Part shown: one piece after another, positions 1-64,000 of the stretch | Numbering within the stretch: position 1 is the first letter of the stretch | Layout: each line of letters opens with the position of its first letter | DNA from: Schmidtea polychroa | Taxonomy: Eukaryota | DNA: 64,000 nucleotides | Assembly (NCBI GenBank): GCA_044892525.1 | Contig: CM097885.1 | Location: 200,260,001 to 200,324,000, forward strand | Direction of reading: 5' to 3' | Made by a program: the position numbers and the translations under genes | The notes under the pieces: model-generated | Seen by the model: the letters and a program-made list of their open reading frames with translations, nothing else | Told to the model about the DNA's origin: nothing | The model's database searches: none

Positions 1-533
1 ATTAATTTTATAAAATTTAAATATTTTTTAATTTCTTCAACATCATCTGAAGGATATCCACAAATTAATCTATAAAAATCATTTGTAAATTCAAAGTCTA
101 AATGTATATTATCATAAGCATTTTGTGAATGAATACGTGGTTTATCTTCTGAAGATATATATAAAGTAAAGTTTTGTTTATTAATTGTTATAATCTGATA
201 TCCTTCAGGAGTAATTATAAATGTCGGTTTAATCGAATCAGATAAACCCTCTCGGATTTTAGGATCAATTTTAAGAGGTTTTGCTTCTTCTACACCTGAA
301 AGTTTTCCTTCTATGGCTTTAGTCATTGGACTCCCGTCACTTGGTCCTTCTATAGCTTTAGTCCTTGAACCTTCGGTGATAGCTTCTATGGCTTTAATTA
401 TTGGTTGTTGTTGTTGAGTCATTGCAGTATTTAATGCTAAAGATTGAGAGTGTTGAGTTGTATCTTTTATATTATAGTTATCTTGTTCTGATTGTAATTT
501 TTTTAAAAGTGCCAATCTTTCTTCGAATACCAT
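1..533 (-). CDS. Polinton hypothetical protein, runs off the window start (absent from the ORF track because no stop lies in the window)
   Basis: Manual translation from ATG 533: MVFEERLALLKKLQSEQD...TKAIEG repeats...FYRLICGYPSDDVEEIKKYLNFIKL, open to position 1. Confidence 0.7.
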   Translation of the reverse strand, partial: MVFEERLALLKKLQSEQDNYNIKDTTQHSQSLALNTAMTQQQQPIIKAIEAITEGSRTKAIEGPSDGSPMTKAIEGKLSGVEEAKPLKIDPKIREGLSDSIKPTFIITPEGYQIITINKQNFTLYISSEDKPRIHSQNAYDNIHLDFEFTNDFYRLICGYPSDDVEEIKKYLNFIKL

Positions 534-548
534 TTTTATACCATCAAT

Positions 549-1187
549 TTACCATATTTGACCTTCTTCTTCAGACTCTTCTTCTATTTGACCTTCGGAC
601 TCTTCTTCTTCTATTTGACCTTCGGACTCTTCTTCTTCAGATTCATCAACTTGAAAATATAAACCCTTACCTTTTTTCTGGGGAGTTCCTCCGATTTTAC
701 AAAGACATCCTTTCTTTAAAGATTTACACATTTTTTTAAAATCATCTTTTTCTTTTGAAGATAAAAATTTATCTTTTAAAATTTGACTTTATAAAAAATC
801 ATTTAAGCCTCGACCCTTATATGGATTGAGATATAGACCTCTACCTTTATAAGGATTGAGATATAAACCACTCCCTTTCTTCTTCATTGAATCGATTTCA
901 GTTTGTAGTTTTTCTTTTTCCAGGTCTGTCTTTTGAGATTCTTTAGCTTTTTGAACCGTAGTTGCAATTCCTCCAGCTATACCAACAGCACCTGATAAGC
1001 CTGCAATGATTGCAGGTATTAAGGATATTAGGGGAAGAATACCTCCAGTCTTAGTCGAAGACTCCTTCATTCTCTTCTTAACCTGTTCCTTTACATGTTT
1101 TCCAATAAAGTATTTTTTACCATTAATCACCACTGATTTACTCTTGTTTGAATTTATTAATTCCTTTAAAGATTCTTCAGTTGTCAT
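549..1187 (-). pseudogene. Adenovirus pX/mu-like virion core protein of the Polinton, split by one in-frame TAA at 789-791
   Basis: KTGG|ILPLISLIPAIIAGLSGAVGIA resembles adenoviral pX (GGILPLLIPLIAAAIGAVPGIA); GxGLYLNPY repeats. ORFs 789..1238 and 549..731 share a frame and the 57 nt between them are open (SQILKDKFLSSKEKDDFKK). The likely true ATG is at 1187. Confidence 0.7.
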
Positions 1188-1203
1188 TTTATAATAATAA
1201 AAA

Positions 1204-1986
1204 ATGGATACTTGGAAACCAATTTTAAATAGACACAAGAGTAAATTTAATAATAAATTATTTCCTGATAATTTTAGATTATTAATCGTTGGGTCTTCGG
1301 GATGTGGAAAGAATGTACTTCTTTTGAGAATGTTGCTTGAAGATGGGTTTTTAGATTATAATAATTTAATCTTTTATTCTACAACCATAAATCAACCAGA
1401 ATTACAACTTTTGAAATATGGATTTGAAAATAAATTAACTAAAAAGGCTATAATCGATATTTTTAAAAATCAACATAGATGTTCTGATGAGGTTTTTCAA
1501 CCTTGTGATATGGTCGATTGGTACAAGGAAAAGATTTTAGAATTAGATATTGATAATAAAAGTGATTACATAGACCATTCTGGGATTCAAGTTTTATTCT
1601 CTAATAAACCTGAAGATGTTTTGCATTGCGATTTACTTCCTAAAGATAAAAAGAATCTAGTTATATTCGATGATGTTGTCAATATGAAAAACCAAGAGAT
1701 TCAAAAGAGTTACTTTACACGAGGTCGACATAATAATTGTAATGTTATTTATATTTCTCAAACCTATTATGCTTTGGATAAAAACTCTATAAGAAATAAT
1801 TCCAATTGTTTTATATTTTTTAAATTAGAAAAGCATGATAAGAATATGATTTATAGTGATTTATTTTCAAATGTTGAACCTGATAAGCAAATGTTTGATA
1901 TGTTTGTAGATAATCATTGGAAAGAAAAATATAATTATATTTATTTGGATAGAGAAGAAGGAGAAATATGGAAATTTTTATTTTAA
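1204..1986 (+). CDS. A32/FtsK-like genome-packaging ATPase (Polinton)
   Basis: Walker A GSSGCGKN, Walker B LVIFDD, conserved RGRH...ISQ and IRNN motifs. Walker A has N where T/S is usual. Confidence 0.92.
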   Translation: MDTWKPILNRHKSKFNNKLFPDNFRLLIVGSSGCGKNVLLLRMLLEDGFLDYNNLIFYSTTINQPELQLLKYGFENKLTKKAIIDIFKNQHRCSDEVFQPCDMVDWYKEKILELDIDNKSDYIDHSGIQVLFSNKPEDVLHCDLLPKDKKNLVIFDDVVNMKNQEIQKSYFTRGRHNNCNVIYISQTYYALDKNSIRNNSNCFIFFKLEKHDKNMIYSDLFSNVEPDKQMFDMFVDNHWKEKYNYIYLDREEGEIWKFLF

Positions 1987-3386
1987 AAGCTTGATCTCTG
2001 TAGTTCATTATTATAAAATCTTCCTAATATTTTTTCATTATTTAAATCAATGATGCTATATGTTATTGGAATTGTATAATGTATTTTATTTATAATAAAA
2101 ATTTCATTTGTCCATTTTGCTGTGAATCCTTTTTCAAATTTATTTTTATATTTAAATATTCTTACTCGGTCACCAATTTTAAACTTTGGTTTTTCATTTA
2201 CCACTTTAGCGGTTTCAGGATTCATCAAAGGATTTATAAGTTTTAAAGGATTCAAGGAAGCATTTAAAGGTGTTGATTTTATAGAACTATGTACATCATT
2301 ATTATATTCATTTACAATCTTTTGTAACAATTCATTGTTCCATTTTTGTTTTCCAATAGCCGTAAAATATTTCCACATTTTATTTTTTAATGTTCTATTT
2401 AATCTTTCAACTACGACTGCTTTTCCCTCGTTTTCTGTTGAATATAATTTAATATCATTTTCATTTAAAAACTTTGTAAAAACTTTGTTATAAAATTCTG
2501 TTCCTTTATCACACCATAAATATTTTGGAATTCTTTGATGTTCTTCGAATATATTTTCAAATGCTTCTGTAATAGAATATCCTGTTTTATTTTCTAAACA
2601 CCTTGCAAAAGCAAATCTTGTATATAAATCTATTACTGTTAAAATTATTTTATATTTTTCAGGGTCTGATGATTTGGTTGGCATAAAGACTAAATCAGCG
2701 GACCATAGTTGATCTTTTTCATGTACTTGAACTTTTAAATATTTTTTATTTTTTCTAAATTCATGGTGTAATTCGTTGGCATATTTTATTTGTGATTCTG
2801 CTGGGAATAATAAACTAGTCTTGGATGCACTCTCGAGTTGATTCTCAATCTCTGCTTGTTGAATAATCTTTTTATTAGCAATATCTTTTGCTATTCTAGG
2901 AAGTCCTGCTCCAAAAAAGATTTTACCTTTCATTGCTAATTTTACTAGACCTGCTTGAATCTTTTCTTGGGTTGAAGGATTTTCTATATTATTTAAATCA
3001 TGTATTAAATTAACATCTGCAAGGTGTCTATCCCTAAGGTCTTCAGAATTGTAAGCAATATCATGTTTTAAAGCTGCTTGATCAATTCTATTCACTGGTT
3101 CTTCTCCGGGTTTGGGATTATTATTTTCATCAAGTCTAATGTCTAGACGGGTTCCAGGTCCAGTAAAATTGTGATGGAATAAATGCCTTTCACCTGGATA
3201 TTTTTCAGTTGTAAAGGGTTTTAATATTGAAGATGTTGTTTTTGAAGATTGAAGATCTCCTCCTGAAGTGGGGGATGGCTCTAACCGAGATGTATGTTTT
3301 TTAGTTTTAACATGACTTGCTTTATGATGTTTTCTAACTTGACAATTACAAATTTCACATTTCCAATATGGTTTATTTAGAGACAT
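1983..3386 (-). CDS. Polinton retroviral-type (rve) integrase with N-terminal C2H2 zinc finger and parvovirus-like phospholipase A2 domain
   Basis: DDE core WSADL / WCDKGTEF / VVERLNRTLK; C-terminal FKIGDRVRI...WTNEIF; N-terminal CEIC...H..HVKTKKH and FTGPGT...DQAALKHDIAY. Confidence 0.9.
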   Translation of the reverse strand: MSLNKPYWKCEICNCQVRKHHKASHVKTKKHTSRLEPSPTSGGDLQSSKTTSSILKPFTTEKYPGERHLFHHNFTGPGTRLDIRLDENNNPKPGEEPVNRIDQAALKHDIAYNSEDLRDRHLADVNLIHDLNNIENPSTQEKIQAGLVKLAMKGKIFFGAGLPRIAKDIANKKIIQQAEIENQLESASKTSLLFPAESQIKYANELHHEFRKNKKYLKVQVHEKDQLWSADLVFMPTKSSDPEKYKIILTVIDLYTRFAFARCLENKTGYSITEAFENIFEEHQRIPKYLWCDKGTEFYNKVFTKFLNENDIKLYSTENEGKAVVVERLNRTLKNKMWKYFTAIGKQKWNNELLQKIVNEYNNDVHSSIKSTPLNASLNPLKLINPLMNPETAKVVNEKPKFKIGDRVRIFKYKNKFEKGFTAKWTNEIFIINKIHYTIPITYSIIDLNNEKILGRFYNNELQRSSF

Positions 3387-4688
3387 TTTTTATAGAGATA
3401 TTATCACCTCGGACATTTTCAATTATTGAAATCTTTCCACCGTATAATTTCATTTCTATTTTCTTTTCTTCTAATATTAATGTATATACTTTAGCTTTAA
3501 AATTAGAATCCTTTGTTACATGAAGTGTAACATCACATTATTTATAGCTAGACGATCATCTTGATCTGAAACATTTATACAAAATATAGAATATAAATTT
3601 TTGAAATCTTCTAAACTTAATTGTGGTTTAACTTTGAAATCATAACATGTTTCAATATAATTCAGATAGGGGAATATGTTTTCATTATTTTCAATATTAA
3701 ATTCCATTCTATTTACTGGATAATAAGAACTATTTAATTGAATTTGGATTGATTTTAAATTATCATTTCCAATCTTTTGAATAGACAAGTTGTTATTTTT
3801 TTGGAAAGATGAATCTACTTCTTTGAATCCAATCAGGATATATCTCGGTCAGTATGCTAAATTTGCTACTTTTATAGAGTATGTTGAACCCTCTGTCATA
3901 TTAAATTCACTACAGATTCTATTTAAATAATTTACATTTATAGATTTGTTGGAATTTAATCTTTCAAGGAGTTTGATTTCAGAATGAGGATTTAATGTCC
4001 ATTCAGGTATATGCAATTCAAGTGTTGATAATTTTAATTTAGCTTTTGTATCTACAGCTCCATAGAATATTGTTTTATCATCTTCTTTTCTATTACAGAT
4101 TAATTCTATAAAAACATTATGAAGTACTCGGTTATAGTTTTGAAGGAATCCAAATAAGTGTTTTAATTCAAAATAACCTTCAAATTTTTTAGATTTATAA
4201 AGTTCAACTCTTTTATAATATCCATAATTTATATCTAAACCAAGTTTGGTTAAATCACCTTTATTAGTATCAGGAATCCAACCTGTTAACTCACCACTTT
4301 CATTTTTATAATCACAACCCATTAATATAAAATTTAACATTGTAGAATATATTCCTGGATGTAAAATACTTTCAATTTCTGATGATCCTAGTTTTAATCT
4401 CATGTTACCGAATAAGTTTGGAAAGAAATTGTTTTCTAGAGTTATATCTTTGTTTGCTTCAATTTCTAATTCAATTTTATAATATAATCTTGCATTACAA
4501 ATATCTATTGGGTTTGAGGTTTGAAGGGATTGAAAAACTATATCTCCTCCACGATTTAAGTTTGCAATCGATCCTGACGTAGGGGATATTTTTAAAATAT
4601 CATTTTTCTTGATTTCATGAGTAAATTCTTTATTATAATCAAGATTTAATTTATTTTTCTCTGAAATCTCAAGATTTATATTATTCAT
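3373..4688 (-). pseudogene. Polinton major capsid protein (double jelly-roll), disrupted
   Basis: ORFs 3849..4688 and 3516..3788 are in frame, separated by one TGA in LAY*PRYILIGF. A frameshift near 3535 leads into CDVTLHV...NVSK* ending at 3373, overlapping the integrase ATG. Motifs LENNFFPNLF..MRL.LG..EIE and LNSSYYP...LSLEDFKNLYSIF.INVS resemble Polinton MCPs. Confidence 0.8.
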
Positions 4689-4728
4689 TTTTTTATTTAT
4701 AAATTAGCAAACTGCGCGGCTTGCTGCT

Positions 4729-5014
4729 AGTAGTGTTAGAACTATACACCTGAGCGCACCCTCATCTCTTCCCTTTCCATCACGCTCGGACTGATTGTTT
4801 TGGGTTTTTTCGTTAAAAAATATTAAAACATGTAAAAAAACAACAGTTTTTTTATATTAAAGGGTAATAATTGAGGGGCTTGGAGTTGGACGCTTTGCGG
4901 TATTAAAACATGTAAAAAAACAATAGGTTTTTTATATTAAAGGGTGATAATTGAGGGGCTTGGAGCTGGACGCTTTGCGGTGGGTGTGCTCAGGTGTATA
5001 GTTCTAACACTACT
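4729..5014. repeat. 33-bp inverted repeat pair (4729-4761 / 4982-5014) with AGTAGT/ACTACT ends
   Basis: agtagtgttagaactatacacctgagcgcaccc versus gggtgtgctcaggtgtatagttctaacactact: 32/33 complementary. Confidence 0.95.
4821..4980 (+). repeat. Two tandem 80-bp subterminal repeats
   Basis: 4821-4900 and 4901-4980 are near identical (tattaaaacatg...gacgctttgcgg). Confidence 0.95.
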
Positions 5015-5307
5015 CATGTAAAGTTGAGTATATTTTTGCAGTTGCAATTTCCTTAGCTTTTACCCTAATGGCAATTGTTGAAACACCTATATTTATATTC
5101 CTGGTGTTAAACACCCAATCCTTAAGCTTATTTTTTAATTCAGGTCAGTGCTTAACCCTTTCTCTTCATGTACACTTGCTTCAACCTCTTGAAGTTTCTG
5201 ATGAATTTTTCATTGACCTCATATTGGAAACTTGCCGCCCTATTACCATGCTTCTCTGCATTTACAATAATCTTCCTTTCTATGGAATAAAATCTCCTTC
5301 GGGTCAT
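5015..5307 (-). pseudogene. pogo/Tigger-like transposase N-terminus (HTH/CENP-B), interrupted by the Polinton
   Basis: MTRRRFYSIE..IIVNAEKHGNRAAS...*PELKNKLKDWV...IRVKAKEIA, with frameshifts and stops; cut off at the Polinton end. Confidence 0.7.
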
Positions 5308-6063
5308 ATTTAGGTTGAGTTCCTATGAAAATAATGTATTTATTTGATGTTTAAGATTTATATTGTTAGATCCAATTCCAGTTATTCCATACCCTTGCAA
5401 TATTCTCTTCTTAAATTTTGATGTCTTTATAGTGGTTTAGTATCATGAAGAGTAAAATCCTTATCAAATTTTGCAACGATTCATCAGGTTTTGACGAGGT
5501 TCAGGCTGAGGATTTACAAAAGAAAGATTATTTTTTTAAATTGTTGGATAATTACGAAACGTTGTGCAATAGTGTATTTTGCCATAGTGAATTGTCACAT
5601 TATACTAAAAACAAATGAGAACTAGTGATAAAGGATGGAAGACGCTTTTAGTTTAATTGCTTCTAACAAGGTGACTATCGCAATAGATCGCTTACTACGT
5701 AAGAAGAATAAAAAGTCCTTAGACTCATGCAGAAATGAAATTAATGTATCCATGAAATTTTAAACAGAAAATAAAGAAATTATTAATAATTCTTAATTGT
5801 GGCATCATCAATGGATAAATCTGAAAAGGATAAAAATCCTGAAGATCTTATATACAATAAGGTTGATTGTGATAAAGGTGGAGATTCCACAGACAATTAT
5901 ACTGATGAAGTTCCAAAGGATATTTACAATAAGTCTTTAGAAAATAATTTCTGATAAGAAATAATTGAAATTCATCAAAATCATTAGCAGTTGAACTCTA
6001 TTTTTATTATTAAAAAGTTTAAAAAAATAATTTTGTGTCACATTGCAAAGATAATGTTTATTA

Positions 6064-6143
6064 ATACTCACGAATTTTCGGCACTGCCTTTTTCAAGTGA
6101 ATTTTCCAGTGAAAAAAAGGCAGTGCCGAAAATATGTGAGTAT
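6064..6143. repeat. Fold-back (palindromic) MITE-like repeat; related copies at about 20140-20245 and 29720-29778
   Basis: 30-bp arms 6064-6093 / 6114-6143 (28/30). The flanking cagtaaatatatcgatgtt / aacatcgatatatttactg-type arms are shared with the other copies. Confidence 0.75.
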
Positions 6144-6349
6144 CAAAAAACATCAATATATTACTGATTTATAGTCTTCAAGCTCTCTTTTTAATAAATT
6201 CAATGGAAAAAATAATCAGTGGTAAAATTGGAAAAAAGTTCTTATAATTATATTTATTTATATTTTTTTATTTATATAATATATTTATGTATTAACAGAC
6301 TAAACTTAAATTCCCTAACTGAAGTATTAAAGTTGATAAGAAAACCAAA

Positions 6350-7362
6350 ATAAATGTATATATAAAAGGAAGGCATAACAAATATTGGTAAAATCAATAA
6401 AAGTGCAAAATTAATTAAAACTTGCTCAAAATCAATATTGAACGCAAATTGATAGACGAGTTCAGGAATTATAATGAAAGTTTAATAAGGAGTTCACAGA
6501 GAATGTGAAAAAACAAATTAATTAAAATGGATTAATCTGTAATGTAAAGCCCGAGCTCATGGGAAACCCGAGGAATAGGTAGACCTGATCGATCATATAA
6601 GAGAGGGAATATGTCGAGCACCAATCTAGGATAAACAAATTAAAATAATTTGGAAACTTTCAAATGTTCACCTAGGATTCCCGGGAAATAATTAATTGAA
6701 ATTCGGTAGATAATTGCCTTCTCAGAAACAGTATAAAAAGAGAGCTCAGAAACAGACAAGCCGCCATTTGGTCGAACAAACAAAGGGAAGCTCACAGAAT
6801 CAGTCGGTCAGTGATCACAAAAAGAAATATAGTAATTTGAAAAAAGTTTAATCCTCGTACGAGAAAAGTTGATTACCACTTGAGCAACGTTCCCTCTAAG
6901 CTGCGCGCGTGCGCGCGCGCAGCAAAATTATTTTCAGCGCAGTATATTAAATTCAACCGTTTCATGGCAGTTGTTCCTAGTAAAAAGCACACGGAAATTG
7001 TCGATGTAAATGGACCACCAGCAGCAAAGACCGGTTATCTACTTAGTTTTCAACATAGTCGCTACAGTTATAGAATACAGTGTCGTTTTAACTCTTACAA
7101 CCACGTTATAGCATTTTGACGCTCATTTGTATTTAAAGGCTGCTCAGTGCAGCTGACTTTGCGCGCACTGCTGCTTATGGCTTAGAGGGAACATTGCACT
7201 TGAGTTATCTACCTTATCGAGTGATAATTATATGGAGCGAAAAGTGGAAATATAGTGACAAATTATAATTTGAGTGAAATTGAATAAAGTTATTCTGTGT
7301 TTGGTTTCAATAAGAACGCGAGGAGTCAGAAAGAGAACCGACTAGAAAAATAAAACCCAACA
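6350..7362 (+). mobile_element. Gypsy solo-LTR-like repeat (copy 1), interrupted by a hAT MITE
   Basis: Clearly similar to 14423-15079 (tatataaaaggaaggcataac... to ...aaaac(c/a)caaca); TATA and AATAAA present; 5' boundary uncertain. Confidence 0.6.
6885..7196. mobile_element. hAT non-autonomous element (MITE)
   Basis: TIRs caacgttccctctaagc / gcttagagggaacattg; perfect 8-bp TSD cacttgag (6877-6884, 7197-7204). Confidence 0.93.
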
Positions 7363-7989
7363 ATATTTTTTTATGATTTTCAATTTCTTTTATTTTCATT
7401 TCAGACTTTTAAAGTCTTGATATATAGTTTGAAACGAAGTCAAAAGAAATTGAAATAGAAAATTTTACAATGATATATGAAGTGAATAAAAGATTTTACT
7501 GATGTAATTAGTTGATTAAATTTTTTATTAAATTTTTTATTAAATTTTTTATATTAAACAAGTGATGACCTTTAATTTTTCTAAGAAAATTATTTGGTGC
7601 CAGTATCCATGGAATTTCTGCTAGTGTGTAAGTCTGTGAGGATCATTTAACCCCTTAAGCTAAGTTGTAACGGATTAAAGTGAGAATTCATTATCAAATT
7701 TTGCATACAATCTTACAAATTATAAGAATTCATTTTGAATAATTTATTAGATTATTAACTTAAATTTTGAAAAATTAAAATAATGAAATAATTTTCAAAA
7801 ATCAATTATTTAGAAAATTAAAATATTGATTTTACAAGCTCTCCATCTGCTATTGGCAGTGGCTGCCTCATGCAGATCCTACGAGATTTCCCATGACAGG
7901 CCGTCGAAATTTCTCACTGAAATTTGTAAGAAAATGATAAAAGCAACAAAATGCGAGAAGAGTTTCTATGAAAAAACCTATCAACTTTT

Positions 7990-8660
7990 GACAAATGATA
8001 AATAATATAATTTTTCAAATAGTCGATAATAACAAATCCAAGTTTCCTAGTTGGTGTTGTTGGTTGATAAAAACAAAATTAAAATGAAATATTCTAGCCC
8101 TTATCATCATAGCACTAGTGGTTTAATAGAAAGACAGTTTAAAACGATCAGCGATGTTATATATCTATAAAATTATAAGATAAGAAATAGTTCAAAAAAT
8201 ATATTCCAATAAATAAGTATTATTGAAACAATTATTGAAACAATTAAAATTATGTTAATTTTAAATTCTTTACAATAAAAATTTTTTTAATTACAATATA
8301 TGAATTAAATATTATTTTAATCCATATAACAAGCGACCATCTAAATGTGTCGATAAATGACGAATTAAAACAAAAGATTGCATAGAATTACTACCTGGAA
8401 AAGAATTTACAGTGAATAAGTACAATTCAGAAAACAATCGTGAGAAGTAAAAAAAATGATATAAAAATGAGAATAAAACACAAAGAATTTAAGGCTGCAA
8501 ATAAAGTTTTGGTTAAAATTACTGTTAGATCTAAGATAAAAATGATATACAGGACCGTTCAAAATTACAAAAAAAAGGTACAATAGAAGTTATGGATTGA
8601 GAGACTGATCAGGAAAAACCATTATTAAAAATATTGAAAGGCTTAAAGCTTTTAAAGAAG
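7990..8660 (+). pseudogene. Highly decayed gypsy integrase relic
   Basis: Fragments translate as YSSPYHHSTSGLIERQFKTI and GPFKI. Confidence 0.55.
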
Positions 8661-8680
8661 AGATATGCGAGGATGACATT

Positions 8681-10144
8681 CAGGGGCGGCTCATGAAATT
8701 TTGTCCAAGCCGAGCGCTCTAGTGAAACTTTTATGAAGCGCCTACCTTAAAGAATGTCAACTGAAACATTACGTTTTAATCATTTCAATTTCTTAATTCA
8801 ACGCGTAGGTATTTCATGATAAATTTTTCATAGATTGAAATAAAAAATTTTTCCAATTCTAAATATAAAATTTTTTTAATACATAAACAATAATACAAAT
8901 AATAAAGGAGTGACATTGTGGAAGAGAGAAATTAAAGATATCACTATAATTTTCATTAAAAATCCACTTTTCTTGCCTTCATTTTCGCAAAATCTTTCAC
9001 TGTTTAAAATTTTTTGTTCAATTGATAAGGAAGCCAATGCATTAAATCGATCCTTTGTCATTGTTGCTTGAATATAACTTTTTATAAAATTTTTGCTTCG
9101 AAAAGCTCCTTTCAGCACTACCTACTGAAACTGGAGAAGTTAATAGAATCCGGAGCTCTATGAATTCATTTCGATAACAGTCGGTCAACTGCTTCTCACA
9201 AATATATTCTAGAGCTTTCTGTGGAGTTATACTTATGTCACTTTCAAAATGGGTACATAATGATTTCAATTCTATGAATAAATCATTACCATAAATATCT
9301 TTGGAATCTACATGTCTTAATGCAGCTTCTAGCTTCATACATGTTTTTACCGTCAGATCAGATTTTTCATATTTTACATCTTTCATATTGTATATAACAC
9401 CAAATACAGACTCAAGATGTTCCATTTGATGGGATCGTTCTTCAATCGAATTAATTGGTGCATCTAGAATTGTGAAATAAAATTCAATTTTGAAATTCTC
9501 GCAAGGATCAATAATCTGATCATCAGCACCTTCATAAGCGAAAAGCTTTTTCTTGCATCGTGTACTGAGCGGTTCTGATTCAAATTCATACGGAAAATCA
9601 TTTTCTTTTGCTAGCTCTACGCAATCAATAAGGAGACTATTGAAACTTGAATCCGTTCTTAAATTATGTAAATATTTTCTGATGTGATTTAATTATTGAA
9701 GAGCAGATTGATTTTTAGCATTTTATTTTGAAGCATCTTACTGGTAATGTTTATTTCAAATCAAATGTTATGCAATGTTATCGGTTGAACGATAAATAAT
9801 GCTCGTATTGAAGTTCCTGTTGTTCCATTATCTGAGATGGCATCATATATTTCCATTAAAGTATCATATGAATGGCCCAGTTCAAAACGCAGAGCAGTCA
9901 AAGCATCACTGCGACTCGCCCATCTTGGGTTGCCCAGTGGTTTTAAATTCAATGCATGAACGTGCCCTTTGATTACTTCCCACCTTTTAGTGGAAATGAA
10001 GAAACACCCGAAAACATGTTGTAATAGGCTTCATTGACTACCAAGTTTAAGGAATGTGCATTGCATGGCACAAAGAAAGCTCTCGAATTCAGGTTAAAGA
10101 TTCTTTTTTGCCCACCGCTATCTTTTCCTTTCATATTACTATCA
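8681..10144 (-). mobile_element. hAT (Tip100-like) transposase 3' half plus terminus, decayed
   Basis: SNMKGKDSG...VPCNAHSLNLVV, LKPLGNPRWASR, SPVSVGSAERSFS...ATMTKDRFNALASLSIE (hAT dimerisation domain); TIR-like CAGGGGCGGC at 8681. Confidence 0.8.
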
Positions 10145-10988
10145 TTGTATTATACAGTGAAGGTTCAATAATTTACGCCCAATATCATTTTCAAGAAGCT
10201 TGAGAAATCCTCTATCCTTGCCAACCATTGCAGGTGCGCCATCAGTAGTTACACAAAATTATTTTTTTTATATTTATATTTTTCCTATCAAAATGATTTA
10301 TGAATGAAGTAAGGAGATACTGTCCCTTTGTTCTCCCAGATAGTGGAATTAAGTTACATAATTCTTCGTGAACCTGATCTTTACCGCAATTCCATGCAAC
10401 ATCGTTTATATCGGGGCTTTCATCAGTAGCGACGCTTAAAGCCAAACAGCTTCTTATAATCCTGAATTCGGTTTTGTTGTAATATTTTCAGCCATTTCAG
10501 TTATTCTTCTTTCAATTGATCGTGCTGAAGCTGGCATTTCTCGAATTTTTGATAATAACGCATGTTGGTTAGGCAAATTGGTGAACAATTTTTCAGCACT
10601 CTGAATAAAGATTTCCTTTTCATATTCACCATCTGTAAATGGCTTTTCCTTGGCAGCTATACAGTGAGCAATTATGAAGCTGGATTTTGTCGCTTTTCAC
10701 TTCATTCCAGTTATTCCACAAAAGAATGATACTTGTTTCTTATAAACAAAAACAGCTCGCTTTATAGCTTCACATTTATCATTGTTGTTACTAAATGCGG
10801 ATGCATGTTTAGTTTGGAAATGTCTTTGTACACTTGACGTACGGCATACAACGCTTTCGCAACATATTACACATATAGCACGATCCTTTCCATATTCATT
10901 TATCCAAGAGTCTTGAAAACTTTCTTATTCTCCATTTTTTTAGAGTGCCATTGACAACTCCACCGCGTGCCATAAGTTGCCGACCCTG
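10145..10988 (-). mobile_element. hAT (Charlie/Buster-like) transposase 5' half plus terminus, decayed
   Basis: TDESPDINDVA...EELCNLIPLSGRTKG...TDGAPAMVGKDRGF...LHCIIQ; TIR CAGGGTCGGCAAC at 10988. Confidence 0.75.
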
Positions 10989-11505
10989 ATATAAATACTT
11001 TTATTAACAAAACCTACTTAGCACAGAGTTCTCAATAAAATGAAATTAACAATTATTGAATTGTGTCACTTGTGTTAATACAGATTTTTGAAAGCACTTC
11101 TTACCTTTTTTACTTATGTATTTTTGAAAATGCTTACTGAAATTAATGCATGTAATATATTCATTATTTTGAAGGTTACCTTTGGATAAATTCCTGCCCG
11201 TGATCTTTAGAAACTACACAAAATAATCAAACGTATATATGTGTGCGAAAACATTACGTAATGAGCATCTATCTACCTTTCAATAACTTTCTCAGTTTCA
11301 ATAACGTATAACAAACATTTGTCTTTGAATTTATCAAAAGAATGACGGTATTGTAAAGACCTTCAAAGGAAAATTCAAACTGTGACAAATGAAAACCATA
11401 AATTCTGTCTCTGTGCACTGGAGCGATTTTCAGTGACATTATCAACATGTATAAAAATACAAAAATTTGAATCTATACAATATATTTCCCCTATCATCCT
11501 ATGAT

Positions 11506-12156
11506 TTACAAATTCTTGTCAGTATACGAAAACGCATATATCGAAGACGGTGTTGATTGCTTCGGCCTTTTCATGCCGTCATCAACAAAATGTGGATTTG
11601 CAATCATGTGGCCAAGATTCAAACCGAGATGGGACGAGCTTGGCACTGAGGAATCACTGCTTAACAAGTCTATGTCCACATCAAATAGAAGTTGGTGACC
11701 CAACGGAGCATGCAGCTCAAACAAGCGATTTGTTAAAGCTTGCAAATCCGAAAAAATCGCAATGAGCAATTTAGAATTACGGATCGACTGGCCGGCCATG
11801 AGAAGTTCAAAAGCAGCAAGCAGTTGCGTATACATATTTTCAAGTGGTCCAGGGGTGTCTAAAAAAATTTCCGAAATTTATAATCTAAATGAAAATAATG
11901 TTTTACTATTAACCAATAAAGCTAATCCTGTTAAAATGGCCATTTCTGGCCGAGTTAATTTATGTTCAGCCGCTCTCTTGGCAAACTGCCACAATGGTTC
12001 AAGATGCTTGTGTTTGACAACAAATTGTGAATCTAAGAACCTACCACTTGGCAATTTCAGATGATCCTTTTCGACATCGTAGGTTAAGGCTGTGCACAAA
12101 CAAATGATATCCAAACAGCGGTTACTTACTAGAGAATTCTGCGCATTTAAATTCAG
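11506..12156 (-). CDS. THR: THR-like gene exons 6-7 (LBD helices 4-12 and C-terminal tail)
   Basis: LNLNAQNSLVSNRCLDIICLCTALTYDVEK...EMAILTGLALLVN|NTPGPLENMYTQLLAAF...SDLQAL; 48-bp intron 11859-11906. Confidence 0.88.
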
Positions 12157-15100
12157 CTAAAAATCAAGACAGAAGTTGAGATTATTTAGAGAAGTAGAGA
12201 TAAAATTTAATTATGGAATTAATTAAAATCCGATTGCAAAATTAATATAAATCCAAAACTCGAAATTTGAGTGTAAAAGATGAAAGATGAAGGTGGATGT
12301 CAAATGAAAACTTAAATTAGAATCTAATAATTTGTATTTTATGAGGGTTTGAAGACCGAACAATTACAAAAATACAAATATATTAATTAAATAATGAAAT
12401 TAACAGGGCAATGATTAAAGCATTAGAAATCACCACTAATACATTTTAAGATATATTTTGACAGTTTTCCTATCATCATCAGGTAGGACAGGGCTGTCCA
12501 ACCTCGGGAAACCAGAGGGCCGCAATGCAAAAAAAACTATTCGGGGGCCGCACACAATGCAAAGAATTTTTATCTAAAATAAATGGCTAAGGATAGCAAA
12601 ACGCCTGCCTGTACGGAAAATTTTGGACTCAACACCTTCAGTTGTTACTAATGTATACTCTGGCGCTTGTTTTGAATTCATTGGATATTTCTGTCTGCAC
12701 GGCCTGTCTTAGGACCGCACACCAAAATTAAAAAATGATATATGAATCACAGGCAATATATAAATTGGGTAGAGGGTTTACATATTACTTCTCGATGATC
12801 ATAAACATATACAACCTGTCGCGATTTATGAGTTGTACATTATATGGGCCATATACCAACTTATAAGCGGGTAGTAATTTGTGTCGTAAATATTTGGCCG
12901 AACAGTGTTTACTTATTTAGTAATATCGAGTAAATAAACAGAATAAAGAATGGTAAAAAAATTGTCCGCTAAGTATAGATTGAAGGAAAGTTTACAATCC
13001 GCGGCAATAACGCATTTAACATCTTTTTTTTACTGATGTCCTTCCGTATAACTTCACGACCAGTTGAGTTCGTTCGCAAAGAGAGACGCGAACGCCACGT
13101 GAAGTCTTCATTTGGAAGAAAAAAGTTTCATAACATTGTATTATATTTTAATATTAATATAAGTTTTTCGTAGCAATAAAAGTATTTACGTAAATAAGAT
13201 GGTATCAAATTATAGAGAAGTTCGCGGGCCACACAAAAGTACTTCCGCGGTTTGGACAGGTCTGAGGTAGGATATAAAAATCTATAACATCTTTATCATT
13301 AATTGATTATTAATGATTATTAGTTGATTCCGAAGAACACGAGGAGTCAGGATGGTTCTAGTACCAAATGGTAGCGAAAATATATATAAGATAAAATAAC
13401 CAATGAAAAAATTAAATTTTATTCGGTCACCTTCAGGATGAATGACATCAAAATATAATTTGTCTTTATTTCATTAAAAATTATGAAATCGAAAAATTTC
13501 ATATTGAAATTTCATAAAATTGTATGTTAAAATTCTAAAAAAAATTATGGACTTTTTTTATTTATTTAAAGCACATTTTACAGAAGCATATTAGACCAAG
13601 GGAGTAGTCAAAATATTTAACAGGAGTTTAGTGAATAAAGCGGTTAATTTGTCATTAATTCAGCCTATGAGATACTATGATCCAAACCCCAGCTGTGTGA
13701 AATATGATAGAATTCAAGAATGCTTACCACGAATATCTTACAGAAATAGTAACCAAGTCATTTTTATGAGTAATTCCGATGACCTAATCTGTCAAATTTA
13801 TTTCCAGAATTATCACGTCAAAAAAAATTTAATTATTTTTGATACAAATAAAAATTAATAAGCTTTCATTTGAGGTCCATGATGATGAACATTTCGGTGA
13901 CTGTTAGAATGTACGAATTGTCAAATTGTAGAATGTAAAAAATGAAATAAAATTTGTTTAAGCGAGCAATATTTGCTTACTTCCTTAATCCCTGGTATCA
14001 TTCTGGCAAAATTGGCTACTCGGTTCGTATATTCTCGAGTTAACATTTGACTTTGAATACTACTTGGAATCTGTTGAATTTCCTGTAATTAAAATATTGA
14101 TAGATTCACAAAGTAATGATTGTAAATGTATTGTAAAAATATATTTTCATTAAATCAATGTTTCATATTTAACACAAATTTTCGGTACAGCATTTTTCTA
14201 ATGTCAATTAAAAATGCAATGCCAAGGATTCAGTTTAATATAAAAAATCAATCTATAGTTGAAAACTAAATGAATATAAATGAATGCTATCAATTTGTAA
14301 CGGTAACTAAAAACATTAAGATTTTGTTTATAATGGAAAGTTTGTAGAAAGATTTATTGGGGTTAGTGCAAAAACCAAAAAAATATATATATAAAAGGAA
14401 GGCATAACAAATATTGGTAAAATCAATAAAAGTGCAAAATTAATTAAAACTTGCTAAATATCAATATTGAATCGGGTATAGTTGAACGCCAAATTGATAG
14501 ACGAGTCCAGGAATTATAATGAAAATTTAATAAGGAGTTCACAGAGAAAATTAAGGAGAAAAAACAAATTAATTAATCTGTAATGGAAAGCCCAAGCCCA
14601 TGGAAAATCCGATGCGCAGTGAGACCCAGTTGATCAGATATTCCGAGCACCAATCTAGAATAAACAAATTTAAAAAAATTTCGATACCCTCAAATGTTTA
14701 ACTAGGATTCACGGGAAATAACTAATTACAGTTCTATAGATAATTTCCCTTTCAGAAACAATATAATAAAAGAGCTCAGAAATAGACAAGCGGCCAGTTG
14801 GTCGAACAAAGAGAAGCTCAGAGAATCAGATTATCAGAGATTAGAGAACGAAATATCGTAATTGAAAAAAGTCTAATCCTCGTACCATAAAAGGTTATTG
14901 CCTCTCGGGTTATATACCCTAACGAGTAATATTTATATTGAGCGAAAGGTGCAAATATAGTGACAAATTGTAATTTGTTTGAAATTGAATAAAGTTATTC
15001 TGTGTTGGGTTTCGACTTATTTATTTGAATAAGAACACGAGGAGTCTGAGAGAACCGACTTGAAAAATAAAACACAACAAATTATTTATAATTACTGGTT

Positions 15101-18100
15101 CAAAATATGAATATTTGATTAAGGCAATCATGGGTTTTATATCGGATTTCTAATAACCCGTAAAGTTTGATTCACTAATAACTATTTTTACATTTCACCC
15201 CGATCACATTGATTATAAACCTGATGTGTGTATTTCCTTGAGGCTGTGTATCGTCTACTTTATATGTTGTTTCAATCTATGGTCTTATTAATATTTATAT
15301 GAAAATTATTGAATTAAAAAAGAGATCAAGGGTGAAATATATATTTAAATAATTAAATATGATAAATAAATTTGAACATTCTTTTTAGCTATTTAAGAAG
15401 GTATTAATAGTTATTATGAATTTGGTTTGGTTTGGTAAAAGTGAAAGGTAAATCATAGAGAGAAATAACAAACTATTTCAATCAATCAACGAAGAAAAAC
15501 AGTTGCGAAGAAATTTGAAAGTAGAACTTCTATTGCTTCAATATCAACAATTATATATGAAAGAGTTATGTGATCAGACGAAGTAGAATTATAAGCCTAT
15601 GATTGCGATTAAATATATGGGTTAGAATGGAAATGTTATACGTTATATACCAATGGACGCATAAAAATTCGTTTTCTGAGGTCTTTAGTATTTTATAATT
15701 AGTTATTAGAAAATAATCTGGTAACAGTAATAATTTGATAAAGTAATTTATTTAGTTTTAGCGAACCAACCATCAATAGTCAAGATTCGGTTTCAGTGTG
15801 CCATGTACAAAATTCTTATATTTTTAACGATATACAAAAATACTAAACCAGACACCGAAGACAGAAACCAGCTAATTTGCGCAAAGACCACATTATAAAA
15901 AGAAATGCATTGATGCCCAAAATCAACATATTCAAATAACAAATTTAACTGCGATATGTAGATACCGTATTTCCCCGAAAATAAGACACTGTCTTACTTC
16001 AAATTTTCAGAAAAAAAGCTACCTAGGGCTTATTTTCGGGTCATATTTTCAAAACAAATTTATTACGTTTAAAAACTAGACATTTATTCAAATATAATCA
16101 TGTCATCCACCTCATTTACATCACCATCATTACTGTCAGTCGGGGTTACAATATTGCCCATCCGTGATTCAATTTCATCCAAGATCATCGGTCCAAATCT
16201 CGAATGCCTGGCAATATAGCTATCTTCAAACGAGCAATTTTTATCCAAGTATCCTGCTCTTAGTGCGTTACCAATAGGACGTATCCGTGATTGCATTCCA
16301 TGCTTTCGCGACCCAAGATACAACTTGTATTTTTGGCTTTACCAAATTCCCACGTTGATTTCGCTCCATTCTTTTCTCAATATACTCATTTATTTCTGCT
16401 CTGAGGTAATCTTTGAATTGTTTATTGATCGCAATGTCGAGTGTTTGAAGATATCCAGTCATTCCGGCAGGTATCATGATCTGATCAATTCTTCTCTCGA
16501 TTAGGAAGTTTTTAATACCTTGTGCACGGTGCGTGCTAGCCGAATCCCAAATGAGCATGCCTCTTTTCCCGCACCTTAAGACAACAGGTAGCATCAAATC
16601 CGTCCACCTTTTTATGACAGCTTGTGTGCACCACTCCTTTTCAGATTCAAGCACATAAATTCCGGAAATGCGTGACAGCTTATCGTTCTTGCCTTTCGTT
16701 ATGATGAGAGGAGGGATTTTACTTCCATTCAGTCGAATTCCCAAAATACAAGTCACGCGCATGCTTTCATAGCCAGTCGATGGGATGTAGATCGACGAAG
16801 CACCTCTTTTGTCAATTGTTGTTTGTGATTCCAAACCCATAAATACGGCTGTTTCATCCATGGCTATCACATTTGAGTGCTCATATCCCGAAAAATCTAT
16901 TTGGTCAACAAAATCTTTGTATACGATCGCCCGATTAATAATTTGCTCCTCTTCCAATTTGAAAAAAGTAGTGGATTTACGTAGAGAAAGTTCATATCGC
17001 CCAAGGAAACTGTCCAGCCAATGGTTTGACGCTTTGAACTCATCCGATGAAATATTAAATGGTGTTATCAGCGACAACGCAAATTTTTGAATATCAATCC
17101 TTCTAACAACCAATCCAGCGGATCTTCTTGCAGCAATCCATTCAAATACAGCATCCTCTAAATCGGGAAACAATGTTTGTCGACCCGATCCGAACTTACG
17201 TTTCTTTTCATTGCCATCGGCTGCTCTTTGAACAAGATTCGCATATTCTGCTCGCCATTTTCTAACCATTCGGAGATCTAGCTTATTATCTCTGCAAAAT
17301 ACCGTAAGATTTAGGCCATTTGACTCTTCAATAATGGCTTTCTTATATTCTATTGAATAACTTTTTCGATTCGCGCCCATTCGTGGGTTAAAAGTCAAAT
17401 TTATAAAATATTGATACTGATTAATAAATGCGTTGTAACAAACTAATTATATTGTTGATCATATAAATGCAATTTTTGTTGAAACAAAGTATCCACTGTG
17501 AAAAGTTTATCTATATCACATTATTTCATTTTAATGAAAAATAAATAACACACATTTCACATGCGTGACGCCTGTATACCATGCGAATCAAGATTTATGG
17601 TCTAATATCTTTATGTTTCGTTTATAGTGACTTATGAATGTGACTAACTTTTTTCAGTCAAAAAAAATTATTTTTTTTCGGGCATAACAACCTTATGACG
17701 TAAAATCGAAAGAAAGTGCCAGGGATAAATAAAAAAAAATATAAATTTTATAACAATATGCTAAAATGCAATTGCCCGAGCAATTCAATATGTTCGAACC
17801 TAAACTACACGTGAAGGAGGTGTATGTAAGACATCTGAATAGAACATGTATTAAAATACCTAAAAACCCATGTAAAACCGACACATGTGATTTTAAAATT
17901 ATGGTTATGATCATTGGATTGGGGATTGAATAACTAACAGATTTGCCAGTATTTGACACTTTAAAGCATATATTTATGGCTAATTTGAATTAAAATTACT
18001 ATTTTTTTCGTTATGTAAATAAGTAAACAGATCTTACAAGGTAGGTCTTATTTTCAGGGTAGGTCTTATATTTTTTGTGGGCGAATAATTCATGCTAGGT

Positions 18101-21100
18101 CTTATTTTCGAGGTAGGTCTTATTATAGGGGAAATACGGTATATTGGGAAATGATATAAATATATTTTATTTTTATTGACTGTCTCTGGGAAACAATTTC
18201 TCGTTCTTCAATACACCATAACATGTTTTTGTTAAAAATGTGAACATCAGAAATTAGAAAAAATGCCGAATTCGGTCGGTGGACCATGAACTATGCATTA
18301 CTGATGTTTCTACGATTTCATAATCTTCATTCAGTTTTCGACTATAAATCAATATTTTGTATTAAACACAAATTTCTATGACAATTATTCACATATCATA
18401 TATATTTTCATTTTTGTCATTTTTACTATATACCATCGTAATTATCGCACATTGTAATTGTTAATTTAATTAAGTAAATGATCAATTACATTTAAAATTA
18501 ATTATTTATTATAATTATTATGTAATTAAAAAGTTAATTGTAAGAAAATGAAAGAATTATCTGGAAAAAATAAGGCACAGTTAAAATATTAATGTATTTG
18601 CAGAACGTGCTGATTACAACTGTTAAGGTTTTCGTAGAGTATTCCATAAGCAGTCTGGTGGGTCAATTAGTCACTCAAACCGATGACTCTTCACAGATGA
18701 AGCTGTATAATGTTTTTCAATTACAATTAAAAGTTGAAACTACTCAATAATTGATGAGTAATATGTAATAATTATGATTTTTTTAAATGATTGCGTCCCT
18801 GCTGTAAAATTCTGCTAATGGAAAATAAATGATTCGCATCAAGTTCGTCTGGAATATTTTCTTTGCTATATATTTACCAGGAAAAAAATACTCTAAGAAT
18901 GATTACAAAAAATTAAAATGACTTCAATAAAAAAATCTTTGAAATGTCCGTGGATTTATATTTGATTTATTTAATTTTCTTTTTGCGGTATTTACAATTT
19001 TATTTATCTTTTCTTTATTATATAAAATTAATTGATGACTTTTATAATGGAAAAATAAGTCACTGGAAAAAGATTACGGTTGATGAAATTAGATGAAAGA
19101 CATTTTCGGTTTTATTAATTAATTACTTAAATAAACAAGCAATAAAAAATTATTAATAATAGTAATTGTGAGATAAAATGTTTATTTAATTTTAAATCAT
19201 TAAATATTTTTAAAAATTATTAAAAAAAAATTCAATTTATAAAAACTGTTGAACATTTATGTTGAGTATCATAGAAAATATTTGATATTTTGTCAAAATG
19301 AAAATAAATTATTAAAGGACTTATTTATACAGAACATTAAAACAAAATTTAACCAACATTTTCTTTCAGGGTGGAGCAACAAATACAATCAAACAATCAA
19401 CAAAAAAGTCTAACTGAAATTTTTTGTGAAGGTTGATTATGAATGGAATGATTGTGAAAAAAAGTAGAAGAGGATCGTATAATTATTACAAAAAAAGTAC
19501 TAATTGCCGATCAAAGCTGAAGATATATTTGAAAATCTAAAGACGATCATTGAGAAACTACATCCGAAGCTATTGTGTATAATTACAAAATAGGAAATAT
19601 GAATTTGTAATGTAGAATTATTACAGGAATTTTTGTAACAGAGTTTTAAATATTAGTTCCAAGTTATATTATGTAATATATGATAACTTTGTAGTCACAT
19701 TGAACATGACCTGAATATCAAATCGCATATGTATGTTGCATTTATGTTTACATTGCTCATAATTACATTATTTTAGATACTCCTCGACTAGAGTGATTCA
19801 TATAATTATTATATCAATAAATATTTGGTTTATTTGTTTACCATTAAAAAAATGTTATTTCAAGAAAAATATTTTAGTGTGAAATCCATAATTTGAAAAA
19901 AAATAATTAAAAAATGAAACAATTACAAAATAAATAGGAAATGCGATCATCAGTCTGCAGAAAATGAATTTCCATTAGAGAATTCTCGATTCATTACTCT
20001 CCTTTGTTTCAACATATTGTCATTTTATTATACATTTAAAATTATTTTCGTTTAATAAAAATTAATATTATTAACATTATTTTATCATTATTATTATTAT
20101 TATTATTATTACTATTTATTAGAAAGAGCTTGAAGACTATGAAAATCAGTAAATATATCGATGTTCTTAATATTCTCGAATTTTCGGCACTGCCTTGTGA
20201 ATATCAAAAACATCGATATATTTACTGGTTTATAAAAAAATCAGTGGTGAAATTGAAAAAATTATTATTATTATTATTATTATTATTAATACTATTGTGA
20301 TGTCAATTGAAAATGAAAAGAAATTAGAGGTGAAAATCAAAAGAAGTTCTTATAATACTATTACAATTAATTCTAATGATTTAAAAATTTTAATTTTTAA
20401 AATAACTTATCATTTTTTTTTAATTTTTCAAGTATAAATTAAAATTTAATTTTAGGCAACCTATAAGAAAGAGAACAGCTTTGATTTTTTCAATAAAGTT
20501 TTTCATTTCTGAATTGCAAAATCCCATGGCTTATTCAAACAGAGCCATTTATCTATCATTTTTTCTCAATGGAAATAAATATTTTAGGATTCAAATATTT
20601 CTAAATAGTGCTGCGAGGAATTCTAAAATATAAATTAAATTAATATTGTATGTTGTCTGTATGTATCCTTACTTAAGCATATTTTATTTTTATAGCAACT
20701 CCTCAAACAAATTATAATGTGATTTGTTTAAATTCTTTTGTGATAAAATAATAAAACGTATCGAAATATTGATTTTAAATGGATCCAATTAATATCAACA
20801 CTTCTGTGGCTAACATGGCGACCACAATAGCAAATTTTATGAAGACACCAGAAACATGAAAATTTTATGTAGAAAATTGAATTATCGAAATAGAAAGATT
20901 TTTTGACATATATTCTCGATGATTACAGAAGAAAACATATTTGAACTGGGAAAATTCAAATTCTTTTTATTATGTATTTTTAAAAATAGCATTTTGCCAA
21001 TCATATCAGTCTTTTTAATAGGTGAAAAATTTGGCAAATAGTTTCATTTTTGGATGCACTCGGTTATATTGAGAGTTAATTAAATGAAAAATATAATTGA

Positions 21101-24100
21101 AACAAAATCAATATTATCATTAAATTTTTTATTATTTTCAGAAATTAACGTATTTTTATTTTCAATATTCTTGATCTTCATTTCTTTTTAGGCTATAGAT
21201 CAATATTTGTATTTATTTAACACGAATTGTTGGTACTTGAAATAAATGTACAGAAAATGTTAGATATAAATATTGATGAAATGAATATTTAAAAAAAATT
21301 GCAAATCGCTATTATTCATTTTATATTTTTAGAACTGTTGCTTATTGCTTTAAAAATGCTGTAGAAGGGCTAGTCCTTCTGTCACTAACCAACAACTAAG
21401 TCAAACTCATTAATTTCGTAATATAGAATATTTACTACATAAACATGGAAAAATGATTTATTAATTAAATTTTCATTGAAAATTTATATTTTGAAATGCT
21501 AACAAAATTGATGGGTTGAATATGAATTACAACAAACTAAAAAATTTTATTGAAACAAACCCAATCTGTTATCTACATTACGGAAATCGCGTTTGCATAC
21601 AATATATGATTACATAATCCTAATCTATGACTCCGCAAGTGGAACTATAACAGTTTCTGTCAGCAATGATGTCGACTGATAAAAACAATACAAAACTTGA
21701 AAAAATATTACACACACATACACAGATTTGATAACAAGTTTTAATAATTAAACCAATCAAATCAAAATTAAAACAACCAATGATGATTGACAATAGCAAT
21801 ATTATACATCGGCAAAATGTCAGTTAGTCTATTTTTTAAGTCTTTATTTTCAATGATAATATTTATTTTATTTTAACTTATTAATATTTATCGAATTGTA
21901 CCATTAAATAATGGTTTTTCATAAATTATTAATTAATTACAAATTATTTATTAGCAAGTATATATATGATACCGATCTCTAAAATTATATACTTATGTAT
22001 AATGAGAAACTTTTTAAATTAAATCATTGTTAATAAAAAACATGATTTTTAAGTAGTGATTTAGTTGTGAAATTTATTTTCTATTGAAATCACGTAAAAT
22101 GAAAATTAAAGAGATATAATATATTATTTTTTTACAACACCTCAACGCATTATGCAATAATTTTTTGAGGAAGAGGTCATTAACATAGTTGGGTTGGTCA
22201 TATTATTTTAGTGCTGGGTCTCCTTATAAAACAAGTCAAACAAGGGCCCTAATTTTAGAAATAAATTTATTAAAAAATCAAAGTTGTGAAAATGGAGAGA
22301 GATTTATGTTTTTCCAGTAATGTTATATTGTATAAGTAAATAATACCTATTACATAATTTTCTATGTAATAATGTATCCCTGCAACCCTTTTTAAAGGTT
22401 CAAAATTAATACTAATTAATTATCAGTTATTACTTATTTTATATATATAAGTTTCCACGTTATTTATATAAAAACAGCTTTTTAGAAGATAATTATGCGT
22501 GTTGATTTATACATTCAAATAGTAAATTATAAAATTATCAATAACCTTCATTGATTATGGAAATATTATTTTGATTGGTAAAAATATTGGTGATATTCTA
22601 AAAGTGTAATCAACCAATCAGATTTTGAATTAACTAATTAGTTAAAATAATATTTTAGAAATTAATTATGGAAATTTCAATGTTTAATAATGTTTATAAA
22701 AATTAAAACCTGTAATTTCTTTCTTAACCCTTTCGCCAACGTATATATATATACATATATATATTTAATTTAAAATTAAAGACCGAGTCAGTTTATATAT
22801 GTTTTGAGTTAATCAAGCAAGGAAACCACAAAGATGTATTGTCTGCTCATCACATAACATAAGAAAAGATACTACATATGTGTCAGAAGTGTGATGCTGC
22901 TCTCTGTATCAATCAGTGCTTCGAAAATTTTCATACTAAGATGAATTATTGAAAATAAAATTTAATAAATTTTTGAAAAAGAACGCTGTTGCTAAAGGGT
23001 TAATAATAACCATAATATTTTCTCAAATAAATTTATTGAGTGTTAGTCTAACATTAAAAAGTTTATTGATTTTTTGTCATGGAATAAAAAAAAATTTTAT
23101 TTTCGATCGATGATAAAAAGAAAAGTTTTCAAGAATTCTATAAAATTGCAAAAAATCAAAATTTGACACTCAGTAATAATTAATTGAATCATAAAGGTTG
23201 GGTTTAAAAAGATTCCAAATGCACAAAATATTATTCAATCATAATAAACAAAATTTGTGATTTTGCGATAGACGAAAATGTTGTGAAGAATGTCTGAAAT
23301 GAAACCGTATGAGTGTGAGATTAGTTGAGAGTGTTACGAGACCTGTGGTGAATCAACTGTTGGATGCAGAATCATACATTCGATGAATAGATAAATATTG
23401 TTACATCACCAGCCATTTGGAAACTGCGACAGTGTGCAATGAAAACAGACAAATGATGAAATTTTACAATTTGACTGATGATATTATTTATTTTCAATTT
23501 CCAATCTGTAATTTCAATATTTTTACGGGCCTAATTCATGTTATCCATTGACATTTTTTTTTCATAAGAGTTATTTACAAATTTTTTTTACAACATAAGG
23601 AGGGACATGTTTCACATAGTCCGAAAACAAATATATATATATATATATATAAAAGATATCCTGAAAATTTTCCATTTACGATTATAATGACTTTTCTTCC
23701 AAATGTGACAGCTCTAATCCAGCCATTGAATCAATGAATTATTGAAACCTTTAAGACATTTTATAAAAAATTCAAAATTTCTTATAGAATTAGATTCAGT
23801 GGAAACTTAGGTACTTCCGTGTTATCTTACCCCCAAAAATTAAATTAAAAAAGAACACATAATTATTATATTTATTTTCTAAATCACAGTTACAAATTCA
23901 GCAAATGTGGCCAGAAAACCACAATGTCGTTGAGAATAGTGTCGAACACATCGGCACTGTTGCTTAGAACACGTTTGCGCCACATAAACTCACATAATCA
24001 CATAAATCACAGATAGCCTTAATAAATTCATGTTCAATAATGTTCAATAACGTCATCAATAATGTATTCTCTCATTTTTTATATTGTTATTTTAATTGTA

Positions 24101-27100
24101 TTTTATAATTTAATTTTTGGGGGTAAGATAACACGGAAGTACCGAAACTTACCCATATGCCGCAGTGATAAAAAAATAACAATTTATGATACGTTAATTA
24201 TTTCAATAAAGGTTTGGGAATGTGTTACGGCAGAAATGATCATAAATTGCTGTCAATATGAATTTAACAATTCAAAGATTGCGAATTAAAAACAAGAAAA
24301 TGATGATAAACCGGATGAAGATTTTTTTACAGGGATTTGATGCAAATTTGGATATTGACATGCAGGAAGATGAAGATAAATAAAAAAAAGATAATTCAAT
24401 CACTTCTTGTAGATGTGTTGTTATCGATGAATTGAGTTTATCTGAATGGGGAGAAATTTCTAACTGTAGTGAACAAATGATAACCTCTACAAAAGCTTAT
24501 CATCATCTTGAGAGGTCGAAAGTCTTTTTTTCTGAAAAATATACCTGATAAATTCAATAAAATTCAAATATTGAAAGATGAAATAATTAATGAAAGGAAA
24601 AGATGGAAGCCAAAGTGTATTCATTTCCTTTATGGTGGACGTCGTACAATAAAACAAATGTTGATGTAATAGTTTGACAACTTTTACTGTATTACTAATT
24701 TAGAAAACAATTACACAATTGTCTTTTATATTGAGGTAGAATATTATAAAATATTGGATGGCAAAAAGTTATGAACGTTAGGTGTATTGTTGGTAACAGC
24801 ATTCTTACTTGGGAATTATGAATGTATATCCAAGGGCGCGATGATTTAAGGACCCTTTATCTCTATTGGAACAAGAAGATTATTTTATCAAATATATTTT
24901 TAATTAAAACATATTCCCATGGAATTCCGTCGATGTCGGAACAGATGATTTAGAGCCTCATAAAGTCTGGATCTTTGAAAATTGATAAAAACATTAAAAA
25001 TTTATAATCATATTTAACCCCTTAACGCGCACTGACGTATATATACGTTTGCGCAAAACCCTACAAAATGTGCAGTGACGTGATAGTTTTGAATAGTTTT
25101 AGTTTATTATTTTTCAGCTAATAAATATTATTATTTTATTGTTACATTATATTGTTATTTATTGAAATTGGTCCAAATATATATTTTCTTATTTTGTTTT
25201 TTTTGGTCGTTTTTTTTAAAATTGTGCGTTAAGGGGTTAATTGTAATTTCAATTTGTTTTCAAGGTGAAAATATAAAAACAAAAATTTCAAACATGTAAG
25301 AACATGTTTTCAAATGATTTTCTATGTAAACAGTTATGGTAAATAAATTCAAATCCTATTTATTCAAGTGTTTATAAATAAATAGATAAATAAATAAATA
25401 CAGAGTGCAGAGTGGATTCAAGGACAACCTGGTGAATAACACAAATGATAACAGACTCATGTCGCGCTGTGATTAATATGAGGCTGACCCATTGCAAATA
25501 CGGACAAAAGCACGCAAGTAATAAAGGGGATAAGGACAATCCAAACAGTTTTAATTACTGTCACGATTATTATTGCTTGAAATCTTTCCCCATAATTTAC
25601 CTACATTTTAAACACTGTATTTATGTGAGGAAAACTACATTTTAATCCTTATTTACGTGTTCCACTTTATGGTAAATAGATTATCAACATTTTCATTATT
25701 TCCAGAGCATTGATGTAGATTATATAAAGCAATCTCTAAATCACTTTTAAAAATGAATCAACAGTTTTTAAATTAAATTTTTTTAAATTAAAAAAAATCA
25801 TTTTTATAAATGAAACCTCAGAATTAAGATAAGATTTTTCATATTATTATCGAAAACGGTATTATTTCTAGATATGTTTCAATAATTAGAATAAATTATC
25901 ATCAAAATATTTTAGATCTAGATTTATTAGATCCTTTCCTTTCTTATGTCGGGCTGTGCTCGACATTACTTCTTTCTCTTGCAACTGAGATTATGACCTA
26001 TCAGTGGCGTAACTTTAAATTCTGGGCCCACTGCAAGATTTTCAAAATGGGCCCCCATACAGCCAATGACAATCTGATAGATAATAATTTTATGTTTTTT
26101 GTGAGGTGTTTTCAGCTGAGAATTGAATATTTCAATGATTTATTAAGATAATTTTAAATGATAAATAATGGACTATTAAAATAAGTTTTAAAATAATTTT
26201 TAAATTAAAAGAGATTTTGTTAAAAATAAAATTAAAATAAATAAGTTTTTTAAAAAGAAGTTTTATTAGTAATTAATTTTTAAATAAATACATTTTAAAT
26301 ATCGAAAAATTTTAATAAATTGTTTTGAAAATATTTTATTCAAGGCTGAAAATTTGTTTGAAAATTATAAAATATTTCATTAAATAAATACTTGGAATTA
26401 TGACGTTATCTTTTGAACCGGATTTAAAAAATAATTGAGATATTCTAGCAGGTTTTAATATGGCAACCACTTCCATGAATTTCTTCATAAAGCAGCTATT
26501 TCCGAATGATTTCCATAGAGATGATACTGAGACATTCATTAAAGAATGTGATAAATATTTTAAAGTTGTTCAAATGCCTATTTCAAGACAAGAAGTGATG
26601 GTCGAATTACTGATCAACATACAGATCAGAGACACATATACACGAGTTGACCCAAATATCAGATGCTATAAGGAAAGATTACGGAAGGCATTCGTCAAGA
26701 AAACAATGCTGGCAAAGGATTTACAATCAGCAATGTCCTATAGACAGACGAGTGAGGAGCCCGAAAAATATTTTACTATCATAGACGAGTTAGTTGATAA
26801 AATGTTGGGACATAAGTTAAACAAGGAAAGTTTAAAAGAATATCTGCTGGCACACTGTGCAGCCAAGAAAACTTTGAAACGAGAATTGTGTCTAAGTAAC
26901 ACCAAAGGAACAACGGAAGTGAAGAATAAGATCAACAAGCTACATGAATCTCGTATAGTTGCAGAAGAGATCTATGCAGTGAGAGAAGGAAAGTCAGAAC
27001 AAAATATAACAAGAAGTTACAGATAGCGGTTACAAAACAAGTAAGAAATATTGTGTCACCAAAATATAATAAAGAATCGAAAAGAAAAACCAAGCAGAAC

Positions 27101-30100
27101 TAAGAGCGAATGTTGGACATGTCACAAGAAGAACATTTGAGTAGAGATTGCATAACTTGCACAATGTACACTTGGAAGACAAGGACATGTAAGAAGTCAG
27201 TGTCCACAGATGCAGAGAAAGGAAGTCGAGTGTTATGCATGTGGTACCCTGTGACACGCGAGAAGACATTGTCAAAAAATAAGGTGTATAGGAGTAACTT
27301 GGGAGGTCATATAGATGCAGATTGTAACACAAATTTGGAGATAATGAGATATTGGAGAATCAATGACAATAAGAGCGATACGAAGCAGGGAATGGTTATA
27401 AAGGAACGAGGAAGAAGACAAGCAGACAAAAGATACTTAGCATTCATAGACGAACCAAGTGATTAAGTATTTTTCTAAAAAGGACGTTTACGTTGGTTGG
27501 TATTACTATTCTTTTTTATGTTGAGGGCCCCAAAAAATATTTACACGGAGAAGGCCGGCCCTGCTAATTGATTTATAACTAATTAGCTACATTTGAAATT
27601 CACACATGAAAAGGCCGTCATTTTGACAGGTTATGTATAGTTTTAATATAAATGCATATATATTTCAAGTTTTTATAAATTTAATTTTTGTTTACTTATT
27701 TTAATAAATCTCCCAAATGTTTTCAAAACAATAATTAATTATAAAACCCTTCCATTTCCTAGGCAAGTCCATGCAATAACGCATTCGTCCAATTATTTTT
27801 TAATATGCCTCTATTATGAATATATGTTTTCATATTTTAATTATTTAAAAAAAATTATATTTCTTATGTATTATATGTATACTTTATTATAATTATGGTT
27901 TCATAATCATATATATGCTATCAAGTTAAATTTAGATTTTACCTGAAATTTAATATTTGTTTCTCTATTATCAGGTCATTTTAGCAGTCAGGTAAAATTA
28001 ATTTTGAATTAAAAATTTTAAAAAAAAAACTCAGAAGGTATGTTGAGTAGTTTTTTTAATATTTATTTTATTATAATTTTTAAGTCTTAATTTAAATTAA
28101 AAATATAATTAATTTAATTTTTAGTACGCATATCTAAAAATATATTATTAATTTATTAAAAAACAATTAGAATAGGGTGATTTGCAACTTCTAACCAAAT
28201 ACAGTGGTACCTCGGTTAACGAGCTTAATTCGTTCCGAAAACGTTCTTGTAATCCGAAGCACAACAAAAATATATTCAAATAAATAAATAAAAAGAATAT
28301 ATATATAGGTACATAAAAATAATACATACAATTAATTTGAGTTTGAAACACTGGAACTATCAGGGGACATTTGCTTCTGCCTTTTCTTTATAATTTCCCG
28401 AAAATGTGACATTACATTGTCATCAACAGGTTGACTGCTCACACTGGTACAGGCTTATTTGGGTGGTGTTTTTTCACAACATTTCGGACTGTTTCCACCA
28501 TGTCCTTAATCTAATTTGAAGTGAGTGATCTTCCTCACGCGAGATCTCATCCACAAATATTTGCTGATGCTCGCGATACAGATCCATTAGCTCGTCAGTG
28601 GTCAGCTCCTGGCCATGTTCCTCCACCAGCTCTTCAATGTTGTCCTCATTCACTTCCAGTCCCAAGGAGACAATTTCATCGAGAACTGACAGTTCCTCTT
28701 AGTGAGTTAAGCCCTCACAGGTATCTCCTAGAATGCAGTCAGGCCACAGTTTTCTCCAAGCAGAATTGAGCGTTCTATTGGTGACCCCATTTCAAGCTTT
28801 ATCGATGATTTTGAGACACTTCACGATGTGGAAATGATTTTTCCAGAATTCTCGGAGGGTAAGATTTGTTCCTTCAGTTACCTCAAAGCATCGCTGAAAT
28901 AATTCTTTGGTGTAAAGCTTTTTAAAGTTCGAAATGACTTGCTGAACCATGGCCTGAAGTATTGGAGTGGTATTGGGAGGAATTAACTTCACTTTAATGA
29001 ACTCGAATTCCTCCATTAAGTCATCTTCAAGACTTGGAGAATGAGCAGGGACATTGTCCATAATTAGCAAAACTTTGAGTGGCAGATTATTTTCTAAATG
29101 GTATTTTTTCACTGTAGGACTGGAGACCTCATTGATTCACTCAACGAACCAGATACGAGTGACACAAGCTTTGCTGTTGGACCTTCACACAACGTTTAAC
29201 TGACTCGTCTGTACCTTGCATTTCTTGAAGACTAGTGGATTCTCGGAATGATACACCAGCAAGGTCTTAATTTTAAAATCCCTGGTTGCATTAGCACAAA
29301 CCAAGAGGGTTAGACGGTCTTTCATGGGCTTGTAACCAGGCATTGCATTCTCTTCTATAATAATGTAAGTCCTCTTTGGCATCTTTTCCCAAAAAACCCT
29401 GTCTCGTCACAGTTAAAAACTTGCCGTTGTAGGTAACCCTCGGAAATCATGAGTTTTGGAAATTCGGTGGCGAACACCTCAGCTGCCTTAACGTTCGAAC
29501 TCACAGATTCTCCGTATCACATAACACTATGGATACACTTCTCTTTTAAAAGCTGTCAAACCAGCCTCTGTTCGCTTTGAAGCCTTCCTCGTATCTTATC
29601 AACGTATCTGGAAACTTTACTACATCTTTTAGAACACGTGGCCGTTGCTTTGATAGTCGCGTGACTCCTTTTTTTTCCAAATTTCACCACTGATTTCATT
29701 TCCATTGTATTTATCAAAAAGCTTGAAGACTATGAATCAGTAAATATATCGATGTTTTTGATGTATTTACTGATTCAGNNNNNNNNNNNNNNNNNNNNNN
29801 NNNNNNNNNNNNNNNNNNNNNNNNNNNNNNNNNNNNNNNNNNNNNNNNNNNNNNNNNNNNNNNNNNNNNNNNNNNNNNNNNNNNNNNNNNNNNNNNNNNN
29901 NNNNNNNNNNNTTCTAATTTTGTTTCAAAATATTTGATATACCCAGAACGGTAATTATATTTGCATTATTTCTGGACTCAGCGACCAGAACTCCACAAAA
30001 CTATAACTTTACACTTTTTCTAATGACACCTGTCTCTCGGATATTTGGCTTAAATTTTTTTAATCAAATTATTTGTTTAAATGAAATTAATTAATTTTAA

Positions 30101-33100
30101 TATTTATTTTAAATTTTAAATTGATTTTTATAATTATTATTATTTATTGGTTGAATGTCAATCTGAAACTTACACTGTAGTCAGAGGGTTTTTAAGTCTC
30201 GATATAAAACCCTAAAAGTAAATTTACCTTAAAAATCCTAAAAATTAATTTTCAATGAAAATATCTAAATATTTTCCCTTGAATAAAATGCCTAAAAATA
30301 ATTTCTCGCTCAAAAGGCATAAAAGTTTTTTTCTTCAATGAAAATATCTAATTATTTTTCTTCGAATAAGACCTAAAAATTAATTTTTAATGAAAATAAT
30401 ATTTCTCACCAAAAAAAGTATTTTTAATGAAAAATTTCAGGTAATTTTTAAAAAACTCGAAAATATTTTTCACGAAAGATCAAAGTAATTTTTCTGGACC
30501 AGTAAGCTTTAGTAATAGTAATGAATTTTATAAATTCATTATAGTTTCACAAATTTTTGTACATAATTTTCGTACCAATATTATTTTTAGAGATAAGTAG
30601 TCTCAGGATTTTTAGGTTGAATAAGCTTGTATAGACTGATTAAAAATGATGTGTTAAATTTAAATTTAAGTTAAATAAAGTATTTAAAAATAGGGTGATA
30701 ATTTGAAATAAGTAGATTTTTAGGAAGAGCTATTGACTGAGAAATTAGGGTTATAATAATTAAAAAAGTAAATTAATCAAACATATTTTGAAAAAACAAT
30801 TTTTGAAAACAAAGTAATTTAAGTAAATAAAAGTAAATTAAAATTTTTTAAATAAGTAAAGTAAAATAATAATTTAAAAAGTAATATCTTTTGAAGAGTC
30901 AATGTCGCCTGAAAAAGTAAATAAGTAATAATTTTTAAATAAGTAAGATAATAATTTTAAAAAGTAATGTAACATATTTTGAAAAAATATTGTCTTATGA
31001 GAAATTAAAAAATAATTAAGGTAATGACATTTTTAGTGCAGAATTGTAAATAATAATATTGATAATCAATAATCAATAATAATAATAATTATTATTATAA
31101 TAAGTTCAACATACATGGCAATAAATAGTTAAACATACATGGCAATGATTTAATTATAAGATAACGCCAATCAAACATTTTTTTCACGATTAATTTCGAC
31201 AGTTTTCCTGTCATCATCAGGTGGGATATAATACTCATTAAATAAAGGATTTTAAACAAATTTAATTATATATAAAAATTTTTTATTTTATAAAAATATT
31301 ATTTTTTAAAAACTTTAACATTTAAAATTTAATTTAATAATTTTAAAATTTAAAATTTTTTTATCAATTATTTAATTTAACACAACAATCAATACATACA
31401 ATACACAAAAGCTTATTTAAAAACACTCAACACACAAGTATTTACAGCATTCTGCACATTAATTTTCGGATTCAATGATTTTATCAACAACGCCTCACAA
31501 ATCACACGTTCCCAATAATTATCGAAGTTTTTTAATAAAATTTTAAAATCAGACATACCTATTTTAATCTTACAGCCCTTATTGTGCTCACCAATATGGG
31601 TCAAAGACTTCGGTCTACAATGTTCTCGAGCTCGAATACAGAGATGACGGGAAGTCTCTCCAATGTATGTGGCATTACACCCATTACATGTAAACTGATA
31701 AACGAGATCGGAACACAATTCAACCGGAGTCTTTGACTTATTAATAAACATATTGCGTACTTTCCATGAAGTTGACACTATCCTATAGTTTAAATTCCCT
31801 AACTGTTTTCTTATCTTCACTTTATAATCCTTAAAACCTGAGGCGACAGTTTTCCTGTTATTCATATAATCCGATCGATGAAAGATATTAATACTAATCA
31901 TGTGAAGAGTATATTGAGTTCGAGTACGATGGAGTATATAGATAAAAATAAAAAGCAGAATATTAAAGATTTTTCTGTATTAAAAAAATTAGCTAACACA
32001 TCAATATATGCAAGTTTGACAAAGGAAATGGATTGGTAATTCTTGACCATGATGTATATGTGAATAAGCTTAATGATGTTTTGAATGCTCTTCAGTTCGT
32101 GAAAGTAGAGATTTTTCGGAAGAATGGAATATCGTCTCCTCTTAAGGATGAAAATTCGTTAAAAGATAGAATAAATTAATTAAAAATAATCAAATTGAAA
32201 AAATTTATTTTAAAATATTCGCCATATGGGGTTACAAGCACCATAAATGTATGGGCTCCCAAAACCCATAAAGATTGTGTGCCTACGAGACCTGTTTTAT
32301 TTATGGTTTATACTGACCACTATAAAATAGCCAAATTTTTGGATGATTTATTAAAACCATTAATACGATCAGAGTTTGAATGTAAAGATAGTTTTGAATT
32401 TGTTTCCTGTGTAGCACAATATGATAGACAAAGTGTGGATGAACTTATGGTTTCGCTTGATGTTTGTAGTCGGTTTTCTAATAAATTAAAACTCCGGTTG
32501 GATTATGTTCTGATCTCGTTTATCAATTTTCATGTAATGGGTGTAATGCCACATACATTGGAAAAACTTCCCATCATCTCTGTATTCAAGAAGAATATAG
32601 ACAGAAGGCATTGACCGACATTACTGAGCACAATAAAGGTTGTAAGAGAAAAATAAGTATGTAGGATTTTAAAATTTTACTAAAAAATTTCAATAATTAT
32701 TGGGAACGTGTAATTTGTGGAGCGTTATTGATAGTTATTATTTTTTCTAATTGCTACAATTTAAATTGATTTATTATTTAGATTATAATTTTTAAAGAAT
32801 AAAATATTTTTATTAAACATTTGATATAATTAATAAATTTTTTCAAAAATCTATAATTTCTATAGTTAGATGATGACAGGAGAACTGTCGAAATATATCG
32901 AAAAACGAATGTTTTAGTGGTAATTTCAATTGAAAAGAAATCAGTAGGGAAAATCGAAAGAAGTTCTTATAATAATAATAAATCGACCAACTAGATACTT
33001 TCACATTTTTTTGTTTTTGATTAATCATGAGTCAGATGAATTCACATGGCGGGTAACATTTATATAACTATTTTTGTAATAAAAAATAAATATTTTTAAT

Positions 33101-34868
33101 GTTTTTTTGAATAAGGTCCATCATGAAAACCTAGATCTATTTTTCTAGGTTTTTTATTCTGTAGCTGCGAGATATATATTATTTTGACGTTATGATGAAT
33201 TATTTGGTGAAAATTAGCATTTTAAAATTATTTTCACCAGTTCAATCTTAGGTCTCCTTATAGTTCTGAGCCTTGTTGTACCTGATAGTAATATTAACCT
33301 ATGTTGACTTGTAGTAGATTTCAAATGAATATAAACATAAAACGGAACAAGCAATAAAAATTAACCAAAAAATCAGCTACCTCGACTTTAATAAATGATT
33401 GTTCAAAAGCCTCTTTCATTACGTCTATCAACACCAATAGTGCTTTTGTTTGTGGTTCGGATGTTTCTTTACAAGACACTTCCAATGATTCTTGAGATGA
33501 TGATTTGTCTAGTAAACTTGAGCGCTGAGAAAAAGTCGAATTGAAATCAGCTTGTTTTCGTTTCAATCTATTTATTTTTATTAACTCGTTTTTAGCTTTT
33601 CGTTCTTTGTCATCAAGAACAGCTATATAGATTTATATATCAGCCAATAAAAAAATGAGCGAAAACTAACAATCAACATCCATTCCCGCATTGAGACACA
33701 ATTGCCAACGACATTCTTGACATTTGGTGCGATTGTCAGAATTTATCGGACAATTTCTATTCAATTTACACACATATTTCAATTTTTTTTGAACCGATCG
33801 ACGAAAAAAACCCTAGAATTACATAACATTAAATTCATAATTTTCTACATAACAAATACCCTAATTAATTTTACATTATGAACCATAAATGACCTAGAAA
33901 TATTCCAGATGACCTGACAATGAATTGAAATAACCAATCAAATCACGATTTACATTCACAATATAAATAATCGTATTTTCATTGGTGGTTAAAGGTCATT
34001 TAGGATTATGTATTGTAAAATAAAATTCTCAAATTAACCTCAATCAGCTGATTCGAAAATTAATAGTAACATTTATGCAATTTACAATAAATAAATATTA
34101 TTTGCTTTAAATAAGGAGTACATACTTTACATCCTTCGCATGCCATTACTTTGTAATGCAAACCAGATGCTTTGTAACCACATACTTTACAAAAAAAAGG
34201 ACCAGTAGTTGGATCCATATAACTTGGAACAAAAGGACTTCCTTAAATTGTAAAATTAATTTAAAAAAAAACTAAATATATTTTAAAAGAAACATACTAG
34301 TTAAGGGTTTACCATTTTTTCCACGACCAAACGGAGCATCCGGATCTGGAGAAGACTTAATCAATCGATTATCATTATTGCTGCATTTATTGTCACTTTC
34401 CTTTTCAGGTTCTATAGCATTTTCCAATAAATGTCTCTGTAAAAGTCTTTTCTTCGGATTTAATTTCACAGCCTCACTTGGTGAAAGAGATGTATATTTA
34501 GCAATAATAGTGTTTTGTGAAAAAACAGAAGTCGATGGTAAATCTGTCATTTCTATTGATGGAATATGAGAAGTTATTGTTAACTTGTTATCGCTTGTAT
34601 TAATTGAAGAATTACTACAAATTCCATCTGAAGAACTGATGGGACATTTCGGCTCCGATTTTAATTTGAAGCAAAAATTTGAAATATTTTCAACAAAATT
34701 AAAAGTTTCTTTACAACTGGAATTGTTATTTATATTGTCTGGGGTTTCCGATGAACTTTTCTGTAATAATTTGCACAGAATTGTCTGAGGTAATTGAGGT
34801 ACAATGGCATTCCTGGATTGAATTGTGGCAAATGGTACTATTGATGAAAGAGAATTTTTTGACTCCAT
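11506..34868 (-). CDS. THR: Thyroid hormone receptor-like nuclear receptor (NR1A), 7 coding exons, 591 aa
   Basis: Exons 34868-34298, 34241-34126, 33812-33671, 33622-33381, 14082-13981, 12156-11907, 11858-11506. All introns are GT-AG, phases are consistent, total 1776 nt. TR signatures: PFVPSYMDPTTGPFFCKVCG, P-box CEGCKG, FFRRS...CQECRWQLCLNAGM, hinge VLDDKERKAKNELIKINR, LBD NRVANFARMIPG. Confidence 0.9.
12450..12488 (-). ncRNA. Degenerate Penelope-type minimal hammerhead ribozyme motif
   Basis: cctacCTGATGAtgataggaaaactgtcAAAAtatatc; GAAA mutated; a hAT element is inserted next to it. Confidence 0.45.
12489..13264. mobile_element. hAT (Charlie-like) non-autonomous element
   Basis: TIRs cagggctgtccaac / gtttggacaggtctg; perfect 8-bp TSD aggtagga (12481-12488, 13265-13272). 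Confidence 0.92.
13981..14082 (-). CDS. THR: THR-like gene exon 5 (LBD helix 3)
   Basis: ttacag|EIQQIPSSIQSQMLTREYTNRVANFARMIPGIKE|gtaagc; 102 nt, phase 0/0. Confidence 0.85.
14296..15079 (+). mobile_element. Gypsy solo LTR (copy 2)
   Basis: TGT...ACA ends, 4-bp TSD aatt, TATA box tatataaaagg, AATAAA; similar to 6350-7362. Confidence 0.7.
15965..18139 (-). mobile_element. Full-length pogo-like (Tc1/mariner superfamily) DNA transposon
   Basis: TIRs CCGTATTTCCCC / GGGGAAATACGG flanked by TA; subterminal gtcttatttt repeats. Confidence 0.93.
16084..17380 (-). pseudogene. pogo-family DDD transposase with one frameshift near 16275
   Basis: HTH/CENP-B N-terminus; MDET, IWDSASTH, LQTLDIAIN; the C-terminus continues in ORF 16084..16323. 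Confidence 0.9.
22728..22999 (+). mobile_element. piggyBac deletion derivative retaining the C-terminal Cys-rich domain
   Basis: TTAA TSDs; TIRs ccctttcgccaac / gttgctaaaggg; MCQKCDAALCINQCFENFH. Confidence 0.85.
24130..24600 (+). pseudogene. Degraded pogo/Tigger transposase C-terminal relic
   Basis: ITIYDTLIISIKVWECVTAEMIINCC resembles the pogo W..V...TI.NC motif. Confidence 0.4.
25018..25236. mobile_element. piggyBac-type MITE
   Basis: TTAA TSDs (25014-25017, 25237-25240); TIRs ccccttaacgc / gcgttaagggg. Confidence 0.9.
26460..27466 (+). pseudogene. Gypsy gag fragment (capsid-like region plus degenerate zinc knuckles)
   Basis: FPNDFHRDDTETFIKECDKYF...; CWTCHKKEHLSRDC and further broken CCHC motifs; flanked by hAT-end fragments. 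Confidence 0.7.
28202..29700 (-). mobile_element. Tigger1-like (pogo) transposon relic, one end present
   Basis: TA + TIR CAGTGGTACCTCGGTT; fragments FNCDETGLFWEKMPKRTYI, KDRLTLLVCANA, LLIMDNVPAH, PPNTTPILQAM. Confidence 0.88.
29779..29910. other. Assembly gap (132 N)
   Basis: Run of N bases. Confidence 1.
31185..31223 (-). ncRNA. Minimal type I hammerhead ribozyme of a Penelope-like element
   Basis: CAC-CTGATGA-T-GACAG-gaaaa-CTGTC-GAAA-TTAA-TC^GTG: helix I CAC/GTG, helix II 5 bp, palindromic helix III ATTAAT, AUC cleavage triplet; lies 3' of a GIY-YIG ORF. Confidence 0.75.
31413..31901 (-). CDS. Penelope-like retroelement GIY-YIG endonuclease (5'-truncated copy)
   Basis: LVYQFTCNGCNATYIGETSRHLCIRAREH...EALLIKSLNPKIN. 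Confidence 0.9.
   Translation of the reverse strand: MISINIFHRSDYMNNRKTVASGFKDYKVKIRKQLGNLNYRIVSTSWKVRNMFINKSKTPVELCSDLVYQFTCNGCNATYIGETSRHLCIRAREHCRPKSLTHIGEHNKGCKIKIGMSDFKILLKNFDNYWERVICEALLIKSLNPKINVQNAVNTCVLSVFK
31950..32905 (+). mobile_element. Second, inverted and internally deleted Penelope copy (RT fragment, GIY-YIG fragment, degenerate hammerhead at 32867-32902)
   Basis: KFDKGNGLVILD, RPVL...YKIAKFLDDLLKP...KDSFEF...MVSLDV, then YQFSCNGCNATYIGKTS; nucleotide similarity to the reverse strand of 31413-31700. Confidence 0.85.
33381..34868 (-). CDS. THR: THR-like gene exons 1-4 (A/B domain, DBD, hinge, helix 1)
   Basis: Two C4 zinc fingers split at the conserved CEGCK|GFFRR intron; two short introns (56 and 48 bp). 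Confidence 0.92.
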
Positions 34869-36021
34869 TCTGTTATCTCAAATCATAAAATCGGTTTGAA
34901 TGACACTGAATTTGGAATTTGCAGATAAATTTCCGATGTACAATAAATAAATTCAGGTGAGAATCTTAAAGTGTAAATCAACCTACGGTTAACCTCAGAA
35001 TCAACCAATCATTAAACATTAACTCAATCAGTATAAAAGTAGATCGAAACGAAAAATTAATGTCGCCTGTATTACATAATTTAGTGGTAGGCAGACGATG
35101 AGTCACCCGGGTAAAGTTTGTATGTATCAAGGCCAAATGTTGTGTATGCGCTTTTATGTTTTCATCAATGTAATTCGATTATTCATTACATACCGAGTCA
35201 ACGCAACATTCTTCATTGTTTCGTACTGCGAATACTTCAATTGAAATTCGCTAGAATTAGTAACTTTTGTGGAGAACTGTTCAATGACGGCAGCAAAGTA
35301 ATGATATCTTATTTATTTTTCGATTTGCCAATTAAATAATGAGTTTTAGAAATGATAACAAGATTTTGTGCATTAATTATGTGTATCAACAAAATTCCAA
35401 TCACTGATTTCGCACATTTAATGCGAATTTATCATAGACAAATTTATGCTTTGTCATTATACGAACAAGGCGGATTAATTAGCGTATATTAAATCAAAAA
35501 TATTCATGGACTTTTGGAATAATATGAATTCAGATATAATCATGAATGGGAAATTGTTATTTATAGCAACAAGTATTTTATAGCTCACTTTTCTTATTGG
35601 ATTTTTAGATTTATATTTTATTGCTCTTTATATTTTATTATATGCTTTAATTTGGTAAAAACAGAAATGGTGATGAATTATCCTAACTCTAAATCTGCTT
35701 TGACAAGTTATTAATATTACATTAATATTACGTAATGCGCTTGGCACGAAGTAATATTATCATGACTAGATCTTTACGATAGAATAAATTTTGAAAGAAT
35801 AGTTTAAATATTACTTTGAAAATTTAATTTTTTCAAAAACTCCAAATCTCACATAATAAGGTTTTGAATACCAAGAAAAAGTCTTATTTTGTAATATAAA
35901 AAATGTTTGGGCAGGTATAAATTGGACTGAAATATTTTTTAATTATTAATAACTAGTAAAACATTTAACTTGTTAACTATTGAAAAATAATCTAAATATT
36001 CTCGTGTATATTTAAAACTTA

Positions 36022-36226
36022 CCGTATTAGCCCGAATATAACGCGACAATTTTAAACATTTTAATTTTATTAAATTTTTGTTTAAATTAATTGTCATGAA
36101 TATAACCTATGTATTACTTTTAATTACCTAACCAAACGCTTATCTGATTGAATTTCCATTAATTTTAATTTTTTTATGAATATTTTTTTCTAAATTCGAG
36201 GTCGCATTATATTCGGACTAATACGG
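36022..36226. mobile_element. Tc1/pogo-type MITE
   Basis: 26-bp TIRs ccgtattag(c/t)ccgaatataa(c/t)gcgac (24/26); TA TSDs. Confidence 0.9.
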
Positions 36227-37726
36227 TATAATAATATTACATTTTCTATAATTTAAGTCATAATTATTTACCTTTTAAATTGGAATCATATTTTCAAATT
36301 TCATCAACTTTTGTAGTTAATTATAATATCTTTCATTTTTTTTATCCTTTTAATCGACATTTCACAACGCACCCATCAAATGAATTGAATTCTTTTTTTA
36401 CTTATTTACAAAGAATAAAATTCCCATATTTCCGTGTTAGTTGTATTCACATAGTAATCCTAAACAAATAGATAGATAAAATGATTCAAGGACGATCCCT
36501 CTTCTTTTTTGCGTAACCCCTTCCACTTGTATTATTATTGTTTTGTTTTAATAGATTATTTCGTTATATATTTTAATAACTTTTTTGAACAGTCGATTAC
36601 GTCATACTTGAAATTAATTTCTTGTTTCAATGGTTTATTATTTCATAGGAATTTTAATTTTTGTTTAAATGAAATGGTTACAATTTTTGAAAATTGCAAT
36701 TTTCATATAGTTTTGAATAACTTTAGCTACTTTCACTCTAACAATGTATATGTTGAGTTTGATGGTTTAACCAACTTGATATCTTATATAATTAATAACA
36801 GACATTGATTTGAAAAGTTTTTATTTAATAATAATAATAATTGTATACTCAGAATTAAAATATCTACCTTCAATAAAATTATACAGATGTTTCGTAAATA
36901 AGGAGCAGTTCCGGAAGGCATCATTATTTAGTCAATATTTCTGCTGTCAAAATTCTTTCACCACCCTAGCATGATAAGTGCTTACTCTGTCACATGTGAA
37001 AAGGCCCTTCTTTTTCTTAATATCATCAGAAAAATAGCATCTACCAATTTATTATCGCCTCTTGTATACATTAATCTTTAGGACTTAAATTCTTATTATG
37101 CTCAATGCAATTCCTTTTGTCTTCATTAATTATAAGAAATTGAAATTTTTCCATTGCGTCTTATAGCAAAATTGAATGTGATTGAAGCTTTCGTAGACTG
37201 TAAGTAGTGTGTGTTGAGTCTTGATGGCCTACTCAACTTGATGTCTTATATAAGTAATAATGCAAACGCTGGTTTAAAAGGTTTTACTCAATAACAACAA
37301 TTATATACACTGACATAAAATATTTGACATTAATATACAGAGGTTTCGTACATCCTTTTATATTGTGTTTACTTTGCTTTGCATCCCTACTTGTGATTAC
37401 CTGAGCTAGGATATTTTATTAGTATGCTCTTATTTGTATTGCAATATCAACTACTGAATTTTCAATTCTTCTTAGATTACAATTTTGGATGCTTTGACTA
37501 AAGAAAACGTTAGATGACATAATAAATTTTTGTTATACATCATTTTAAGTGACATGGATAATTAATTGTCAATATTATTTTTTGTTCAAAATCAATTTTC
37601 TATTTTTAAAAATCCAATCAAAAGTTGCTATTTTTAGTGTCATTGCAATCTTCAACATCCCAGATGTCGGAAAATGAAAGGTCTATTACTTATACTGTTG
37701 ATTGAAAATTTTCTACCTATCTATAT

Positions 37727-38191
37727 GGGGACCTGTCAAAAGAGCTCACGACAAAAGGACGCCGACATAAGAGCGCATACATAAGAGCGCAAACTAAAGA
37801 TCGAAAAACAATATTTAATAAATAGGAACAAGAAAATTAACTCAGATCAGACAGACGGCATCGTTTGATGTTAACTATTTATTGTTTCATTGAAAAACTA
37901 ATTGTTCAGTTTCTTTAACTAAAAACTGGTCTAATCAACTGAACGTTTGCGGGCATCTTAACTATAACAGACTATCAACTGAAGTCCAATTATTCAAAAC
38001 GCAATCTAACAACACATACAAAGATTTTAAATGTTAGGCCTAAAGTGAGAATATAAAATGAAATGATATGTAACAAAATGACAGGAAGTTCAAACTAATA
38101 AAACGTTTCTTTATAGTTGCATTTATACTGCTAAGTTGTGGGCTATACCTCGTAGGTAGTCTTATGTCGGCGCTCTTTTGTCGGGGTGCCC
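37727..38191. mobile_element. MULE-like MITE
   Basis: Imperfect TIRs ggg(g/c)acc...gacaaaag..gccgacataag; flanks tatctatat / tatctat, the right one apparently cut by the LTR insertion. Confidence 0.55.
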
Positions 38192-38198
38192 TATCTAT

Positions 38199-41100
38199 TG
38201 TTGGCGTATGTGGAGAAGAAAAATAAATTATACATGCCTTTCCATCACACCTATCAAGCATCATGGCTCCGTTATACATTTTCTACACATACTCCAAATG
38301 ATTGATTGCATATTCCCACATATGAGCCCATGGTGATGTTCCATGTTGGTGCTGCTCACACGGGTCGGAAAAGGTTAGCAGGTGAGCCCCTGCCTTAGGA
38401 CTACTCCTAACCCTTTCTCAGTTCGGGTCCCACGGTGCCTTAGAAGGACTTACCCATATACATGCGTGTCACTCGGTCTGATCCTGGTCCAAAGGAACAA
38501 CCTTCAACCTTAATTATCTTCATTCCGCAGCATTATCTCATCTACTCTAATTGCACAAACAAATATATGAAAGCTCGACAAAACTAAAATCAAACAGAAA
38601 ATTTTATTGACCCTGAAACGATAAAAATATCATTACTACTAACAGATCAACAACAGTCAAAAAGATATAACATTAGCAACATTCACGAGATAATTTACAA
38701 CTCAATGAAGAGGAAATCAAGCTCAATTTTACATCACATTAAACAAAGTTATCCCCATCGGCCAGTATCTCATCTATGTCGACCGGTAATCGGCTATCTA
38801 CAATGTATTTGATGCCCTCAGCTGGAACAATGCGGAAGACTTCCTTTGAGGGGATTGAATGGGAGGACGTTATCTCTTGGATTTTTGATTTCGCCGCCGA
38901 TAAGGACGTCTCGAGTGCTGTCATCGCATCTCGGCGTTTTTGGTTCTTCTCGGCTCGAGTTGGCCGTTTCCGTTTGCGGGTAGTCGGGGGTTTTTCGGTG
39001 TTCGTGGTACCGATTGGTGCTACCAAGATTGGAGCTACGATGGGATCAGTAGGTCCACCTATCTTTGGCTGGTGACATGACAACACCGGGGGTGGAATGG
39101 GCGGCAGTTGTGAGCCGTGCCCCTGGCAGTGCGAGCCGGAAGATGTAGGAGACGGGTGGTGACGAGGAAAGACATTCGTCCCATCCAGAACGGGGAATTC
39201 TCGCACCCGCTTAGCCAATTCTGCCTCCGTATATACCTTATGGAGGGCTTCTGACTGTGCTTTGATGGTGAGCCGCTGACAACGGCTTTCCTCTAGCAGG
39301 CTGTCCCTGCAATGCTCTAATCGGAGAATTTTCTTGCGTTCCTCTTTCATTTGTGGCGGGGAGAACCACGTTCCTTCATAGAGATCAATTCTCTTTTTGA
39401 GAGCCCCGATATATAAGTGGAGTTGGGCGATATCCGCGTTCTTGTCCGCACAAGAAAAACACGGGCGAAGTTCTTTGGCGTTGTTGGACGATGTAGCCAT
39501 CTAGAAAATCAATCATTGTTTATATTTACTCGAAGAAACCTCTATCAGTGTGAAGAAAAATCAAATTTTTGGGCATGGTTTTGGAGTTTGATCAAACATA
39601 CCACCCAACGATGACCCACACACTTCTTCATCCATCTCTATACGCAGTCATTCAGTTGCAAACATTCAAATCTCTTCACCTGATTCGTGTAATTTAAGAA
39701 AAGGAAACGGGGATTCGTATACCAAAAATTCTTTCTACACAAACCTCGCCCTTTGAGTTTAATTTCGGATGGGCCATTCCCAGGTAAAACCCGTCTTTTA
39801 CTTTATCCCCTTCAACCTTGTTCCCATTAGTATATTTTAATTAAGAATTTTTGCCGATATCATTATGGCAATTCGTCGAGGTAGGCCTGCCTAACATTAC
39901 AGAGAAATAATTCACGGCGACGGAATAGATTATTTATGTTTTTATCTCGTTCAAAATTATGGAATTGATCGTGTAATCAGTTGAAAATTCAGCTCTAATC
40001 TACATCTAATTAATTCCAATAACGCGTCGAAAATCGTCGTCATGGAAAACGTTTACTTGTGATTATGCATTATGATTGACTGTGTAGGTGTGTCATTACT
40101 CCTGGTGGTATCTGTAACTGTATGTTGGCTATCTCCGCGAATGATGGTTTATGCTGTTATGATAAATTATTGTATATCGAGTTGTGTAGGGGAAATCCAT
40201 CCCCTTACTTCATCCTATTATCTCGCTATTCTAGAGAAATTTATACCATCATGCCGCTATTACATCACCAAAATCGTTGATTTCCTTTTACACTGCCCTA
40301 TGCATATTTGACTGTGGTGCGTGTGTATGTGCATGCTCAAGTCGGAATATTAGCGGTTGCGTAATAGATTCCTCAAATAAGCAGCCGTAGATGAATCGAA
40401 AAATCAGATTAATCAATCTGAGTGGGCGACAACTTCATAGATTATTGGGTAAGCTCAACAATATCATCTAATTTCCTTTTACGATATTAATTCAGATCAA
40501 TGACTATCAGCTTATTCATTTGACATTTTCCCAGAAAAGTTAACATGTTATCTCCTTCTCCAGGACGTTATCAGATATCTCCTGTCGACTAACTCTACGC
40601 AGGCTAATGCAAATCAACTGATTTCGTTATCGTTGACAACTACTGTCTGCGGGCTCGAAGTAAGAATTTTGATAATTTCACTACAAGATGTTTACTTCCC
40701 TGTCAGCGAGAGATTCTTTATCACTGGCATTGGTGACTCAAGGACGACAATCAAATCGTAAGAGTACATCGACAATGGATGTAGCCGCTAACATCATGAC
40801 GGCACAAATCAGACAGAACCTTGCAAACGCAGAGCGTCACCGAAAAATCGTTGGATTTACTTGCAATCTATGGTCGACACCGTTCTTTCCTAACTACGTC
40901 GATTGACCGGCTGAATATCACGAAAAGAATTTTCCTCCTATCTATGTGGATTATCATCGAATCTGTACGAACGTCACTGCCTATCTCGCTCTGAATTGTC
41001 TGCATTCGGAATTCAAATCATCTCTACATCTACTGGAAATCTCGATTTAACTAAATGAACCGATGGTACGCTCTACAGACGATCGCGCTTGATGAAGGAA

Positions 41101-42433
41101 CGGTCATTTATTAACTGGATGTTCCACCTACTGAGTTTCTTCACCCCTCACGACACACCCAAGAAGGCATTCATTGCTGCCACCTCCTTGCACCGTCATG
41201 AGGGACCAATCAACTCTTTTCCATTCAATCAAATCAACAATATAATAATCAAACTGAATGATAGAAAATGCATAAATAAAATTTACCCGGCGACCATATC
41301 ATTTGGATCTCCGAGTATGATGTTGCTCCTCCTACATGATCGAAACCTCATCGTCTCCTTGGTGGATCTCTAATATGACAAATATCACTCTCTACAAATA
41401 TCACATTCTCTTTTCAGCATGTTCGTGATTTCTTATGCATACCAACCTTTCCACGGTGGTGTCCTCTACTGCAGTGCAATTCCAACTCGTCCACATCATA
41501 CTGGGAGCTCTCAGATGGTACAGTCGTCGGTACCATGAAGAAAGGCAACTTTTCATTTAAATAAATTTATTATAAGAAATTGTTTTATTATATTTATAAT
41601 GATTAACTAAATTAAACTAATAACCATAAATAAAACAACTGTCGAGGCATACCTTGAGTTTCGAAAACTGAAGTTAAATCGGTTGAATTTAAAATTTTTC
41701 CCGAATGGATTTGTAGTTTGGCCTCTATATATTTCTTCCTCGGTTTGGTTTGGTAATCTCTGAACTAGTTCGCTGTAGGATAATTAAAGGTTCCGAAATC
41801 TGTCAAGTCTGTAGAAAAATTTTTTAAAAGTGGTAGTATATAACGAACCGAAGTTTACCTGTAGAAAAATTTTTTAAAAGTGGTAATCTACAGATATTTT
41901 CCGTTCCTTATATATTATTTTTCGTCCAATCAGGACACGACTTGTTTGTATTTTTACTATTTATTATTATTTTTATGTTTTTTATTATAATATATTAGAT
42001 TTTAATGACTTAACTTATTTCCTATTATTATTTTATTTATTTTCTTATTTTTATTATTTTCCTCCTATTTTTCCTGTGGATTTATTGCTACTTTATTGTA
42101 ATATAATTTTTTGTTTTAATTAGACTTAAAGATAGTTTTATTTTTTATTTATTTCTTAAATTTCTCTTTTATTTGTTGTCACTTTTTTACTTATTTTATT
42201 CTATTTCATCTGCTGGGTCCTAAATCGCTTTATTTCTAAATCTCAAGGGGTTTATTGGGTTTTATTTAGTTTGTTTTACTTATTCTTATTCTCTTATTGA
42301 TATTTTATTGTTCCTTTTTGATTTATTAGCGAGAATTTGATGGTACTTTATATTTTTATTTTATTTCGTTTATTTTTCAAGGATTACTTTTCTATTCGCT
42401 CCAGTTTTCGAAACTCCACGTTTTAGCCCAACA
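38199..42433 (-). repeat. Putative 3' LTR, 4235 bp
   Basis: Bounded by TGTTGG (38199) and CCAACA (42433). TATA-like sequence near 41730, AATAAA near 41570, 27-bp direct repeats 41809-41835 / 41859-41885. The second LTR is not in the window and the PPT is non-canonical. Confidence 0.65.
38739..39500 (-). CDS. LTR-encoded hypothetical protein (CxxC, coiled coil, Pro-rich, basic NLS-like stretch)
   Basis: 253-aa ATG-initiated ORF in GC-richer sequence; CFSC, RKRKRPTRAEKNQKRR. Confidence 0.65.
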   Translation of the reverse strand: MATSSNNAKELRPCFSCADKNADIAQLHLYIGALKKRIDLYEGTWFSPPQMKEERKKILRLEHCRDSLLEESRCQRLTIKAQSEALHKVYTEAELAKRVREFPVLDGTNVFPRHHPSPTSSGSHCQGHGSQLPPIPPPVLSCHQPKIGGPTDPIVAPILVAPIGTTNTEKPPTTRKRKRPTRAEKNQKRRDAMTALETSLSAAKSKIQEITSSHSIPSKEVFRIVPAEGIKYIVDSRLPVDIDEILADGDNFV

Positions 42434-42664
42434 AATCACTCCGGGGCCCGTTAAAATTGCGCCCCGCAATTCACATAATATCATACGTTTAACTCATACC
42501 TTTTTTCGGCATAACAACTAATTTCACGGTCAACATTCACACAAACATAAAATTAAAATAACTAAATAATACTTTAATTAAACAGATAAAAGGACAAATA
42601 TAAGCAAGCAGTGGCCACTTTAGGTGACCGGATTTATACACACAAAGTTTATGAATGGTCGATG

Positions 42665-43291
42665 TCACATGATCTCAAGGTTCGGAATGTCTTGGTTGGT
42701 TGAATTCTGGGTCGGATGGCTGGTTGAAGTTGTTATCGTGGGGAGCTGGATTGTAACAGGCATTTGGTCAGGAGATAGATTTTGTTGCATTTGGTCGGGT
42801 GGGTTTGGTTGTTGAAAATGTACTGCTCGTTTATGTTTATTTTTCGATCGTGGGTTCTTTCTTTCGTGTTTCTCGGATAGTGACTGGTTTCTTCTCCATG
42901 TTCGATGAATATCATACGCTTTCCAGATGACTAGTGCGCAGATGATAAGGGTTTCACTGATGGTAGTATAGAGTAAGACTTGGCTTTCTTTTACTTCCTT
43001 CTTCATGATGATTTCCTTCAAGGATTGTTGGGTGGTTTGTTCTTGTAAGAGAATTTCGAGCTGTTCGATTTTTTGGGTTTGTAGGTGGAGTTGCATTTGA
43101 AGTTTTTGCCAGACGGCTTTGTTCCAGCATTGTTTCGGGATGTTGTTGGAGAGCTTTCTTTCGCTTTTCAGTTTGGTTAACGGGTTTTGCTGTTTCTCGG
43201 GATTCTCCCAGAATGTTGGGATTGGCTGCCACATGGGTATTCCGTTTATCGCTATCATCATTATTGTCACCAGGGTTGCTCCGAACCACAT
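42665..43291 (-). CDS. Accessory type I membrane-like protein
   Basis: Hydrophobic N-terminus MWFGATLVTIMMIAING, coiled coil, TM-like LLYTTISETLIICALVIW, basic and Q/P-rich tail. Confidence 0.7.
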   Translation of the reverse strand: MWFGATLVTIMMIAINGIPMWQPIPTFWENPEKQQNPLTKLKSERKLSNNIPKQCWNKAVWQKLQMQLHLQTQKIEQLEILLQEQTTQQSLKEIIMKKEVKESQVLLYTTISETLIICALVIWKAYDIHRTWRRNQSLSEKHERKNPRSKNKHKRAVHFQQPNPPDQMQQNLSPDQMPVTIQLPTITTSTSHPTQNSTNQDIPNLEIM

Positions 43292-43346
43292 ACTACTATA
43301 CGAAAATTTTTATTTACAATTATTTACATTGATCATTCATCTTTAA

Positions 43347-44048
43347 TTATTGCCGGGTTTTCTTTTTACGGGTTTTCTCGGATGTTCTCATCACTCTCGT
43401 TTCTGCTTTTATTACTCGTTTTCTCAATTCGGGTAGTACTTTTAATTGTTTGTCTCTTTCGTCTAACTGTTGCCTTAGGGTTATTATTTTTTCTTTTAGT
43501 GCTTTTATTTCTTGTGTTGCTCTTTCGAGGTTTTTATGGTTCATTATCTGTAGAAAATCATTTTCCCTTTCCCCGTCTTCTTCGTTGTCTATTTCCTGGT
43601 ATTTGTTGTTCATTCGTCTCATTATCTCACATTCTTTCTGTTTTTGGTGTAGTTGGAGTTGTAACTCTTTCAGGCTTTCTTGGTGTTTCCGTGCCTCGGT
43701 TTTCCAATAGTCACTAATCACTTCGTCGGCCTTTCGACTGGCCCTCTCCTGCCATAATTCTTCCGTGATCTTTTCCCAATTTCTCCCTCGCTTTCTTTGC
43801 TCGTGAAGCCATTCGTTTTCTTCCTCTACTTCTTTCTTTACTCCTTCTAACAAGATATATTCTCTTTTCAATACTTTAATCATTTTTCGATTATCTCTCC
43901 ACCTTTCAACTAATCTTTCGTTTTCCTGTCTCTCTTCTTGTAATTCTTCCTTGATAGTTTTCTTCCTCTCTACTTCATCAACTTCAATTTCTCCCTCTTC
44001 TAACTCGATTATAGATGTTATGCTGGGTTGTCCGTTTTCAGTGTTCAT
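43347..44048 (-). CDS. Accessory coiled-coil protein
   Basis: 233-aa ATG ORF, E/K/R-rich heptads, upstream TATAAGC. Confidence 0.75.
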   Translation of the reverse strand: MNTENGQPSITSIIELEEGEIEVDEVERKKTIKEELQEERQENERLVERWRDNRKMIKVLKREYILLEGVKKEVEEENEWLHEQRKRGRNWEKITEELWQERASRKADEVISDYWKTEARKHQESLKELQLQLHQKQKECEIMRRMNNKYQEIDNEEDGERENDFLQIMNHKNLERATQEIKALKEKIITLRQQLDERDKQLKVLPELRKRVIKAETRVMRTSEKTRKKKTRQ

Positions 44049-44222
44049 TTTCTATAATATATACATAATTAATAATTGCGCTACAGTGCGGCTTATACTT
44101 ATACATTTATATGTTATTTTATAATCAGGGTTACAGTCCCTTTCATACTTTTACTGTACCATTAATTTTTTTGGTTGGGATACAGGTCCCGATTTTTATA
44201 TTTTTTATCTTTCCTTTTATCT

Positions 44223-45260
44223 TTATACAAAGGTCTCTTCCTGGCCTACATATCCCTCATCGCTTTCTACTGACGTTTGTAATTGGAGTGCGATGGGATC
44301 AAATGGGATGTAGTACCGGGGAATCTGCGCTCTAAGTTCTTGCACTTCGTCTCTTAGTGCTCTTGACACGTTAAGTTCCTCGTCCAACAGGTATGTTAGA
44401 TACCTGGTTTCATCGTCTCTTACCTCTATCTGTTTTTCTAGCTCTTCCGCTTTTTCGCCGTTTTCCCATTTCTTGATCTCTATCTCCAGATTTTTAAGAT
44501 TTTCGTTATACATTTTCCTTTCGTTTTCTAACTTTTTGTTTTTCCCCGCCAGTACCATATTTCTCTGCTCCAGAGCTCCTTGGTATCCGTTGACATCTCG
44601 TTCTAGTTCTGCGACCTTATTCACCAGTTCCACGAGTCGTCCTGACTGTTGAAGTATCAGTTCTTCCATTGCGGCATTCTCGTGCTCCCTTATGGAGATT
44701 TTCATGGCTAGATGTCTTTCAAATTCCATGGCTTTGGTCTGCCATGTTTGGCTTCGGGTCGCAATCTTTCTGAGCCGTTTCAGTTCTTCTCTTATGACCA
44801 GATTTTCCTCCCATTTGCCTTGTTCGCTTTCGTATTCTAATCTCATAGGCAATTCTTTCATTTCTTTTTTCATCTCTTTGTTCTGCCGCTTCCAGTTTCG
44901 GGCTTCTGCCAATAGGTGATTCATTTTCCTTCCTTCCTTTTGTTTTTCTGCTTCTCGTTTTGTGTTTTCGTCCGTCAATCGTTTCCGTGCTTCCTGCACT
45001 AACTGTTTTAAATAGTGGCTGTGCGCTTCTTGGCGAGTGTTTTCCAATGATGCCCACTTAGAGGCTCTTTTGCATGCTTCTGCTTCGGCTCTTAAATTGT
45101 TTACTAACCACTGATATTTGTTATTCTCGTATTCCCTGGCCTCTTCGAGATGGTTGTGGGTCTGGTTCGTCAATTGTAACATTACTTTGACCCATTTTCC
45201 CTTATGGATTTTATTGACTTTGGTTTCGTGGTTTGGGGCTTCAGTTCCTTCTTGTGTCAT
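44223..45260 (-). CDS. Accessory coiled-coil protein
   Basis: 345-aa ATG ORF, long heptad repeats, upstream TATAAGC. Confidence 0.75.
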   Translation of the reverse strand: MTQEGTEAPNHETKVNKIHKGKWVKVMLQLTNQTHNHLEEAREYENNKYQWLVNNLRAEAEACKRASKWASLENTRQEAHSHYLKQLVQEARKRLTDENTKREAEKQKEGRKMNHLLAEARNWKRQNKEMKKEMKELPMRLEYESEQGKWEENLVIREELKRLRKIATRSQTWQTKAMEFERHLAMKISIREHENAAMEELILQQSGRLVELVNKVAELERDVNGYQGALEQRNMVLAGKNKKLENERKMYNENLKNLEIEIKKWENGEKAEELEKQIEVRDDETRYLTYLLDEELNVSRALRDEVQELRAQIPRYYIPFDPIALQLQTSVESDEGYVGQEETFV

Positions 45261-45480
45261 CTTTGTCTAAATAACGATATCATTAACTTAACGTTGTACG
45301 CTTATATCTGGTTTATTATTTATTTATTTTTATAATTCGTTATAGGAGTTGTTTTAGGAGTTTTTCGCTTAAGTTTACCTTTGGTAGATTTGGGGGGAAT
45401 TTTTCTACACTACTATATAATATTTTACTGGATATATACGCCGATATTTACAATTAGTATATACAAAATTATTCGTCTCT

Positions 45481-46869
45481 CTACTCAGTCCTACCCTTCC
45501 CGTCTCGCCTCACCGCTATTTTCATGTATATAGTGTCGTTTCTCGTCATGTCTTCTACTTTCCGCTGTAGGATGAAATTTGGTGCTCCAGTTGCTGGTCC
45601 TTCTTCTTCCAAGGGCCTTTGGTAACATACGAGGTTTCCCGCTGTATGGAAACTCTGTTCGTGTATACTTTGATAGTTCATCATTGCGAGGTCTATTTTT
45701 GCTTTGAATGGCCATTCTATTAACTCGTCGTATGGCCCTTTGCACATCAAGAAGAATACTGAGAAATGCGTTCCGTATGCACTTCCATCCCCATTGGGGT
45801 ATGCTTTCATTTTCATTTTATACCCGTTTTTCCATGAGTAGAATGCTGGACTTAGTAATGTTGTATCCTTTCCATTTCTCGCTCTCTGCATCTTCTCTTT
45901 TACTCCCGTTATTTTCCATATGTACGGAGCCGTAGGTATTAATTCGTTGAGGTTTAATTCGCTTACTTTTTGATGTAGTTCTTTCACCATAATGTTGCTA
46001 GTTTCTACTAGATCTGTCTGTATCTTTGTACTTGTTCTCGCCTCTTCAAATGCTTCCTTTTCTTCCAATAGTTCTTTTACCAACGCTTTTAGCGAGACTA
46101 TTTCTCTTTCTAAGTTTTCGGTTTTCCTTTCGTTTTCCTGTAATACCGTTGACCATATTTCCGCGTGTGTTGATACGTTTTCTGCTAGATGTTGGGGTAA
46201 TTCCCCTCGGTGTAATTGTTTCGGACATCCCCATTTTCCTAGCACACACGTTATCTTTTTTCTTTCACACTCTTTTAGATGTTGAGCGAGTTTTATTACT
46301 CCGGGTTTATCGCATTTGTTGGGGCATTCTCCTCTGAATTCTGCGCACACTTTCTCCTCTTGTATGTTGTGATGTTGACTGATTAGTTTCTTCCAGGTGT
46401 CGTTTTCTCCGCAATACTCGCATTTCTCTAGTCTTTCTTCGCATCGACTTTGATGTTCTGCTTCTTCATTGACTTTAATCTCTTCTTGGCAACGTTTGCA
46501 TTGACTGATTTTATACTCACATTGCTCCATATGTTGCCTCACTTCCCATATCACTCCTCGCCAATTACATGGGGTGTTTTTACATCCTAGGTTTGCATTC
46601 AACATATCTTTTACAGCTGCTTTATCTTCGTTTGTATCTCCCAAACTTGTTATCATTGTTTCTTTGCATACTGGGCACCATTGTGGTCCCTTCTTTATTA
46701 TCTCCTCTACACATTCTCTGCACATTCTGCATCCACATCTGGTTTGGTGAGGTTCTCTTAATAAGCTCTTGCATATTCCACACGTTACATGGTTGTGTAT
46801 TCGAATTGTGGTGGACTTTCTGATTTGTTCAACAATTTCTCTGAATTCTTCTCGTTGTCGCTTATCCAT
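45481..46869 (-). CDS. TRAF: TNF receptor-associated factor homolog (RING - TRAF zinc fingers - coiled coil - MATH), intronless, inside the retroelement
   Basis: CGIC...CGCRMCREC...CPVC RING; CKNTPCNW...HMEQC and CEYC zinc fingers; MATH YIWKI...SPAFYS...GYKM...YPNGDGSAYGTHFSVFF...GPYDELIEWPF. Confidence 0.93.
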   Translation of the reverse strand: MDKRQREEFREIVEQIRKSTTIRIHNHVTCGICKSLLREPHQTRCGCRMCRECVEEIIKKGPQWCPVCKETMITSLGDTNEDKAAVKDMLNANLGCKNTPCNWRGVIWEVRQHMEQCEYKISQCKRCQEEIKVNEEAEHQSRCEERLEKCEYCGENDTWKKLISQHHNIQEEKVCAEFRGECPNKCDKPGVIKLAQHLKECERKKITCVLGKWGCPKQLHRGELPQHLAENVSTHAEIWSTVLQENERKTENLEREIVSLKALVKELLEEKEAFEEARTSTKIQTDLVETSNIMVKELHQKVSELNLNELIPTAPYIWKITGVKEKMQRARNGKDTTLLSPAFYSWKNGYKMKMKAYPNGDGSAYGTHFSVFFLMCKGPYDELIEWPFKAKIDLAMMNYQSIHEQSFHTAGNLVCYQRPLEEEGPATGAPNFILQRKVEDMTRNDTIYMKIAVRRDGKGRTE

Positions 46870-46958
46870 TTCTATAATTATATGTATACATATATTCGTT
46901 ACTGGTACAGTTTCGTATTTTTATTTACATTTATTTACATTGCTATTTTAGGTTATAT

Positions 46959-47342
46959 TTATTGGCTGGAAGAGTCGGCCTCTTGTCCGCCCTCTTCCCT
47001 GTTGGTTAACCATTCTGACCAGTCTTCTATCTCCTCTCGCTCCATCTCTTCCGCGATTCTTATTAACTCCTCTTCTTGCACCTGGCTGTATCGTGATATT
47101 CGGTCTATCTCTCGCTGCATTTGTTCTATTTTCATTCGTTGGTCTTCGATTATTCTTACATAATTGAAGCCTTTATTTAAACTTTCGACTAAGCTTCTTT
47201 GTACAGCGAGTCCTTGTTCCTGTAAATTCGAAATCACTTGAGTTAACATTGCACATTGTTGTTTCCACATCTCCTCGGTTGTTGTACTGTGGTTTACTTC
47301 CTCGCCTATTCGCTCCATTCTTAATTTATATATACTTTTCAA
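46959..47342 (-). CDS. Small accessory coiled-coil protein
   Basis: 127-aa ORF (TTG start; first Met at 47318), acidic W-containing tail, upstream TATAAGC. Confidence 0.6.
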   Translation of the reverse strand: MKSIYKLRMERIGEEVNHSTTTEEMWKQQCAMLTQVISNLQEQGLAVQRSLVESLNKGFNYVRIIEDQRMKIEQMQREIDRISRYSQVQEEELIRIAEEMEREEIEDWSEWLTNREEGGQEADSSSQ

Positions 47343-47486
47343 TCCTTATCTAATTTTATTTTCATATTAATTATCCCCATCATTATATACTATTGATACC
47401 GCGCTTATATAAAAATATAGAATACTGTTATATAAATAAATATTTCCTACTTACTTTTTACAATCTATATACAGTCATAATCCTTT

Positions 47487-50400
47487 CTATATACGTGAGC
47501 TTGGAGGGCGCTGAGCATTCCAGGCCTCCACCCACTGTTCCTGCTTGATATTACTTGGTCGTTTTACACGATGTTGAAAATTTCTTATTCTGGCCATTTC
47601 TAGTTCTCCGTGATGCCGTCTATCTTTGATTATTTTTATTGTCCCCCCCGTTATGATTAAAAAGGCCCCTGTTATTATTATGCCGCTGATCCACATCATC
47701 TGTTTTATGCTTATAATTTCCGCTTTTTCCTTGCTCGTTATTGTTGATATTGCTTCTGTGCTTTTTAGATTACCGTCTTTGCCATTTCCTTTCATCATTC
47801 CTCGTATTCTTGCTATTTCCTCGTTCATACCTTCCTTTGCCATTTTTTGTATTTTCTCCATCTCCTCCTCGGATACATAATTGTCTTGATGTTTCTCACT
47901 GTTTTTCTTGCGTTTTCCTTGCTCATCTTTTTCATCATCGATTTTTCTTTTCTTCCCTCTTTTCCCAGGGTATCGTCGACATTCTCTCGCTGTATCTTTT
48001 CTCCAGATGCATATTGTGTATTCTTTTGGAGGTTGTTGCTGTATTACATATTGTAGACAGTCTTCACCCGGTCTTAATCTTGCGATGCAGACTTTGTGTT
48101 CTTTTCTTGGCTGGAGTTGCGTTATCACTACCTCACCTCCTTTTCCCAGGTGTACCTCCTTCCCTTTGACTTTCGTTATTCTCTTTCCTTCTCGATTTCG
48201 GTATGCTTCTTGTATTCTTACTTCCGTTATTGGTTCTGCATCTTCATTTTTTAACACTAGTCTCTGATAAGCTCTAGACATACATCTTCCTAATATACAC
48301 CTTTCTTTTAAATCCCATTCTTCTTTTAGATCCCATTGCTGCTCTTGTACTTGTTTTTTCTTTTCTTGTTTTAGTTCTTCCTCTTTGTTGTCCTTATTTT
48401 CCGTTTCTTTGGCTTCTTTTATCGTTCTCATTCCTCCCTGGGCTGTTATCATTTCCACCATTGTTAGTACGAGTATCATTATCATCATATTTGTCTCCAT
48501 TTCTTTGTTGGTAAAAAGTAGGCATACCCTCTGTTTTCCACTATTCGTCTTTTCTTCTTGCTTCATTCGGTTTCTCGGGTTATTTTCCTCTTTTTTCCTA
48601 CTCGCGTCGTTATTTTCTTGATTATTCTCCTCTGATTTCTCTTTCTCTTTATTCCCGTTTCGACCTTTTTCATTATTATCGTCGTCTTTATCGTCTTTAT
48701 CGTCTTTATCTCCCCCGCTATCGTTTAAAATGTCGTCCTCGACATTTATATCATTCAACAATCTGCGGTATGCCGTTAGCACTCTGTTTCTTGCTAATTT
48801 TGCTTCGAGTTCGAACTCCTTTCTGCCTGTTGCTACATGTCTCTTTCTATTCCATTCTTTCACTAATTCTCTTAATTGTATCCGACGATGTTTCCCGATT
48901 CGCTTTTGTTCGTTTAGATTCTGCGTGAATTTGAGATCTTCCCTGTTTAATACGATCATTATGATTTTCGGAGTTCCTCCTTTTGTTAGTGTATTTTTAA
49001 CCATAGCATTTTCTCCGTTTTCGTAGAACTCATTTATATTTATTGCATATTTATTGCTTTGTGGTATTCTCCATGTTAGCAGCAACTTCATGGCTTCTAA
49101 GTTCATCCGTATCGTGTTCCATTGGAACTGTGACGTGTTTTTACAGATATTTTCTACCTCAGTTCTTGTAGCATTTTTACAAATGAATCTAATCATTTCC
49201 AAGTTTGGTTGTATTGTTGCCCAATCCATGGCAGAATTTCCTTCGTTTGATATTTCGTCAAGTCTTGATCCCGATCGATGTAGTATATGTAATGTTTTCG
49301 GGTGTATATTTGTTATGGCTGCATACATCATTGCTGTTTCTCCTTGTTCATTTTTTGCATTAGATTCTTCTCCGAAGTCTCTAAGGATTCTTATGATGGT
49401 TATTGCTCTGTTTTCTTTTGCTGCTAAAATGGCTTGTTGTAATGGTGTTCTTGAGTCTTTTGTTGGTAAGGTGAATGCTAGTGGTATAAATGTTTTTATT
49501 TTTCCTATGTCTAGATTTGTGGTCTGATCTCTTGCGTAGGTGTGTACTGTTTTGGTTATTTTTGCTAGTATCGCTTCATCGGATAGATCTTGCATTTCTT
49601 CAAAGAATACTTCTTTAGCCTTACGTACTACTATCTCTTGGTCGGAGTTTATTGTCTTTGGTTTACTTGTTGTTGCTATATCGGTTATTGGTTGATCGAC
49701 TTGTTCCTCAGACTCTCTTGCTTTTACTTTCTTCCTTTTTATCTTTTTCTTGTTCGAATTGTTAATGCGTTCCTCTGCCGTTAGAACTTGAATAATGCTT
49801 AGGTAAGTTTCTCGAATGTTGTTCATATTTTCCATCATATATAATACACTCACGGTTTCCCAAAATTTTACTTGTACTTTATCGGTAAATTGAGATATAG
49901 CTTTTTCGAAGTTGATAATTCGTTTTCTGATTAGTTGTTCGTCTTTGTGATTTGAGAACTTTATGCCACGTTGTAGTAGTTGATTTGGAATTTCGAATAG
50001 GTGATGTCCTCTCATCGCTTCTCTCATCAAGGTATTTTCTCCTTTGGTAAATGTTTCGTTTATATCTACCATATAATCGTTTTTGATCGGGTTCCTCCAT
50101 GCAATTAGTATTCCAGTAATTGTTATTAATTTCTCTTTGATTGCAGTTAATAGCCCGTCATACATGTTTCCTATCTCTCTATTATCCTCATATGATAATA
50201 GATCTACTAAGATTATGAAGGCTTCCGTACTTTTCCCTTCGATTGCATGATGTAGTGCATTTTTCTGGTTGTGGTCTTGTGTGGTTATCTTTGACCCAGT
50301 TTCAAGTAATGCGATGATAATATCTTTAGCTTTATCCCGATTGGCTGCTATCATTAGTGGAGTGTAACCTTGGTTGTTTTCTTGATCTGTCGAAATGTTA

Positions 50401-51566
50401 CAATCGCGAAATGCTTCAATTGTTTCTAATATCTGTTCGTTACTACCCACCTTTAAAAGCTTGTGCAGGGGTGTGTCTCCGTAATGGTCTGTGATCGTGA
50501 ATAATATAGGCCATTGACTTTTAACTACCCTGAGCAATGGGTGTGTTCTTTCTCGGTTTGCATAATTTTCGATCATTGTTAGCAGACCTCCCAATATCTC
50601 AAAATCTAATCTGTCTTCTGCCCATCCGGGCATTTTAACTTTTACTTCCTTTATGATTTTCTCGGCTTCTGATGGTTGTAACCCTAATCGATTACCTGTT
50701 GGTTCGTTTATTTGCTGTAACATGTTTATTCTATACGTTTGTGATCTTGTCGTTAGTGTACGTCCTTCTGGCTGACTGGTGGCGGTTTTCGGAATTGGCT
50801 TACATCGTGCAACATTTACGTATATTGGTCTTGTAAAAGGGTTGTTCACTAATCGTACTCTTACATTAGTTTCTCCGACGAATAGAATCTCATACGGCCC
50901 TTTACCGTTTCGTTGTAATTTTTTGGTGGTTCCTGGAATTAATTCTGGTGTTTCAATCATCACCCAATCGCCTGTTTGAAACGTATGCTGTTTGACGTTT
51001 TTCTTTCTATCATGTAACTCTTTGTAACTTTCTTGATAAAATTTTATATTCAATCCTGCGGTTTCCCAGATTTCCTGCATTCTTTCCTTGAACTTGGTTA
51101 CATAATCGTCTATTTCCATGTATTGTGATATCGGTGGCTGATATTCTAAATCCATTGGCATATTGCATTCTCTGCCGTACATCAACTTGAACGGACTCAT
51201 CTTTGTGGACGCGTGAATCGACATTCTGTAAGCCATTAGACATAATTTTATATATTCATCCCAGTCTCGTTGATGACGATCGACATAATTTGATAACATT
51301 TGAATCAGTGTTCCATTGAATCTTTCTGTCATACCATTAGTTTGTGGATGGTACGGTGATGTTCTTAATTTTGCGATCTTGAAGTAGTTGGTGACTTCGC
51401 TCATTATTTCGCTCATGAAATTCGTTCCTTGATCCGTCAGTATTTGTTTCGGCGTTCCATATCGACAACATATTTCCTCTACTAATATTTTTGCGATTGT
51501 TCTTGCTTTCTGATCTGCCATTGCGAATGCTTCGGGGAATTTTGTCAAATAATCTGTGATTACCAA
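47487..51566 (-). CDS. Polyprotein C-terminal part: integrase core, two ankyrin-repeat modules, signal/TM-anchored protein
   Basis: ITDYLTKF, LTDQGTNF, TERFNGTL (DDE); KGPYEI; GDTPLH, GYTPLMIAA, GETAMMYAA ankyrins; MMIMILVLTMV and WISGIIITGAFLIITGG hydrophobic segments. Confidence 0.93.
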   Translation of the reverse strand: MVITDYLTKFPEAFAMADQKARTIAKILVEEICCRYGTPKQILTDQGTNFMSEIMSEVTNYFKIAKLRTSPYHPQTNGMTERFNGTLIQMLSNYVDRHQRDWDEYIKLCLMAYRMSIHASTKMSPFKLMYGRECNMPMDLEYQPPISQYMEIDDYVTKFKERMQEIWETAGLNIKFYQESYKELHDRKKNVKQHTFQTGDWVMIETPELIPGTTKKLQRNGKGPYEILFVGETNVRVRLVNNPFTRPIYVNVARCKPIPKTATSQPEGRTLTTRSQTYRINMLQQINEPTGNRLGLQPSEAEKIIKEVKVKMPGWAEDRLDFEILGGLLTMIENYANRERTHPLLRVVKSQWPILFTITDHYGDTPLHKLLKVGSNEQILETIEAFRDCNISTDQENNQGYTPLMIAANRDKAKDIIIALLETGSKITTQDHNQKNALHHAIEGKSTEAFIILVDLLSYEDNREIGNMYDGLLTAIKEKLITITGILIAWRNPIKNDYMVDINETFTKGENTLMREAMRGHHLFEIPNQLLQRGIKFSNHKDEQLIRKRIINFEKAISQFTDKVQVKFWETVSVLYMMENMNNIRETYLSIIQVLTAEERINNSNKKKIKRKKVKARESEEQVDQPITDIATTSKPKTINSDQEIVVRKAKEVFFEEMQDLSDEAILAKITKTVHTYARDQTTNLDIGKIKTFIPLAFTLPTKDSRTPLQQAILAAKENRAITIIRILRDFGEESNAKNEQGETAMMYAAITNIHPKTLHILHRSGSRLDEISNEGNSAMDWATIQPNLEMIRFICKNATRTEVENICKNTSQFQWNTIRMNLEAMKLLLTWRIPQSNKYAININEFYENGENAMVKNTLTKGGTPKIIMIVLNREDLKFTQNLNEQKRIGKHRRIQLRELVKEWNRKRHVATGRKEFELEAKLARNRVLTAYRRLLNDINVEDDILNDSGGDKDDKDDKDDDNNEKGRNGNKEKEKSEENNQENNDASRKKEENNPRNRMKQEEKTNSGKQRVCLLFTNKEMETNMMIMILVLTMVEMITAQGGMRTIKEAKETENKDNKEEELKQEKKKQVQEQQWDLKEEWDLKERCILGRCMSRAYQRLVLKNEDAEPITEVRIQEAYRNREGKRITKVKGKEVHLGKGGEVVITQLQPRKEHKVCIARLRPGEDCLQYVIQQQPPKEYTICIWRKDTARECRRYPGKRGKKRKIDDEKDEQGKRKKNSEKHQDNYVSEEEMEKIQKMAKEGMNEEIARIRGMMKGNGKDGNLKSTEAISTITSKEKAEIISIKQMMWISGIIITGAFLIITGGTIKIIKDRRHHGELEMARIRNFQHRVKRPSNIKQEQWVEAWNAQRPPSSRI

Positions 51567-54500
51567 TATATATATATATTTCCTCTATCTGATTCTGGTA
51601 GTGGACCGACTACGTCCATTGATATCATTGTCATTGGTTCTGCTGGTACTGGCATTGGCTTTAATGGTGCCTTCCATTTTGTTCCCGTGTTTTTTCTGGT
51701 TGCGCAAGTTATGCAATTTTTCACCCATTCCGTTACATCCTCGGTCAATGTAGGCCAAAAATATTTTTGTTTCATTCGTGCCAACGTCTTTTTAGATGAC
51801 ATATGTCCTCCGAGTCTTCCGTCATGGTATTGTGTTAGTAGATCTTTACGTCTATTCTCGGGAATGCACATTAGTCTTTTCTCGCCATCCATTATCAATA
51901 ACCAATCTTTCTCGATAATATATCGATGTCGATGTTTATCCATATGCTCCTTCAATTTTTGATCTTTCTCATATACCTCTGCTTTCCCTGTTTTCACATA
52001 TTCAATGATTTGCTTCAACTCTGTATCCTCTTGTTGGTCTTTCCGTAATTGGCAAAAATCTAAATCTTCTGCTACCATCAGACATATTCGTTGCATTTCG
52101 TGATCTACTAAATCTGGAAAGATAAATCTGGACATACAATCCGCATTGGCATTCGCTCTTCCCGCTTTGAATTTTATGAACGGTGAATATTCTTGTAACT
52201 GCATTGCCCATCGCATCAATCTACTTGAAGCTTCTTTGTGTTGACCAAGCCATACTAATGGTTGATGATCCGTGGTGATACATATTTCGTGTCCCCATAA
52301 CAAATATCGAAAATGTTTAATTGCTTGTATGATTGCTAACGCTTCTCTCTCGGTTACGGAATAGTTTTTCTCGTGCTTTTTAAACGTTCTACTGTAGTAT
52401 CCAATCACTCTTTCTTTTCCTTCTTCATCCAGTTGTCCTAATATTGCTCCGGCTGCATATCCACTTGCATCTGTTGCTAATAGGAACGGTTTCTTGAAAT
52501 CAGGATGTACTAGTATTGGGGCTTCAATTAATTTATCTCGCAATGTCTCAAACGCTTTTTGTTGTTCTGCACCCCAAATAAATGAAATATCCTTTTTCAC
52601 TAATTCCTGTATTGGTTTCGCAATACCTGCATAGTTTTTGATGAATTTTCGATAATATCCGCATAATCCGAGAAATTCTTGAACTTGGGTGACAGTTTTT
52701 GGTGCTGGACATGTTTTTATTTTTTCTATGTTTCTTGGATCTGGTTCTTTGCCTTTTGCTGACACTATGTGTCCTAAGAACGTAACCTTTTCTTTTGCCC
52801 AATCACATTTGGATGGTTTAAGTTTCAGTTTCCATTGTCGTAATCGAACGAACACGTTTCTGATATCTTCCAAATGTTGTTCGAAAGTTGCTGAATATAT
52901 TAATAAATCATCAATATATACCATACACTGCTTGATCCCGTGTGTGACAAAATTCATACATCTCTGGAATGATGCTGGGGCATTGGTCAGTCCGAACGGC
53001 ATTTTCCTGAATTGGTATAGATCTCGGCCCAATGTGAATGCTGTTTTCTCTTTGTCTTCCTCCTTGACTTTGATCTGCCAATATCCACTTTTCAGATCTA
53101 AAGATGTAAAATATGCGGCCCCCTGTAACATAAGTAACATCTCATTGATGTCTGGTAAAGGGTATGTGTCTCTTTTTGTTACTGCATTTAATTTCCGATA
53201 ATCGATACAGAATCTCTGAGTACCGTCTTTTTTCTTCACCATGACTACTGGAAATTGCCATGGCGAACAACTTGGTTCGATCACTTGTGCATCTAGCATT
53301 TTTTGTACTTCTGCTTCGGCTATCTCTTTTTGCTTCTCTGCTAGTTTGTATGGACGTAGTGCGATTGGAGTTTCGTCTATTAATGGTATTGCGTGTAGTG
53401 TAACATCGCATGCTCCCAAATCTAAATCCGAAATTGCGAATATATCTTTATATTCTATCAATAATTGTTGAAGTCTCTCCTTTTCTTTTTCCGTTAGCAA
53501 GGTGCTATCAATTATCCATAATTCGTCCGCTTTCGTTGTTTCGTTGGTGATTTTTGGTAATTCGATGTCTATCATGGGTGTCAATCTACCCAATCTTTCA
53601 TTTTCATATATGATCTTGTCTTCTTCCTCGAAATTTGTGATGTTAATTGGTATTTCCCCGTCTTCATTTATTGTTATTATTTCTCTTGCTAATGGTAATT
53701 CTCGTCGTTTTTCGAATGATTTGCTTGGCTCAAAAATGACTTCTCCTTCCATTCCTGCATCCACTTTTATTTGACATATCATCTGTGATTTTGCGGGTAC
53801 AATTATTTTCTCCGGACATCTAATTATTGCGTTCATCTTGCATATTCTACCCATTTTGTCTTTTAGACACATTGTTGTTAAATCGATTACTACTTCCTTA
53901 AACAATTCCGGCATTAAATCCGTTCCGATTATACATGGTTCACTCAGTTTGGGTATCACCGCTAGATACGTTTCAATTTCGTTATCCTGATATCGTAACG
54001 TAGTCCACCATCTTCCTACTACGTCTACGGTTTCTTTACTGCATGCAATAATATGGATAGTTGTTTGTTCGATATCTTTCCAACATTTACTGGGTATTTG
54101 GTTTATTGCTATTGCTGATACGTTTGCTCCGGTATCTATCATTGCGCTTGTCTCTTTCCCGTTGATTTGGATCATGACTGTTACTGCCGCACCTCCTGGT
54201 GAACTCATCACTGCTATCGTTCTTACGTCGTCCGCTTGGTCTACACTTTTCGTTCTTCGGGTCGGCATATAGTTCATCCCTGGTTGACTTGGTAACTGTG
54301 GATACCTATTTTGTGTCATGGTCAAAGCTGTTTGTTGTCCAACGATATCTGGTGGTATATAACTTCCGTTGGCTATCCAGGTATTTGTTTTTTCTTTCTC
54401 CCAATATGGTGCTGTTTCTATTGGCTTTTCATTCGGGTTTCTACTTGGATATGGGTATTTGTCATTCCCGTTGTCGTCATCATCACTATCGCTGCTGTTT

Positions 54501-57500
54501 GATCGATTCCTAAATCTGTCTAAGAATTTTGGTTTGTTCTTTTTCAGTTGCGTCCTTGTTGCTTCATCATACATTGTTTTCCGAAATCGTCTACCGACTT
54601 CCTCGTCAGTTCCTTTTATTTTTGTCAGTATTTTGATCAATCGTTTTATTCTATGTATGTCTTTAGAATGACCGTGCAACACCATTGTTTTTGCCAAAAA
54701 TGGTAGAAAGCCTACTATCAATTTCCAATTTACCTTCTTTTCTCTCTTATAGATATCAAAACACGCTAACATTTGAGTCAATATTACTCTAACTATCTGG
54801 ATAATAAGAATGATTCCCAATATTCCTGCCATCATTTGACCGAACACTAGAAATCTTCCCCACATTGCTTTCATCATGTTTGACGTGGCTTGTTGAAAAT
54901 GATCAGGTGACAATAATAGTTCGTAATTGGGGCCTGACTGGAAATTCGTTCCCCCAGTTATGGTAACCATATTCGATAGAATGGATTCCCGTCTTGCTGG
55001 GAATAATACGTTTAATCGTGCCGTTTCTAAATCCTCTGGTGAGTACATACCTGTTTTTGACACATCAATTGGTTTGAAATCTTGTTCTGTTGCGAGTTCT
55101 ATTAGTCCAAACTTTTTAGGCTCTTGTACTTCGGTTTTTACTGGTAACATTATCCATTTCCCATCGGGTTTTTCATATAACGGTCCGTATGCATTTGAAC
55201 AGTTAAAGGTGTTCGGATAAAATCCAATTGGGTTCATGATTCGAGTGACGGGTTGAACGAATCTGTTTCGCCCTTTGTAACTAATTTCCAACTCGTTTGC
55301 GCATTTCCCTGGTGGAATTGTGGGCTTTCTTGGCAGTCGCGCAAATGTCTTGGTACATGCATATGTATACATTACCTCTCCCACCATTCTACCAAAATGT
55401 CCATCCGGTAACGGGAGTGATGGCATTGTGTTATCTGGGTGTGTTATTGCGATGGCTAATTTTGTTTTTAGTATCTCTTTATTCAATGAACAGTCATTTT
55501 GTATAAGATCGTAATACACTTTTTGCATTGTCGTTTGTCCTCGGTGGAACAAGAAGTCCATCTTATTATTGGCATACAGGTACAATTTTACGTCCTCCGT
55601 TGCTACCTTTCCCACTGCTCGGTCTATTACTTGCCTTGACATGTAGATACCTGCGTAGTTCGTCCGGTATACTATACTGTCACATTTGGTGGTCTCTTTT
55701 TCTCTAATGAATCTCATGCCGATGTCTGGATCATCGGTAATTAATGCCGTTGGTGTTTTTTGGGTTGTGAGTCTCTTTTCTTTGGGGGATGGCGGAACTG
55801 GTTTCCCATTTCGCATCCTTACGTTTCCATTCTCTTCATCGTCATCCTCGTTTTCGTAAATTTCTCCTTTTACTTCATTGAATAGAGCACTTTTTAACAA
55901 TTGGAGTCGGCATTTTTGGGTGTTAGCTTCATATATTATAGTCGAAATCCCCGTTCTACACACGTTTTCCGTAGCTCTGCATGCTGGGTTGGTTTTCATT
56001 TGATAGTTGTTTGCGTCGAATTGTGCTTCGTATTCCTTCAACTCCACTGTGTAGGACTCAATTACTACTACTCCTGATATCACCTCTCCTCTGATCGTAT
56101 ATGTGCCTCCGTTACATGATCCATCCGTTGATTTTACTCGTCCGGCTACATAGATACTTTCCGTCTTGATCATTCCGCTTTGTCCGTGTATTGTTACTCC
56201 ATCCCTGATTCTCATCGCTCCGGTTCTAAAAAGCTCTTTACAGTCTTCCCGTTGTATAGGTACTATTTCTTTATCTAATCCAGGTAATATGAGGGTTGAA
56301 TATGAGTATTGTCCACAGTAATATGCCAACACTTTCTTCGATACTACGCATTCTCTAGCTTGCGTTCTAATGAAATCTGATTCTTGGTATACGTGATAGG
56401 AGACTTTCTTTTTTACTATATCTAATTTATTCGGAGACGCCTGTCTACATTCCTCTATATCTCTCAGGGAGTATCTTTCTCCTATTATCGAATTGTCACA
56501 GTCGTAAATAGTAAATCCCGCGGCTCCACTGGTGCAGAGCATCCATATCATCATGGTCATCATTAGTGAATTAATCGACGCTTTTCTGCTGGCTGGGTCT
56601 TTCAATGGCAATTCCCATTCTAGCTTGTTTAGTAATTTCTTCAACCGAATTTGCATTGATCTCTCTTGCTCGTTTTTTCGTGGCGCTTGTATGAGTCTTT
56701 TCCACCCACCGGCGCGGATAATATGTGGTTCGATTGTATTTTCGATGATTGTAACGGTCATTTCTACATGATTTGCGAATTGTTTGTTAGGTATTTTCCT
56801 CGCTGCTAATCCCATCAAATTGTACATTAGATACGTTAATACTACTAAATGATGTTCGTCGTCGTTTGCGTTTAAAGTTAATTGTTCAATTACTCTTCTT
56901 GTCTCTTCCCAATCGGTTTTAGTGGTTTTTGTCTTCTCTTTGATTAATTTCGGAATTATTCCGGATATTGTATTCCATAGTTGTCTGGCGTCTACGCTTG
57001 CTACTTTTCGTTGCCATAACCGTCGCAATTGTGGGTTCGTTATTATTAGCATATCTTTTACTAGCTCTCGTATCCATTTTTCGCCTCTTTCGATAGTTGG
57101 CTGGGCCTCTTTTAGATCCCACACTATTTTATCCAGTTTCTCTAATCTGACTTGTCCTTGTTCTTGTTTCAGTTGTTCTCTAGTTTTAAATTCCGGTTTT
57201 TCTCCTTGCTTCTTGGGTCTCCCTTTTGCCCGTTTTTCCATCATTGTTCCGGCTTCCCTTGTATTTTCATAATTCGGGTTTCTCTCGTTATCCGTTCTTG
57301 GCAATGAGCTATCGTTGTTTCTCAGCCATTCGTTCCATTCGTCTATTATTTTGTCCGTTTGACCTTCTGGTGTTGCTTTCGTTGGTCCTTTCTGTCGTTG
57401 GAATTGTTCGTCGGTTTCGGTTTCTGTTGTATTATCGATAATCTCCTCGATACTCAGCTTATTTGGCTGCTGATAGCTAGTTGACGGTTGGCTTGTTGTC

Positions 57501-60500
57501 CATATTTCGGCTCCTGTCGGCCATCTTACCAGAATTGGTGATCTTTCTCCAGCTCCTTCATCGCTGTCTTCCAATATAATTTCCTCGATTTCCTCGGTTT
57601 CATTCGTTTTACTTGCCACTTTGTTAGGGCTTGGTGTACTCAAGCTACCTTTCGTAGGTTTACTGGATTTGCTCTTCCTTTTAATCGGTTTTCCCAATGT
57701 TTCTGCCATTGTCAATACATTGATCTCCCCCAATCTCATGGGTGTTATTCCGACATCTGCATTATCATCCAACGATTTTCCGAATAGTTGTAGGTGAAAT
57801 GGAGTTTCGTATGCTAATTTCTTTTTTAACTCTCTGATCTTTGTTGTTGGATGTACTTCTGTATCCTCAATGCTTTTGTCGGGATACTTGACTCGGATAC
57901 GATACCTTTCCTGGGTATCTTGTGCCCATTCTTGGTTTCTCCATTTCCTAATAATTTGTTCTAGCTGTTCTGGGTACCATTCGTTATATTGTCTGTATTC
58001 CTCAATCGCTTTCGCCATTTCTCTTAGATTGTGGATATTCTCTGATGTCTTTAGGATGATGTTAGCCAATGCTATTACTTGACGTTTTTGATTTTTTGTT
58101 CCCGTTGCTAAGATATCACCTAATTGTTTATATCTTTCCTTCTCTTCTCGTTCTCGAGCTTCCATCGCTTCTTCGCTGTCCATATCGGCATATTCGCGTT
58201 CTTTCTTTCTCATCGCATGAATATGTCTGGTTTCCGTTTCACTTTCTGATGTAACATCCGTTTCGCTTTCGTCGTCCGATGTCGATTCTATTTCGTCCTC
58301 TTCGTATTTTGGAGGTTCATCTTCCTCTTCTTCTGATTCGCTTTCTATCTCACCAATGTCTGTTTCCACGAAAATCCCTTTCCTGATTTCCCATTCTTTG
58401 TTTTCCGCATTCCACGTCCTTTCCCATGGGGTTCGTCTGCAGGATCTAACACTTAGTTTCTTTATTTTTCCTTGAAGCTCTTTTTCTTTTAGCCACTGTT
58501 GATGAATTTCAATTATCTCTACTGATTTTTGATATAGCGTTTTCATCCTGTCTCGTATTTCTTTCTGGTATGTTATATCTCTTGTTCGGAATTCGTCCAT
58601 GGGCAATATTCTGATGATTTGATGATTATCCCACATTCCCATTTCGCTTAGCGAGGTGTCGTCTTCGGCCCGTAATATTATTTTATCGTACATCATGACT
58701 ACGTCATCTATCATCCCGTCGCTACTCTCGCTTCGTACTTTTTCCGTTATCTCTTGGTTTATCTTGGTTACTAAGTCATCCACCGTACTCTGATTACTCA
58801 TCTTTATTCGTCGTTTCTCCTCGTTTGGTAACCATATGGTTATTTCTAATTTCTGCGGTTGCGTTTCTTTCAACCTTCCATATTTGTGGATCAAATTTAT
58901 GGTTCTCCAATCGCTCATCCTGAGCAATTCTGTATCTCGTAATCGGCTCATTAGTTCATGCATGTCTGGAGTTCGTCTTGCTATGAGTAAATCCCAGTTA
59001 TCTTCGACTTGTTCTTGAATTTGTTTGATTAATTTATCTAGATTTCGTCGCAAGGTGCATTGTTTTATTTGTTCCAGCTTCAGCTTGATGTTAAAATCAT
59101 ACTCGGCCTTGGCGTCTTTAGCCCATTCGTGAATATTTGCTGGTTGCTTCTCTTTATACAATTTCAATATTTGAGTTTCTCCTGGCCAGATCAATGCATC
59201 TATTAGGTGCATGTCTGGCTTAATTTGTTCTCCTTGATATTGATATAAATACTCTTTCTTTCTCGAGCTGCCCAAATGTTCTCTTATCCAATCAAAAAGC
59301 TCGTCTGTGACTGCATTTTTTATCCATATTCTCTCGAGTCCTTTACTCGTTCCGATTTTTATTACATAGCGTGTTGTCTCCGCTTGTTTCATTTTTTCCA
59401 TATACTTCTTTATTATCGCTTTTTCCTCGTTTGGTATTAGATCTTTTTCGTTTCTTTCTAGTTTCATTATCTTTTGTAAGAAGCGTTTATATGGTATAAG
59501 GTCGATGAACTCCTGGTTTCTTACTACCACTGGAAGTATTTCCTTTACTTGTTTTATCGCTTCTTCTCTTTCTTTTCTCAATTTCATTTCGATATTCTCG
59601 TCTTCGCTTTCGCTTGTCACGTCGCTTTCTCTTTCATCCTCATCTGCTCCGATCTTTTCTCTTAGTTGGTCGATATTTTCATTTAACTGTAACATTTCTC
59701 CACCAAGGCTACTCACATAATCCTCATCGTCATCTGTTGACAACACCTTCTTTGTTGTCCTCATCATATTAATTCGTAAATTTTTCATTCTTGGTACTTT
59801 CTTTAACTTTTTGTTCTCGAGTATCGTTAGCTCCTCTGAGTCTAATTCTCGTATCATATTATGCTTTAGATGATTAATCTGTTTTCCATTTTCGTTATTT
59901 TCTGCTTCTGCTTCTGTTTTTGTTTGCTCATTTTCTCTTTCGATTTTATCTTTTATCTTTTTCCAAAATATTTTCTGAATTCTCTGATTTCCTTTTAGCG
60001 GTGTTGTTGAATTTTCCTTTTTTGCTGCTGGAATTGTTTCTTTCGGTTTCTCTGGTTCGCTCATAGGTACAACTCTTGGATTTTTACCGTAATTGTAACA
60101 ATATTGCTCCTTTATCTCCTTTACCATCCTCATCATATTTATTCGTAGTGGTTGTTCTTGTCGCTGCTGAATTCGCTCTCTTTTTATCCTTTCTTCTTCA
60201 GCTTGTAGTCTTTGCCATTCTTGTGCATGTTGTTGCACTTCATAATTGTTAAGATTCTCGGTGCTTCTCATCATGCGTATATTCTGGGTTTGTTGTGGTA
60301 CTTGCTCTTGTCTCGGTCTCATCATTTGTTGCATCATCTGCTTCATTTGTGAAATTTCTTGCATCACATTCATTTGCTTTCCCTCACTAGGATTACTTTG
60401 TCGTTGCGGATTTGGTGCATAGTTATTATTTCGCTGTGGTGGTCGTTGCTGTTGGCTCCTTTCTCGACAGTCTCTTGAGATATGACCTGGTTGCCCGCAG

Positions 60501-61924
60501 TTAAAACATCCTCTCGATTGGCATATATTTTCCGTGTGTCCTCGTCGTCCACACCTATTGCAATTTGCGTTTCGGTAACAATCTCTATCCCAATGTCCTG
60601 GTTTACCGCATGTTCGGCATTGTTTGTTATCGTTCATATTTCGTCGATTATTAAAGTTGTTCCCATTGTTCGAGTTGTTGCGTTCACTGTTATTCCCGTT
60701 TGATCGTCCTTGTGGTGGTTTGAAAATTTGATGCGCACCTGGTATAAACTGATTCATCTTTGGTTCATGATTATTGTTATCTCCATTTTCCGTTTTCACC
60801 GCTGCTGTTGCGATTCTTCCTTCCTCTTGCATGACATTCATTTGTGCCGGGAGGTGTAGTTCGCATCTTGTGGCCCAATCTATAGCTTCCTCTAGTGTTT
60901 TACACATTTGACATCCCACCGAGGCCCTTACCTCTTCTCGGCGTAGTCCTTCTATGAAGTACCCAATTAAGTTTTCCTCCGGCAAGTTTCCGTTCATGGC
61001 CTTCTTTGCCAATCTTCGCAATTCACTTGCGTATAACGTAATTGACTCGTTTGCTCTTTGTTTTCTACTTGCCAGTTCACCTAACGCTTGATTTATCGGT
61101 TTGCTGGCTCCGAATGTTTTTCTCAAAAATGTTTTGATGTTTTCCCAATTGTCTAATTTCGTATTTCTTTCTTTTGCTTCCAGATACACTTCGAGTGCGC
61201 TATCGCACAAAAACAGAGGCATTCGTTTACTAATTGCTTCGGATGTCCATCCACACACATCGATATAGACTTCAAAATTGGTTATGAACGTTGCCAACTT
61301 GTTCGCATTCCCGTTGAACGGTTCGCCTCTAAATTTTTCTTTATATTCGTCGGTTTTTGCTACATTCATCTTGATTGGTTCTTGAAATGCTAAAATTTCT
61401 TTTAAATTTTCTAATGATGTAGCTAAATTATGGACGGATAATTCTTCTGTTGACCCGGTTAGGTTGTTTGTTATATCGGATAGACTTTCTCTACTTCTAG
61501 ATCGACTGGGCGTATGTCCGGCTGTGGGGTTTTCTTGATCGTATATCGGTGTTTTGTGGGGTCTTTTTGCTCCTTGTGATATTCCTCTCTGCTGCCTAAA
61601 TGATCGTCCTCTTTTGAGTTGATCTAATTCGTCTCCTGAAAATAATACGTCTCCTGGCTTACTTGAAGATCTAAGGTTGGGTTTATCCGTGATTTTCCTT
61701 TTACTCTTTTCTGTCTTTTCACGTGGATTTTCTACGGTTAGCGTCTGCTGAATTGGTCGAGTTCGGTTTTGATATTGTCTTCCTTTGTGCGGGTTCTGAA
61801 TTGCTTTTCCTGGGTTGTTTGTATATTCTCTGGATTCCTCTTGAGCTGGTTCTGAATTGACTTGGTTGGATTGATGTCTACAATGAAAATATGATATCGT
61901 GTTGCCTTTGCTTACACGAATCAA
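51560..61924 (-). CDS. Polyprotein N-terminal part: Gag, UBL x3, Bcl-2-like, envelope glycoprotein, PR, RT, RNase H, IN zinc finger
   Basis: Three CCHC knuckles; DTG protease (about 54130); YIDD RT (about 52915); DASG RNase H; H..RLGGH...CITC. Joined to 47487..51566 by a +2 slip in an (AT)n tract. First in-frame ATG at 61369. Confidence 0.95.
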   Translation of the reverse strand: MIRVSKGNTISYFHCRHQSNQVNSEPAQEESREYTNNPGKAIQNPHKGRQYQNRTRPIQQTLTVENPREKTEKSKRKITDKPNLRSSSKPGDVLFSGDELDQLKRGRSFRQQRGISQGAKRPHKTPIYDQENPTAGHTPSRSRSRESLSDITNNLTGSTEELSVHNLATSLENLKEILAFQEPIKMNVAKTDEYKEKFRGEPFNGNANKLATFITNFEVYIDVCGWTSEAISKRMPLFLCDSALEVYLEAKERNTKLDNWENIKTFLRKTFGASKPINQALGELASRKQRANESITLYASELRRLAKKAMNGNLPEENLIGYFIEGLRREEVRASVGCQMCKTLEEAIDWATRCELHLPAQMNVMQEEGRIATAAVKTENGDNNNHEPKMNQFIPGAHQIFKPPQGRSNGNNSERNNSNNGNNFNNRRNMNDNKQCRTCGKPGHWDRDCYRNANCNRCGRRGHTENICQSRGCFNCGQPGHISRDCRERSQQQRPPQRNNNYAPNPQRQSNPSEGKQMNVMQEISQMKQMMQQMMRPRQEQVPQQTQNIRMMRSTENLNNYEVQQHAQEWQRLQAEEERIKRERIQQRQEQPLRINMMRMVKEIKEQYCYNYGKNPRVVPMSEPEKPKETIPAAKKENSTTPLKGNQRIQKIFWKKIKDKIERENEQTKTEAEAENNENGKQINHLKHNMIRELDSEELTILENKKLKKVPRMKNLRINMMRTTKKVLSTDDDEDYVSSLGGEMLQLNENIDQLREKIGADEDERESDVTSESEDENIEMKLRKEREEAIKQVKEILPVVVRNQEFIDLIPYKRFLQKIMKLERNEKDLIPNEEKAIIKKYMEKMKQAETTRYVIKIGTSKGLERIWIKNAVTDELFDWIREHLGSSRKKEYLYQYQGEQIKPDMHLIDALIWPGETQILKLYKEKQPANIHEWAKDAKAEYDFNIKLKLEQIKQCTLRRNLDKLIKQIQEQVEDNWDLLIARRTPDMHELMSRLRDTELLRMSDWRTINLIHKYGRLKETQPQKLEITIWLPNEEKRRIKMSNQSTVDDLVTKINQEITEKVRSESSDGMIDDVVMMYDKIILRAEDDTSLSEMGMWDNHQIIRILPMDEFRTRDITYQKEIRDRMKTLYQKSVEIIEIHQQWLKEKELQGKIKKLSVRSCRRTPWERTWNAENKEWEIRKGIFVETDIGEIESESEEEEDEPPKYEEDEIESTSDDESETDVTSESETETRHIHAMRKKEREYADMDSEEAMEAREREEKERYKQLGDILATGTKNQKRQVIALANIILKTSENIHNLREMAKAIEEYRQYNEWYPEQLEQIIRKWRNQEWAQDTQERYRIRVKYPDKSIEDTEVHPTTKIRELKKKLAYETPFHLQLFGKSLDDNADVGITPMRLGEINVLTMAETLGKPIKRKSKSSKPTKGSLSTPSPNKVASKTNETEEIEEIILEDSDEGAGERSPILVRWPTGAEIWTTSQPSTSYQQPNKLSIEEIIDNTTETETDEQFQRQKGPTKATPEGQTDKIIDEWNEWLRNNDSSLPRTDNERNPNYENTREAGTMMEKRAKGRPKKQGEKPEFKTREQLKQEQGQVRLEKLDKIVWDLKEAQPTIERGEKWIRELVKDMLIITNPQLRRLWQRKVASVDARQLWNTISGIIPKLIKEKTKTTKTDWEETRRVIEQLTLNANDDEHHLVVLTYLMYNLMGLAARKIPNKQFANHVEMTVTIIENTIEPHIIRAGGWKRLIQAPRKNEQERSMQIRLKKLLNKLEWELPLKDPASRKASINSLMMTMMIWMLCTSGAAGFTIYDCDNSIIGERYSLRDIEECRQASPNKLDIVKKKVSYHVYQESDFIRTQARECVVSKKVLAYYCGQYSYSTLILPGLDKEIVPIQREDCKELFRTGAMRIRDGVTIHGQSGMIKTESIYVAGRVKSTDGSCNGGTYTIRGEVISGVVVIESYTVELKEYEAQFDANNYQMKTNPACRATENVCRTGISTIIYEANTQKCRLQLLKSALFNEVKGEIYENEDDDEENGNVRMRNGKPVPPSPKEKRLTTQKTPTALITDDPDIGMRFIREKETTKCDSIVYRTNYAGIYMSRQVIDRAVGKVATEDVKLYLYANNKMDFLFHRGQTTMQKVYYDLIQNDCSLNKEILKTKLAIAITHPDNTMPSLPLPDGHFGRMVGEVMYTYACTKTFARLPRKPTIPPGKCANELEISYKGRNRFVQPVTRIMNPIGFYPNTFNCSNAYGPLYEKPDGKWIMLPVKTEVQEPKKFGLIELATEQDFKPIDVSKTGMYSPEDLETARLNVLFPARRESILSNMVTITGGTNFQSGPNYELLLSPDHFQQATSNMMKAMWGRFLVFGQMMAGILGIILIIQIVRVILTQMLACFDIYKREKKVNWKLIVGFLPFLAKTMVLHGHSKDIHRIKRLIKILTKIKGTDEEVGRRFRKTMYDEATRTQLKKNKPKFLDRFRNRSNSSDSDDDDNGNDKYPYPSRNPNEKPIETAPYWEKEKTNTWIANGSYIPPDIVGQQTALTMTQNRYPQLPSQPGMNYMPTRRTKSVDQADDVRTIAVMSSPGGAAVTVMIQINGKETSAMIDTGANVSAIAINQIPSKCWKDIEQTTIHIIACSKETVDVVGRWWTTLRYQDNEIETYLAVIPKLSEPCIIGTDLMPELFKEVVIDLTTMCLKDKMGRICKMNAIIRCPEKIIVPAKSQMICQIKVDAGMEGEVIFEPSKSFEKRRELPLAREIITINEDGEIPINITNFEEEDKIIYENERLGRLTPMIDIELPKITNETTKADELWIIDSTLLTEKEKERLQQLLIEYKDIFAISDLDLGACDVTLHAIPLIDETPIALRPYKLAEKQKEIAEAEVQKMLDAQVIEPSCSPWQFPVVMVKKKDGTQRFCIDYRKLNAVTKRDTYPLPDINEMLLMLQGAAYFTSLDLKSGYWQIKVKEEDKEKTAFTLGRDLYQFRKMPFGLTNAPASFQRCMNFVTHGIKQCMVYIDDLLIYSATFEQHLEDIRNVFVRLRQWKLKLKPSKCDWAKEKVTFLGHIVSAKGKEPDPRNIEKIKTCPAPKTVTQVQEFLGLCGYYRKFIKNYAGIAKPIQELVKKDISFIWGAEQQKAFETLRDKLIEAPILVHPDFKKPFLLATDASGYAAGAILGQLDEEGKERVIGYYSRTFKKHEKNYSVTEREALAIIQAIKHFRYLLWGHEICITTDHQPLVWLGQHKEASSRLMRWAMQLQEYSPFIKFKAGRANANADCMSRFIFPDLVDHEMQRICLMVAEDLDFCQLRKDQQEDTELKQIIEYVKTGKAEVYEKDQKLKEHMDKHRHRYIIEKDWLLIMDGEKRLMCIPENRRKDLLTQYHDGRLGGHMSSKKTLARMKQKYFWPTLTEDVTEWVKNCITCATRKNTGTKWKAPLKPMPVPAEPMTMISMDVVGPLPESDRGNIYIYW
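54690..56576 (-). other. Envelope glycoprotein domain, chuvirus-G / herpes gB-like class III type
   Basis: Internal signal peptide ...WMLCTSGAAG|FTIYDC; Cys pattern ECVVSKKVLAYYCG.YS; CSLNKEIL...GEVMYTYAC...C.NEL.I.Y...FVQP.TRI; TM WGRFLVFGQMMAGILGIILIIQIV. Confidence 0.8.
56690..57090 (-). other. Bcl-2-like domain within the polyprotein
   Basis: BH2-like IEPHIIRAGGWKRLI preceded by a helical bundle with a W-containing BH1-like region; no NWGR motif. Confidence 0.6.
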
Positions 61925-62591
61925 TCATTCCTTTTTGCCACATTCAAGCACAGACACCGTTTTAGGGCCTCTGTTATACTTCTCTTCATTTCCCCTCATA
62001 CACTTCTTCGCGGAATATAATTACCCATCAACCCATATTTTTCGTCGATTTTAAATTATCTATTTGGGGTAGTAACAATTATCTATATAGTCGTATAAAT
62101 TATCTATAGTTAGCATTTATAATATCGATAGGTCGTTGTCAGTTACTGCTTATTACCTCCCATATTTTCTTAATCCTTTTACGCGGTTCCGCTATTTTAC
62201 TTAATCTTTCATCTCTGTTTCCCCTTATTTGGTTCTACTCTGTAACCAAAACAAAATTCGTTTAACCGGTTTAAACCAAAAAAAATTCTGTAGAACTTTG
62301 TCTACTTATCTGGGATCCCTTTTAATTAATTAATCACCTTCCTCTTTTACTCATCACTTATTCTTTATTTTCATTATCTCTTTAATTCATTTTCCTTTTC
62401 AGTTTCTCTTTCTCACTGAAAAAAAAATTTCATTATTACCTCCCACGAGCTCGTTTAATCCTTTCTAAATTCAAATACCATATTTCAAACTCACTTTGCT
62501 TCTAGCTAGCTTTAATATTCCATCTCACTAGTAATTTAAATGTTATCAACTTGTAGCTTGAATGCTATCTCACTATTACTTTAGGCCTTTA

Positions 62592-63029
62592 CGACTGGCT
62601 GGCACTTTTCAACAGCTCAATCTTCTTCTCCTGACCGGTTGGACTATTCAACAACTCGATCTTACGACTGGCTGGCACCATTCAACAGCTCAATCTTCTT
62701 CATCTCCGAACTGGCTGGACTTTTCACAGCTCAGTTTTAATTTTTCCTGACCGGCTGGACTTTTCAACAGCTCGGCCTTAATATCTCCGACTGGCTGGAC
62801 TTTTCACAGCTCAGTTTTAATTTTTCCTGACCGGCTGGACTTTTCAACAGCTCGGCCTTAATATCTCCGACTGGCTGGGCTTTTCACAGCTCAGTTTTAA
62901 TTTTTCCTGACCGGCTGGACTTTTCAACAGCTCGGCCTTAATATCTCCGACTGGCTGGACTTTTCACAGCTCAGTTTCAATTTCCCTGACCGGCTGGACT
63001 TTTCAACAGCTCGGCCTTAATGTCTCTAA
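62592..63029. repeat. Tandem array of ~40-bp monomers organised as 80-bp dimers, in the internal leader upstream of gag
   Basis: Four near-perfect 80-bp units 62711-63029 plus three diverged monomers 62592-62710. Confidence 0.95.
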
Positions 63030-63609
63030 ACTCTGCATGCTTCCGTTCCTTTTCTGTCTTTATTCTATACTGTCATCTTCCTATTTTTACTTTTATTTGT
63101 CGACTTAATCTGTACCGCTTTGGAAGGTTTCCCCTTTCCCCCCTTGCTTAAAACGCAAAACGATCGCATTGATCCATTTCTACATTGGTATGGTGATCAG
63201 CCATACCGCAGAAACTTTTCAATATTCGCGATGGTACCTCGCCTTACATCTCTTACTCGGGGTGATCGGTTGTCCCTTCCCAAATGGTTCCAATATCGTA
63301 CCTCCCGAAGGTGGCTCGGTTTATTCCCCCTTTAGCACTATGATGGGACTAGTTCCACTTTAAATAATCAATTTAAATTTTTAAAATGCCCTTTCTTCAT
63401 GGTGAAAATTATAACAACACAAATCGATTTATAACTTCGTATAATGAAATGAATACACAGAAAGGATTTATTAGTTATTTACTCCACATTACAGATAATA
63501 TATGCTATCATTATAAAACATTGCCGAATTAATTCAGAACAAAAATATCAAAAATGTTTAATCTAATTGTTAATCATCCAGTTTCCTTCACCGAGCGACG
63601 ATCGCATAC

Positions 63610-64000
63610 CTAACTGAAGTAGATGGTGTGCTTCTCTTTTATTACACATGTGCACATAGAACAACGGATTAAACCGGCGGCGCATTCGTCACAATGGCTA
63701 AGGTGCCCACAAGGTAGAATCAGAATTTTGACAGGTCGCATCTTGCAAATGTTACAAGTTCTCAAGGCCGCTGCTTTCTCTACTATTGATGTTCGTATCC
63801 GCTGAGACAGAGTTTTGACTCGTTCGCGTATCCTCACATATTCGATGTTCAGAGCGGGGTCGTCGAGACGTTGCTGAAACCATTGGTAATGAATAGACAA
63901 GTCGGTATCGGTATTTGTTGATCCTAATCTGTCGGTTAGAAAGTTTTGTTTGGATATCAGCGGTGCGTTGTGGCTTTGTTGTTCTAGCAGTTCTATTTGT
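63610..64000 (-). CDS. C-terminal IAP/MDM2-type RING finger protein, 5'-partial (frame open to the window edge)
   Basis: CNICKMRPVKILILPCGHLSHCDECAAGLIRCSMC...TIYFS; the 33 codons upstream of 63900 are also open. Confidence 0.8.
   Translation of the reverse strand, partial: QIELLEQQSHNAPLISKQNFLTDRLGSTNTDTDLSIHYQWFQQRLDDPALNIEYVRIRERVKTLSQRIRTSIVEKAAALRTCNICKMRPVKILILPCGHLSHCDECAAGLIRCSMCTCVIKEKHTIYFS

Follow-up and report, generated by a model that had tools for sequence, protein, structure and literature searches.

What kind of element occupies the minus strand at the right-hand side of the window (a stretch of 64,000 nucleotides of Schmidtea polychroa contig CM097885.1), and do the host-like domains that it encodes work for it? 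A sequence-only reading had proposed a single element of at least 30 kb, and its coordinates and anatomy hold: the element measures 30,585 bp and consists of two 4,235-bp long terminal repeats (LTRs) flanking an internal region of 22.1 kb. The 3' LTR (38199..42433, minus strand) has TG...CA ends, adjoins a 4-bp target duplication (ATAG), and carries a CCAAT/TATA-like box near 41930-41910. The 5' LTR, the primer-binding site and the target duplication, which had been left to be located, are all present. The 5' LTR lies past the window edge (L001:1549-5783, equivalent to window positions 64549-68783), and there are two mismatches between the LTRs over 4,235 bp each. The primer-binding site, also past the edge (L001:1524-1541), is complementary to tRNA-Pro(CGG) at 17 of 18 bases; its spacing is the same in 19 of 23 loci and one base longer in one, with three unscored. 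No purine run was found as a polypurine tract 5' of the 3' LTR, where a GC-rich palindromic stretch stands in its place. The leader (62589..63026, no strand assigned) contains tandem repeats of an 80-bp unit (4.1 copies) and a 34-bp unit (3.1 copies). Paired LTRs with a target duplication, a tRNA primer site and the order protease, reverse transcriptase (RT), RNase H, integrase place the element in Ty3/gypsy, and this copy is complete and very young, having been recently inserted.

The polyprotein is encoded on the minus strand. Pfam searches identified Retrotrans_gag, CCHC knuckles, the viral fusion glycoprotein PF24664, protease, RT, RNase H and integrase H2C2 domains in 51560-61924, and an integrase core with ankyrin repeats in 47487-51584. 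Gag (60425..61369, first ATG at 61369) consists of a capsid domain and three CCHC knuckles (dN/dS 0.02-0.08; all such values were obtained over 20 copies, with 12 non-coding frames as controls). The envelope (54749..56602) lies in frame, with a signal-like stretch, a PF24664 ectodomain (E 7e-72) and a transmembrane helix; the ectodomain is of the chuvirus/mononegavirus-like, gB type and is under purifying selection (dN/dS 0.02, amino acids 1775-2300). Protease, RT, RNase H and the integrase zinc-binding domain occupy 51560..54178. The integrase core and C-terminal part (50790..51584, dN/dS 0.01) are read in another frame in this copy, and the shift, at the start of the core (about 51560-51584), falls within a short AT-dinucleotide run. 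The earlier statement that nearly all frames are intact is right, this being the one break. Two ankyrin-repeat modules follow the integrase (48795..50597; Pfam E 7e-19; dN/dS 0.06 and 0.09). These Pfam matches bear out the gag-pol, envelope and ankyrin modules of the sequence-only reading. The polyprotein tail (47487..48794, dN/dS 0.16) has an acidic stretch, a signal-like hydrophobic stretch, a Cys-containing domain and a transmembrane helix; it matched nothing in a family search and is predicted to be a second surface protein. A family search for a dUTPase-like region gave no match in this element, and a word-index protein search with polyprotein amino acids 600-1650 returned no relative among 7,992 candidates.

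Between Gag and the envelope, a Bcl-2-like domain and three ubiquitin-like domains had been proposed. The Bcl-2-like helical stretch (56630..57184, minus strand, dN/dS 0.03) gave no match in Pfam or in a direct phmmer search of PDB, and an Atlas search found nothing (best 0.84, unnamed). The domain is recognizable only by a profile built with sister families, which matches Bcl-xL (E 7e-4 and E 2e-3), and it is placed at 88% to host-type Bcl-2 genes. The BH2 motif is kept, and the BH1 signature of five aligned host-type genes is missing, its equivalent being degenerate. An AlphaFold single-sequence model is of low confidence (pLDDT 54), and a Foldseek search with that model gave no match at E 0.001. 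Because the BH1 signature is missing and the low-confidence model has no fold match, an anti-apoptotic role is not assured.

The ubiquitin-like stretches (59380-59147, 58855-58595 and 57907-57695, together 57695..59380, minus strand) have dN/dS values of 0.03-0.04. The Pfam ubiquitin family matches the third weakly (E 0.012) and the second more weakly still (0.03-0.17); it does not match the first. A joint profile of these stretches and five sister-family units matches ubiquitin, ISG15 and NEDD8, and a profile from the sister-family units alone picks up only the third. Of the three such domains assigned earlier, the third has the best support and the first the weakest.

Six separate open reading frames (ORFs) of the internal region, all on the minus strand, complete the cargo. 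The upstream one (63610..64000 and on past the window edge, with its start at L001:1089; dN/dS 0.16) encodes 159 amino acids from its ATG, with a predicted coiled coil and an IAP-type RING whose best matches are the cIAP1/XIAP RINGs (E 4e-9); no BIR domain was found by Pfam or in the RING structure matches. Downstream of the polyprotein is a full-length, intronless TRAF (45481..46869, dN/dS 0.09-0.13) with RING, zinc fingers, coiled coil and MATH. Pfam finds the RING, zinc finger and MATH in 45481-46920, and the best solved-structure matches are TRAF3/TRAF2 (E 5e-28); a protein search with this TRAF returned only six distant proteins of 24-28% identity. The IAP-type RING and full TRAF of the sequence-only reading are therefore present, as are its several coiled-coil and membrane ORFs. 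Coiled coils are predicted in ORFs of 119 (46959..47318, dN/dS 0.12), 345 (44223..45260, dN/dS 0.12) and 233 amino acids (43347..44048, dN/dS 0.14), which matched nothing in a family search. The fastest-evolving ORF, of 208 amino acids (42665..43291, dN/dS 0.37), has a signal-like start and one predicted transmembrane helix. An AG lies at most 3 nucleotides before the ATG in seven of seven accessory ORFs, a raw count in AT-rich DNA.

We also identified an ORF of 253 amino acids inside the 3' LTR (38739..39500, minus strand), identical in the 5' LTR, with an AG directly before its ATG and an AATAAA about 130 nucleotides past its stop. A Pfam search found no family match for its product, which is conserved by purifying selection (dN/dS 0.15). 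It resembles an R2-like LINE at L001:9612-9719 (55% over 36 amino acids). We dropped derivation of the LTR gene from that LINE; on a simpler reading, a LINE fragment may lie next to degraded remains of the LTR gene from a related family.

The same arrangement recurs elsewhere in the genome. The accessory ORFs are present in other copies in the same order, and in a second subfamily the full ORF order is preserved, with identities of 20-89%. In at least 20 pairs of LTR ORFs the two members lie about 26.3 kb apart (hand count). In such a repeat-rich region one might suspect a unique chimera or a faulty assembly of several elements; this is refuted by these repeated arrangements together with the matching LTRs and target duplication; we give it practically no weight. 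The polyprotein frame extends from stop to stop over 4,808-4,817 amino acids in many copies, and a frame of at least 4,700 amino acids is unbroken in 66 of 150 scored copies (hand count). The integrase junction is open in 14 of 20 copies, broken in five and without a match in one. No stop interrupts 84 of 92 scored TRAF matches or 145 of 150 scored LTR-ORF matches, counts that are biased to intact copies because only the best-scoring candidates were taken.

Neutral evolution of the cargo, which would have spoken against the sequence-only reading, is not what we found: across the 20 copies, purifying selection acts on all cargo modules, at dN/dS 0.03-0.16 and one at 0.37, versus 0.55-0.96 in the 12 non-coding controls. 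The cargo might instead be host DNA that was picked up by passive transduction and is now carried along while it decays. In a 44-row MATH tree the TRAF MATH domains of the elements join one host-like tandem gene with weak support (83/74), which makes capture from the host plausible, and the 208-amino-acid membrane ORF evolves fast, with just 12 of 20 copies matching it over more than 80% of the ORF length. Against transduction stand the dN/dS values of all other modules and frames that remain uninterrupted even where subfamilies share no more than 41-67% protein identity. It is refuted for all modules except the membrane ORF, whose value of 0.37 is still lower than the 0.65 and 0.88 of the matching shifted-frame controls, and is very improbable overall. 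The cargo and the LTR gene are conserved by selection and therefore likely work for the element; selection indicates use to the element and does not indicate which pathway is targeted. No report of selection on Burro cargo or on an LTR-encoded gene was found in the literature searched, although Grohme 2018 and its supplement may describe both.

Giant gypsy-like elements of this kind, Burro1-4/GYPSM1, have been described from Schmidtea mediterranea, with a Burro-like element in Dugesia tigrina (PMC6431247, there citing Grohme 2018 and Jurka 2007). The passage on Burro in that review gives sizes of over 30 kb, internal regions of up to about 25 kb and single polyproteins of about 4,800-5,100 amino acids (4,873 in Burro1). 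It already reports an in-frame envelope between Gag and protease and TRAF/MATH, Bcl-2-like, ubiquitin-like, IAP and ankyrin cargo, so the cargo set, whose novelty the sequence-only reading could not verify, is not new. It also put forward, in 2019, a provirus hypothesis and the idea of an apoptosis/ubiquitin 'tinkerer'. As described there, Burro elements share with the present one a length above 30 kb, a polyprotein near 4,800 amino acids (split once in the integrase here), a gag with three CCHC knuckles, ubiquitin-like, Bcl-2-like and envelope domains in frame before the protease (the first two detected here by profile only), ankyrins, TRAF/MATH, an IAP-related ORF, tandem repeats and accessory ORFs. 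Burro1 is listed with a BIR domain and a MATH domain in the polyprotein. In contrast, the IAP part here is RING-only and MATH belongs to a separate downstream, RING-containing TRAF; in the D. tigrina element MATH lies upstream. A dUTPase-like region was also not confirmed here. Since the review itself describes Burro families with differing cargo, the BIR and MATH differences bar an assignment to Burro1 and not to the Burro type. The element is a Burro-type giant Ty3/gypsy element, compared with Burro1-4 by published description rather than by reference sequences. The review passage does not mention an LTR gene or selection on cargo. To the striking architecture already known we thus add selection on each cargo module, module swapping between families and the selected 253-amino-acid LTR gene.

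The module swapping is apparent within the same genome. One sister family has a 4,791-amino-acid frame with the layout published for Burro1, in which MATH lies between ubiquitin-like units, followed by the Bcl-2-like domain and the envelope (identity to the element: gag 46%, envelope 50%, Bcl-2-like 35%). A BIR+RING IAP is carried by a sister family with an 80% identical RT. Sister families thus shuffle cargo: MATH is either part of the polyprotein or belongs to a full TRAF of its own, and the IAP is either RING-only or BIR+RING.

Smed_errantivirus_1-6 (PMC13524379) likewise combine a Ty3/gypsy pol with a gB-type envelope between gag and pol in a flatworm host. The envelope segment of Smed_errantivirus_5 looks closest, with roughly half of the residues identical in a comparison by eye. 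The main text on these errantiviruses does not contain the terms 'accessory', 'Bcl', 'TRAF', 'ubiquitin', 'ankyrin' or 'Burro', and its table gives no LTR or primer site for them.

Large DNA viruses carry the same classes of host-derived domains: viral Bcl-2 proteins, baculovirus IAPs and polydnavirus or poxvirus ankyrins are anti-apoptotic or block NF-kB. Those functions were shown experimentally, whereas here they are predicted from sequence. MMTV also has a protein gene inside its LTR, a likeness of arrangement.

We conclude, with a probability of about 0.72, that this is a complete, recent Burro-type copy whose selected envelope and cargo probably help the element to pass from cell to cell and prevent those cells from dying or signalling. 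Observed directly are the LTR pair with its target duplication and primer site, the order of the domains, the existence of many near-identical copies and the selection on every module. A single long RNA, primed by tRNA-Pro, would be translated into one polyprotein of about 4,600 amino acids that threads the ER membrane, with Gag, the ubiquitin-like units and the Bcl-2-like domain in the cytosol, the envelope in the lumen, Pol and the ankyrins again in the cytosol, and finally the second surface protein. The polyprotein would then be cut by signal peptidase and by the protease that the element encodes. Spliced RNAs in which a short LTR leader is joined to the AG before each ATG may serve to express the LTR gene and the six ORFs outside the polyprotein. 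The TRAF, IAP-RING, ankyrin and Bcl-2-like products could interfere, as decoys or ligases, with host TRAF, IAP and Bcl-2 pathways, and the gB-type envelope would fuse particles with other cells. With a frameshift in its integrase, the present copy would need sister copies to supply the enzyme in trans.

Alternatively, the element may be active and move only within the cell, its envelope and host-like domains being kept for particle assembly, membrane anchoring or polyprotein turnover rather than for infection or control of host survival. The Bcl-2-like and ubiquitin-like domains sit in the Gag-side part of the polyprotein, have diverged far from their host counterparts and are constrained much as the capsid is (dN/dS 0.03-0.04 versus 0.02), and BH1 is degenerate. 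A literature search on particles found no paper, and, in the passages on BURRO1 in PMC8532177, BURRO1 RNAi or RT inhibitors left the smedwi-2 phenotype unchanged. However, the envelope ectodomain is under strong constraint (dN/dS 0.02), and the separate full TRAF and IAP-RING ORFs and the BIR+RING IAP of a sister family are hard to explain as structure; we consider movement confined to the cell unlikely. According to the same passages, BURRO1 is enriched in the intestine and its repression is lifted in differentiated gut cells, while neoblasts are doubly protected; this is evidence against the suggestion of the sequence-only reading that stem cells are manipulated, and it comes from a sister family rather than the present one.

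Spread between cells, our preferred explanation, could be taken further. Burro may be a live, infectious retrovirus-like lineage with an interchangeable captured TRAF/IAP/Bcl-2/ankyrin kit that blocks death and innate signalling, and, with a selected gene in the LTR, the very many solo LTRs of the genome might each work as an independent cassette that expresses a trans-acting regulator. We offer this wider proposal tentatively. The 2019 suggestion on apoptosis and ubiquitination can now be narrowed to a few individual proteins for assay.

About 90 of the best 150 MATH matches in the genome look element-borne by frame length (five loci were checked). Most of the host-like TRAFs sampled form groups of their own in the MATH tree, which does not support a mostly Burro-derived planarian TRAF expansion. 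Counts of planarian TRAF, IAP and Bcl-2 genes, or RNAi against them, can pick up element-borne copies.

In the window, which spans G000:C1:200260001-200324000, the minus-strand block at positions 38199-64000 has raised GC, strong strand skew and long ORFs. It belongs to a Ty3/gypsy family that is young, present in many copies and equipped with env, and selection acts on its cargo. The 5' LTR lies in the DNA adjoining the far edge of the window (L001:1549-5783, equivalent to window 64549-68783) and aligns with the 3' LTR (38199-42433) over 4,235 bp with two mismatches. This divergence of 0.05% indicates that the element, which is 30,585 bp in total, is very young. The LTRs are bounded by TG...CA and have 6 bp of inverted repeat at their ends, and the flanks carry a 4-bp target duplication (ATAG) beside an AT microsatellite. 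A primer site 7 nt past the 5' LTR could pair with the genome's tRNA-Pro(CGG), CCA added, at 17 of 18 bases. The element described in the sequence-only reading is confirmed, and the 5' LTR, target duplication and primer site that it suggested looking for are present. No purine tract was found ahead of the 3' LTR in this copy.

Several smaller features accompany these structures. Adjoining the element at 37690-38198 are a short stretch of MITE-like inverted repeat and an AT microsatellite. Within the LTR, a direct repeat of approximately 27 bp (41890-41805) immediately follows a TATA-like box, and a donor-like GT follows its first copy. Elsewhere in the genome, tRNA-Pro(CGG) and tRNA-Arg(CCT) genes form a tandem array with a 442-bp period (L123, G000:C3:142534343-142537364); a 22-nt pattern noted with this array has about 2,200 genome-wide matches at one mismatch.

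A single 3,454-aa frame contains Pfam matches to gag, CCHC knuckles, the PF24664 fusion glycoprotein, protease, RT, RNase H and the integrase zinc domain, and the integrase core and ankyrins match in the next frame of this copy. The break is a single frameshift within a short AT run and is not the family norm, as the frame at the integrase junction is open in 14 of 20 copies and closed in five, with one giving no match. A frame of at least 4,700 aa was counted by hand in 66 of 150 scored copies, the best candidates only. Hydrophobic stretches fit an env transmembrane segment and a second signal/transmembrane pair at the polyprotein end; the env signal-like stretch is a by-eye reading that falls under the threshold of the hydrophobicity scan. 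A candidate short motif, also seen by eye, recurs at polyprotein domain borders. Downstream of the polyprotein are a 119-aa ORF, a full TRAF (best matches TRAF3/TRAF2), two coiled-coil-like ORFs and a membrane ORF, and upstream is an IAP-type RING ORF that lacks a BIR.

A 1-kb element probe found 348 candidates in the genome, 40 of which were scored, at 93-100%. We estimated dN/dS from two stretches per locus in 20 of 92 TRAF-bearing loci, a sample weighted toward divergent copies, tallying each synonymous or non-synonymous variant once against the window's codons. Neither transition bias nor tree shape enters this count; the former is bounded by 12 non-coding frame controls, which gave 0.55-0.96. 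Coverage exceeded 80% of module length in 18-20 of the 20 copies, save the pre-gag frame (9/20), the 233-aa ORF (13/20) and the membrane ORF (12/20). For variants common to at least two copies, dN/dS was 0.01 for integrase, 0.02 for capsid and env (aa 1775-2300), 0.03-0.04 for the Bcl-2-like domain and three ubiquitin-like stretches, 0.06-0.09 for the ankyrins, 0.09-0.13 for TRAF, 0.12-0.16 for the coiled-coil ORFs, RING ORF and polyprotein tail, and 0.37 for the membrane ORF. Set against the controls, these values refute passive hitch-hiking of the cargo for all modules but the membrane ORF. A second subfamily (three copies) keeps all ORFs in the same order at 20-89% identity; this conserved order, the matching LTRs and the target duplication refute misassembly.

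The LTR itself carries a 253-aa ORF (38739-39500) with 7,052 candidates in the genome, 145 of 150 scored candidates having no stop. Among the matches listed, many scored loci have no partner LTR 26 kb away. In 20 scored loci of 72-97% DNA identity none is broken, and dN/dS is 0.15 for the ORF and 0.05 for its first 100 codons, compared with 1.4-2.3 in shifted frames. The ORF of the second subfamily is 37% identical. AG lies at most 1 nt from the ATG in all 20 loci, and within 3 nt of all seven accessory ATGs of this copy, which suggests that accessory and LTR genes may be made from spliced RNAs. AATAAA occurs about 130 nt past the LTR ORF in 9 of 20 loci. The first 36 aa of a non-LTR RT fragment (L001:9558-10000 and L002:2-370) resemble the beginning of the LTR gene (55%), and decayed LTR-like pieces are present at L002:7571-7698 and L002:9443-9796.

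The element's Bcl-2-like domain gave no match in direct searches. At the corresponding place before env, related families in this genome match Pfam Bcl-2 (E 6e-5 and 0.027), and a profile aligned with these families has Bcl-xL as top match (E 7e-4 and 2e-3 in two runs) and matches five host-type Bcl-2 genes at 88%. BH2 is retained and BH1 is degenerate. Among the ubiquitin-like stretches the third is best supported, followed by the second and the first. Dispersed repeats elsewhere (L080-L082; G000:C1:34771000-34780500 and others) also match Pfam Bcl-2, many with one TAG, and that in L080 is close to a helicase/ATPase-like ORF, with no Burro domains nearby. The repeats are possibly another mobile family carrying Bcl-2.

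In one sister family, a MATH search found this domain embedded in a 4,791-aa frame and flanked by the second and third ubiquitin-like units; the family's identity to the element is 46% in gag, 50% in env and 35% in the Bcl-2-like domain, and its layout is that published for Burro1. Another family, with an RT 80% identical to the element's, carries a TRAF downstream together with a BIR+RING IAP. Two smaller families have a single frame for gag, a ubiquitin-like part, a Bcl-2-like part, env and protease; the ubiquitin-like part is a Pfam match in one family and a by-eye reading in the other. A MATH tree of 44 rows sets the element domains apart from most host-like rows and places them, with a weak grouping (83/74), beside one host-like tandem gene. 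In other genomes the Bcl-2 and env part has 977 protein matches; a retroviral-type protease follows env in 10 of 12 long proteins scanned, and a Bcl-2-like stretch precedes env in four of the proteins at least 740 aa long. One such env-pol polyprotein (P0012) carries a bacterial name from a metagenome-assembled deposit and probably comes from a mis-binned animal contig.

The sequence-only reading had envisaged an infectious agent that manipulates host cell survival. This interpretation is partly supported; the cargo set itself had already been published. Burro elements exceeding 30 kb are described with MATH_TRAF_C, BIR, ankyrin, BCL2-like, Ubi/SUMO-like and dUTPase-like motifs, an in-frame env flanked by BCL2 and protease, and accessory ORFs, and were proposed both as proviruses and to meddle with apoptosis and ubiquitination (PMC6431247). 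Six S. mediterranea GAG-ENV-POL elements of gB type are listed elsewhere, their cargo unnamed in the main text (PMC13524379). BURRO1 is enriched in the intestine and de-repressed in differentiated cells upon PIWI loss, and BURRO1 RNAi had no effect on the PIWI-loss phenotype (PMC8532177). These published relatives suggest a planarian host for the element. We propose that the polyprotein would thread the membrane and be cut by signal peptidase and the element's protease, that accessory genes would be expressed via spliced RNAs, that cargo proteins may act as decoys on host pathways, and that the element may spread from cell to cell. The main alternative, intracellular movement with the domains put to structural use, appears unlikely to us.

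The remainder of the window contains other features. A Polinton/Maverick-like fragment (789-4703) encodes an integrase with a phospholipase-A2-like domain, a double-jelly-roll capsid and an A32-type ATPase. A run of 133 N (29779-29911) lies outside the element. We also observed a hAT fragment (9042-9692), a Tigger/pogo-type DDE transposase (16268-17446) and a GIY-YIG fragment (31413-31979) within inverted repeats (31482-32733).

Follow-up and report, generated by a model that had tools for sequence, protein, structure and literature searches.

Stop-proximal Pumilio-type sites and candidate internal promoters among the five accessory genes of a Burro-like giant retroelement

Results and discussion

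A Burro-like element with five extra genes

The window, a stretch of 64,000 nucleotides, contains a Burro-like giant retroelement with five extra genes, all encoded on the minus strand (Table 1). The long polyprotein frame carries gag, CCHC knuckles, a Monjiviricetes-type fusion protein, protease, reverse transcriptase, RNase H and an integrase zinc finger and stops within the integrase, which is divided between two frames near 51560-51584. Profile matches were obtained for Retrotrans_gag (E 9e-10) and zf-CCHC (E 5e-8) at the N-terminus and for Monjiviricetes_fusion (E 6e-72) in frame between gag and protease, with the best stretch at residues 1869-2208 and RVP at 2398. As expected of a Burro-like giant gypsy element, the PR-RT-RNase H-IN order and ankyrin repeats were present, and the MATH/TRAF domain of such elements was found in a separate ORF (46869-45481; MATH E 8e-25). 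Five segments were checked for BCL2-, ubiquitin- and dUTPase-like families: one gave a Bcl-2 signal under the cut-off (E 0.019) and had no PDB sequence match, and the other four matched no ubiquitin or dUTPase family. A pair of LTRs was not found within the 64-kb window, which ends inside a RING ORF at position 64000. The flanks of the element have a GC content of about 20-36%; a nuclear-receptor gene lies there, and the introns inferred are short, which points to an animal and would suit a planarian.

The best relatives in a pol protein search were 46-52% identical. Among 12 pol relatives scanned, four had a fusion domain before pol and one had ankyrins after the integrase. A search with the TRAF protein returned 21 distant cellular-type TRAFs (23-29% identity) among 3739 candidates, while none of 2592 candidates matched the env region. 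None of 77 pattern matches in bacterial and archaeal genomes was confirmed, phage records held nothing matching TRAF, searches for tRNA genes and for structured RNA or known RNA families found none, and a bacterial promoter scan was uninformative (9 hits versus 10.2 expected).

The five accessory ORFs, which we named a, TRAF, c, d and e, are separated from pol and from each other by spacers totalling 706 nt, three of them long (168, 220 and 174 nt) and two short (89 and 55 nt). Neither ORF c nor ORF d matched Pfam, and ORF e had no credible match in the ESM Atlas (0.76). We rejected duplication of whole ORF units, as the best E-value in an all-against-all comparison of the five proteins was 0.15. 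Coupled termination-reinitiation is disfavoured by spacer lengths of 55-89 nt and by the upstream ATGs.

Table 1 Features of the element and its spacers (window coordinates; PRE, Pumilio response element)
Feature	Position	Strand	Remarks
Polyprotein frame	51560..61924	-	first ATG 61369
pol 3' part, different frame	47487..51584	-	integrase core and ankyrin repeats; stop opens first spacer
First-spacer PRE, TGTATATA	47466..47473	-	14 nt after pol stop; imperfect TGTAAAAA at +25
Candidate promoter 1	47403..47434	-	TATATAA 47428-47434, TATAAGC 25 nt later; putative function
ORF a	46959..47318	-	predicted; 119 aa; three upstream ATGs in leader; AAG directly before ATG
26-bp element 1	46917..46942	-	tandem PREs 46932-46939 and 46922-46929; two overlapping AATAAA; 16 nt after ORF a stop
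TRAF ORF	45481..46869	-	462 aa; RING, TRAF-like zinc finger, MATH; TAG at 46872-46874; no TATAAGC upstream
Third tandem PRE pair, TGTATATA and TGTAAATA	45445..45465	-	16 and 29 nt after TRAF stop
Candidate promoter 2	45300..45334	-	TATAAAA 45328-45334, three AATAAA, TATAAGC 28 nt on; putative function
ORF c	44223..45260	-	345 aa; charged, helical-looking; TAG at 45267-45269
Candidate promoter 3	44091..44123	-	TATAAAA 44117-44123, TATAAGC 26 nt later; putative function
Eighth PRE, TGTATATA	44058..44065	-	exception: 158 nt after c stop, 17 nt before d ATG
ORF d	43347..44048	-	233 aa; charged, helical-looking; TAG at 44052-44054
26-bp element 2	43306..43331	-	tandem PREs 43321-43328 and 43311-43318; one overlapping AATAAA; 15 nt after ORF d stop
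ORF e	42665..43291	-	208 aa; hydrophobic N-terminus, one transmembrane-like stretch, PTQNS in tail; TAG at 43296-43298 and 43293-43295 upstream; no TATAA in 160 nt upstream; no PRE downstream
Candidate common poly(A) site after ORF e	42520..42578	-	ATTAAA, then U/GU-richest tract; putative function

Pumilio-type sites behind the stop codons

A first-pass annotation had reported a 26-bp element preceding the TRAF ORF and ORF e. Both copies were found where described, with a single mismatch (25/26 identity), and the pair is far beyond chance: the window held two matches at up to three mismatches, compared with none in 100 shuffles, and in 300 of 300 sets of shuffled spacers the best 26-nt match between spacers had at least four mismatches. 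The same annotation had noted TTATAGAAA before the starts of TRAF and ORF d, which we could confirm; its exact recurrence at two starts was seen in 0/5000 shuffles, for a motif picked after the fact, and 9-mers common to spacers are frequent (4925/5000).

Inspection of the 26-mer revealed two copies, 10 nt apart, of UGUAHAUA, the consensus of the Pumilio response element (PMC4995099), overlapping AAUAAA. The corresponding pattern TGTA[ACT]ATA occurred eight times in sense and never in antisense orientation within the 706 nt, in all five spacers. Shuffled spacers contained 0.65 copies on average, none of 10,000 shuffles reached eight, and neither did any of 5000 shuffles preserving 3- or 4-letter words. 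No further PRE was present on the minus strand of 38001-64000 (25,294 nt outside the spacers), and GC-matched flanking windows held at most two each (340 overlapping windows). The tandem pattern occurred three times in 64 kb, always in spacers; the third pair had been overlooked in the first reading. In an unbiased scan TGTANATA was the top 8-mer, with 4/1000 shuffles equally extreme. Seven of the eight PREs begin 14-30 nt past the upstream stop. The first PREs lie 14, 20, 16 and 19 nt from that stop, whereas the following ATG is 155, 70, 205 and 37 nt away, an anchoring reached in 340 of 200,000 random placements (634 with either anchor allowed). All these PRE data come from one element copy. 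ORF c has no PRE close downstream of its stop.

The sites are AU-rich in context, clustered, in sense orientation and behind stops, which by position would be 3' UTR. Position 5 of the eight exact PREs is A or U throughout. In Drosophila, PRE clustering and an AU-rich context predict stronger repression (PMC11182014), and Dj-pumilio RNAi is listed with the treatments that lead to loss of neoblasts and/or to defects of differentiation (PMC3552358). Spacer RNA folded no better than shuffles in any of six pieces (z -0.92 to 1.34).

The 26-mer had originally been read as a promoter, with tandem forkhead-like GTAAATA sites and AATAAA, so that the five ORFs would be separate units in two promoter classes, TRAF and e being served by a forkhead-bound 26-mer. 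Both motifs are indeed there, GTAAATA fitting the forkhead consensus RYAAAYA at two sites 10 bp apart, and the 26-mer stands only before the two ORFs that lack TATAAGC. However, neither motif is enriched in the spacers: RYAAAYA was seen 7 times (mean 4.7, reached in 1850/10,000 shuffles) and AATAAA likewise 7 times (mean 6.0, 3933/10,000). The forkhead pattern covers five of the eight PRE core sites; the remaining three are TGTATATA and do not conform to it. Moreover, all core sites share one orientation, and their position follows the upstream stop, while the distance to the downstream ATG differs (47 nt from the end of element 1, only 14 nt from that of element 2). Because the third tandem pair occupies the same spacer as a TATAAGC, the two exclusive regulatory classes fail. 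Since the 26-mer keeps its distance to the upstream stop, is strand-specific and matches an RNA-binding consensus, it does not form a second promoter class; an RNA element belonging to the preceding gene seems the better reading, and we consider the two-class model with its forkhead promoter improbable.

We also considered whether the shared words lack function and were left behind when reverse transcription copied spacer sequence into other spacers, in combination with AT-rich drift. The two 26-mers, which hold four of the eight PREs, are also alike at positions outside the PRE consensus, and CAA-TAA closes both ORF a and ORF d, suggesting that the pair may stem from one copying event; pol, too, is broken in this copy. 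Yet the core recurs in the three spacers without the 26-mer or other long similarity (four PREs versus 0.34 expected; 9/20,000), and no paralogy is detectable among the five proteins. Relics seem a highly improbable explanation.

The UGUA sites could alternatively serve in 3'-end processing (CFIm-type UGUA plus AAUAAA), so that every ORF would have a poly(A) site of its own in the spacer that follows; leaky use would let genomic RNA pass, and downstream ORFs could be resolved in operon fashion by trans-splicing. The 26-mer parses as TGTA-AATAAA twice (the second copy being AATAAT, then AATAAA). TGTA is enriched in the spacers (16 versus 6.8, 0/10,000 shuffles) and strand-biased (16/3 versus 59/102 in coding sequence, Fisher p ~1e-4). 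A second motif, CTGTANC (four copies, 0/1000 shuffles, post hoc), shares the UGUA core without being a PRE, so that a UGUA reader such as CFIm fits equally. Flatworm operons are mostly two-gene and defined at <=300 bp, and spliced-leader trans-splicing is reported for S. mediterranea (PMC12582326). Against this, AATAAA is not only unenriched but missing close to the sites behind pol and TRAF, and the U content downstream of spacer hexamers is weak (0.20-0.38 in 8/8 checked) compared with 0.47 in the tract following ATTAAA after ORF e, the highest U/GU content in 41400-47520. A report on S. mediterranea found neither UGUA ahead of poly(A) signals nor CFIm-59/68 (PMC5068929). Processing signals would also leave the constant AUA at positions 6-8 unexplained. 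We regard them as unlikely to account for the sites, though compatible with the Pumilio-based explanation that we prefer.

Candidate internal promoters and splice acceptors

TATAAGC had been placed 40-60 nt upstream of ORFs starting at 47342, 45260 and 44048. The three copies are indeed at 47403-47409, 45300-45306 and 44091-44097 of the minus strand, but the spacing does not hold for the first: the ORF at 47342 begins at TTG, its first in-frame ATG is 47318, and TATAAGC lies 91 nt from this ATG with three ATGs in between, as compared with 46 nt for 45260 and 49 nt for 44048. The word occurs seven times in the window, three times in spacers, once in the pol 3' ORF (47709) and three times on the plus strand. 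As a fixed motif, its presence in three of five spacers was matched in 2/5000 shuffles. However, some 7-mer with at least two G/C was common to three of five spacers in 667/5000, and an equally extreme 7-mer arose in 163/1000, so that TATAAGC is not beyond chance once its post-hoc choice is counted. In 20,907 of 200,000 placements, two of three TATAAGC-start distances agreed to within 3 nt. All three copies are preceded by a canonical TATAWAW, 25, 28 and 26 nt upstream (4/10,000 shuffles, post hoc); this spacing test and the AG tests below were devised after looking, among more than 12 tests. TATAAGC may be either a TATA box or located at the start site. It is part of the wild-type HIV-1 core-promoter oligonucleotide and is destroyed in the TATA knockout (PMC3419132). 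Of the proposed separate transcription units, internal promoters before 47318, 45260 and 44048 are thus plausible, the 26-mer class is not, and on balance we lean slightly towards the existence of all three predicted promoters. Putative short GT..AG leader introns of 80, 33 or 39, and 33 nt follow TATAAGC; we did not rely on them.

The statement that the cargo genes are expressed from separate units "rather than spliced" lacks support. All five ORFs have an AG that ends 1-8 nt ahead of their ATG (85/10,000 shuffles) and a YAG precedes four (59/10,000), so that splicing fits as well. Each acceptor-like AG lies past the last upstream ATG, and these ends resemble four inferred host intron ends in the window. 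Donor-like AG|GTA sequences occur in the 5' region at 63611, 62441 and 62158. Such features would also suit an element without internal promoters, in which all five ORFs are spliced from the LTR transcript as in complex retroviruses and share a single 3' site; on long 3' UTRs the stop-proximal sites would then either repress or give protection against nonsense-mediated decay. That arrangement agrees with two features of the last ORF, e: no PRE stands behind it, and the best poly(A) context follows it. It explains neither the three TATAWAW-TATAAGC pairs nor the extra length of just those spacers, and the AG result is modest and post hoc. We consider it quite unlikely as a full account.

Proposed model and significance

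Starting from the observed motif identity, enrichment, strand and stop anchoring, we propose a model in which binding, repression, promoter activity, splicing and unit structure are predicted. The upstream half of a spacer would be an RNA element of the gene just ended, with one or two PREs 14-30 nt past the stop and the 26-mer as its best-preserved form; that this half acts at the RNA level we hold with fair confidence. A host PUF protein most likely binds the PREs and would, in stem or germ cells rich in Pumilio, repress or destabilise both accessory mRNAs and genomic RNA, and we somewhat favour Pumilio itself as the reader. The downstream half of the long spacers would be a TATA-type internal promoter, TATAWAW followed 25-28 nt on by TATAAGC, while the two short spacers would have none. 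With promoters in the three long spacers only, three internal units follow: a+TRAF, c and d+e. As second cistrons, TRAF and e would depend on splicing to the YAG directly before their ATGs, either in cis across the first ORF or, in the case of a flatworm host, by spliced-leader trans-splicing. Taken together, the sequence suggests that the five extra genes have their own promoters and may be controlled by a host stem-cell RNA regulator; for the whole model of stop-proximal Pumilio elements, three TATA units and splicing we see the chances as even. Its exceptions are the c stop without a nearby PRE and the eighth PRE, and the model leaves unexplained why the element keeps repressor sites.

More tentatively, and with doubt prevailing, the apoptosis/TRAF cargo might be run as a viral-style programme, with three promoters, two two-gene units resolved via splicing or spliced-leader trans-splicing, and a Pumilio(-Nanos) switch behind pol and three cargo stops. 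This switch would tie expression to the exit from the stem or germ state, or shield long 3' UTRs from decay.

The literature searched does not address accessory-ORF expression in Burro-like elements, for which this copy predicts start regions at three places, five AGs that look like acceptors, a single favoured 3' end and eight sites of Pumilio type. Should Pumilio read these sites, the element family would be connected to a neoblast/germline repressor, independently of piRNAs; no such Pumilio-wired transposon family was found in the openly accessible literature searched. TRAF expansion is reported in planarians (PMC6109357). Stand-alone TRAF transcripts from such elements might explain part of it. 

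Comparison with known systems

The element resembles the planarian giant gypsy elements Burro/GYPSM1, as described in the section of PMC6431247 on them. It shares gag with CCHC knuckles, ankyrin repeats and tandem repeats with them, and between gag and pol it has the in-frame fusion protein of mononegavirus type; the Bcl-2 signal, being under the cut-off, is a possible further resemblance. That section does not treat accessory-ORF expression. As in the Dugesia tigrina element, TRAF/MATH forms a separate accessory ORF, but here it lies downstream of pol among five sense ORFs, whereas there it is upstream (PMC6431247). A gene downstream of pol with an internal promoter in pol or the following spacer is known from Oikopleura Tor3b/4b, while the sister Tor3a elements splice instead (PMC4402516). 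In Tor3b/4b this concerns one env gene and was demonstrated by RACE; here, up to three predicted promoters would serve non-env cargo (PMC4402516). In simian foamy virus and MMTV, too, accessory genes located between pol/env and the 3' LTR are transcribed independently of the LTR (PMC4402516); such transcription is predicted for the present element.

With same-strand genes less than 300 bp apart and AAUAAA near an acceptor-like AG, the arrangement is also reminiscent of flatworm and C. elegans SL1-type operons (PMC12582326). The spacer sites share the exact UGUAHAUA core, the clustering and the AU-rich context of hunchback NRE-type PREs, and two of the eight have the upstream AAU triplet that is Nanos-contacted in hb NRE2 (PMC4995099).

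Complex retroviruses usually carry one internal promoter, and we know of none with an internal accessory-gene promoter that also has a PRE array. Unlike the PREs of cellular mRNAs, the predicted sites described here are situated in retroelement spacers of 55-220 nt and recur after successive ORFs.

Organization of the retroelement

On the minus strand, one large retroelement runs from 64000, where the window ends, down to at least 42600. The flanks are AT-rich and include a nuclear-receptor gene whose inferred introns are short; they point to an animal host, and a planarian would fit. Its polyprotein follows the order gag, CCHC knuckles, Monjiviricetes-type fusion protein, protease, RT, RNase H and integrase, and ankyrin repeats come after the integrase, which is split between two frames; this copy may be defective or the break an assembly error. 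Paired LTRs were not found within the window. Directly after the stop of the truncated RING ORF, whose RING is nicknamed IAP-type, stands a donor-like AG|GTATG. Five accessory sense ORFs (a, TRAF, c, d and e), each preceded by a spacer, lie downstream of pol.

Coordinates of the retroelement and neighboring features (window positions)
Feature	Position	Strand	Remarks
RING ORF	63610–63999	–	cut by window end
80-nt tandem repeats	62589–63026		array upstream of gag
Integrase frame break	51560–51584	–	two frames
ORF a	start 47318	–	119 aa; spacer before it 168 nt
TRAF ORF	start 46869	–	462 aa; spacer 89 nt
ORF c	start 45260	–	345 aa; spacer 220 nt
ORF d	start 44048	–	233 aa; spacer 174 nt
ORF e	42665–43291	–	208 aa; spacer 55 nt
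Host nuclear-receptor gene	33280–34870	–	inferred introns 56, 313, 48, 99 nt
Polinton/Maverick-like genes	789–4688	–	double jelly-roll capsid, adenovirus pX-like
Other mobile remnants	9045–10924, 16268–17446, 26439–27466, 28795–29406, 31413–32733

The N-terminus of ORF e is hydrophobic, a transmembrane-like segment lies around residues 104–123, and PTQNS at residue 193 fits the PxQxS form of the TRAF-binding pattern PxQxS/T. ORF e may be receptor-like and act as a partner of the TRAF that the element itself encodes; it gave no Pfam match above cut-off and no credible Atlas match. By eye, the pol 3′ ORF ends in a C-terminal part (47487–48560, minus strand) with two hydrophobic stretches, the first of them like that preceding the env region, and a Cys-containing segment between the two; this part is perhaps a further membrane protein. 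A 253-aa ORF at 38739–39500 (minus strand) has no Pfam match and, unlike the element's other ORFs, shows no A-rich bias; it may be located in the LTR or be part of another element. ATPase- and integrase-like ORFs were seen by eye in the Polinton/Maverick-like region, and the other mobile remnants are hAT and Tc5/pogo DDE transposases, a GIY-YIG (Penelope-like) element that has inverted arms, and a gag-like ORF behind which lies a weak zf-TRAF match.

Pumilio-type sites in the spacers

All motifs quoted in the first-pass annotation were found where it had placed them, among them a 26-bp element before TRAF (46917–46942) and ORF e (43306–43331). The two copies, identical at 25 of 26 positions, are unique in the window and far beyond chance; they start 16 and 15 nt past the upstream stop and leave 47 and 14 nt to the ATG that follows. 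Their core is TGTAAATA in two copies, matching UGUAHAUA, which an excerpt of PMC4995099 gives as the definition of the Pumilio response element (PRE). Eight exact sites fall in the 706 nt of spacer sequence, with all five spacers occupied; none is antisense in the spacers, and none occurs elsewhere on the minus strand from 38001 to 64000. Dinucleotide shuffles averaged 0.65 sites and never gave at least eight (0/10,000), shuffles preserving 3- or 4-letter words did not reach the observed value (0/5000), and GC-matched flanking windows (n = 340, overlapping) held two at most. An unbiased one-wildcard 8-mer scan returned TGTANATA as the top motif (4/1000 shuffles equally extreme).

Because the extra identity of the 26-mers and the CAA-TAA ends of ORFs a and d suggest that one 26-mer was copied from the other, the two are not independent; the three spacers without it contain four sites against 0.34 expected (9/20,000). 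Whole-ORF paralogy was rejected, the ORFs not being paralogous. The first PREs lie 14, 20, 16 and 19 nt past four of the five upstream stops (340/200,000 random placements). Exceptions are the ORF c stop, with no PRE nearby, ORF e, with none downstream, and the eighth PRE, 17 nt upstream of the ORF d ATG. No PRE was present in the 60 nt past the Polinton/Maverick-like gene stops, and the spacer RNA showed no unusual folding. Across the window there are three copies of the tandem form; the third, after the TRAF stop, shares a spacer with TATAAGC, so that the 26-mer does not mark a second promoter class as had been proposed.

The forkhead pattern RYAAAYA, also proposed for the 26-mer, is not enriched in the spacers (1850/10,000 shuffles), nor is AATAAA (3933/10,000); a forkhead reading accounts for just five of the eight PRE sites. 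UGUA is likewise the consensus of the CFIm element of 3′-end processing, and UGUA-AAUAAA can be read twice in the 26-mer. The spacers show enrichment and a strand bias of TGTA, and a second motif with the same core, CTGTANC, was matched by 0/1000 shuffles; its four minus-strand copies (46910, 44185, 44136, 44086) lie in two spacers, with just two more across 38–64 kb. Against CFIm, the spacer hexamers have no U-rich downstream tracts (U 0.20–0.38 vs 0.47 after ATTAAA at 42578), and PMC5068929 reports that in S. mediterranea poly(A) signals have no UGUA upstream of them. In Drosophila cells, clustering and an AU-rich context of PREs are predictors of stronger repression (PMC11182014).

TATA-type motifs and possible splice acceptors

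TATAAGC (47403–47409, 45300–45306, 44091–44097) had been read as an internal promoter 40–60 nt before ORFs a, c and d. The distance to the ATG is 46 nt for ORF c and 49 nt for ORF d; the supposed start of ORF a at 47342 is a TTG, and its ATG at 47318 lies 91 nt away. As a fixed motif, TATAAGC recurred in three spacers in 2/5000 shuffles, but a comparable 7-mer did so in 667/5000, and 163/1000 yielded one as extreme. The TATA box consensus, TATAWAW, occurs 25–28 nt upstream of each of these three TATAAGC copies (4/10,000, a modest, post hoc test), the pairs lying in the three long spacers. Some of the proposed promoters are plausibly right. The two short spacers have no canonical box, and no TATAA lies within 160 nt upstream of ORF e. 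Were TATAAGC the TATA box, the mRNA of ORF c would not include its upstream ATG (–23), and the one before ORF d (–18) would sit at the cap; were it the start site, the leaders would contain upstream ATGs. In HIV-1, the wild-type core-promoter oligonucleotide contains TATAAGC, which its TATA knockout lacks (PMC3419132). At 41850–41930 (minus strand), ATTGG and, after it, TATATAAGG make up a candidate promoter of LTR type with TATAAG in common; two 32-nt repeats lie at 41809 and 41859.

The earlier exclusion of splicing was unsupported: AG stands 1–8 nt ahead of every accessory ATG (85/10,000) and YAG ahead of four of the five (59/10,000), both tests being modest and post hoc. These AGs resemble the four inferred host intron ends.

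Proposed model and related elements

Three internal TATA promoters would produce the units a+TRAF, c and d+e, with TRAF and ORF e reached via cis- or trans-splicing. A host PUF protein at the PREs behind the stops would repress genomic as well as accessory RNA, with stem or germ cells as a plausible setting; decay shielding is another role of stop-proximal elements. We give this model as a whole, in which the motif statistics are observed and all functions inferred, an even chance of being right. Flatworm operons are mostly of two genes (PMC12582326, in part), and Dj-pumilio RNAi is listed, in an excerpt of PMC3552358, with neoblast loss and/or differentiation defects.

The regulatory pattern in the spacers is real and non-random, and it differs from the one first proposed. 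Neither internal promoters nor PREs are described for Burro in passages of PMC8532177, PMC11410931, PMC6338049, PMC13238120 and PMC6109357. The element itself is of a known kind, agreeing with the description of Burro/GYPSM1 in PMC6431247. Among the Oikopleura Tor elements, as described in part of PMC4402516, some groups use an internal promoter and others splicing.

Follow-up and report, generated by a model that had tools for sequence, protein, structure and literature searches.

The TRAF gene reported here lies in a 64,000-nt stretch of Schmidtea polychroa DNA (hereafter the window; assembly GCA_044892525.1, contig CM097885.1, positions 200,260,001 to 200,324,000) and is carried by a Burro-type gypsy LTR retroelement. 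Judging from sequence comparisons, we consider it probable (roughly 0.6) that it is a long-resident Burro accessory gene, likely captured once and likely kept as a pro-survival TRAF adaptor and E3 ligase for cells that express the element. The initial annotation had described an intact, intronless RING-zinc-finger-coiled-coil-MATH gene between the polyprotein and the 3' LTR; this is borne out by the frame, which is uninterrupted from ATG to stop over 462 aa on the minus strand, by Pfam and solved-structure matches, and by the LTR pair. The gene and its domains are laid out as follows.

45481..46869, minus strand: accessory ORF 2, full-length TRAF, 462 aa (ORF list, Pfam, solved-structure matches, predicted model, Foldseek)
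46666..46782, minus strand: RING domain, residues 30-68 (Pfam, alignment)
46165..46584, minus strand: TRAF zinc fingers, residues 96-235, including an H-x(n)-C insert of triclad type (Pfam, structure matches, alignment)
46006..46176, minus strand: coiled coil/TRAF-N, model helix 232-288 (predicted structure)
45511..45924, minus strand: MATH/TRAF-C domain, residues 316-453 (Pfam, structure matches, alignment)

The domains of the TRAF family are present, with a C-terminal MATH domain, an N-terminal eight-ligand RING, and zinc fingers and a coiled coil between them. Pfam places TRAF-mep_MATH and MATH_2 at residues 316-453 (E 8e-25; PF21355 at 88 bits versus a cut-off of 27.4) and zf-C3HC4 (PF00097) at residues 30-68, the latter just above its cut-off (22.6 versus 21 bits); the zf-TRAF_2 match falls below its own cut-off, and the Cys/His columns of the zinc-finger region are invariant or almost so among 24 aligned TRAFs. 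For the C-terminal half, the top solved-structure matches are the TRAF domains of TRAF3 and TRAF2 (E 5.5e-28 to 2.4e-27), and for the N-terminal part they are RING-zinc-finger constructs of TRAF6/TRAF5 (E 8e-15 and 2e-13). A model predicted from a 24-sequence alignment (mean pLDDT 85.6, pTM 0.45) folds residues 232-288 into a helix and 316-455 into a beta sandwich, and TRAF3/TRAF2 rank first when it is searched with Foldseek. All eight RING zinc ligands are Cys (C30, C33, C45, C47, C50, C53, C65, and C68), with Cys at position 47 in place of the usual His. This substitution was rejected as an element-specific mark, since Cys is also found in two outgroup rows and in most host TRAFs of the genome (9/10 of the single-frame genes examined and 13/14 of the two-exon ones). 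In the MATH groove, K355-x-Y357 and D361-G362 are retained, each in 48-49 of 49 copies, and loop 409-415, the Pro-Asp/Ser loop before Y416, is remodelled, unlike in all 21 non-element rows; the Pro at alignment column 409 occurs in 21/21 non-element rows versus 0/3 element rows. Given this remodelled loop, binding to host receptors is not to be assumed, and the partners of the protein may have changed.

The carrier is delimited by a pair of 4,235-bp LTRs that differ at 2 positions, have TG...CA ends, and are flanked on both sides by ATAG (a 4-bp duplication); the element is therefore 30,585 bp long and very young. Its other parts are given below.

38199..42433, minus strand: 3' LTR, 4,235 bp (LTR comparison)
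42665..43291, minus strand: accessory ORF 5, 208 aa, two hydrophobic stretches (ORF list, variant counts)
43347..44048, minus strand: accessory ORF 4, 233 aa, no family (Pfam)
44223..45260, minus strand: accessory ORF 3, 345 aa, coiled-coil-like, no family (Pfam)
46959..47318, minus strand: accessory ORF 1, 119 aa, helical, no family above cut-off (Pfam)
47487..51521, minus strand: polyprotein part 2, 1,344 aa, integrase core and ankyrin repeats (Pfam)
51560..61369, minus strand: polyprotein part 1, 3,269 aa (Pfam)
61370..64000, minus strand: 5' leader, with 34/40/80-bp tandem repeats at 62589-63026 (repeat analysis)
L031:1549-5783 (window-equivalent 64549-68783), just beyond the window: 5' LTR (LTR comparison)

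The polyprotein spans 61369-47487, and the five accessory ORFs (119, 462, 345, 233, and 208 aa, the TRAF being the second) lie between it and the 3' LTR. Part 1 holds gag, CCHC, a Monjiviricetes-type fusion glycoprotein, protease, RT, RNase H, and an integrase zinc domain, together with weak ubiquitin-like and Bcl-2-like matches; no MATH domain was found in it. The Bcl-2-like match is sub-threshold in this lineage (E 0.019), and a solved-structure search with the same stretch returned no match. Programmed frameshifting at the integrase break was rejected because the frame, broken in the window copy, is open there in 28 of 30 fetched loci; the break is either private to the window copy or an assembly error. 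Among the other accessory ORFs, the 119-aa ORF has a homolog in the same place in Burro1-type copies, a label that we apply to the genome's 4,791-aa MATH-bearing element and that rests on a match to the published domain order. The 345-aa ORF, for which an atlas search gave no family, likewise has a homolog in Burro1-type copies and is constrained (pN/pS 0.08 for shared variants), and constraint on the 208-aa ORF is weaker (pN/pS 0.36).

Some further observations concern the same locus. A 253-aa ORF without a family lies inside the LTR (38739-39500), so that the element has two copies of it; the insertion site borders an (AT)n run (L031:1524-1548 and 5784-5815); and a putative tRNA-Pro-like sequence 7 nt after the 5' LTR is presumably the primer-binding site. 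Between 45300 and 47400, 72-81% of sampled words are present in runs under two different organism codes, which may come from mixed labelling or from a subfamily that more than one species has. Elsewhere, the window holds a Polinton/adintovirus-like remnant at 1-4981 and a transposase ORF:

1204-1986: A32-type ATPase of the remnant (Pfam)
1983-3386: integrase with a phospholipase A2-like domain, in the remnant (Pfam)
3849-4688: double-jelly-roll capsid fragment of the remnant (Pfam)
4821-4981: 80-bp tandem repeat of the remnant (repeat analysis)
16268-17380: Tc5/pogo-type DDE transposase ORF (Pfam)

Fragments at 31413-32733, which we take to resemble a Penelope-type endonuclease/RT, are enclosed by inverted repeats (31482-31749 and 32473-32733).

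The TRAF is not confined to this one copy, as the initial annotation had allowed that it might be. The window's subfamily has at least 104 TRAF copies, a sister subfamily whose TRAF is 69% identical has at least 92, and Burro1-type elements, with a TRAF 33% identical to the window's, have at least 90, giving at least 286 element-borne loci in total. A protein search of the genome with the window TRAF scored 92 of 1,872 candidates, so that these counts are lower bounds; all 92 scored matches are full length at 91-100% identity and 84 are without stops. An exact 29-mer occurs at 79 places in the genome, 12 of them absent from the protein-search list. Stops are likewise rare in the other lineages (91 of 92 scored sister copies are free of them, and 0 of 90 scored Burro1-type copies have any). 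That the gene is carried by a retroelement, as had been proposed, is evident from the LTR pair and from the 50 fetched subfamily loci (among the 92, the 30 highest-ranked plus 20 of the bottom 22), all 50 of which lie in element context, as do 7 of 7 opened loci of the sister subfamily. In the four Burro1-type loci opened, the TRAF is whole and in the same position, after the homolog of the 119-aa ORF. The Burro1-type polyprotein is 57% identical to the window's element over the env-pol region, and its own MATH domain (L074:493-954) lies outside the group of accessory TRAFs in the MATH tree, albeit with weak placement, which suggests a second, separate capture. Burro1-type copies also have an intact 392-aa BIR+RING IAP ORF directly after the TRAF (L075:2043-4786). 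No IAP/BIR ORF stands beside the TRAF in the window's own lineage, where, with the Bcl-2-like match below threshold as well, the TRAF-IAP module is thus incomplete.

The dN/dS comparison called for by the initial annotation gave about 0.1: the element TRAF is under purifying selection, like the polyprotein, with RING and MATH constrained alike. Between the window TRAF and 49 other copies, shared variants comprise 67 nonsynonymous and 148 synonymous changes (pN/pS 0.11) and private variants 70 and 77 (0.22), with the ankyrin part of the polyprotein giving 0.10 and 0.30, respectively, over 19 copies; multiply changed codons, of which the TRAF has 42, do not enter the pN/pS ratios. Pairwise dN/dS among four divergent TRAF copies is 0.10-0.14 (RING, 0.06-0.12; MATH, 0.07-0.10), and a comparison of the window TRAF with the sister subfamily gives a dN of 0.18 at saturated dS. 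Zinc-ligand cells of the alignment are changed in 7 of 1,372 cases versus 724 of 21,266 other cells. Copies were chosen by protein score, which biases the sample to intact copies and lowers dN; however, the frame has been kept across saturated dS and at 33% identity, and retention is thus independent of this ranking bias.

With respect to origin, a search of 1.84 billion representatives gave Dendrocoelum lacteum TRAF-2 (33%) as the best single-domain match, followed by other Dendrocoelum and Dugesia TRAFs, and a word-index homolog search returned only 19 unnamed TRAFs (23-29%). Element TRAFs form one clade in full-length trees (support 99/99 with 44 rows; 91/90 with 39 rows; 98/95 under a mixture model with 34 rows, 5 of the 39 having been left out), nested in a triclad-type TRAF clade (100/98-100). 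A MATH-only tree, for which 60 of 82 rows were kept (near-duplicate copies and 10 of 19 ENA proteins were left out), recovers the element accessory clade at 85/77. In agreement with this clade, Burro1-type elements and the window share the same upstream ORF and the same 89-nt spacer before the TRAF. The phylogeny that had been suggested as a check therefore resolves the element TRAFs as one clade inside the triclad radiation, but it puts no host gene within that clade in any unconstrained tree; nor was a host sister gene recovered with support, and the element branches are long. A derivation of the element TRAFs from the planarian host TRAF radiation is supported by these trees, and a single capture from a single-exon planarian TRAF appears likely. 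Third codon positions are A in 48% of cases in the element TRAF and 46% in the polyprotein versus 35-37% in four host TRAFs, and such an element-like composition points to long residence in the element and an ancient capture. As for the proposal that a host mRNA had been captured, the host origin stands, whereas the mRNA route does not gain from the features that might have marked it. The host TRAFs nearest in the tree (L053-L057 and L060) are likewise encoded in one open frame, 454-487 codons long, and hence absent introns are not diagnostic of mRNA capture; moreover, neither a poly(A) remnant nor a host UTR follows the window's TRAF, the 3' spacer having the element's own junction motif. Capture during reverse transcription would be the likeliest route for an LTR element.

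The initial annotation had also supposed that element-borne copies could account for part of the apparent expansion of planarian TRAFs. This holds for genomic locus counts alone, in which element-borne loci (at least 286) outnumber host-type MATH loci (about 87, from two protein searches in which 150 matches were scored of 1,551 and of 1,496, with classes assigned by rank and frame length) by about three to one. Among the matches listed, 71 of the host-type loci are on chromosome 2 (C2), 59 of these in two clusters (15 at C2:1-6 Mb and 44 at C2:105-125 Mb). Of 38 suspected host loci opened, 36 were without Burro ORF neighbours and 2 proved to be element copies. The cluster genes, which are apparently two-exon (introns were inferred from split frames), form their own clade without element sequences (100/100 and 100/99). 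The expansion of host TRAFs is thus mostly tandem duplication of host genes and not the work of the element; intron-containing paralogs unlinked to LTR elements, which had been named as evidence against the supposition, are largely what the host genes present. One locus, L098, has two MATH domains in a single frame. Published counts include 99-121 MATH transcripts (PMC6109357), 282 contigs (PMC7586133), and a table of RING genes in which 'traf' appears 100 times (PMC8807557). Host loci alone could account for most of the about 100 transcripts, across a possible species gap. A published primer for S. mediterranea TRAF-2A/B fits L053, a host locus, apart from 1 mismatch. Exact matches to the Smed-TRAF-1/2 primers in the literature, to one TRAF3 and to one traf6 probe are absent from 112 loci, and for the forward primer of TRAF-1/2 the whole genome has none either. 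The species or strain may therefore differ from that of the literature, and TRAF-2A/B is the one published planarian TRAF placed by primer or probe. One of the strings searched among the 112 loci is, we assume, mostly cloning adaptor. In piRNA studies, traf and ankyrin mRNAs are reported targets, and traf mRNAs are listed as SMEDWI-3 targets (PMC6824462, in part).

A candidate means of expression emerges from the spacers. The accessory ORFs are each bounded by short AT-rich spacers (47319-47486, 46870-46958, 45261-45480, 44049-44222, and 43292-43346 were scanned, plus the spacers of L075 and L094), of which two border the TRAF:

46870..46958, minus strand: 89-nt spacer before the TRAF, with two TGTAAATA motifs 20 and 30 nt past the upstream stop and TAG just before the ATG (motif scan)
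45261..45480, minus strand: 220-nt spacer after the TRAF, with two TGTAHATA at 16 and 29 nt, AATAAA motifs, and AG before the next ATG (motif scan)

The spacer before the TRAF has the same length and motifs in the Burro1-type element. Across the spacers of three lineages, TGTAHATA occurs 8, 7, and 10 times versus shuffle means of 0.63-0.72, counts that 0 of 1,000 shuffles reach; matches are on the sense strand (one antisense match in all) and mostly 14-30 nt past a stop, and in 15 of 16 spacers an AG precedes the next ATG at a distance of no more than 8 nt. The motif is absent from the LTR and leader and from all 32 host TRAF 3' flanks searched. We take TGTAHATA to fit both the consensus of Pumilio elements and the UGUA-plus-AAUAAA type of 3'-end signal. 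The motif and the AG may together form an RNA-level junction signal, that is, 3'-end formation with a splice or trans-splice acceptor, or else Pumilio-type translational control, and the TRAF would then be expressed from its own processed mRNA. In one Burro1-type spacer (L075:6467-6613), a long poly(A) run follows TGTAAATAAG, a possible trace of a polyadenylated subgenomic RNA. Contigs of sequencing runs guessed to be RNA cover the window TRAF in part, mostly at 85-99% likeness, as well as the Burro1-type TRAF and IAP; they contain no splice-like joint and are counted here neither for nor against expression. No RNA run is among those listed as containing the sampled words of the locus. Contig joints at 43329-46969 were considered as splicing and rejected, as their sides are short, other letters stand between them, and they fall at the repeated spacer motif.

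For the role of the protein, termed a signalling modulator in the initial annotation, we infer the following from domains and selection. The TRAF would have been captured once from a single-exon planarian TRAF and then have long resided in Burro; it would be expressed from its processed mRNA by way of the junction motifs as a predicted trimeric adaptor and ubiquitin ligase, and host TRAF/IAP death-and-immunity signalling would be tilted to the survival of element-expressing cells. IAP and Bcl-2-like cargo is found in the family and host TRAF-2A/B is required for cell survival (PMC7586133, in part), such that a pro-survival role is the best guess. BURRO1 is expressed and piRNA-silenced, and in the available portion of the same report its RNAi did not ease the smedwi-2 phenotype (PMC8532177); the latter result gives no sign of a strong host effect.

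The protein could instead be a dominant-negative or decoy that joins host TRAF trimers or sequesters their partners, thereby damping TBK1-type sensing of element nucleic acids with no direct promotion of survival. The kept coiled coil and MATH fold with a changed groove loop would suit such a role, as would the RING-less MATH domain in the Burro1 polyprotein, and host TBK1 is described as limiting foreign nucleic-acid and transgene expression and inducing TRAFs, including TRAF2/3/5 homologs (PMC13563047, in part). Nevertheless, we hold this to be unlikely, as the RING is constrained like the MATH domain (dN/dS 0.06-0.12) with all eight ligands kept, neither of which a pure decoy needs, and the adjoining IAP in Burro1 points to death control. 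Less probable again is a service to the element's own cycle, through ubiquitin-dependent particle assembly or budding or the turnover of restriction factors, with no effect on host signalling. The fusion glycoprotein and ubiquitin-like stretches that the element encodes, the other accessory ORFs (conserved element-specific coiled-coil proteins), and the remodelled groove are all consistent with this; on the other side, the independently kept IAP, Bcl-2-like, and second MATH modules of the family point to one host pathway (PMC6431247, in part).

The relationship with host genes might also run the other way, the chromosome-2 cluster genes descending from an ancient element TRAF that the host domesticated and that acquired an intron. 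Approximately unbiased (AU) tests do not reject a clade of the cluster genes with element lineage A (p 0.087) or with all element TRAFs (p 0.097), although lineage A with L053/L055 is rejected (p 0.023), and the Cys-for-His RING is common to element and cluster TRAFs. Against this, that RING also occurs in the outgroup rows, the free trees keep host genes outside the element clade, the host loci opened are nearly all free of Burro neighbours, none of the 32 host 3' flanks has the junction motif, and the partners of the single-exon host genes are genes of Dendrocoelum and Dugesia; we therefore give this direction little credence. Scarcely credible is a neutral hitch-hiker, recently captured or decaying and without function. 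The listed runs and the RNA-like contigs establish no expression, which would fit such a passenger, but dN/dS of about 0.1, a frame open across saturated synonymous divergence and at 33% identity in Burro1, and the element-like codon make-up all speak against it, and the selection and ligand data largely refute it. We thus retain the pro-survival accessory gene as the preferred reading. A bolder extension, speculative and in our estimate improbable, is that Burro is an env-bearing virus-like element whose operon-like cassette, cut into separate mRNAs at the conserved junction signals, supplies a captured TNF-pathway kit (TRAF, IAP, Bcl-2-like, and extra MATH), acting as a dose-relevant regulator of stem-cell death and immunity that may have founded the host cluster family. 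It is with about 300 intact TRAF copies, three times the host's own number, that the element would have this dose effect in planarian stem cells.

Burro1/GYPSM1 and Burro-2, -3, and -4 of Schmidtea mediterranea (Jurka 2007; Grohme 2018, as described in PMC6431247) are the closest known relatives in kind: elements of more than 30 kb with LTRs, a gypsy-like gag-env-PR-RT-RH-IN-ankyrin polyprotein, and accessory ORFs. The window's element is the same in these respects, being about 30 kb with long LTRs, gag, in-frame env, PR-RT-RH-IN, and ankyrin. The published family features MATH_TRAF_C, BIR, and BCL2-like motifs, and an interference with apoptosis and ubiquitination has been put forward for it (PMC6431247). 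Of these motifs, the window's lineage has MATH, in the form of the accessory TRAF, with Bcl-2 below cut-off and no BIR. Published Burro has MATH_TRAF_C inside ORF1, whereas the window's lineage has neither a polyprotein MATH nor an IAP ORF, and the portion of PMC6431247 on Burro describes no separate whole RING-zinc-finger-MATH TRAF downstream of the integrase such as is found here. A Burro-like element of Dugesia tigrina has an ORF1 without MATH_TRAF_C, which sits in a separate accessory ORF as in our element; that ORF is described as upstream, whereas the window's TRAF is downstream of the polyprotein, the two being compared by description only (PMC6431247). The window's TRAF is thus a fuller form of a known Burro cargo. 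On a whole TRAF in a retrotransposon, or on Burro accessory ORFs, our literature search found nothing beyond PMC6431247, the available portion of PMC11410931 containing no mention of TRAF, and the figures of Grohme 2018 and the Repbase entry may already show the ORF. The literature searched did not turn up the whole IAP after the TRAF in Burro1 or the TGTAHATA and AG signals at nearly all accessory-gene junctions.

Follow-up would be best spent on the junction motif and on the adjacency of TRAF and IAP. The motif suggests an explanation, open to testing, of how five or six downstream genes can be expressed from an LTR element of 30 kb, and the published idea of Burro meddling with apoptosis and ubiquitination now has named, selected, and assayable genes attached to it. 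Two inflators of planarian TRAF counts can also be told apart, namely host-type loci, mostly in tandem clusters, and near-identical element copies, a distinction relevant to gene annotation, to the specificity of RNAi, and to work on piRNAs.

Compared with triclad host TRAFs (Smed-TRAF-2A/B, Dendrocoelum lacteum TRAF-2/-4/-5, and Dugesia japonica TRAF-2-like A), which are about 450-490 aa with a Cys-for-His RING and the zinc-finger insert and fall in one clade with it, the element TRAF is 25-33% identical and differs in its A-rich codons, its remodelled MATH loop, and its hundreds of dispersed copies; the single coding frame is common to it and the host genes nearest in the tree. With human TRAF2/TRAF3 it has the same fold and domain order, but the Arg of RxY is Lys, the Ser triad is Leu-Val-Cys, and a Cys after a conserved Gly is Ala. 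The roles of those MATH-groove positions, like TRAF2-cIAP pairing, are known for the human proteins. Large DNA viruses have host-derived anti-apoptotic genes, such as baculovirus IAPs and viral Bcl-2, and complex retroviruses have accessory genes. As with the viral anti-apoptotic genes, we see here a captured host death-pathway gene under selection in a mobile genome; what differs is that an LTR retroelement carries it and that a complete TRAF is involved.

Follow-up and report, generated by a model that had tools for sequence, protein, structure and literature searches.

Conserved motifs as likely self-cleavage sites in the giant polyprotein of a Burro-type retrotransposon

Self-cleavage of retroelement polyproteins is textbook knowledge. 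The Burro polyprotein is, to our knowledge, among the largest known of retrotransposons, and we know of few LTR-retrotransposon proteases whose specificity has been measured. The architecture of the planarian Burro/GYPSM1 elements is already in print (PMC6431247), and the section of that paper devoted to Burro gives neither cleavage sites nor a processing map. Since self-cleavage is textbook and the layout is published, the principle is unsurprising; what is added here is a concrete, testable processing map of a very large retrotransposon polyprotein. Our literature search found no Burro processing map or cleavage sites in print, with the proviso that key Burro papers and their supplements may describe processing. 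Three sites of the Ty1 protease have been reported as measured, VPTIN/NVHTS, IHLIA/AVKAV and TARAH/NVSTS, the slash marking the cut bond (PMC6952103). For retroviruses, type 1 sites (aromatic/Pro) and type 2 sites (hydrophobic/hydrophobic) have been described (PMC3185560). In the HSV/gB-type errantiviruses of Platyhelminthes, a gB/chuvirus-type Env lies between gag and pol, bordered by a signal peptide and by a transmembrane segment, as in the element studied here; the parts of that paper on cleavage and proteases deal with furin sites and ORF layout, with no PR junction motifs (PMC13524379).

The window (the whole stretch of DNA analysed, 64,000 nucleotides) contains a young Burro-type Ty3/gypsy retrotransposon of ~30.6 kb, which encodes a giant polyprotein on the minus strand. 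Its LTRs are 4,235 bp each and 99.95% identical; the 3' LTR was located at 38199..42433 (minus strand) and the 5' LTR 549-4,783 bases past the window end. All 150 scored PR copies in the genome (from 2,258 candidates) were 93-100% identical, and many family copies are open for 4,700-4,817 codons, in agreement with a giant ORF1 of ~4,800-5,100 aa. The window copy is split over two frames by a frame change inside IN, on which the first-pass annotation was silent. Frame A (51560..61924, minus strand; 3,454 codons, first Met at 61369) encodes CA, NC, spacers, UBL1/UBL2, a helical/UBL3/Bcl-2-like region, Env, PR, a dUTPase-like domain, RT, RH and the N-terminal part of IN. Frame B (47487..51584, minus strand; 1,365 codons), entered via the frame change, encodes the IN core and C-terminal part, two ankyrin blocks, a signal-like segment and a membrane protein. 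An accessory TRAF-like ORF with RING, zinc fingers and MATH (45481..46920, minus strand) lies outside the polyprotein in the window family. Domains were called with Pfam, apart from the Ubl, PR and dUTPase-like domains, which were called by fold; the Bcl-2 call is weak (E 0.027), and a PDB sequence search with the Bcl-2 region returned nothing relevant. The resulting order, Gag-Ubl-Bcl-2-Env-PR-dUTPase-like-RT-RH-IN-ankyrin, includes the PR-RT-RH-IN order and the Ty3-type RT of Ty3/gypsy (Metaviridae) Pol, and Ty3 Gag-Pol was the best solved relative (E 4e-103).

The element shares with Burro/GYPSM1 a length of ~30 kb, a single ORF1 of ~4,800-4,900 aa, a Gag with CCHC knuckles, Ubl and Bcl-2-like domains, env in frame between gag and pol, the PR-dUTPase-like-RT-RH-IN series, ankyrins and accessory ORFs (PMC6431247). 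It was not identified as Burro1/GYPSM1 itself. Burro1 has an in-frame MATH domain and a BIR ORF (PMC6431247), whereas in the window element MATH/TRAF forms a separate downstream ORF and a scan of nine window ORFs turned up no BIR. A sister family, B1, has both the in-frame MATH and the BIR ORF. Its identity to the window family is 77% in Pol and 35% in Gag/cargo, and it served as the held-out comparison.

The protease (53840..54211, minus strand) is retroviral-like and aspartic, with an intact DTG and a Ddi1-like fold (Pfam and fold), so that a protease predicted to be catalytically intact is present in cis. Across the polyprotein, the first-pass annotation had proposed that some 14 similar hexamers mark domain junctions as a cleavage code. 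All 14 hexamers are present on the minus strand, every quoted coordinate falling within the 18-nt motif; frame A contributes twelve and frame B the other two. Nine of them are kept at aligned positions in B1 (all minus strand, B1 word in brackets). These are QMNVMQ at the CA/NC junction, 60827..60844 (QVAAMT); QMNVMQ after the zinc knuckles, 60359..60376 (QINLMQ); NIRMMR and RINMMR in the Gag spacer, 60266..60283 (RINMMQ) and 60128..60145 (RINMMR); RINMMR at the start of the UBL1/UBL2 block, 59759..59776 (KINMLR); HIHAMR between the UBL1/2 and UBL3/Bcl-2 blocks, 58208..58225 (RICMMR, directly after the in-frame MATH domain); TIAVMS at the PR N-terminus, 54203..54220 (TIAVLQ); RICLMV at the RH/IN junction, 52073..52090 (RICLII); and RINMLQ at the IN/ankyrin junction, 50715..50732 (RIFMLR, with RMNMMQ in the subfamily). 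By Pfam borders, the two QMNVMQ copies bracket the zinc knuckles, RICLMV falls in the RH/IN linker and RINMLQ after IN, and in the fold model TIAVMS lies within a low-confidence stretch preceding the first protease strand.

The other five motifs fared differently. EINVLT (57710..57727, minus strand; ETNVLT in the subfamily, IVNRLT in B1) is the folded last beta strand of ubiquitin-like domain 3 and was rejected as a cleavage site, despite ranking 6 of 3,264; since such a high-scoring word is a folded strand, the motif alone is no predictor of a cut. KHNMIR, SINSLM, KMNAII and RVCLLF belong neither with it nor with the nine. KHNMIR (59849..59866, minus strand; subfamily NHRMLQ) is a candidate with no match in B1 and rank 46 of 3,264. 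SINSLM (56561..56578, minus strand; B1 GMNAII) is a candidate where the hydrophobic signal/anchor segment preceding Env begins, and RVCLLF (48513..48530, minus strand; subfamily RVCLPF, B1 LHSI in the ungapped register) is one that precedes the last membrane protein's signal-like segment. At the PR C-terminus, RICKMNAII (53822..53848, minus strand) holds two overlapping candidates: ICKM, which becomes ICTM in B1 and may be the last protease strand, and MNAI, the one originally picked, which is lost in B1. Thus of the proposed flanking of PR, RH and IN, the PR N-terminus, RH/IN and the IN C-terminus were retained and the PR C-terminus is ambiguous, for which foamy viruses, whose Pol is cut only at RT/IN, offer a precedent (PMC3185560). 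No motif site was found at the dUTPase-like/RT boundary. Two further words were discarded, DMHLID (aa 904) lying inside UBL1 and TINLIH (aa 1008) not being kept in B1.

The motif (Ile/Met/Val, Asn/Cys/His/Ala, any residue, Met/Leu/Ile) was first defined on the window sequence, and the count there (12 versus 2.6 expected, reached by 0 of 1,000 shuffles) is circular because the pattern was fitted to the window. In held-out B1 the core pattern was found 11 times versus 5.1 expected (p ~0.012), and the strict form I[NC][ML][ML] 5 times versus 0.26 (p ~0.002). The farther families were not enriched (X, 3 versus 4.2; Y, 2 versus 4.0; Z, 5 versus 3.8 expected), and conservation at aligned positions in B1 covers nine of the 14 motifs, EINVLT not among them. 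The flanks of the nine kept sites are 17-38% identical to B1 at eight and 62% identical at RH/IN. Within aa 340-1795, the core pattern was matched in B1 at 7 of 8 first-pass sites versus 0 of 92 other hydrophobic-x-x-hydrophobic 4-mers with poorly conserved flanks. An unbiased search for conserved islands of that hydrophobic type was too permissive, with 142 matches in frame A.

A profile of the window's four Pol junctions placed the six Gag/cargo sites of B1 at ranks 1-6 of 1,810, and one built from the four Pol hexamers of the first-pass annotation placed them at ranks 1, 2, 3, 4, 5 and 8 of 1,810. With a profile of all ten B1 sites, nine window frame-A sites fell in the top 12 of 3,264, and not one shuffle in 1,000 produced eight positions scoring as high as rank 8. 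The held-out count test is weaker when the IN C-terminal site is left out (50 and 115 of 1,000 shuffles, versus 16 and 6 with it), and a profile of the B1 Pol sites ranked the window's two QMNVMQ only 26-27 and HIHAMR 19 of 1,620. These rankings bear on the explanation that only three or four Pol junction motifs are cut, the Gag/cargo copies being left over from local duplication or serving as short structural or binding elements (helix caps, beta strands) kept for other reasons. In its favour, the two copies of RINMMR share 81% identity over 32 nt, the example of EINVLT demonstrates that the same word can arise from a fold, HIHAMR lies in a predicted helix (residues 2-19 of the AlphaFold model, at its N-terminal end, block pLDDT 61), and plain identity at the first-pass sites is only marginally above matched background (p 0.061; BLOSUM p 0.046). 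Gag polyproteins are normally cut around NC, and two of the Gag/cargo sites bracket exactly this domain; moreover, six Gag/cargo sites survive in B1 among flanks of 17-38% identity and were predicted from the Pol sites alone. We consider this explanation unlikely.

Cleavage by the element's own aspartic protease is the likely function of the about nine conserved motifs, as judged from their resemblance to measured Ty1 sites together with their conservation in B1; for these sites the cleavage reading is also the best fit to their position at the PR N-terminus, RH/IN and the IN C-terminus. Ty1 IN/NV, IA/AV and AH/NV correspond to IN-MM, IA-VM and IH-AM of the window, with hydrophobic P2 and P2' and a small or polar P1 in both (PMC6952103). 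The nine conserved sites fit this scheme except for the second-position Arg of NIRMMR and Phe of B1 RIFMLR, which affect one member of two site pairs. The systems differ in that Ty1 has three measured sites in a copia-order polyprotein, whereas the window element has about nine predicted sites that are Met-rich at P1'/P2' and also stand around cargo blocks (PMC6952103). Patterns derived a priori from Ty1 were only weakly enriched, both in the window family (18 versus 14.5, p 0.20; 19 versus 11.3, p 0.024) and in B1 (21 versus 15.0, p 0.068; 18 versus 11.0, p 0.036). Retroviral proteases are likewise self-encoded and aspartic, and they accept Asn or Cys at P2, which would fit a cut one residue later (PMC3185560). 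A type 1 site (aromatic P1, Pro P1') was found in 0 of the 14 motifs. In the later register, several sites would have Val, Ile or Lys as their P1 residue, where these are disfavoured. The bond would rather be cut after the second residue, as in Ty1 (IN/MM, IA/VM, IH/AM), with the later bond a less probable but serious alternative.

Could the same N-termini arise without proteolysis, the Met-rich words being in-frame internal translation starts of sub-genomic or spliced RNAs? At least one Met is present at every conserved non-Pol site in all three families compared, but Met is absent from B1 TIAVLQ, B1 RICLII and subfamily RICLIV, and amino acids preceding the Met are conserved although their codons change synonymously. 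Across 30 listed sites, Ile is encoded by ATA, ATT or ATC, Asn by AAT or AAC and Cys by TGT or TGC, which indicates that the constraint acts on the protein. Internal starts are therefore very unlikely to account for the motif. Another alternative is that the motif is cut or bound by an enzyme of the host, such as a cytosolic protease of the Ddi1 or another type, and the Ddi1-like fold predicted for the element PR suggests that a host enzyme could share its specificity. However, the motif flanks PR and IN, where in Ty1 the element-encoded protease acts (PMC6952103), and junction words that differ between families of one genome fit family-specific proteases better: in families X and Y of the same genome they carry an aromatic second residue (NYSM, IFAA, SYAL, IFMV). 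The host-enzyme explanation is accordingly given as little credence as internal starts. SUMO-interacting, RHIM and IAP-binding motifs were also considered as the identity of the motif, and their residues do not fit.

The bracketing of the UBL, Bcl-2, Env and ankyrin blocks proposed in the first pass was borne out at some block ends, such as RINMMR at the start of UBL1/2, HIHAMR before UBL3/Bcl-2 and RINMLQ before the ankyrins. No site stands between UBL1 and UBL2, between UBL3 and Bcl-2, between the two ankyrin blocks or at the dUTPase-like/RT boundary, so that cargo would leave as two or three multi-domain blocks and not domain by domain. The strongest version of the first-pass reading, in which all 14 sites are cut and every cargo domain is a single motif-flanked cassette, explaining stepwise capture, is hardly credible. 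The MATH domain inserted in B1 does have ICMM behind and IAAV in front in 3 of 3 B1 copies, and extra PR copies of distant relatives mostly have an upstream motif-like word. Against this, IAAV is a weak candidate (rank 22-38 of 1,810), the ankyrin duplication and UBL repeats brought no new site, and MATH was inserted in front of a site already present in the window family; EINVLT is structural, and both Env and the last membrane protein seem to owe their N-termini to host signal peptidase. New cargo would rather have been gained inside segments already ending in sites.

The Env ectodomain (54746..56515, minus strand) matches Pfam Monjiviricetes_fusion (E 6.6e-72; best stretch aa 2054-2393). 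It is preceded by a hydrophobic signal/anchor segment (56498..56572, minus strand), which terminates in a (-3,-1) site of signal-peptidase type, with the conserved YDC of Env following three residues later. A simple rule (a hydrophobic stretch, then small residues at -3 and -1) identified such a site at the Env N-terminus in 27 of 29 relatives (one, Z, probably in the wrong register). We infer that the precursor would be a multi-pass membrane protein, that host signal peptidase would free Env and the last membrane protein at their N-termini, and that cuts by the element's protease in two cytosolic stretches would let Gag and Pol off their membrane anchors. In flavivirus-type polyproteins, two enzymes process the single membrane-threaded precursor, host signal peptidase acting on the luminal side and the viral protease on the cytosolic side. 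Flaviviruses are unrelated and have another protease class; the comparison is a working analogy only. Burro maturation might tentatively be pictured as a two-enzyme, flavivirus-like process on a 4,800-residue membrane-threaded precursor. The junction word read by the protease would then vary from family to family (Ile-Asn/Cys-Met-Met in the window element and in Burro1, with an aromatic residue in second place in X and Y), and existing sites would act as fixed slots able to take up host domains (UBL, MATH, Bcl-2, ankyrin) or additional protease copies, all of them still released from the replication enzymes. We regard this wider picture as possible but doubtful.

With the nine sites, the element's protease would free CA (~178 aa), NC (~156 aa) and three spacers (31, 46 and 123 aa). 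Further products would be a UBL1/2 block of 517 aa and a UBL3/Bcl-2 block of ~550-570 aa, the latter possibly retaining a membrane anchor, as well as PR, RT-RNase H, IN and an ankyrin block. The map points to units whose influence on apoptosis and ubiquitin pathways of the host deserves study, and about nine sites per family over several families form a natural co-evolution series. A protein search with the Gag/spacer alignment returned two zinc-knuckle matches only, a HMMER search with the cargo alignment gave 25 matches covering Bcl-2/Env only, none of 86 candidates from viral contigs was confirmed, and metagenome contigs yielded four loci. An unsupervised Gibbs search was run on generic Ty3/gypsy proteins from the database; with 284 junction windows reduced to 164 by de-duplication, it settled on the residues immediately following ADxLSR and did not recover the motif. 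By eye, distant Burro-like proteins have words of a similar hydrophobic-small-x-hydrophobic type in front of PR, after RH and ahead of most duplicated PR copies.

The element shares its layout with Burro, whose architecture has already been described (PMC6431247), a match that suggests a planarian host. It is about 30.6 kb long with LTRs of 4,235 bp each (99.95% identical). Pfam searches recovered the zinc knuckle and the enzyme domains (Retrotrans_gag, zf-CCHC, Monjiviricetes_fusion with E 6.6e-72, RVP, RVT_1, RNase H, integrase and ankyrins) and placed RING/TRAF/MATH in its own ORF, apart from the polyprotein. By structure models and fold searches, UBL3 has a ubiquitin fold, and the protease (PR, with an intact DTG motif) is retroviral and Ddi1-like and is followed by a dUTPase-like fold. 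The Bcl-2 assignment comes from a weak Pfam match (E 0.027), and the putative UBL1 and UBL2 were named from weak matches to ubiquitin-type folds and likeness to UBL3. Frame A (51560-61924, minus strand, 3,454 codons, first Met at codon 186) and frame B (47487-51584, minus strand, 1,365 codons) overlap within the integrase, which implies a frame change there in the window copy; open frames of 4,700-4,817 codons were found in many other copies. Burro1 itself was rejected as the identity of the element because the in-frame MATH and the BIR ORF belong to the sister family B1 (L030/L031), which is found in this genome too and is 77% identical to the window element in Pol, 55% in UBL3-Bcl-2-Env-PR-RT and 35% in Gag/cargo.

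The first-pass annotation had proposed 14 hexamers as a protease cleavage code. All of them were present in the minus-strand polyprotein (12 in frame A, two in frame B), every quoted coordinate falling inside its 18-nt motif. A core pattern fitted to these motifs was found 12 times in the window against 2.6 expected, and its strict form I[NC][ML][ML] four times against 0.1, with 0/1,000 shuffles as high in both cases. Since this enrichment is circular, independent tests were sought. In B1 (4,687 residues) the core pattern occurred 11 times against 5.1 expected (p ~0.012) and the strict form five times against 0.26 (p ~0.002). No enrichment was seen in three farther env-carrying families, X (3 vs 4.2 expected), Y (2 vs 4.0) and Z (5 vs 3.8). 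A Ty1 pattern fixed in advance showed weak enrichment at most (window family, p 0.20 and 0.024; B1, p 0.068 and 0.036), and the motif was not recovered when generic Ty3/gypsy junctions were put through a Gibbs search.

Nine sites were aligned and kept between the window element and B1. The MNVM of the first and second QMNVMQ corresponds to VAAM and INLM, respectively; IRMM of NIRMMR to INMM; INMM of the first and second RINMMR to INMM and INML; IHAM of HIHAMR to ICMM; IAVM of TIAVMS to IAVL; ICLM of RICLMV, at the RNase H/integrase (RH/IN) junction, to ICLI; and INML of RINMLQ to IFML. Flank identity at these nine sites was 17-38%, but 62% at RH/IN; summed over the 14 sites, motif identity was 28/56 and flank identity 166/498. 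Within aa 340-1795 the core pattern was matched in B1 at 7/8 annotated sites vs 0/92 other hydrophobic-x-x-hydrophobic 4-mers, a contrast that is flattered because most background 4-mers do not fit the pattern in the window either, and from which a filter removed KHNMIR, also without a match in B1. Plain identity at the annotated sites was marginally above background (p 0.061; BLOSUM p 0.046), and codons at the motif sites varied synonymously.

When a profile was built on the four Pol junctions of the window element, whose register was picked with the motif already known, the six Gag/cargo sites of B1 took ranks 1-6 of 1,810, and with one built on the four Pol hexamers as annotated they took ranks 1-5 and 8; six such scores were reached by 16/1,000 and 6/1,000 shuffles. 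Without the IN C-terminal site, or without the IN and PR C-terminal sites, shuffles reached the scores in 50/1,000 and 115/1,000. In the reverse test, the B1 Pol profile on the window (1,620 positions) ranked both RINMMR and NIRMMR 1-3, HIHAMR 19 and QMNVMQ 26-27.

The element's own protease probably cuts at about nine motif sites, in a predicted Ty1-like manner. The solved Ty3 RT chain stops just past its RNase H, at the same junction as RICLMV, and its end is presumably a natural Ty3 cut. By analogy with the measured Ty1 sites VPTIN/NVHTS, IHLIA/AVKAV and TARAH/NVSTS (slash, cut; PMC6952103), a cut after the second motif residue is favoured. The retroviral type 2 register, with a cut one residue later, is possible (PMC3185560). 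It would place Val, Ile or Lys at P1. These residues are disfavoured there.

Nine of the proposed sites are strong, four (KHNMIR, SINSLM, KMNAII and RVCLLF) are candidates and EINVLT is wrong; the cleavage-code interpretation is supported in part. EINVLT was rejected because it falls on the final strand in the model of UBL3 (174-180) and aligns to the C-terminal part of ubiquitin; its counterparts in relatives are ETNVLT and IVNRLT. RVCLLF is replaced by RVCLPF in a subfamily 83-93% identical and by LHSI in B1 in ungapped register. SINSLM (GMNAII in B1) is the start of the hydrophobic segment preceding Env. At the PR C-terminus the annotated MNAI is lost in B1 (MRTE), but ICKM, which overlaps it, persists there as ICTM. 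Since the Ddi1 alignment extends to ICKM, this word may belong to the protease fold as its last strand; the PR model has low confidence at this point. Several distant relatives have no such word at this junction, and in foamy viruses PR stays on RT (PMC3185560). The motif had also been said to bracket the cargo blocks. Some block ends do carry it; no site was found between UBL1/UBL2, UBL3/Bcl-2, the two ankyrin blocks, or dUTPase-like/RT.

The segment between Bcl-2-like and Env (window 56498-56578) was compared with 28 relatives. In 27/29 sequences the hydrophobic stretch before Env has small residues at -3/-1, three residues ahead of a conserved YDC, and judged by sequence its end fits the signal-peptidase rule. 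The same segment could be a Bcl-2 tail anchor and an Env signal peptide at once. A scan found further hydrophobic segments at the C-terminal end of Env, ahead of the last protein and inside it. The precursor would thread the membrane, signal peptidase would release Env and the last membrane protein, and the element protease would use about nine sites to cleave what lies in the cytosol. Predicted products are CA (~178 aa), NC (156), spacers of 31, 46 and 123 aa, UBL1/2 (517 aa), helical-UBL3-Bcl-2 (~550-570 aa, perhaps with the anchor), Env together with its tail, RT-RH, IN, the ankyrin block, and PR, either free or joined to dUTPase-like-RT. Flatworm Gag-Env-Pol elements (PMC13524379) and Burro1 RNA expression (PMC8532177) have been reported, the passages on the latter giving no processing data; Burro1 function is cited in PMC13465017. 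No Burro cleavage map was found in the literature searched. For this giant element, itself of a known kind, the outcome is a predicted processing code that resembles that of Ty1 and is open to direct test.

Stepwise capture of motif-flanked cassettes, as first suggested, found no support: the ankyrin duplication and UBL repeats bring no new site. MATH of B1 sits ahead of a site that is present in the window family without MATH, and the IAAV upstream of it is weak (rank 22-38), yet kept in 3/3 B1 copies. Cassette duplication draws support from distant relatives, in which additional protease copies usually have a motif-like word upstream; gain of cargo within segments already bounded by sites is the better reading. 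The extra copies occur in the Burro-like polyproteins P0035, P0121, P0122, P0123, P0046, P0134, P0047 and P0067. Six of these proteins have three D(T/S)G domains, and in the five that include RT a pair precedes RT and the third domain follows IN; P0047 has two protease copies after RT and P0067 one. Most extra copies are preceded by ICSL, IGMM, ICMM, IAML or VSMV.

In X and Y, where sites were picked by eye, the PR-N and RH/IN words have an aromatic second residue. Eye-picked Gag sites of Y ranked 2, 9 and 22 with its own profile vs 204, 463 and 62 with the window profile (of 927); in X the own-family profile was better for 3/4, and Z was mixed. The aromatic words hint at protease specificities that differ by family. 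A bolder reading, in which two enzymes process the precursor, each family has its own code and cargo enters fixed slots, is less likely than not. The three families are shorter than the window element and belong to its genome (L011/L012, L014-L018, L038-L043); their junction words differ from those of the window, the second residue often being aromatic (NYSM, SYAL, IFAA, IFMV, VFAL, CYGL).

Outside the polyprotein, TRAF/MATH is an accessory ORF at window 45481-46920; in B1 a MATH-like domain is in frame (L031 aa ~1180-1330) and immediately precedes a conserved site. Two accessory frames each have a copy of a 43-nt direct repeat (79%; 43306-43348 and 46917-46959) at their 5' edge, which they may use in common as a splice or leader signal. 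The leader from 5' LTR to polyprotein contains 80-nt tandem repeats (62589-63026), and a RING-finger frame (zf-C3HC4_3, E 3.8e-08) upstream of gag, at 63610-63999, is open at the window end. Both LTRs contain a 253-codon ORF without Pfam match (window 38742-39500; L025 1092-1850). Window 1-4703 holds an ORF cluster on both strands, including a P-loop ORF (1201-1983, plus strand) that may resemble a Polinton/Maverick-type packaging ATPase.

What the first reader, a model, noticed from the sequence alone, without database searches (positions are those of the whole stretch)
47487..50720. Integrase is followed in frame by a duplicated ankyrin module and a membrane protein
After IN come two ankyrin clusters (about 50500-50050 and 49450-48950) that look like an internal duplication: LIAWRNPIKNDYMVDINE..KGEN versus LLTWRIPQSNKYAININE..NGEN. 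Then follow a signal-like segment, a Cys-containing beta-rich ectodomain, a TM and a short tail (seen). Viral ankyrin-only proteins often mimic IkB (established for polydnavirus and poxvirus proteins). With TRAF this points to NF-kB-type interference, and the membrane protein could be a second envelope or receptor-binding protein (inference).
Basis: partly seen in the sequence, partly recalled or inferred. Interest (0 to 1): 0.7.

Follow-up and report, generated by a model that had tools for sequence, protein, structure and literature searches.

The report
Giant retroelement with receptor-like accessory protein
This is the tail end of a giant virus-like jumping gene of a kind already known from planarian flatworms: its ankyrin repeats are known cargo and do not look like NF-kB blockers, but the small surface protein at its very end fills a slot shared by its relatives, where it often resembles an animal cell-surface receptor.

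Summary
The anatomy is real. ORF 47487-51584 (minus strand) encodes the integrase core, two ~310-aa ankyrin modules (22% identical, colinear beyond the repeats), an internal signal-like segment, a 250-aa ectodomain, a TM and a 44-aa tail. The element is a Burro-type Gag-Env-Pol Ty3/gypsy provirus, probably planarian. Ankyrin, TRAF and in-frame Env are published Burro cargo.

The IkB-mimic reading is weak. IkB proteins are not preferred matches, the module occurs in only 3 of 16 relatives and shifts position, and planarians lack clear NF-kB homologs.

The membrane protein is not a second fusogen. A terminal signal-ectodomain-TM cassette occurs in 13 of 16 relatives (4 of 67 outside the clade). 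It diverges much faster than Env, and its tail often ends in a PDZ-type motif. One relative's repeat unit folds as fibronectin type III (pLDDT 85, Z 11). The window's own ectodomain has FN3-like motifs by eye only and failed every statistical test.

Best reading: polyprotein processing releases a cytosolic ankyrin adaptor and a receptor-like surface accessory protein. I did not find the cassette in the papers searched, but Grohme 2018 was unavailable. New variant of a known kind.

The parts
51560..61924 (-). Main polyprotein ORF (3454 codons stop to stop): Gag, CCHC knuckles, accessory insert (weak ubiquitin-like and Bcl-2-like signals), fusion Env, protease, RT, RNase H, integrase zinc finger
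   Evidence: Pfam; weak ubiquitin E 0.14 and Bcl-2 E 0.052
51566..51579 (.). 14-nt AT run at the frame break inside integrase; this copy (or its assembly) is broken here
   Evidence: zinc finger and core lie in one protein in all 14 relatives scanned
50775..51584 (-). Integrase catalytic core and C-terminal domain
   Evidence: rve E 9e-10; 46-55% identity to 14 close relatives
50718..50732 (-). Putative element-protease junction between integrase and ankyrin module A (motif R-I-N-M-L; inferred)
   Evidence: motif defined after the fact; similar motif at the RNase H/integrase junction here and in relatives
49752..50672 (-). Ankyrin module A: helical N-cap, 3 canonical repeats (50175-50489), further degenerate repeats, helical tail
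48717..49646 (-). Ankyrin module B, duplicate of A (canonical repeats 49155-49460)
48534..48716 (-). Acidic/charged low-complexity linker
   Evidence: sequence
48516..48530 (-). Second putative protease junction (R-V-C-L-L), just before the signal-like segment (inferred)
48438..48488 (-). Internal signal-like hydrophobic segment
   Evidence: hydropathy 2.9 over 11 aa; same feature in relatives
47700..48437 (-). Ectodomain of about 250 aa: charged stalks around a six-Cys domain (47964-48302) with FN3-like motifs by eye and a 26-aa tandem repeat
   Evidence: no significant homolog
47625..47693 (-). Transmembrane helix, basic residues on the C-terminal side
47487..47624 (-). 44-aa cytoplasmic tail ending S-R-I (class I PDZ-type end) and stop codon
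45481..46920 (-). Accessory TRAF gene (RING, TRAF zinc fingers, MATH)
   Evidence: Pfam (MATH E 8e-25)
42665..47345 (-). Cluster of downstream accessory ORFs (46959-47345, TRAF, 44223-45266, 43347-44051, 42665-43309)

Best explanation
The region is the accessory C-terminal end of the single ~4,800-aa polyprotein of a Burro-type Ty3/gypsy provirus (Gag-Env-Pol order), most likely of a planarian. SHOWN: domain order, duplication, clade membership, and a clade-wide terminal signal-ectodomain-TM-tail cassette. INFERRED: the polyprotein crosses the ER membrane at least twice in each direction (Env, then this cassette). The element's protease cuts after integrase and before the last signal, releasing a cytosolic two-module ankyrin protein, and host signal peptidase releases a small type I membrane protein. 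That protein is not a fusogen. It is a fast-evolving, receptor-like surface accessory, FN3-based in most relatives and probably a degenerate FN3 here, anchored by a PDZ-type tail. It most likely helps the element at the host cell surface (positioning budding or cell-to-cell spread at epithelial membranes, or acting as a decoy for host ligands). The ankyrin pair is a dispensable binding scaffold that, with TRAF, RING, ubiquitin-like and Bcl-2-like cargo, most likely dampens ubiquitin-dependent stress and cell-death signalling; it is not an IkB derivative.
For: Burro anatomy: in-frame Env between Gag and protease, ankyrin, MATH/TRAF, BCL2, ubiquitin-like, ORF1 of 4,873 aa (PMC6431247 section 7). 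The window's Env is about 55% identical, by hand count over ~135 residues, to the Smed_errantivirus_5 fragment in supplementary file 3 of PMC13524379. The window groups with 16 unnamed relatives (integrase tree, SH-aLRT 99) and 14 (RT-RNase H tree, 96); quick trees on 40 of 151 proteins each. Signal plus TM after integrase: 13 of 16 in the clade versus 4 of 67 other tails of 200 aa or more. Relatives' unit: AlphaFold pLDDT 84.8 with an 11-row alignment; Foldseek 21 hits at E<=0.001, listed rows FN3-type; best Z 11.0, rmsd 1.9, 84 aligned, fibronectin; profile search 48 of 49 hits are FN3-bearing proteins (my reading of the names). Second ectodomain versus Env identity in the five pairs where both could be measured (of 8 pairs tried): 57/94, 44/63, 24/49, 25/57, 24/68%. 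Tail ends in S/T-x-V/I/L in 8 of 15 versus 4 of 135 other Pol proteins. The junction motif occurs twice in this ORF, at the two module boundaries. BURRO1 transcripts are intestine-enriched and appear in epidermis on PIWI knockdown (PMC8532177, passages).
Against: The window's ectodomain matches nothing significantly: relatives' unit profile (124 of 1000 shuffles scored as high), profile comparison 0.3%, Pfam 0, PDB sequences 0, 1.84 billion representatives 0, Atlas no usable hit. Its FN3 assignment rests on motifs read by eye. It has 0 sequons and 42% charged residues, against 0-13 sequons and 22-31% in 13 relatives, so it may be decayed or not lumenal. The FN3 units were picked with an FN3-like pattern, so one search is partly circular. 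Four relatives have a non-FN3 ectodomain by that pattern or by eye (P0070, P0072, P0080, P0160), and P0063 has none. The junction motif was defined after the fact (ORF2: 50 of 2000 shuffles had as many). Relatives are related, so the counts are not independent. The host is inferred; the nearby host nuclear-receptor exon did not resolve it. No function was tested, and fast divergence could be relaxed constraint.
Confidence: 0.6

Rival explanations
1. The membrane protein is a virion attachment protein that partners the gB-like fusogen, as herpesvirus gD partners gB (recalled analogy), giving a two-glycoprotein retroelement.
For: It is made from the same polyprotein as Env, keeps its terminal position in 13 of 16 relatives, has a beta-sandwich binding fold in relatives and diverges faster than Env.
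Against: The ectodomain type is swapped between subclades. Env-bearing P0084 and close outgroup P0094 have tails of only 76-100 aa. PDZ-type ends and PPxY motifs (3 of 15) suit a cell-surface role as well. No particle data exist.
Confidence: 0.22
2. One reading: the ankyrin modules are IkB mimics that, with TRAF, block NF-kB signalling.
For: About 5-6 repeats per module and no DSGxxS degron, as in polydnavirus Ank proteins, which bind Rel dimers (PMC3359993, passages). TRAF is 570 nt downstream. S. mediterranea has seven divergent RHD proteins.
Against: No preferential similarity to IkB. Best matches are relatives' modules (scores 130-196) over the best of 37 generic ankyrin hits (128-129). 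The module occurs in 3 of 16 relatives, once between Env and protease. No clear NF-kB homolog in the planarian, and knockdown of the closest Relish-like gene did not affect the transgene response tested.
Confidence: 0.1
3. The tail is neutral or decaying captured sequence in a dead copy.
For: Frame break in integrase; long branches for both modules (2.7 and 3.9); low-complexity, sequon-free ectodomain.
Against: 4.1 kb stay open, both modules keep ankyrin motifs at only 21% identity, and signal, TM and PDZ-type end are kept across relatives that are ~50% identical in integrase.
Confidence: 0.08

Closest known systems
Burro / GYPSM1 giant gypsy elements of planarians (PMC6431247 section 7, read; Grohme 2018 not available)
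   Same: One huge polyprotein with Env in frame between Gag and protease; ankyrin repeats, MATH/TRAF, BCL2-like and ubiquitin-like cargo; accessory ORFs; similar total length (3454+1365 codons versus 4,873 and 5,140 aa).
   Different: TRAF is a full RING-zinc finger-MATH gene downstream of Pol (in ORF1 in Burro1, upstream ORF in D. tigrina). The ankyrin module is duplicated. The section read mentions no terminal membrane protein. No BIR or dUTPase detected in the window.
Platyhelminth GAG-ENV-POL errantiviruses, e.g. Smed_errantivirus_5 (PMC13524379; passages and supplement rows read)
   Same: GAG-ENV-POL order, gB-type Env, 14.5-18 kb listed spans in S. mediterranea; Env fragment about 55% identical by hand count.
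   Different: The paper treats Env and Pol. 'Ankyrin' is absent from its main text and 'fibronectin' too; both are absent from its 7 supplements.
Polydnavirus vankyrins / bracovirus Ank (PMC3359993 passages; PMC3757122 abstract start)
   Same: Viral ankyrin proteins without a degradation signal.
   Different: They are IkB homologs and stand-alone genes; the modules here are polyprotein segments with extra helical caps and no preferential IkB similarity.
Poxvirus ankyrin/PRANC (F-box-like) proteins (recalled)
   Same: Ankyrin repeats followed by a C-terminal helical extension.
   Different: No PRANC, F-box or SOCS-box match.
FN3-containing cell-surface receptors (neogenin/DCC, Dscam, receptor phosphatases, cytokine receptors)
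   Same: Signal, FN3 units, TM and motif-bearing tail in the relatives.
   Different: 7-19% identity, no specific donor identified; the window's own domain is not shown to be FN3.

Membership tests
Burro-type giant gypsy element | Env in frame between Gag and protease | tested here: met
   PF24664 at residues 2054-2393 between Gag/CCHC and protease
Burro-type giant gypsy element | Single polyprotein of about 4,900-5,100 aa | tested here: inconclusive
   3454 + 1365 codons, split by one frame break in integrase
Burro-type giant gypsy element | Ankyrin and MATH/TRAF cargo | tested here: met
Burro-type giant gypsy element | BCL2-like and ubiquitin-like domains before Env | tested here: inconclusive
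   Bcl-2 E 0.052, ubiquitin E 0.14, in the expected order but below cut-off; ubiquitin E 4e-5 in relative P0065
Burro-type giant gypsy element | BIR domain; dUTPase-like segment between protease and RT | tested here: inconclusive
   Neither found by Pfam; a RING ORF runs off the window at 64000
Burro-type giant gypsy element | Paired LTRs, total length over 30 kb | tested here: inconclusive
   No repeat pair between 61900-64000 and 36000-42700; the element appears to run past the window end
Burro-type giant gypsy element | Sequence identity to Burro1-4 | not testable with these tools
   No Burro sequence available; only a hand comparison with a published S. mediterranea Env fragment
IkB / vankyrin | Ankyrin domain closest to the IkB family | tested here: not met
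   Bcl-3 rank 60 of 206 for A; no IkB protein in the top 60 of 209 for B
IkB / vankyrin | Binds Rel-homology dimers | not testable with these tools
   No host Rel sequence available
Poxvirus ANK/PRANC cullin adaptors | C-terminal F-box-like or SOCS-box motif | tested here: not met
   No Pfam match to E 10; no BC-box or F-box pattern
Viral fusion glycoprotein (second Env) | Large glycosylated ectodomain with class I/II/III fusion fold | tested here: not met
   250 aa of which ~110 look globular, 0 sequons, no Pfam match; relatives' unit is FN3
FN3 domain (relatives' unit, P0069) | FN3 beta-sandwich fold | tested here: met
   pLDDT 84.8; Foldseek probability 1.0; Z 11.0, rmsd 1.9, 84 aligned
FN3 domain (window's ectodomain) | FN3 fold or profile match | tested here: inconclusive
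   Motifs by eye only; searches gave no significant support

The most novel reading that the evidence does not exclude
This clade of giant endogenous retroviruses of invertebrates uses a two-glycoprotein system made from one polyprotein: a gB-type fusogen before Pol and an exchangeable, host-receptor-derived FN3 attachment or decoy protein after integrase, whose PDZ-type tail directs the element to epithelial junctions. That would be a herpesvirus-like division of labour inside an LTR retroelement.
Probability: 0.22. Interest if true: 0.8.

Novelty: new variant of a known kind. Interest (0 to 1): 0.47.

Why it matters
Burro elements are abundant in planarian genomes, and half of their polyprotein was described as unexplained (PMC6431247). 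If the terminal cassette is a working receptor-like surface protein, it gives a concrete handle on whether and how these elements move between cells, and a case of an LTR element capturing a host receptor fold. It also corrects a tempting default: viral ankyrin plus TRAF need not mean NF-kB interference. The ankyrin cargo itself is already published, which limits the surprise.

Tried and rejected
Homolog search with both ankyrin modules among longer proteins: 37 hits, all generic ankyrin proteins covering 12-67% of the query. Atlas search with module A: generic ankyrin clusters only. Neither names a donor gene.

Membrane protein: 0 hits in 1.84 billion representatives, PDB sequences, Pfam, phages, Atlas, and the relatives' tails. 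The single-sequence model was too poor for a fold search.

DNA-level similarity between modules A and B: nothing better than E 0.12, so the duplication is old or saturated. A and B group together at 90/93 but on long branches, so a lineage-specific duplication is likely, not proven.

TRAF-binding motifs in the window's tail: none; 2 of 15 tails have one, so a direct TRAF-tail link was dropped. LTR pair: not found in the window. Rfam over 36000-64000: 0. Host identification from a nuclear-receptor exon: uninformative. The careful tree did not finish; quick trees were used. No complex prediction was run, because no host Rel protein was available and the ectodomain has no alignment.

Literature: searches found no description of an FN3 or terminal membrane protein in these elements; one further search timed out. 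Grohme 2018 and its extended data could not be read and may show these domains. bioRxiv supplements, metagenome contigs and viral contigs stayed unchecked.
Full report
OBSERVATION. The minus strand carries two long frames, 51560-61924 (3454 codons) and 47487-51584 (1365 codons). The first holds Gag, CCHC knuckles, a Monjiviricetes-type fusion glycoprotein (E 7e-72), protease, RT, RNase H and the integrase zinc finger. The second holds the integrase core and ankyrin repeats. The break between them falls at a 14-nt AT run, 51566-51579. In all 14 relatives scanned, zinc finger and core are in one protein, so this is a defect of the copy or of the assembly.

THE DUPLICATION. Residues 305-611 and 647-956 of the second frame align colinearly, 22% identical over 311 aa, E 4e-18. 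Whole modules, pre-repeat caps and post-repeat tails each beat 500 of 500 shuffles, so this is more than generic ankyrin likeness. No DNA similarity is left (best E 0.12). Alignment with three relatives' modules shows a shared unit: helical cap, three canonical repeats, two or three degenerate ones. A and B are sisters at 90/93 support on long branches. None of the three relatives has two copies.

THE MEMBRANE PROTEIN. After a charged linker come a short hydrophobic segment (48438-48488), about 250 aa with a six-Cys domain, a TM (47625-47693) and a 44-aa tail. Four of the Cys lie in a 26-aa tandem repeat (0 of 1000 shuffles). Direct searches found no homolog.

WHAT THE ELEMENT IS. Arkhipova and Yushenova (PMC6431247, section 7 read) describe planarian Burro/GYPSM1 elements: one 4,873-5,140-aa ORF, Env in frame between Gag and Pol, with MATH/TRAF, BIR, ankyrin, BCL2-like and ubiquitin-like cargo. 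The window matches this in order and size, with TRAF as a downstream gene. Its Env is about 55% identical, by my hand count over ~135 residues, to the Smed_errantivirus_5 fragment in a supplement of PMC13524379, where two S. mediterranea elements differ more from each other (36%). Flanks of 20-36% GC fit the >70% AT of S. mediterranea (PMC11410931, passages). The host is thus probably a planarian; this is inferred, not shown.

RELATIVES. Searches with RT-RNase H-integrase (120 of 342 hits listed) and integrase (32 hits, 31 new) gave 151 proteins. Sixteen unnamed ones group with the window (integrase tree SH-aLRT 99; RT-RNase H tree 96 for 14 of them; quick trees on 40 of 151 each). The ankyrin module is in 3 of these 16: after integrase in P0074 and P0091, between Env and protease in P0065. 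Several relatives are partial proteins, so absences are not certain. The module is therefore a movable accessory. In contrast, a fixed hydropathy rule finds signal plus terminal TM after integrase in 13 of 16, against 4 of 67 other tails of 200 aa or more. The misses are P0160 (signal below threshold), P0159 (ends before a TM) and P0063. Many tails also carry extra aspartic-protease copies.

FOLD OF THE CASSETTE. An FN3-like pattern found 16 units in 10 of 13 ectodomains. One unit from each of 11 proteins was aligned. Its profile hit 49 PDB sequences at E<=10, 48 of them FN3-bearing by name, 2 at E<0.001; this is partly circular because of how units were picked. The independent check is the model of the P0069 unit: pLDDT 84.8, Foldseek probability 1.0 to FN3 domains, best Z 11.0 to fibronectin. 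The window's domain shows the same L-x-P-x-x-x-aromatic-x-V motif and a Cys pair placed like the F-G disulfide of LRR-FN3 receptors (recalled), but it scored no better than chance (124 of 1000 shuffles; 0.3%). Three relatives (P0070, P0072, P0160) have a small Cys-rich ectodomain instead, so the slot accepts different domains.

CLUES TO FUNCTION. The second ectodomain diverges faster than Env in all five measurable pairs of eight (57/94, 44/63, 24/49, 25/57, 24/68%). Tails end in S/T-x-V/I/L in 8 of 15 (window included) versus 4 of 135 other Pol proteins, and in V/I/L in 13 of 15 versus 21 of 135; reading this as a PDZ-binding end is from established knowledge, and the proteins are related. 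A recurring motif sits at the RNase H/integrase junction, right after integrase, and right before the signal (defined after the fact; similar motifs at the RNase H/integrase junction of relatives). That suggests protease release of a free ankyrin pair. BURRO1 RNA is intestine-enriched and rises in epidermis when PIWI is removed (PMC8532177, passages), which fits an epithelial surface role.

THE NF-kB READING. Vankyrins are IkB homologs that bind Rel dimers (PMC3359993, passages). Here IkB proteins are poor matches, no F-box, SOCS-box or degron is present, and S. mediterranea has seven divergent RHD proteins with no clear NF-kB (PMC13563047, passages). Planarian TRAF-like genes are numerous and tied to cell survival (PMC7586133, title and passages). 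A general role in ubiquitin and cell-death signalling fits the cargo better. The window's tail has no TRAF-binding motif.

VERDICT. Observation confirmed; interpretation partly supported. Ankyrin in Burro is known, and its duplication is a minor variant. The clade-wide terminal receptor-like cassette was not found in the searches named, but Grohme 2018 could not be read. Mechanism confidence 0.6; novelty: new variant of a known kind; interest 0.47.

Noticed in passing
window 42665-43309 (-): A third predicted membrane protein: N-terminal hydrophobic segment, coiled coil, TM (hydropathy 1.96), Pro/Thr/Gln-rich tail; no homolog among the 151 proteins.
   Followed up: partly
window 43347-45266 and 46959-47345 (-): Three coiled-coil accessory ORFs without convincing Pfam match; 44223-45266 ends T-F-V, a class I PDZ-type end.
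   Followed up: partly
window 56525-59524 (-): Insert between Gag and Env: by eye three ubiquitin-like units, a possible death-fold/CARD-like helical segment and a Bcl-2-like domain; Pfam support weak.
   Followed up: partly
window 63610-64000 (-): ORF ending in an IAP-type C3HC4 RING (E 4e-8) that runs off the window; likely an upstream accessory gene of the same element.
   Followed up: partly
window 62589-63026: Tandem array of 73-80-nt units upstream of gag.
   Followed up: no
window 38000-42450: GC-raised region downstream of the accessory ORFs with ORF 38739-39500 (no Pfam match); may be the 3' LTR, whose partner would lie outside the window.
   Followed up: partly
P0063, P0066, P0068, P0070, P0071, P0074, P0075, P0077, P0091 (after integrase): Extra aspartic-protease domains directly after integrase; some relatives also carry extra copies elsewhere.
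   Followed up: no
relatives, first 110 aa after the integrase C-terminal domain: Conserved R/K-Y-x-L-R motif in 17 of 18 other proteins by pattern, absent from the window (P0160 has it by eye); resembles the foamy virus Gag chromatin-binding motif (recalled).
   Followed up: no
P0154 (named Em0003g479a in its source): An unrelated gypsy Pol that also has ankyrin repeats after integrase; its module is not homologous to the clade's (scores 25-49), suggesting independent capture.
   Followed up: partly
P0081, P0159: Two clade members carry bacterial MAG labels in NCBI, probably animal DNA binned with bacteria.
   Followed up: no
window 1983-4703 (-): Polinton/adintovirus-like remains: integrase with PLA2-like domain and a double jelly-roll capsid fragment.
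   Followed up: no
window 16268-17446 (-); 9042-9692 (-); 31167-32920: Tc5/pogo-type transposase, hAT fragment, and nested inverted repeats of a DNA transposon.
   Followed up: no
window 33300-34900 (-): Host nuclear-receptor gene with introns (zf-C4); hinge looks thyroid-receptor-like by eye, not resolved.
   Followed up: partly

Follow-up and report, generated by a model that had tools for sequence, protein, structure and literature searches.

The question raised by this locus, a 64,000-nucleotide window of the Schmidtea polychroa genome, is what an envelope glycoprotein is doing inside a retroelement reading frame, between Gag and the aspartic protease (PR), and what kind of element carries it there. 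On the minus strand, positions 51560-61924 form an open frame of 3,454 aa from stop to stop, which is the frame behind the residue numbers of the first-pass annotation. In the 3,269-aa frame (Table 1), the envelope segment at 54180-56576 (minus strand) corresponds to aa 1598-2397. Pfam matches fall in the order Retrotrans_gag (aa 51-144), zf-CCHC, PF24664, RVP (aa 2398-2489), RVT_1, RNase H and Integrase_H2C2; no Pfam match to a dUTPase was obtained between PR and RT. The layout is accordingly Gag, a weak Ubl/Bcl-2-like linker, a signal-like segment, an ectodomain with 14 Cys, one transmembrane helix (TM), a tail and PR-RT-RH-IN. Frame and domain order together bear out the initial observation of an envelope in frame between Gag and PR in one ORF.

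Table 1 Features of the element, in window coordinates except for the 5' LTR
Feature	Position	Strand	Evidence or remarks
Gag-linker-Env-PR-RT-RH-IN (N-terminal part) frame	51560..61369	-	3,269 aa from ATG at 61369
Accessory RING ORF upstream of gag	63610..64000	-	165 aa, start past window end; zf-C3HC4_3 E 6e-8
Gag (Retrotrans_gag and three CCHC knuckles)	60467..61219	-	Pfam E 9e-10 and 5e-8; three CX2CX4HX4C motifs
Two possible ubiquitin-fold domains, Gag-Env linker (weak)	57794..58870	-	PI3K_rbd E 0.003, ubiquitin E 0.018; both below Pfam cut-off
Bcl-2-like helical domain directly before signal segment (weak)	56690..57076	-	Pfam Bcl-2 E 0.017, below cut-off
Predicted internal signal peptide, aa 1599-1618	56516..56575	-	Cleavage predicted between aa 1618 and 1619; small -3 and -1 residues
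Predicted class III fusion ectodomain, chuvirus-G/gB type, aa 1619-2168	54866..56515	-	Pfam, fold model, Foldseek
Predicted transmembrane helix, aa about 2172-2202	54764..54856	-	KD 2.53; insertion score -0.1
Second, weaker hydrophobic helix, predicted on membrane rather than across	54677..54727	-	Insertion score +6.9 to +7.8
Tail, predicted cytosolic, and linker to PR	54179..54676	-	Poorly conserved
Aspartic protease	53903..54178	-	Pfam RVP E 1.8e-7
Reverse transcriptase and RNase H	52187..53239	-	Pfam E 2.5e-36 and 2.9e-39
Integrase (split), two ankyrin blocks, second signal-like segment, ectodomain, TM	47487..51865	-	
Second signal-like segment behind integrase	48432-48488	-	
TM behind integrase	about 47628-47699	-	
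Accessory ORF, TRAF-like (RING, zinc fingers, MATH)	45481..46869	-	Pfam MATH E 8e-25
3' LTR	38199..42433	-	4,235 bp; ends TG...CA
5' LTR	L001:549-4783		Just past window end

Profile searches and structure prediction identify the envelope of the window element as a class III fusion protein of the chuvirus-G/gB type. Its ectodomain contains 14 Cys and one N-glycosylation sequon, at N2056, and Pfam Monjiviricetes_fusion (PF24664) matches Env with an E-value of 5.7e-72 (best stretch 1869-2208). An alignment of 114 rows has 24 columns with an invariance of 90% or more, and all 14 ectodomain Cys fall in them. The AlphaFold model of the ectodomain, a predicted monomer, has a pLDDT of 91.4 and a central helix of 48 residues, and combines the gB/G-type fold, long central helix and conserved cysteines of class III; an F-type env identity was rejected. 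Ranks 1-4 of a Foldseek search of BFVD were glycoproteins of chu-related and similar negative-strand viruses (E 1e-37 to 1e-35, TM-score up to 0.74), and all 35 matches listed in a structure search of the PDB were herpes gB (best E 4.8e-14, with a TM-score of only about 0.4). A profile search of PDB sequences likewise gave gB in 34 of 36 matches (best E 0.0075), and a single-sequence search of the PDB with env gave no match under E 1. Env had no usable match in the ESM Atlas, and a comparison of the env segment with proteins of 345-1101 aa found no homologue and is uninformative, the HMMER representative search having given 1,016. The Cys-rich, chuvirus-G/gB-like ectodomain proposed at the outset is therefore upheld by PF24664, the PDB profile search and the fold matches, with Foldseek linking it to chuvirus G as well as herpes gB.

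The element carrying this envelope is about 30.6 kb long, lies on the minus strand and has a 4-bp target-site duplication. Its 5' and 3' LTRs are 99.95% identical (2 mismatches over 4,235 bp, BLAST), and an 18-nt primer site (L001:524-541), 7 nt inside the 5' LTR, complements the 3' end of the host tRNA-Pro plus CCA. An LTR pair search confined to the 64-kb window found none, because the 5' LTR sits past the window end. The window element is a recent copy, very young and well kept. The PR-RT-RH-IN order with gypsy-type Pfam domains, the paired TG...CA LTRs, the short target-site duplication and the tRNA primer site place it in Ty3/gypsy. No Pao-type family was present among its 11 Pfam matches, and a Bel/Pao (Anakin) identity was rejected, Pao-type Gag and Pol domains being absent by Pfam. 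Its sequence features, namely a length >30 kb, long LTRs, one giant ORF in unbroken copies, a Gag(3 CCHC)-Ubl-BCL2-env-PR order in which Ubl and Bcl-2 are below the Pfam cut-off, and ankyrin/TRAF/RING cargo, identify it as a planarian Burro-type Ty3/gypsy retroelement. In the window copy a frameshift near 51560-51584 splits the integrase, whose core goes on in another frame (47487-51584); the first-pass annotation mentions neither this break nor the second hydrophobic helix. The post-integrase segment has no usable ESM Atlas match; the corresponding ectodomain in a sister family gave no Pfam match, and its model is mostly beta, with a pLDDT of 41.7.

Membrane topology was predicted from hydropathy and an insertion scale, applied to 15 long proteins (a set with a misplaced TM window for P0004) and then to 22 in another form. 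Only three 19-residue windows in the 3,269 aa reach a KD of 1.4, all flanking the ectodomain: aa 1603-1621 (1.40), 2179-2197 (2.53) and 2213-2231 (1.41). A hydrophobic stretch lies ahead of the ectodomain in 14 of the 15 long proteins, the remaining one (P0011) beginning inside the ectodomain. The signal segment of the window element is Met-rich and, with a best 12-residue KD of 1.82, weaker than that of all relatives examined (1.94-3.45). Net charge around the second hydrophobic helix is +3 before and +6 after, and this segment scored +3.7 to +11.3 in all 14 long proteins compared. Stand-alone relatives gave +2.9 to +6.8, sometimes near their TM score, and the TM and second helix may therefore form a two-helix hairpin. 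Hydropathy and insertion scores predict a cytosolic PR, as the first-pass annotation required.

The arrangement recurs in many copies and in diverged relatives. All 74 scored copies are 98-100% identical across the whole 590-aa env query, and 39 of them lie in frames of at least 4,700 aa (one with a stop inside the match). Of 88 differences from a related sequence, taken from contigs of the single run X1, the 40 with the best support were listed, and 36 of these are synonymous (pN/pS about 0.04); sister-family copies have pN of 0.005-0.010 versus pS of 0.04-0.08. Env is under strong constraint, with an excess of synonymous change. Another family in the same genome (L003, L006 and L007), about 35% identical, encodes Gag, Env and Pol in a single frame, and a further one (L004 and L005) has the Bcl-2-like/signal/Env/TM order in common, with PR in frame in L005; the GGW motif of the Bcl-2-like domain is common to L003, L004 and L005. 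In nine of 12 long proteins from the top representative matches, the fusion domain is followed by an in-frame protease domain; the other three show none. A quick tree of 58 rows, picked for their similarity to the query, groups the Envs that sit within long proteins on a separate branch from stand-alone G proteins (13 of 14 rows, SH-aLRT 100).

We favour, at a probability of roughly 0.7, the reading that Env is the class III envelope of a Burro-type element, in frame between Gag and PR, and is likely made within one ER-threaded polyprotein. Synthesis would begin in the cytosol with Gag and the Ubl/Bcl-2-like linker; aa 1599-1618 would then serve as an internal signal, and cleavage by signal peptidase would release the N-terminus of the ectodomain on the luminal side. 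Transfer would stop at the helix of aa 2172-2202, and the weaker helix that follows would rest on the cytosolic side of the membrane, which would keep PR-RT-RH-IN in the cytosol. PR would separate Gag from its linker and detach Pol from the tail of Env. Trimers of Env would cover the particles and drive their fusion with the membranes of other cells; as parts of the same chain, Gag and Pol would also be brought to the membrane that holds Env. A published account of the processing of such a polyprotein was not found in the literature covered, which is incomplete, and may exist. In a high-copy family with a constrained env, processing and cell-to-cell spread are addressable from native RNA and protein. 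A far-reaching extension, which we regard as very doubtful, would have an infectious virus arise from a flavivirus-like polyprotein crossing the ER four times, with the signal peptide doubling as a Bcl-2-like tail anchor and a tether for unmyristoylated Gag, Pol held on the Env tail, the post-integrase membrane protein serving as the fusogen's attachment partner, and movement from stem cell to stem cell with death blocked.

Env could also be inserted as predicted and yet have a role other than particle spread: in budding within the cell, as a membrane anchor, in cell-cell fusion or in interfering with related elements. We consider this unlikely given the complete class III fold and the strong constraint on all 14 Cys in young multicopy elements, although particle or infection reports are absent from the literature covered, copy number is taken as evidence of expansion only in the available text of PMC13524379, and solo chuvirus-type G genes have been proposed to block entry (PMC7642597, available text).

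A continuous DNA frame might, alternatively, be expressed by splicing or early polyadenylation as separate Gag, Env or Pol messages, and not at 1:1:1. Retroelements usually require excess Gag, which counts for such messages, and inspection by eye shows a T-rich AG a short way ahead of each of the Gag, TRAF and 45260 ATGs, so the element's RNA may be spliced. The stop-free Gag-to-Pol frame kept in many copies and diverged families nevertheless makes separate messages rather improbable, and a crude scan, which would miss accessory-gene sites too, found no pyrimidine-rich acceptor ahead of either the signal or PR. The X1 contigs, whose RNA origin is guessed, cover 30 of 30 bins and show no intron-like ends in the 15 joints listed of 17, a result with no bearing on splicing. 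The integrase frameshift of the window copy would fit an artefact of assembly or an insertion by chance into a single dead copy, a reading of negligible probability against the near-identity of the 74 copies, the 39 very long frames and the same layout in other, diverged families and other datasets, on which the artefact was rejected.

As a Burro-type element with an in-frame class III envelope, the window element can be compared with several known systems. For Burro, an env in frame between gag and pol had already been reported in 2019 (PMC6431247). Judged by the available text of that review, the window element is like Burro/GYPSM1 in its length >30 kb, its giant ORF, which spans about 4,600-4,800 aa where unbroken, its Gag with three CCHC knuckles followed by Ubl-like, BCL2-like and env regions before PR, RT, RH and IN, and its cargo of ankyrin repeats, MATH/TRAF and RING. 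Unlike Burro1/GYPSM1 as described there, ORF1 of the window element gave no Pfam match to MATH_TRAF_C, the TRAF gene being a separate downstream ORF, and no Pfam match to a BIR domain was found in the ORFs scanned of the window element; on these sequence features it is not Burro1 as described. The same text relates the Burro env to Env of gypsy and to fusion proteins of mononegaviruses, whereas the predicted fold of the window env is class III. Anakin, a group of Pao elements with chuvirus G (PMC7642597, available text), and chuvirus glycoproteins belong to the same fusogen family by PF24664 and the top BFVD matches, but the Anakin backbone is Bel/Pao, unlike that of the window element. The first-pass view that class III captures are known in Bel/Pao rather than gypsy elements is contradicted by the available portions of PMC13524379 and PMC6431247, the former describing gB-type env as widespread in Ty3/gypsy and a GAG-ENV-POL order in Platyhelminthes, Nematoda and Bryozoa. 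The HSV/gB-type errantiviruses Smed_errantivirus_1-6, as presented in the available text of PMC13524379, resemble the window element in Ty3/gypsy Pol, gB-type env, GAG-ENV-POL order and multicopy state. By eye, the L003 env is near-identical to Smed_errantivirus_2 and those of L004 and L005 resemble Smed_errantivirus_1. The window env matches none of the six exactly; by eye Smed_errantivirus_5 comes nearest, agreeing at about half of the first 100 residues aligned. For these six, that text gives no LTR or tRNA, and the word Burro occurs nowhere in it; the window element, unlike them, has its LTRs and tRNA-Pro site identified. The layout, with env in frame in a gag-env-PR order, is already published, and the window element is a further example of it and no new kind.

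The envelope lies in frame between Gag and the protease of a giant polyprotein (ORF1), as the first-pass annotation had claimed; the single open frame and the Pfam order of Gag, fusion domain, protease, RT and RNase H confirm that this arrangement is real. The integrase core and ankyrin repeats resume in a different frame, which indicates a frameshift near 51560-51584 in the window copy. The genome carrying the window yielded 2,840 first-look candidates for the env segment, and all 74 scored were 98-100% identical, 39 of them in frames of at least 4,700 aa and 15 in 4,811-aa frames. As 4,811 aa is the sum of the window copy's two frames, we infer from length arithmetic that ORF1 would normally extend from Gag past the integrase to the ankyrin repeats.

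Features of the window, the element and related loci (aa, residues of the 3,269-aa frame)
Feature	Position	Strand	Details
ORF1 open frame	51560-61924	-	3,454 codons; 3,269 aa from ATG at 61369
Retrotrans_gag	aa 51-144	-	Pfam
CCHC knuckles	aa 251-301	-	Pfam
Bcl-2	between CCHC knuckles and fusion domain	-	Pfam, weak
Env segment	aa 1598-2397	-	
Monjiviricetes_fusion	after Bcl-2, before protease	-	Pfam, E 5.7e-72
Protease	aa 2398-2489	-	Pfam
RT, RNase H, integrase zinc finger	in that order after protease	-	Pfam
Integrase core, ankyrin repeats	47487-51584	-	different frame
Post-integrase signal-like segment, ectodomain and TM	47487-48488	-	same layout at L012:3-1595
3' LTR	38199-42433		4,235 bp, TG...CA ends
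5' LTR	L001:549-4783, just beyond window		4,235 bp, TG...CA ends
LTR ORF	38739-39500; L011:2290-3051	- (window)	253 aa, ATG-started
Four accessory ORFs	42665-45266 and 46959-47345	-	345, 234, 214, 128 aa
Tandem repeats	62589-63026		73-80 bp
rve integrase and PLA2-like ORF; double jelly-roll ORF	1983-4703	-	Pfam
Tc5/pogo-like DDE transposase ORF	16268-17446	-	Pfam
tRNA-Pro array (L009)	G000:C1:130901009-130952345		475-bp spacing

By its predicted fold (AlphaFold pLDDT 91.4, pTM 0.70), the envelope belongs to the class III fusogens. In Foldseek searches the leading BFVD matches were glycoproteins from chu-related and similar viruses (E 1.4e-37, TM up to 0.74), and every one of the 35 PDB matches listed was a gB of herpesviruses (E 4.8e-14 at best, TM about 0.4), bearing out the earlier proposal of a chuvirus G/gB-like class III protein; a sequence profile picked gB weakly in the PDB (34 of 36 matches, best E 0.0075). 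Among 1.84 billion representative sequences phmmer found 1,016 env relatives, and 14 of 14 ectodomain cysteines are at least 90% invariant in a 114-row alignment. In a quick tree of 58 of 117 usable rows, picked by similarity to the query, envelopes in long proteins form one branch, separate from stand-alone G proteins.

A Pfam search of the genome gave 68 places and revealed further env families; six of the places were fetched (L003-L008). Gag through integrase lies in a single frame in L003, L006 and L007, at about 35% identity; a break interrupts Gag in L008, and a third family is represented by L004 and L005, both broken. Across the three loci compared, the alignment takes in the Bcl-2-like helix, the signal, the cysteines, the TM and the second hydrophobic helix. 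Twelve long proteins were taken from the search of representative sequences, and in 9 of them a protease domain follows the fusion domain. Two protease-like stretches lie 3' of env in the long proteins P0002, P0003, P0004 and P0015; another, P0006, is deposited under a Flavobacteriaceae MAG and probably stems from animal DNA in a bin.

Substitution patterns indicate that selection keeps the envelope. Of 88 differences in the env region between the window and contigs of X1, a run only guessed to be RNA, the 40 best supported were classified; 36 of these are synonymous, against a chance expectation of about 22-29%, and none falls at codon position 2. Sister-family copies gave pN of 0.005-0.010 versus pS of 0.04-0.08.

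Just three 19-residue windows of the whole protein reach a KD of at least 1.4, and they bracket the ectodomain, a single one on its N-terminal side and a pair on its C-terminal side. In 14 of 15 long proteins the ectodomain start is preceded by a hydrophobic segment, and small residues stand where signal peptidase would be expected to cut; the window's signal is the weakest examined. On a membrane-insertion scale, the first helix after the ectodomain scores near zero and the second +3.7 to +11.3 in 14 of 14 long proteins; the second helix of stand-alone G proteins can score close to TM. The window's second helix has basic flanks. On the simplest reading of this hydropathy, the chain would cross the membrane once in and once out, with PR, RT and IN remaining cytosolic. 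The signal begins about 40 residues after the Bcl-2-like domain and, since Bcl-2 proteins carry a tail anchor at the matching position, just C-terminal of the domain, it may by analogy serve both as env signal and as tail anchor. Gag position 2 is not glycine. Gag, Env and Pol may be produced 1:1:1; among sequencing runs catalogued as RNA, none contained the stretch. Our literature search found no report on processing of such a Gag-Env-Pol polyprotein.

Behind the integrase, the polyprotein closes with another signal-like segment followed by an ectodomain and a TM, a layout also seen in P0002, P0006 and P0012. No Pfam match was obtained for this region, and the ectodomain of a sister family gave a low-confidence predicted fold; by eye, several relatives carry a motif resembling fibronectin type III. 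No fibronectin-like protein in such elements was found in the literature search.

The element totals about 30.6 kb; its LTRs differ at 2 bases, a 4-bp duplication borders the pair, and an 18-nt primer site matches the end of host tRNA-Pro with CCA added. The tRNA-Pro pattern has 2,164 matches genome-wide, and tRNA-Pro genes form a long tandem array. Among the accessory ORFs, a TRAF-like gene lies downstream and a RING gene upstream; the leader that separates the latter from gag contains tandem repeats. The LTR ORF lacks a Pfam match; the four others are mostly coiled-coil-like, and the 214-aa product looks to have a TM. Elsewhere in the window, the ORFs with rve integrase and jelly-roll domains make up a Polinton/adintovirus-like remnant.

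The architecture is already published, PMC6431247 having described an in-frame env between gag and pol of Burro in 2019, and the class III envelope is real and well conserved. The premise that such captures belong to Bel/Pao rather than gypsy does not hold: according to PMC13524379, env genes of gB type are widespread among Ty3/gypsy elements, and nematodes, bryozoans and flatworms have the GAG-ENV-POL order. Six Schmidtea families are listed in that paper. L003 is near-identical by eye to its Smed family 2, on which ground the host is taken to be a planarian; the window env is none of those six. PMC13465017 and PMC8532177 describe, respectively, a role of Burro1 in stem cells and a rise of BURRO1 RNA after PIWI loss. 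The window element is at most a further Burro-type family and may equal Burro-2, -3 or -4; identity with Burro1 as described was rejected because MATH sits outside ORF1, in its own ORF.
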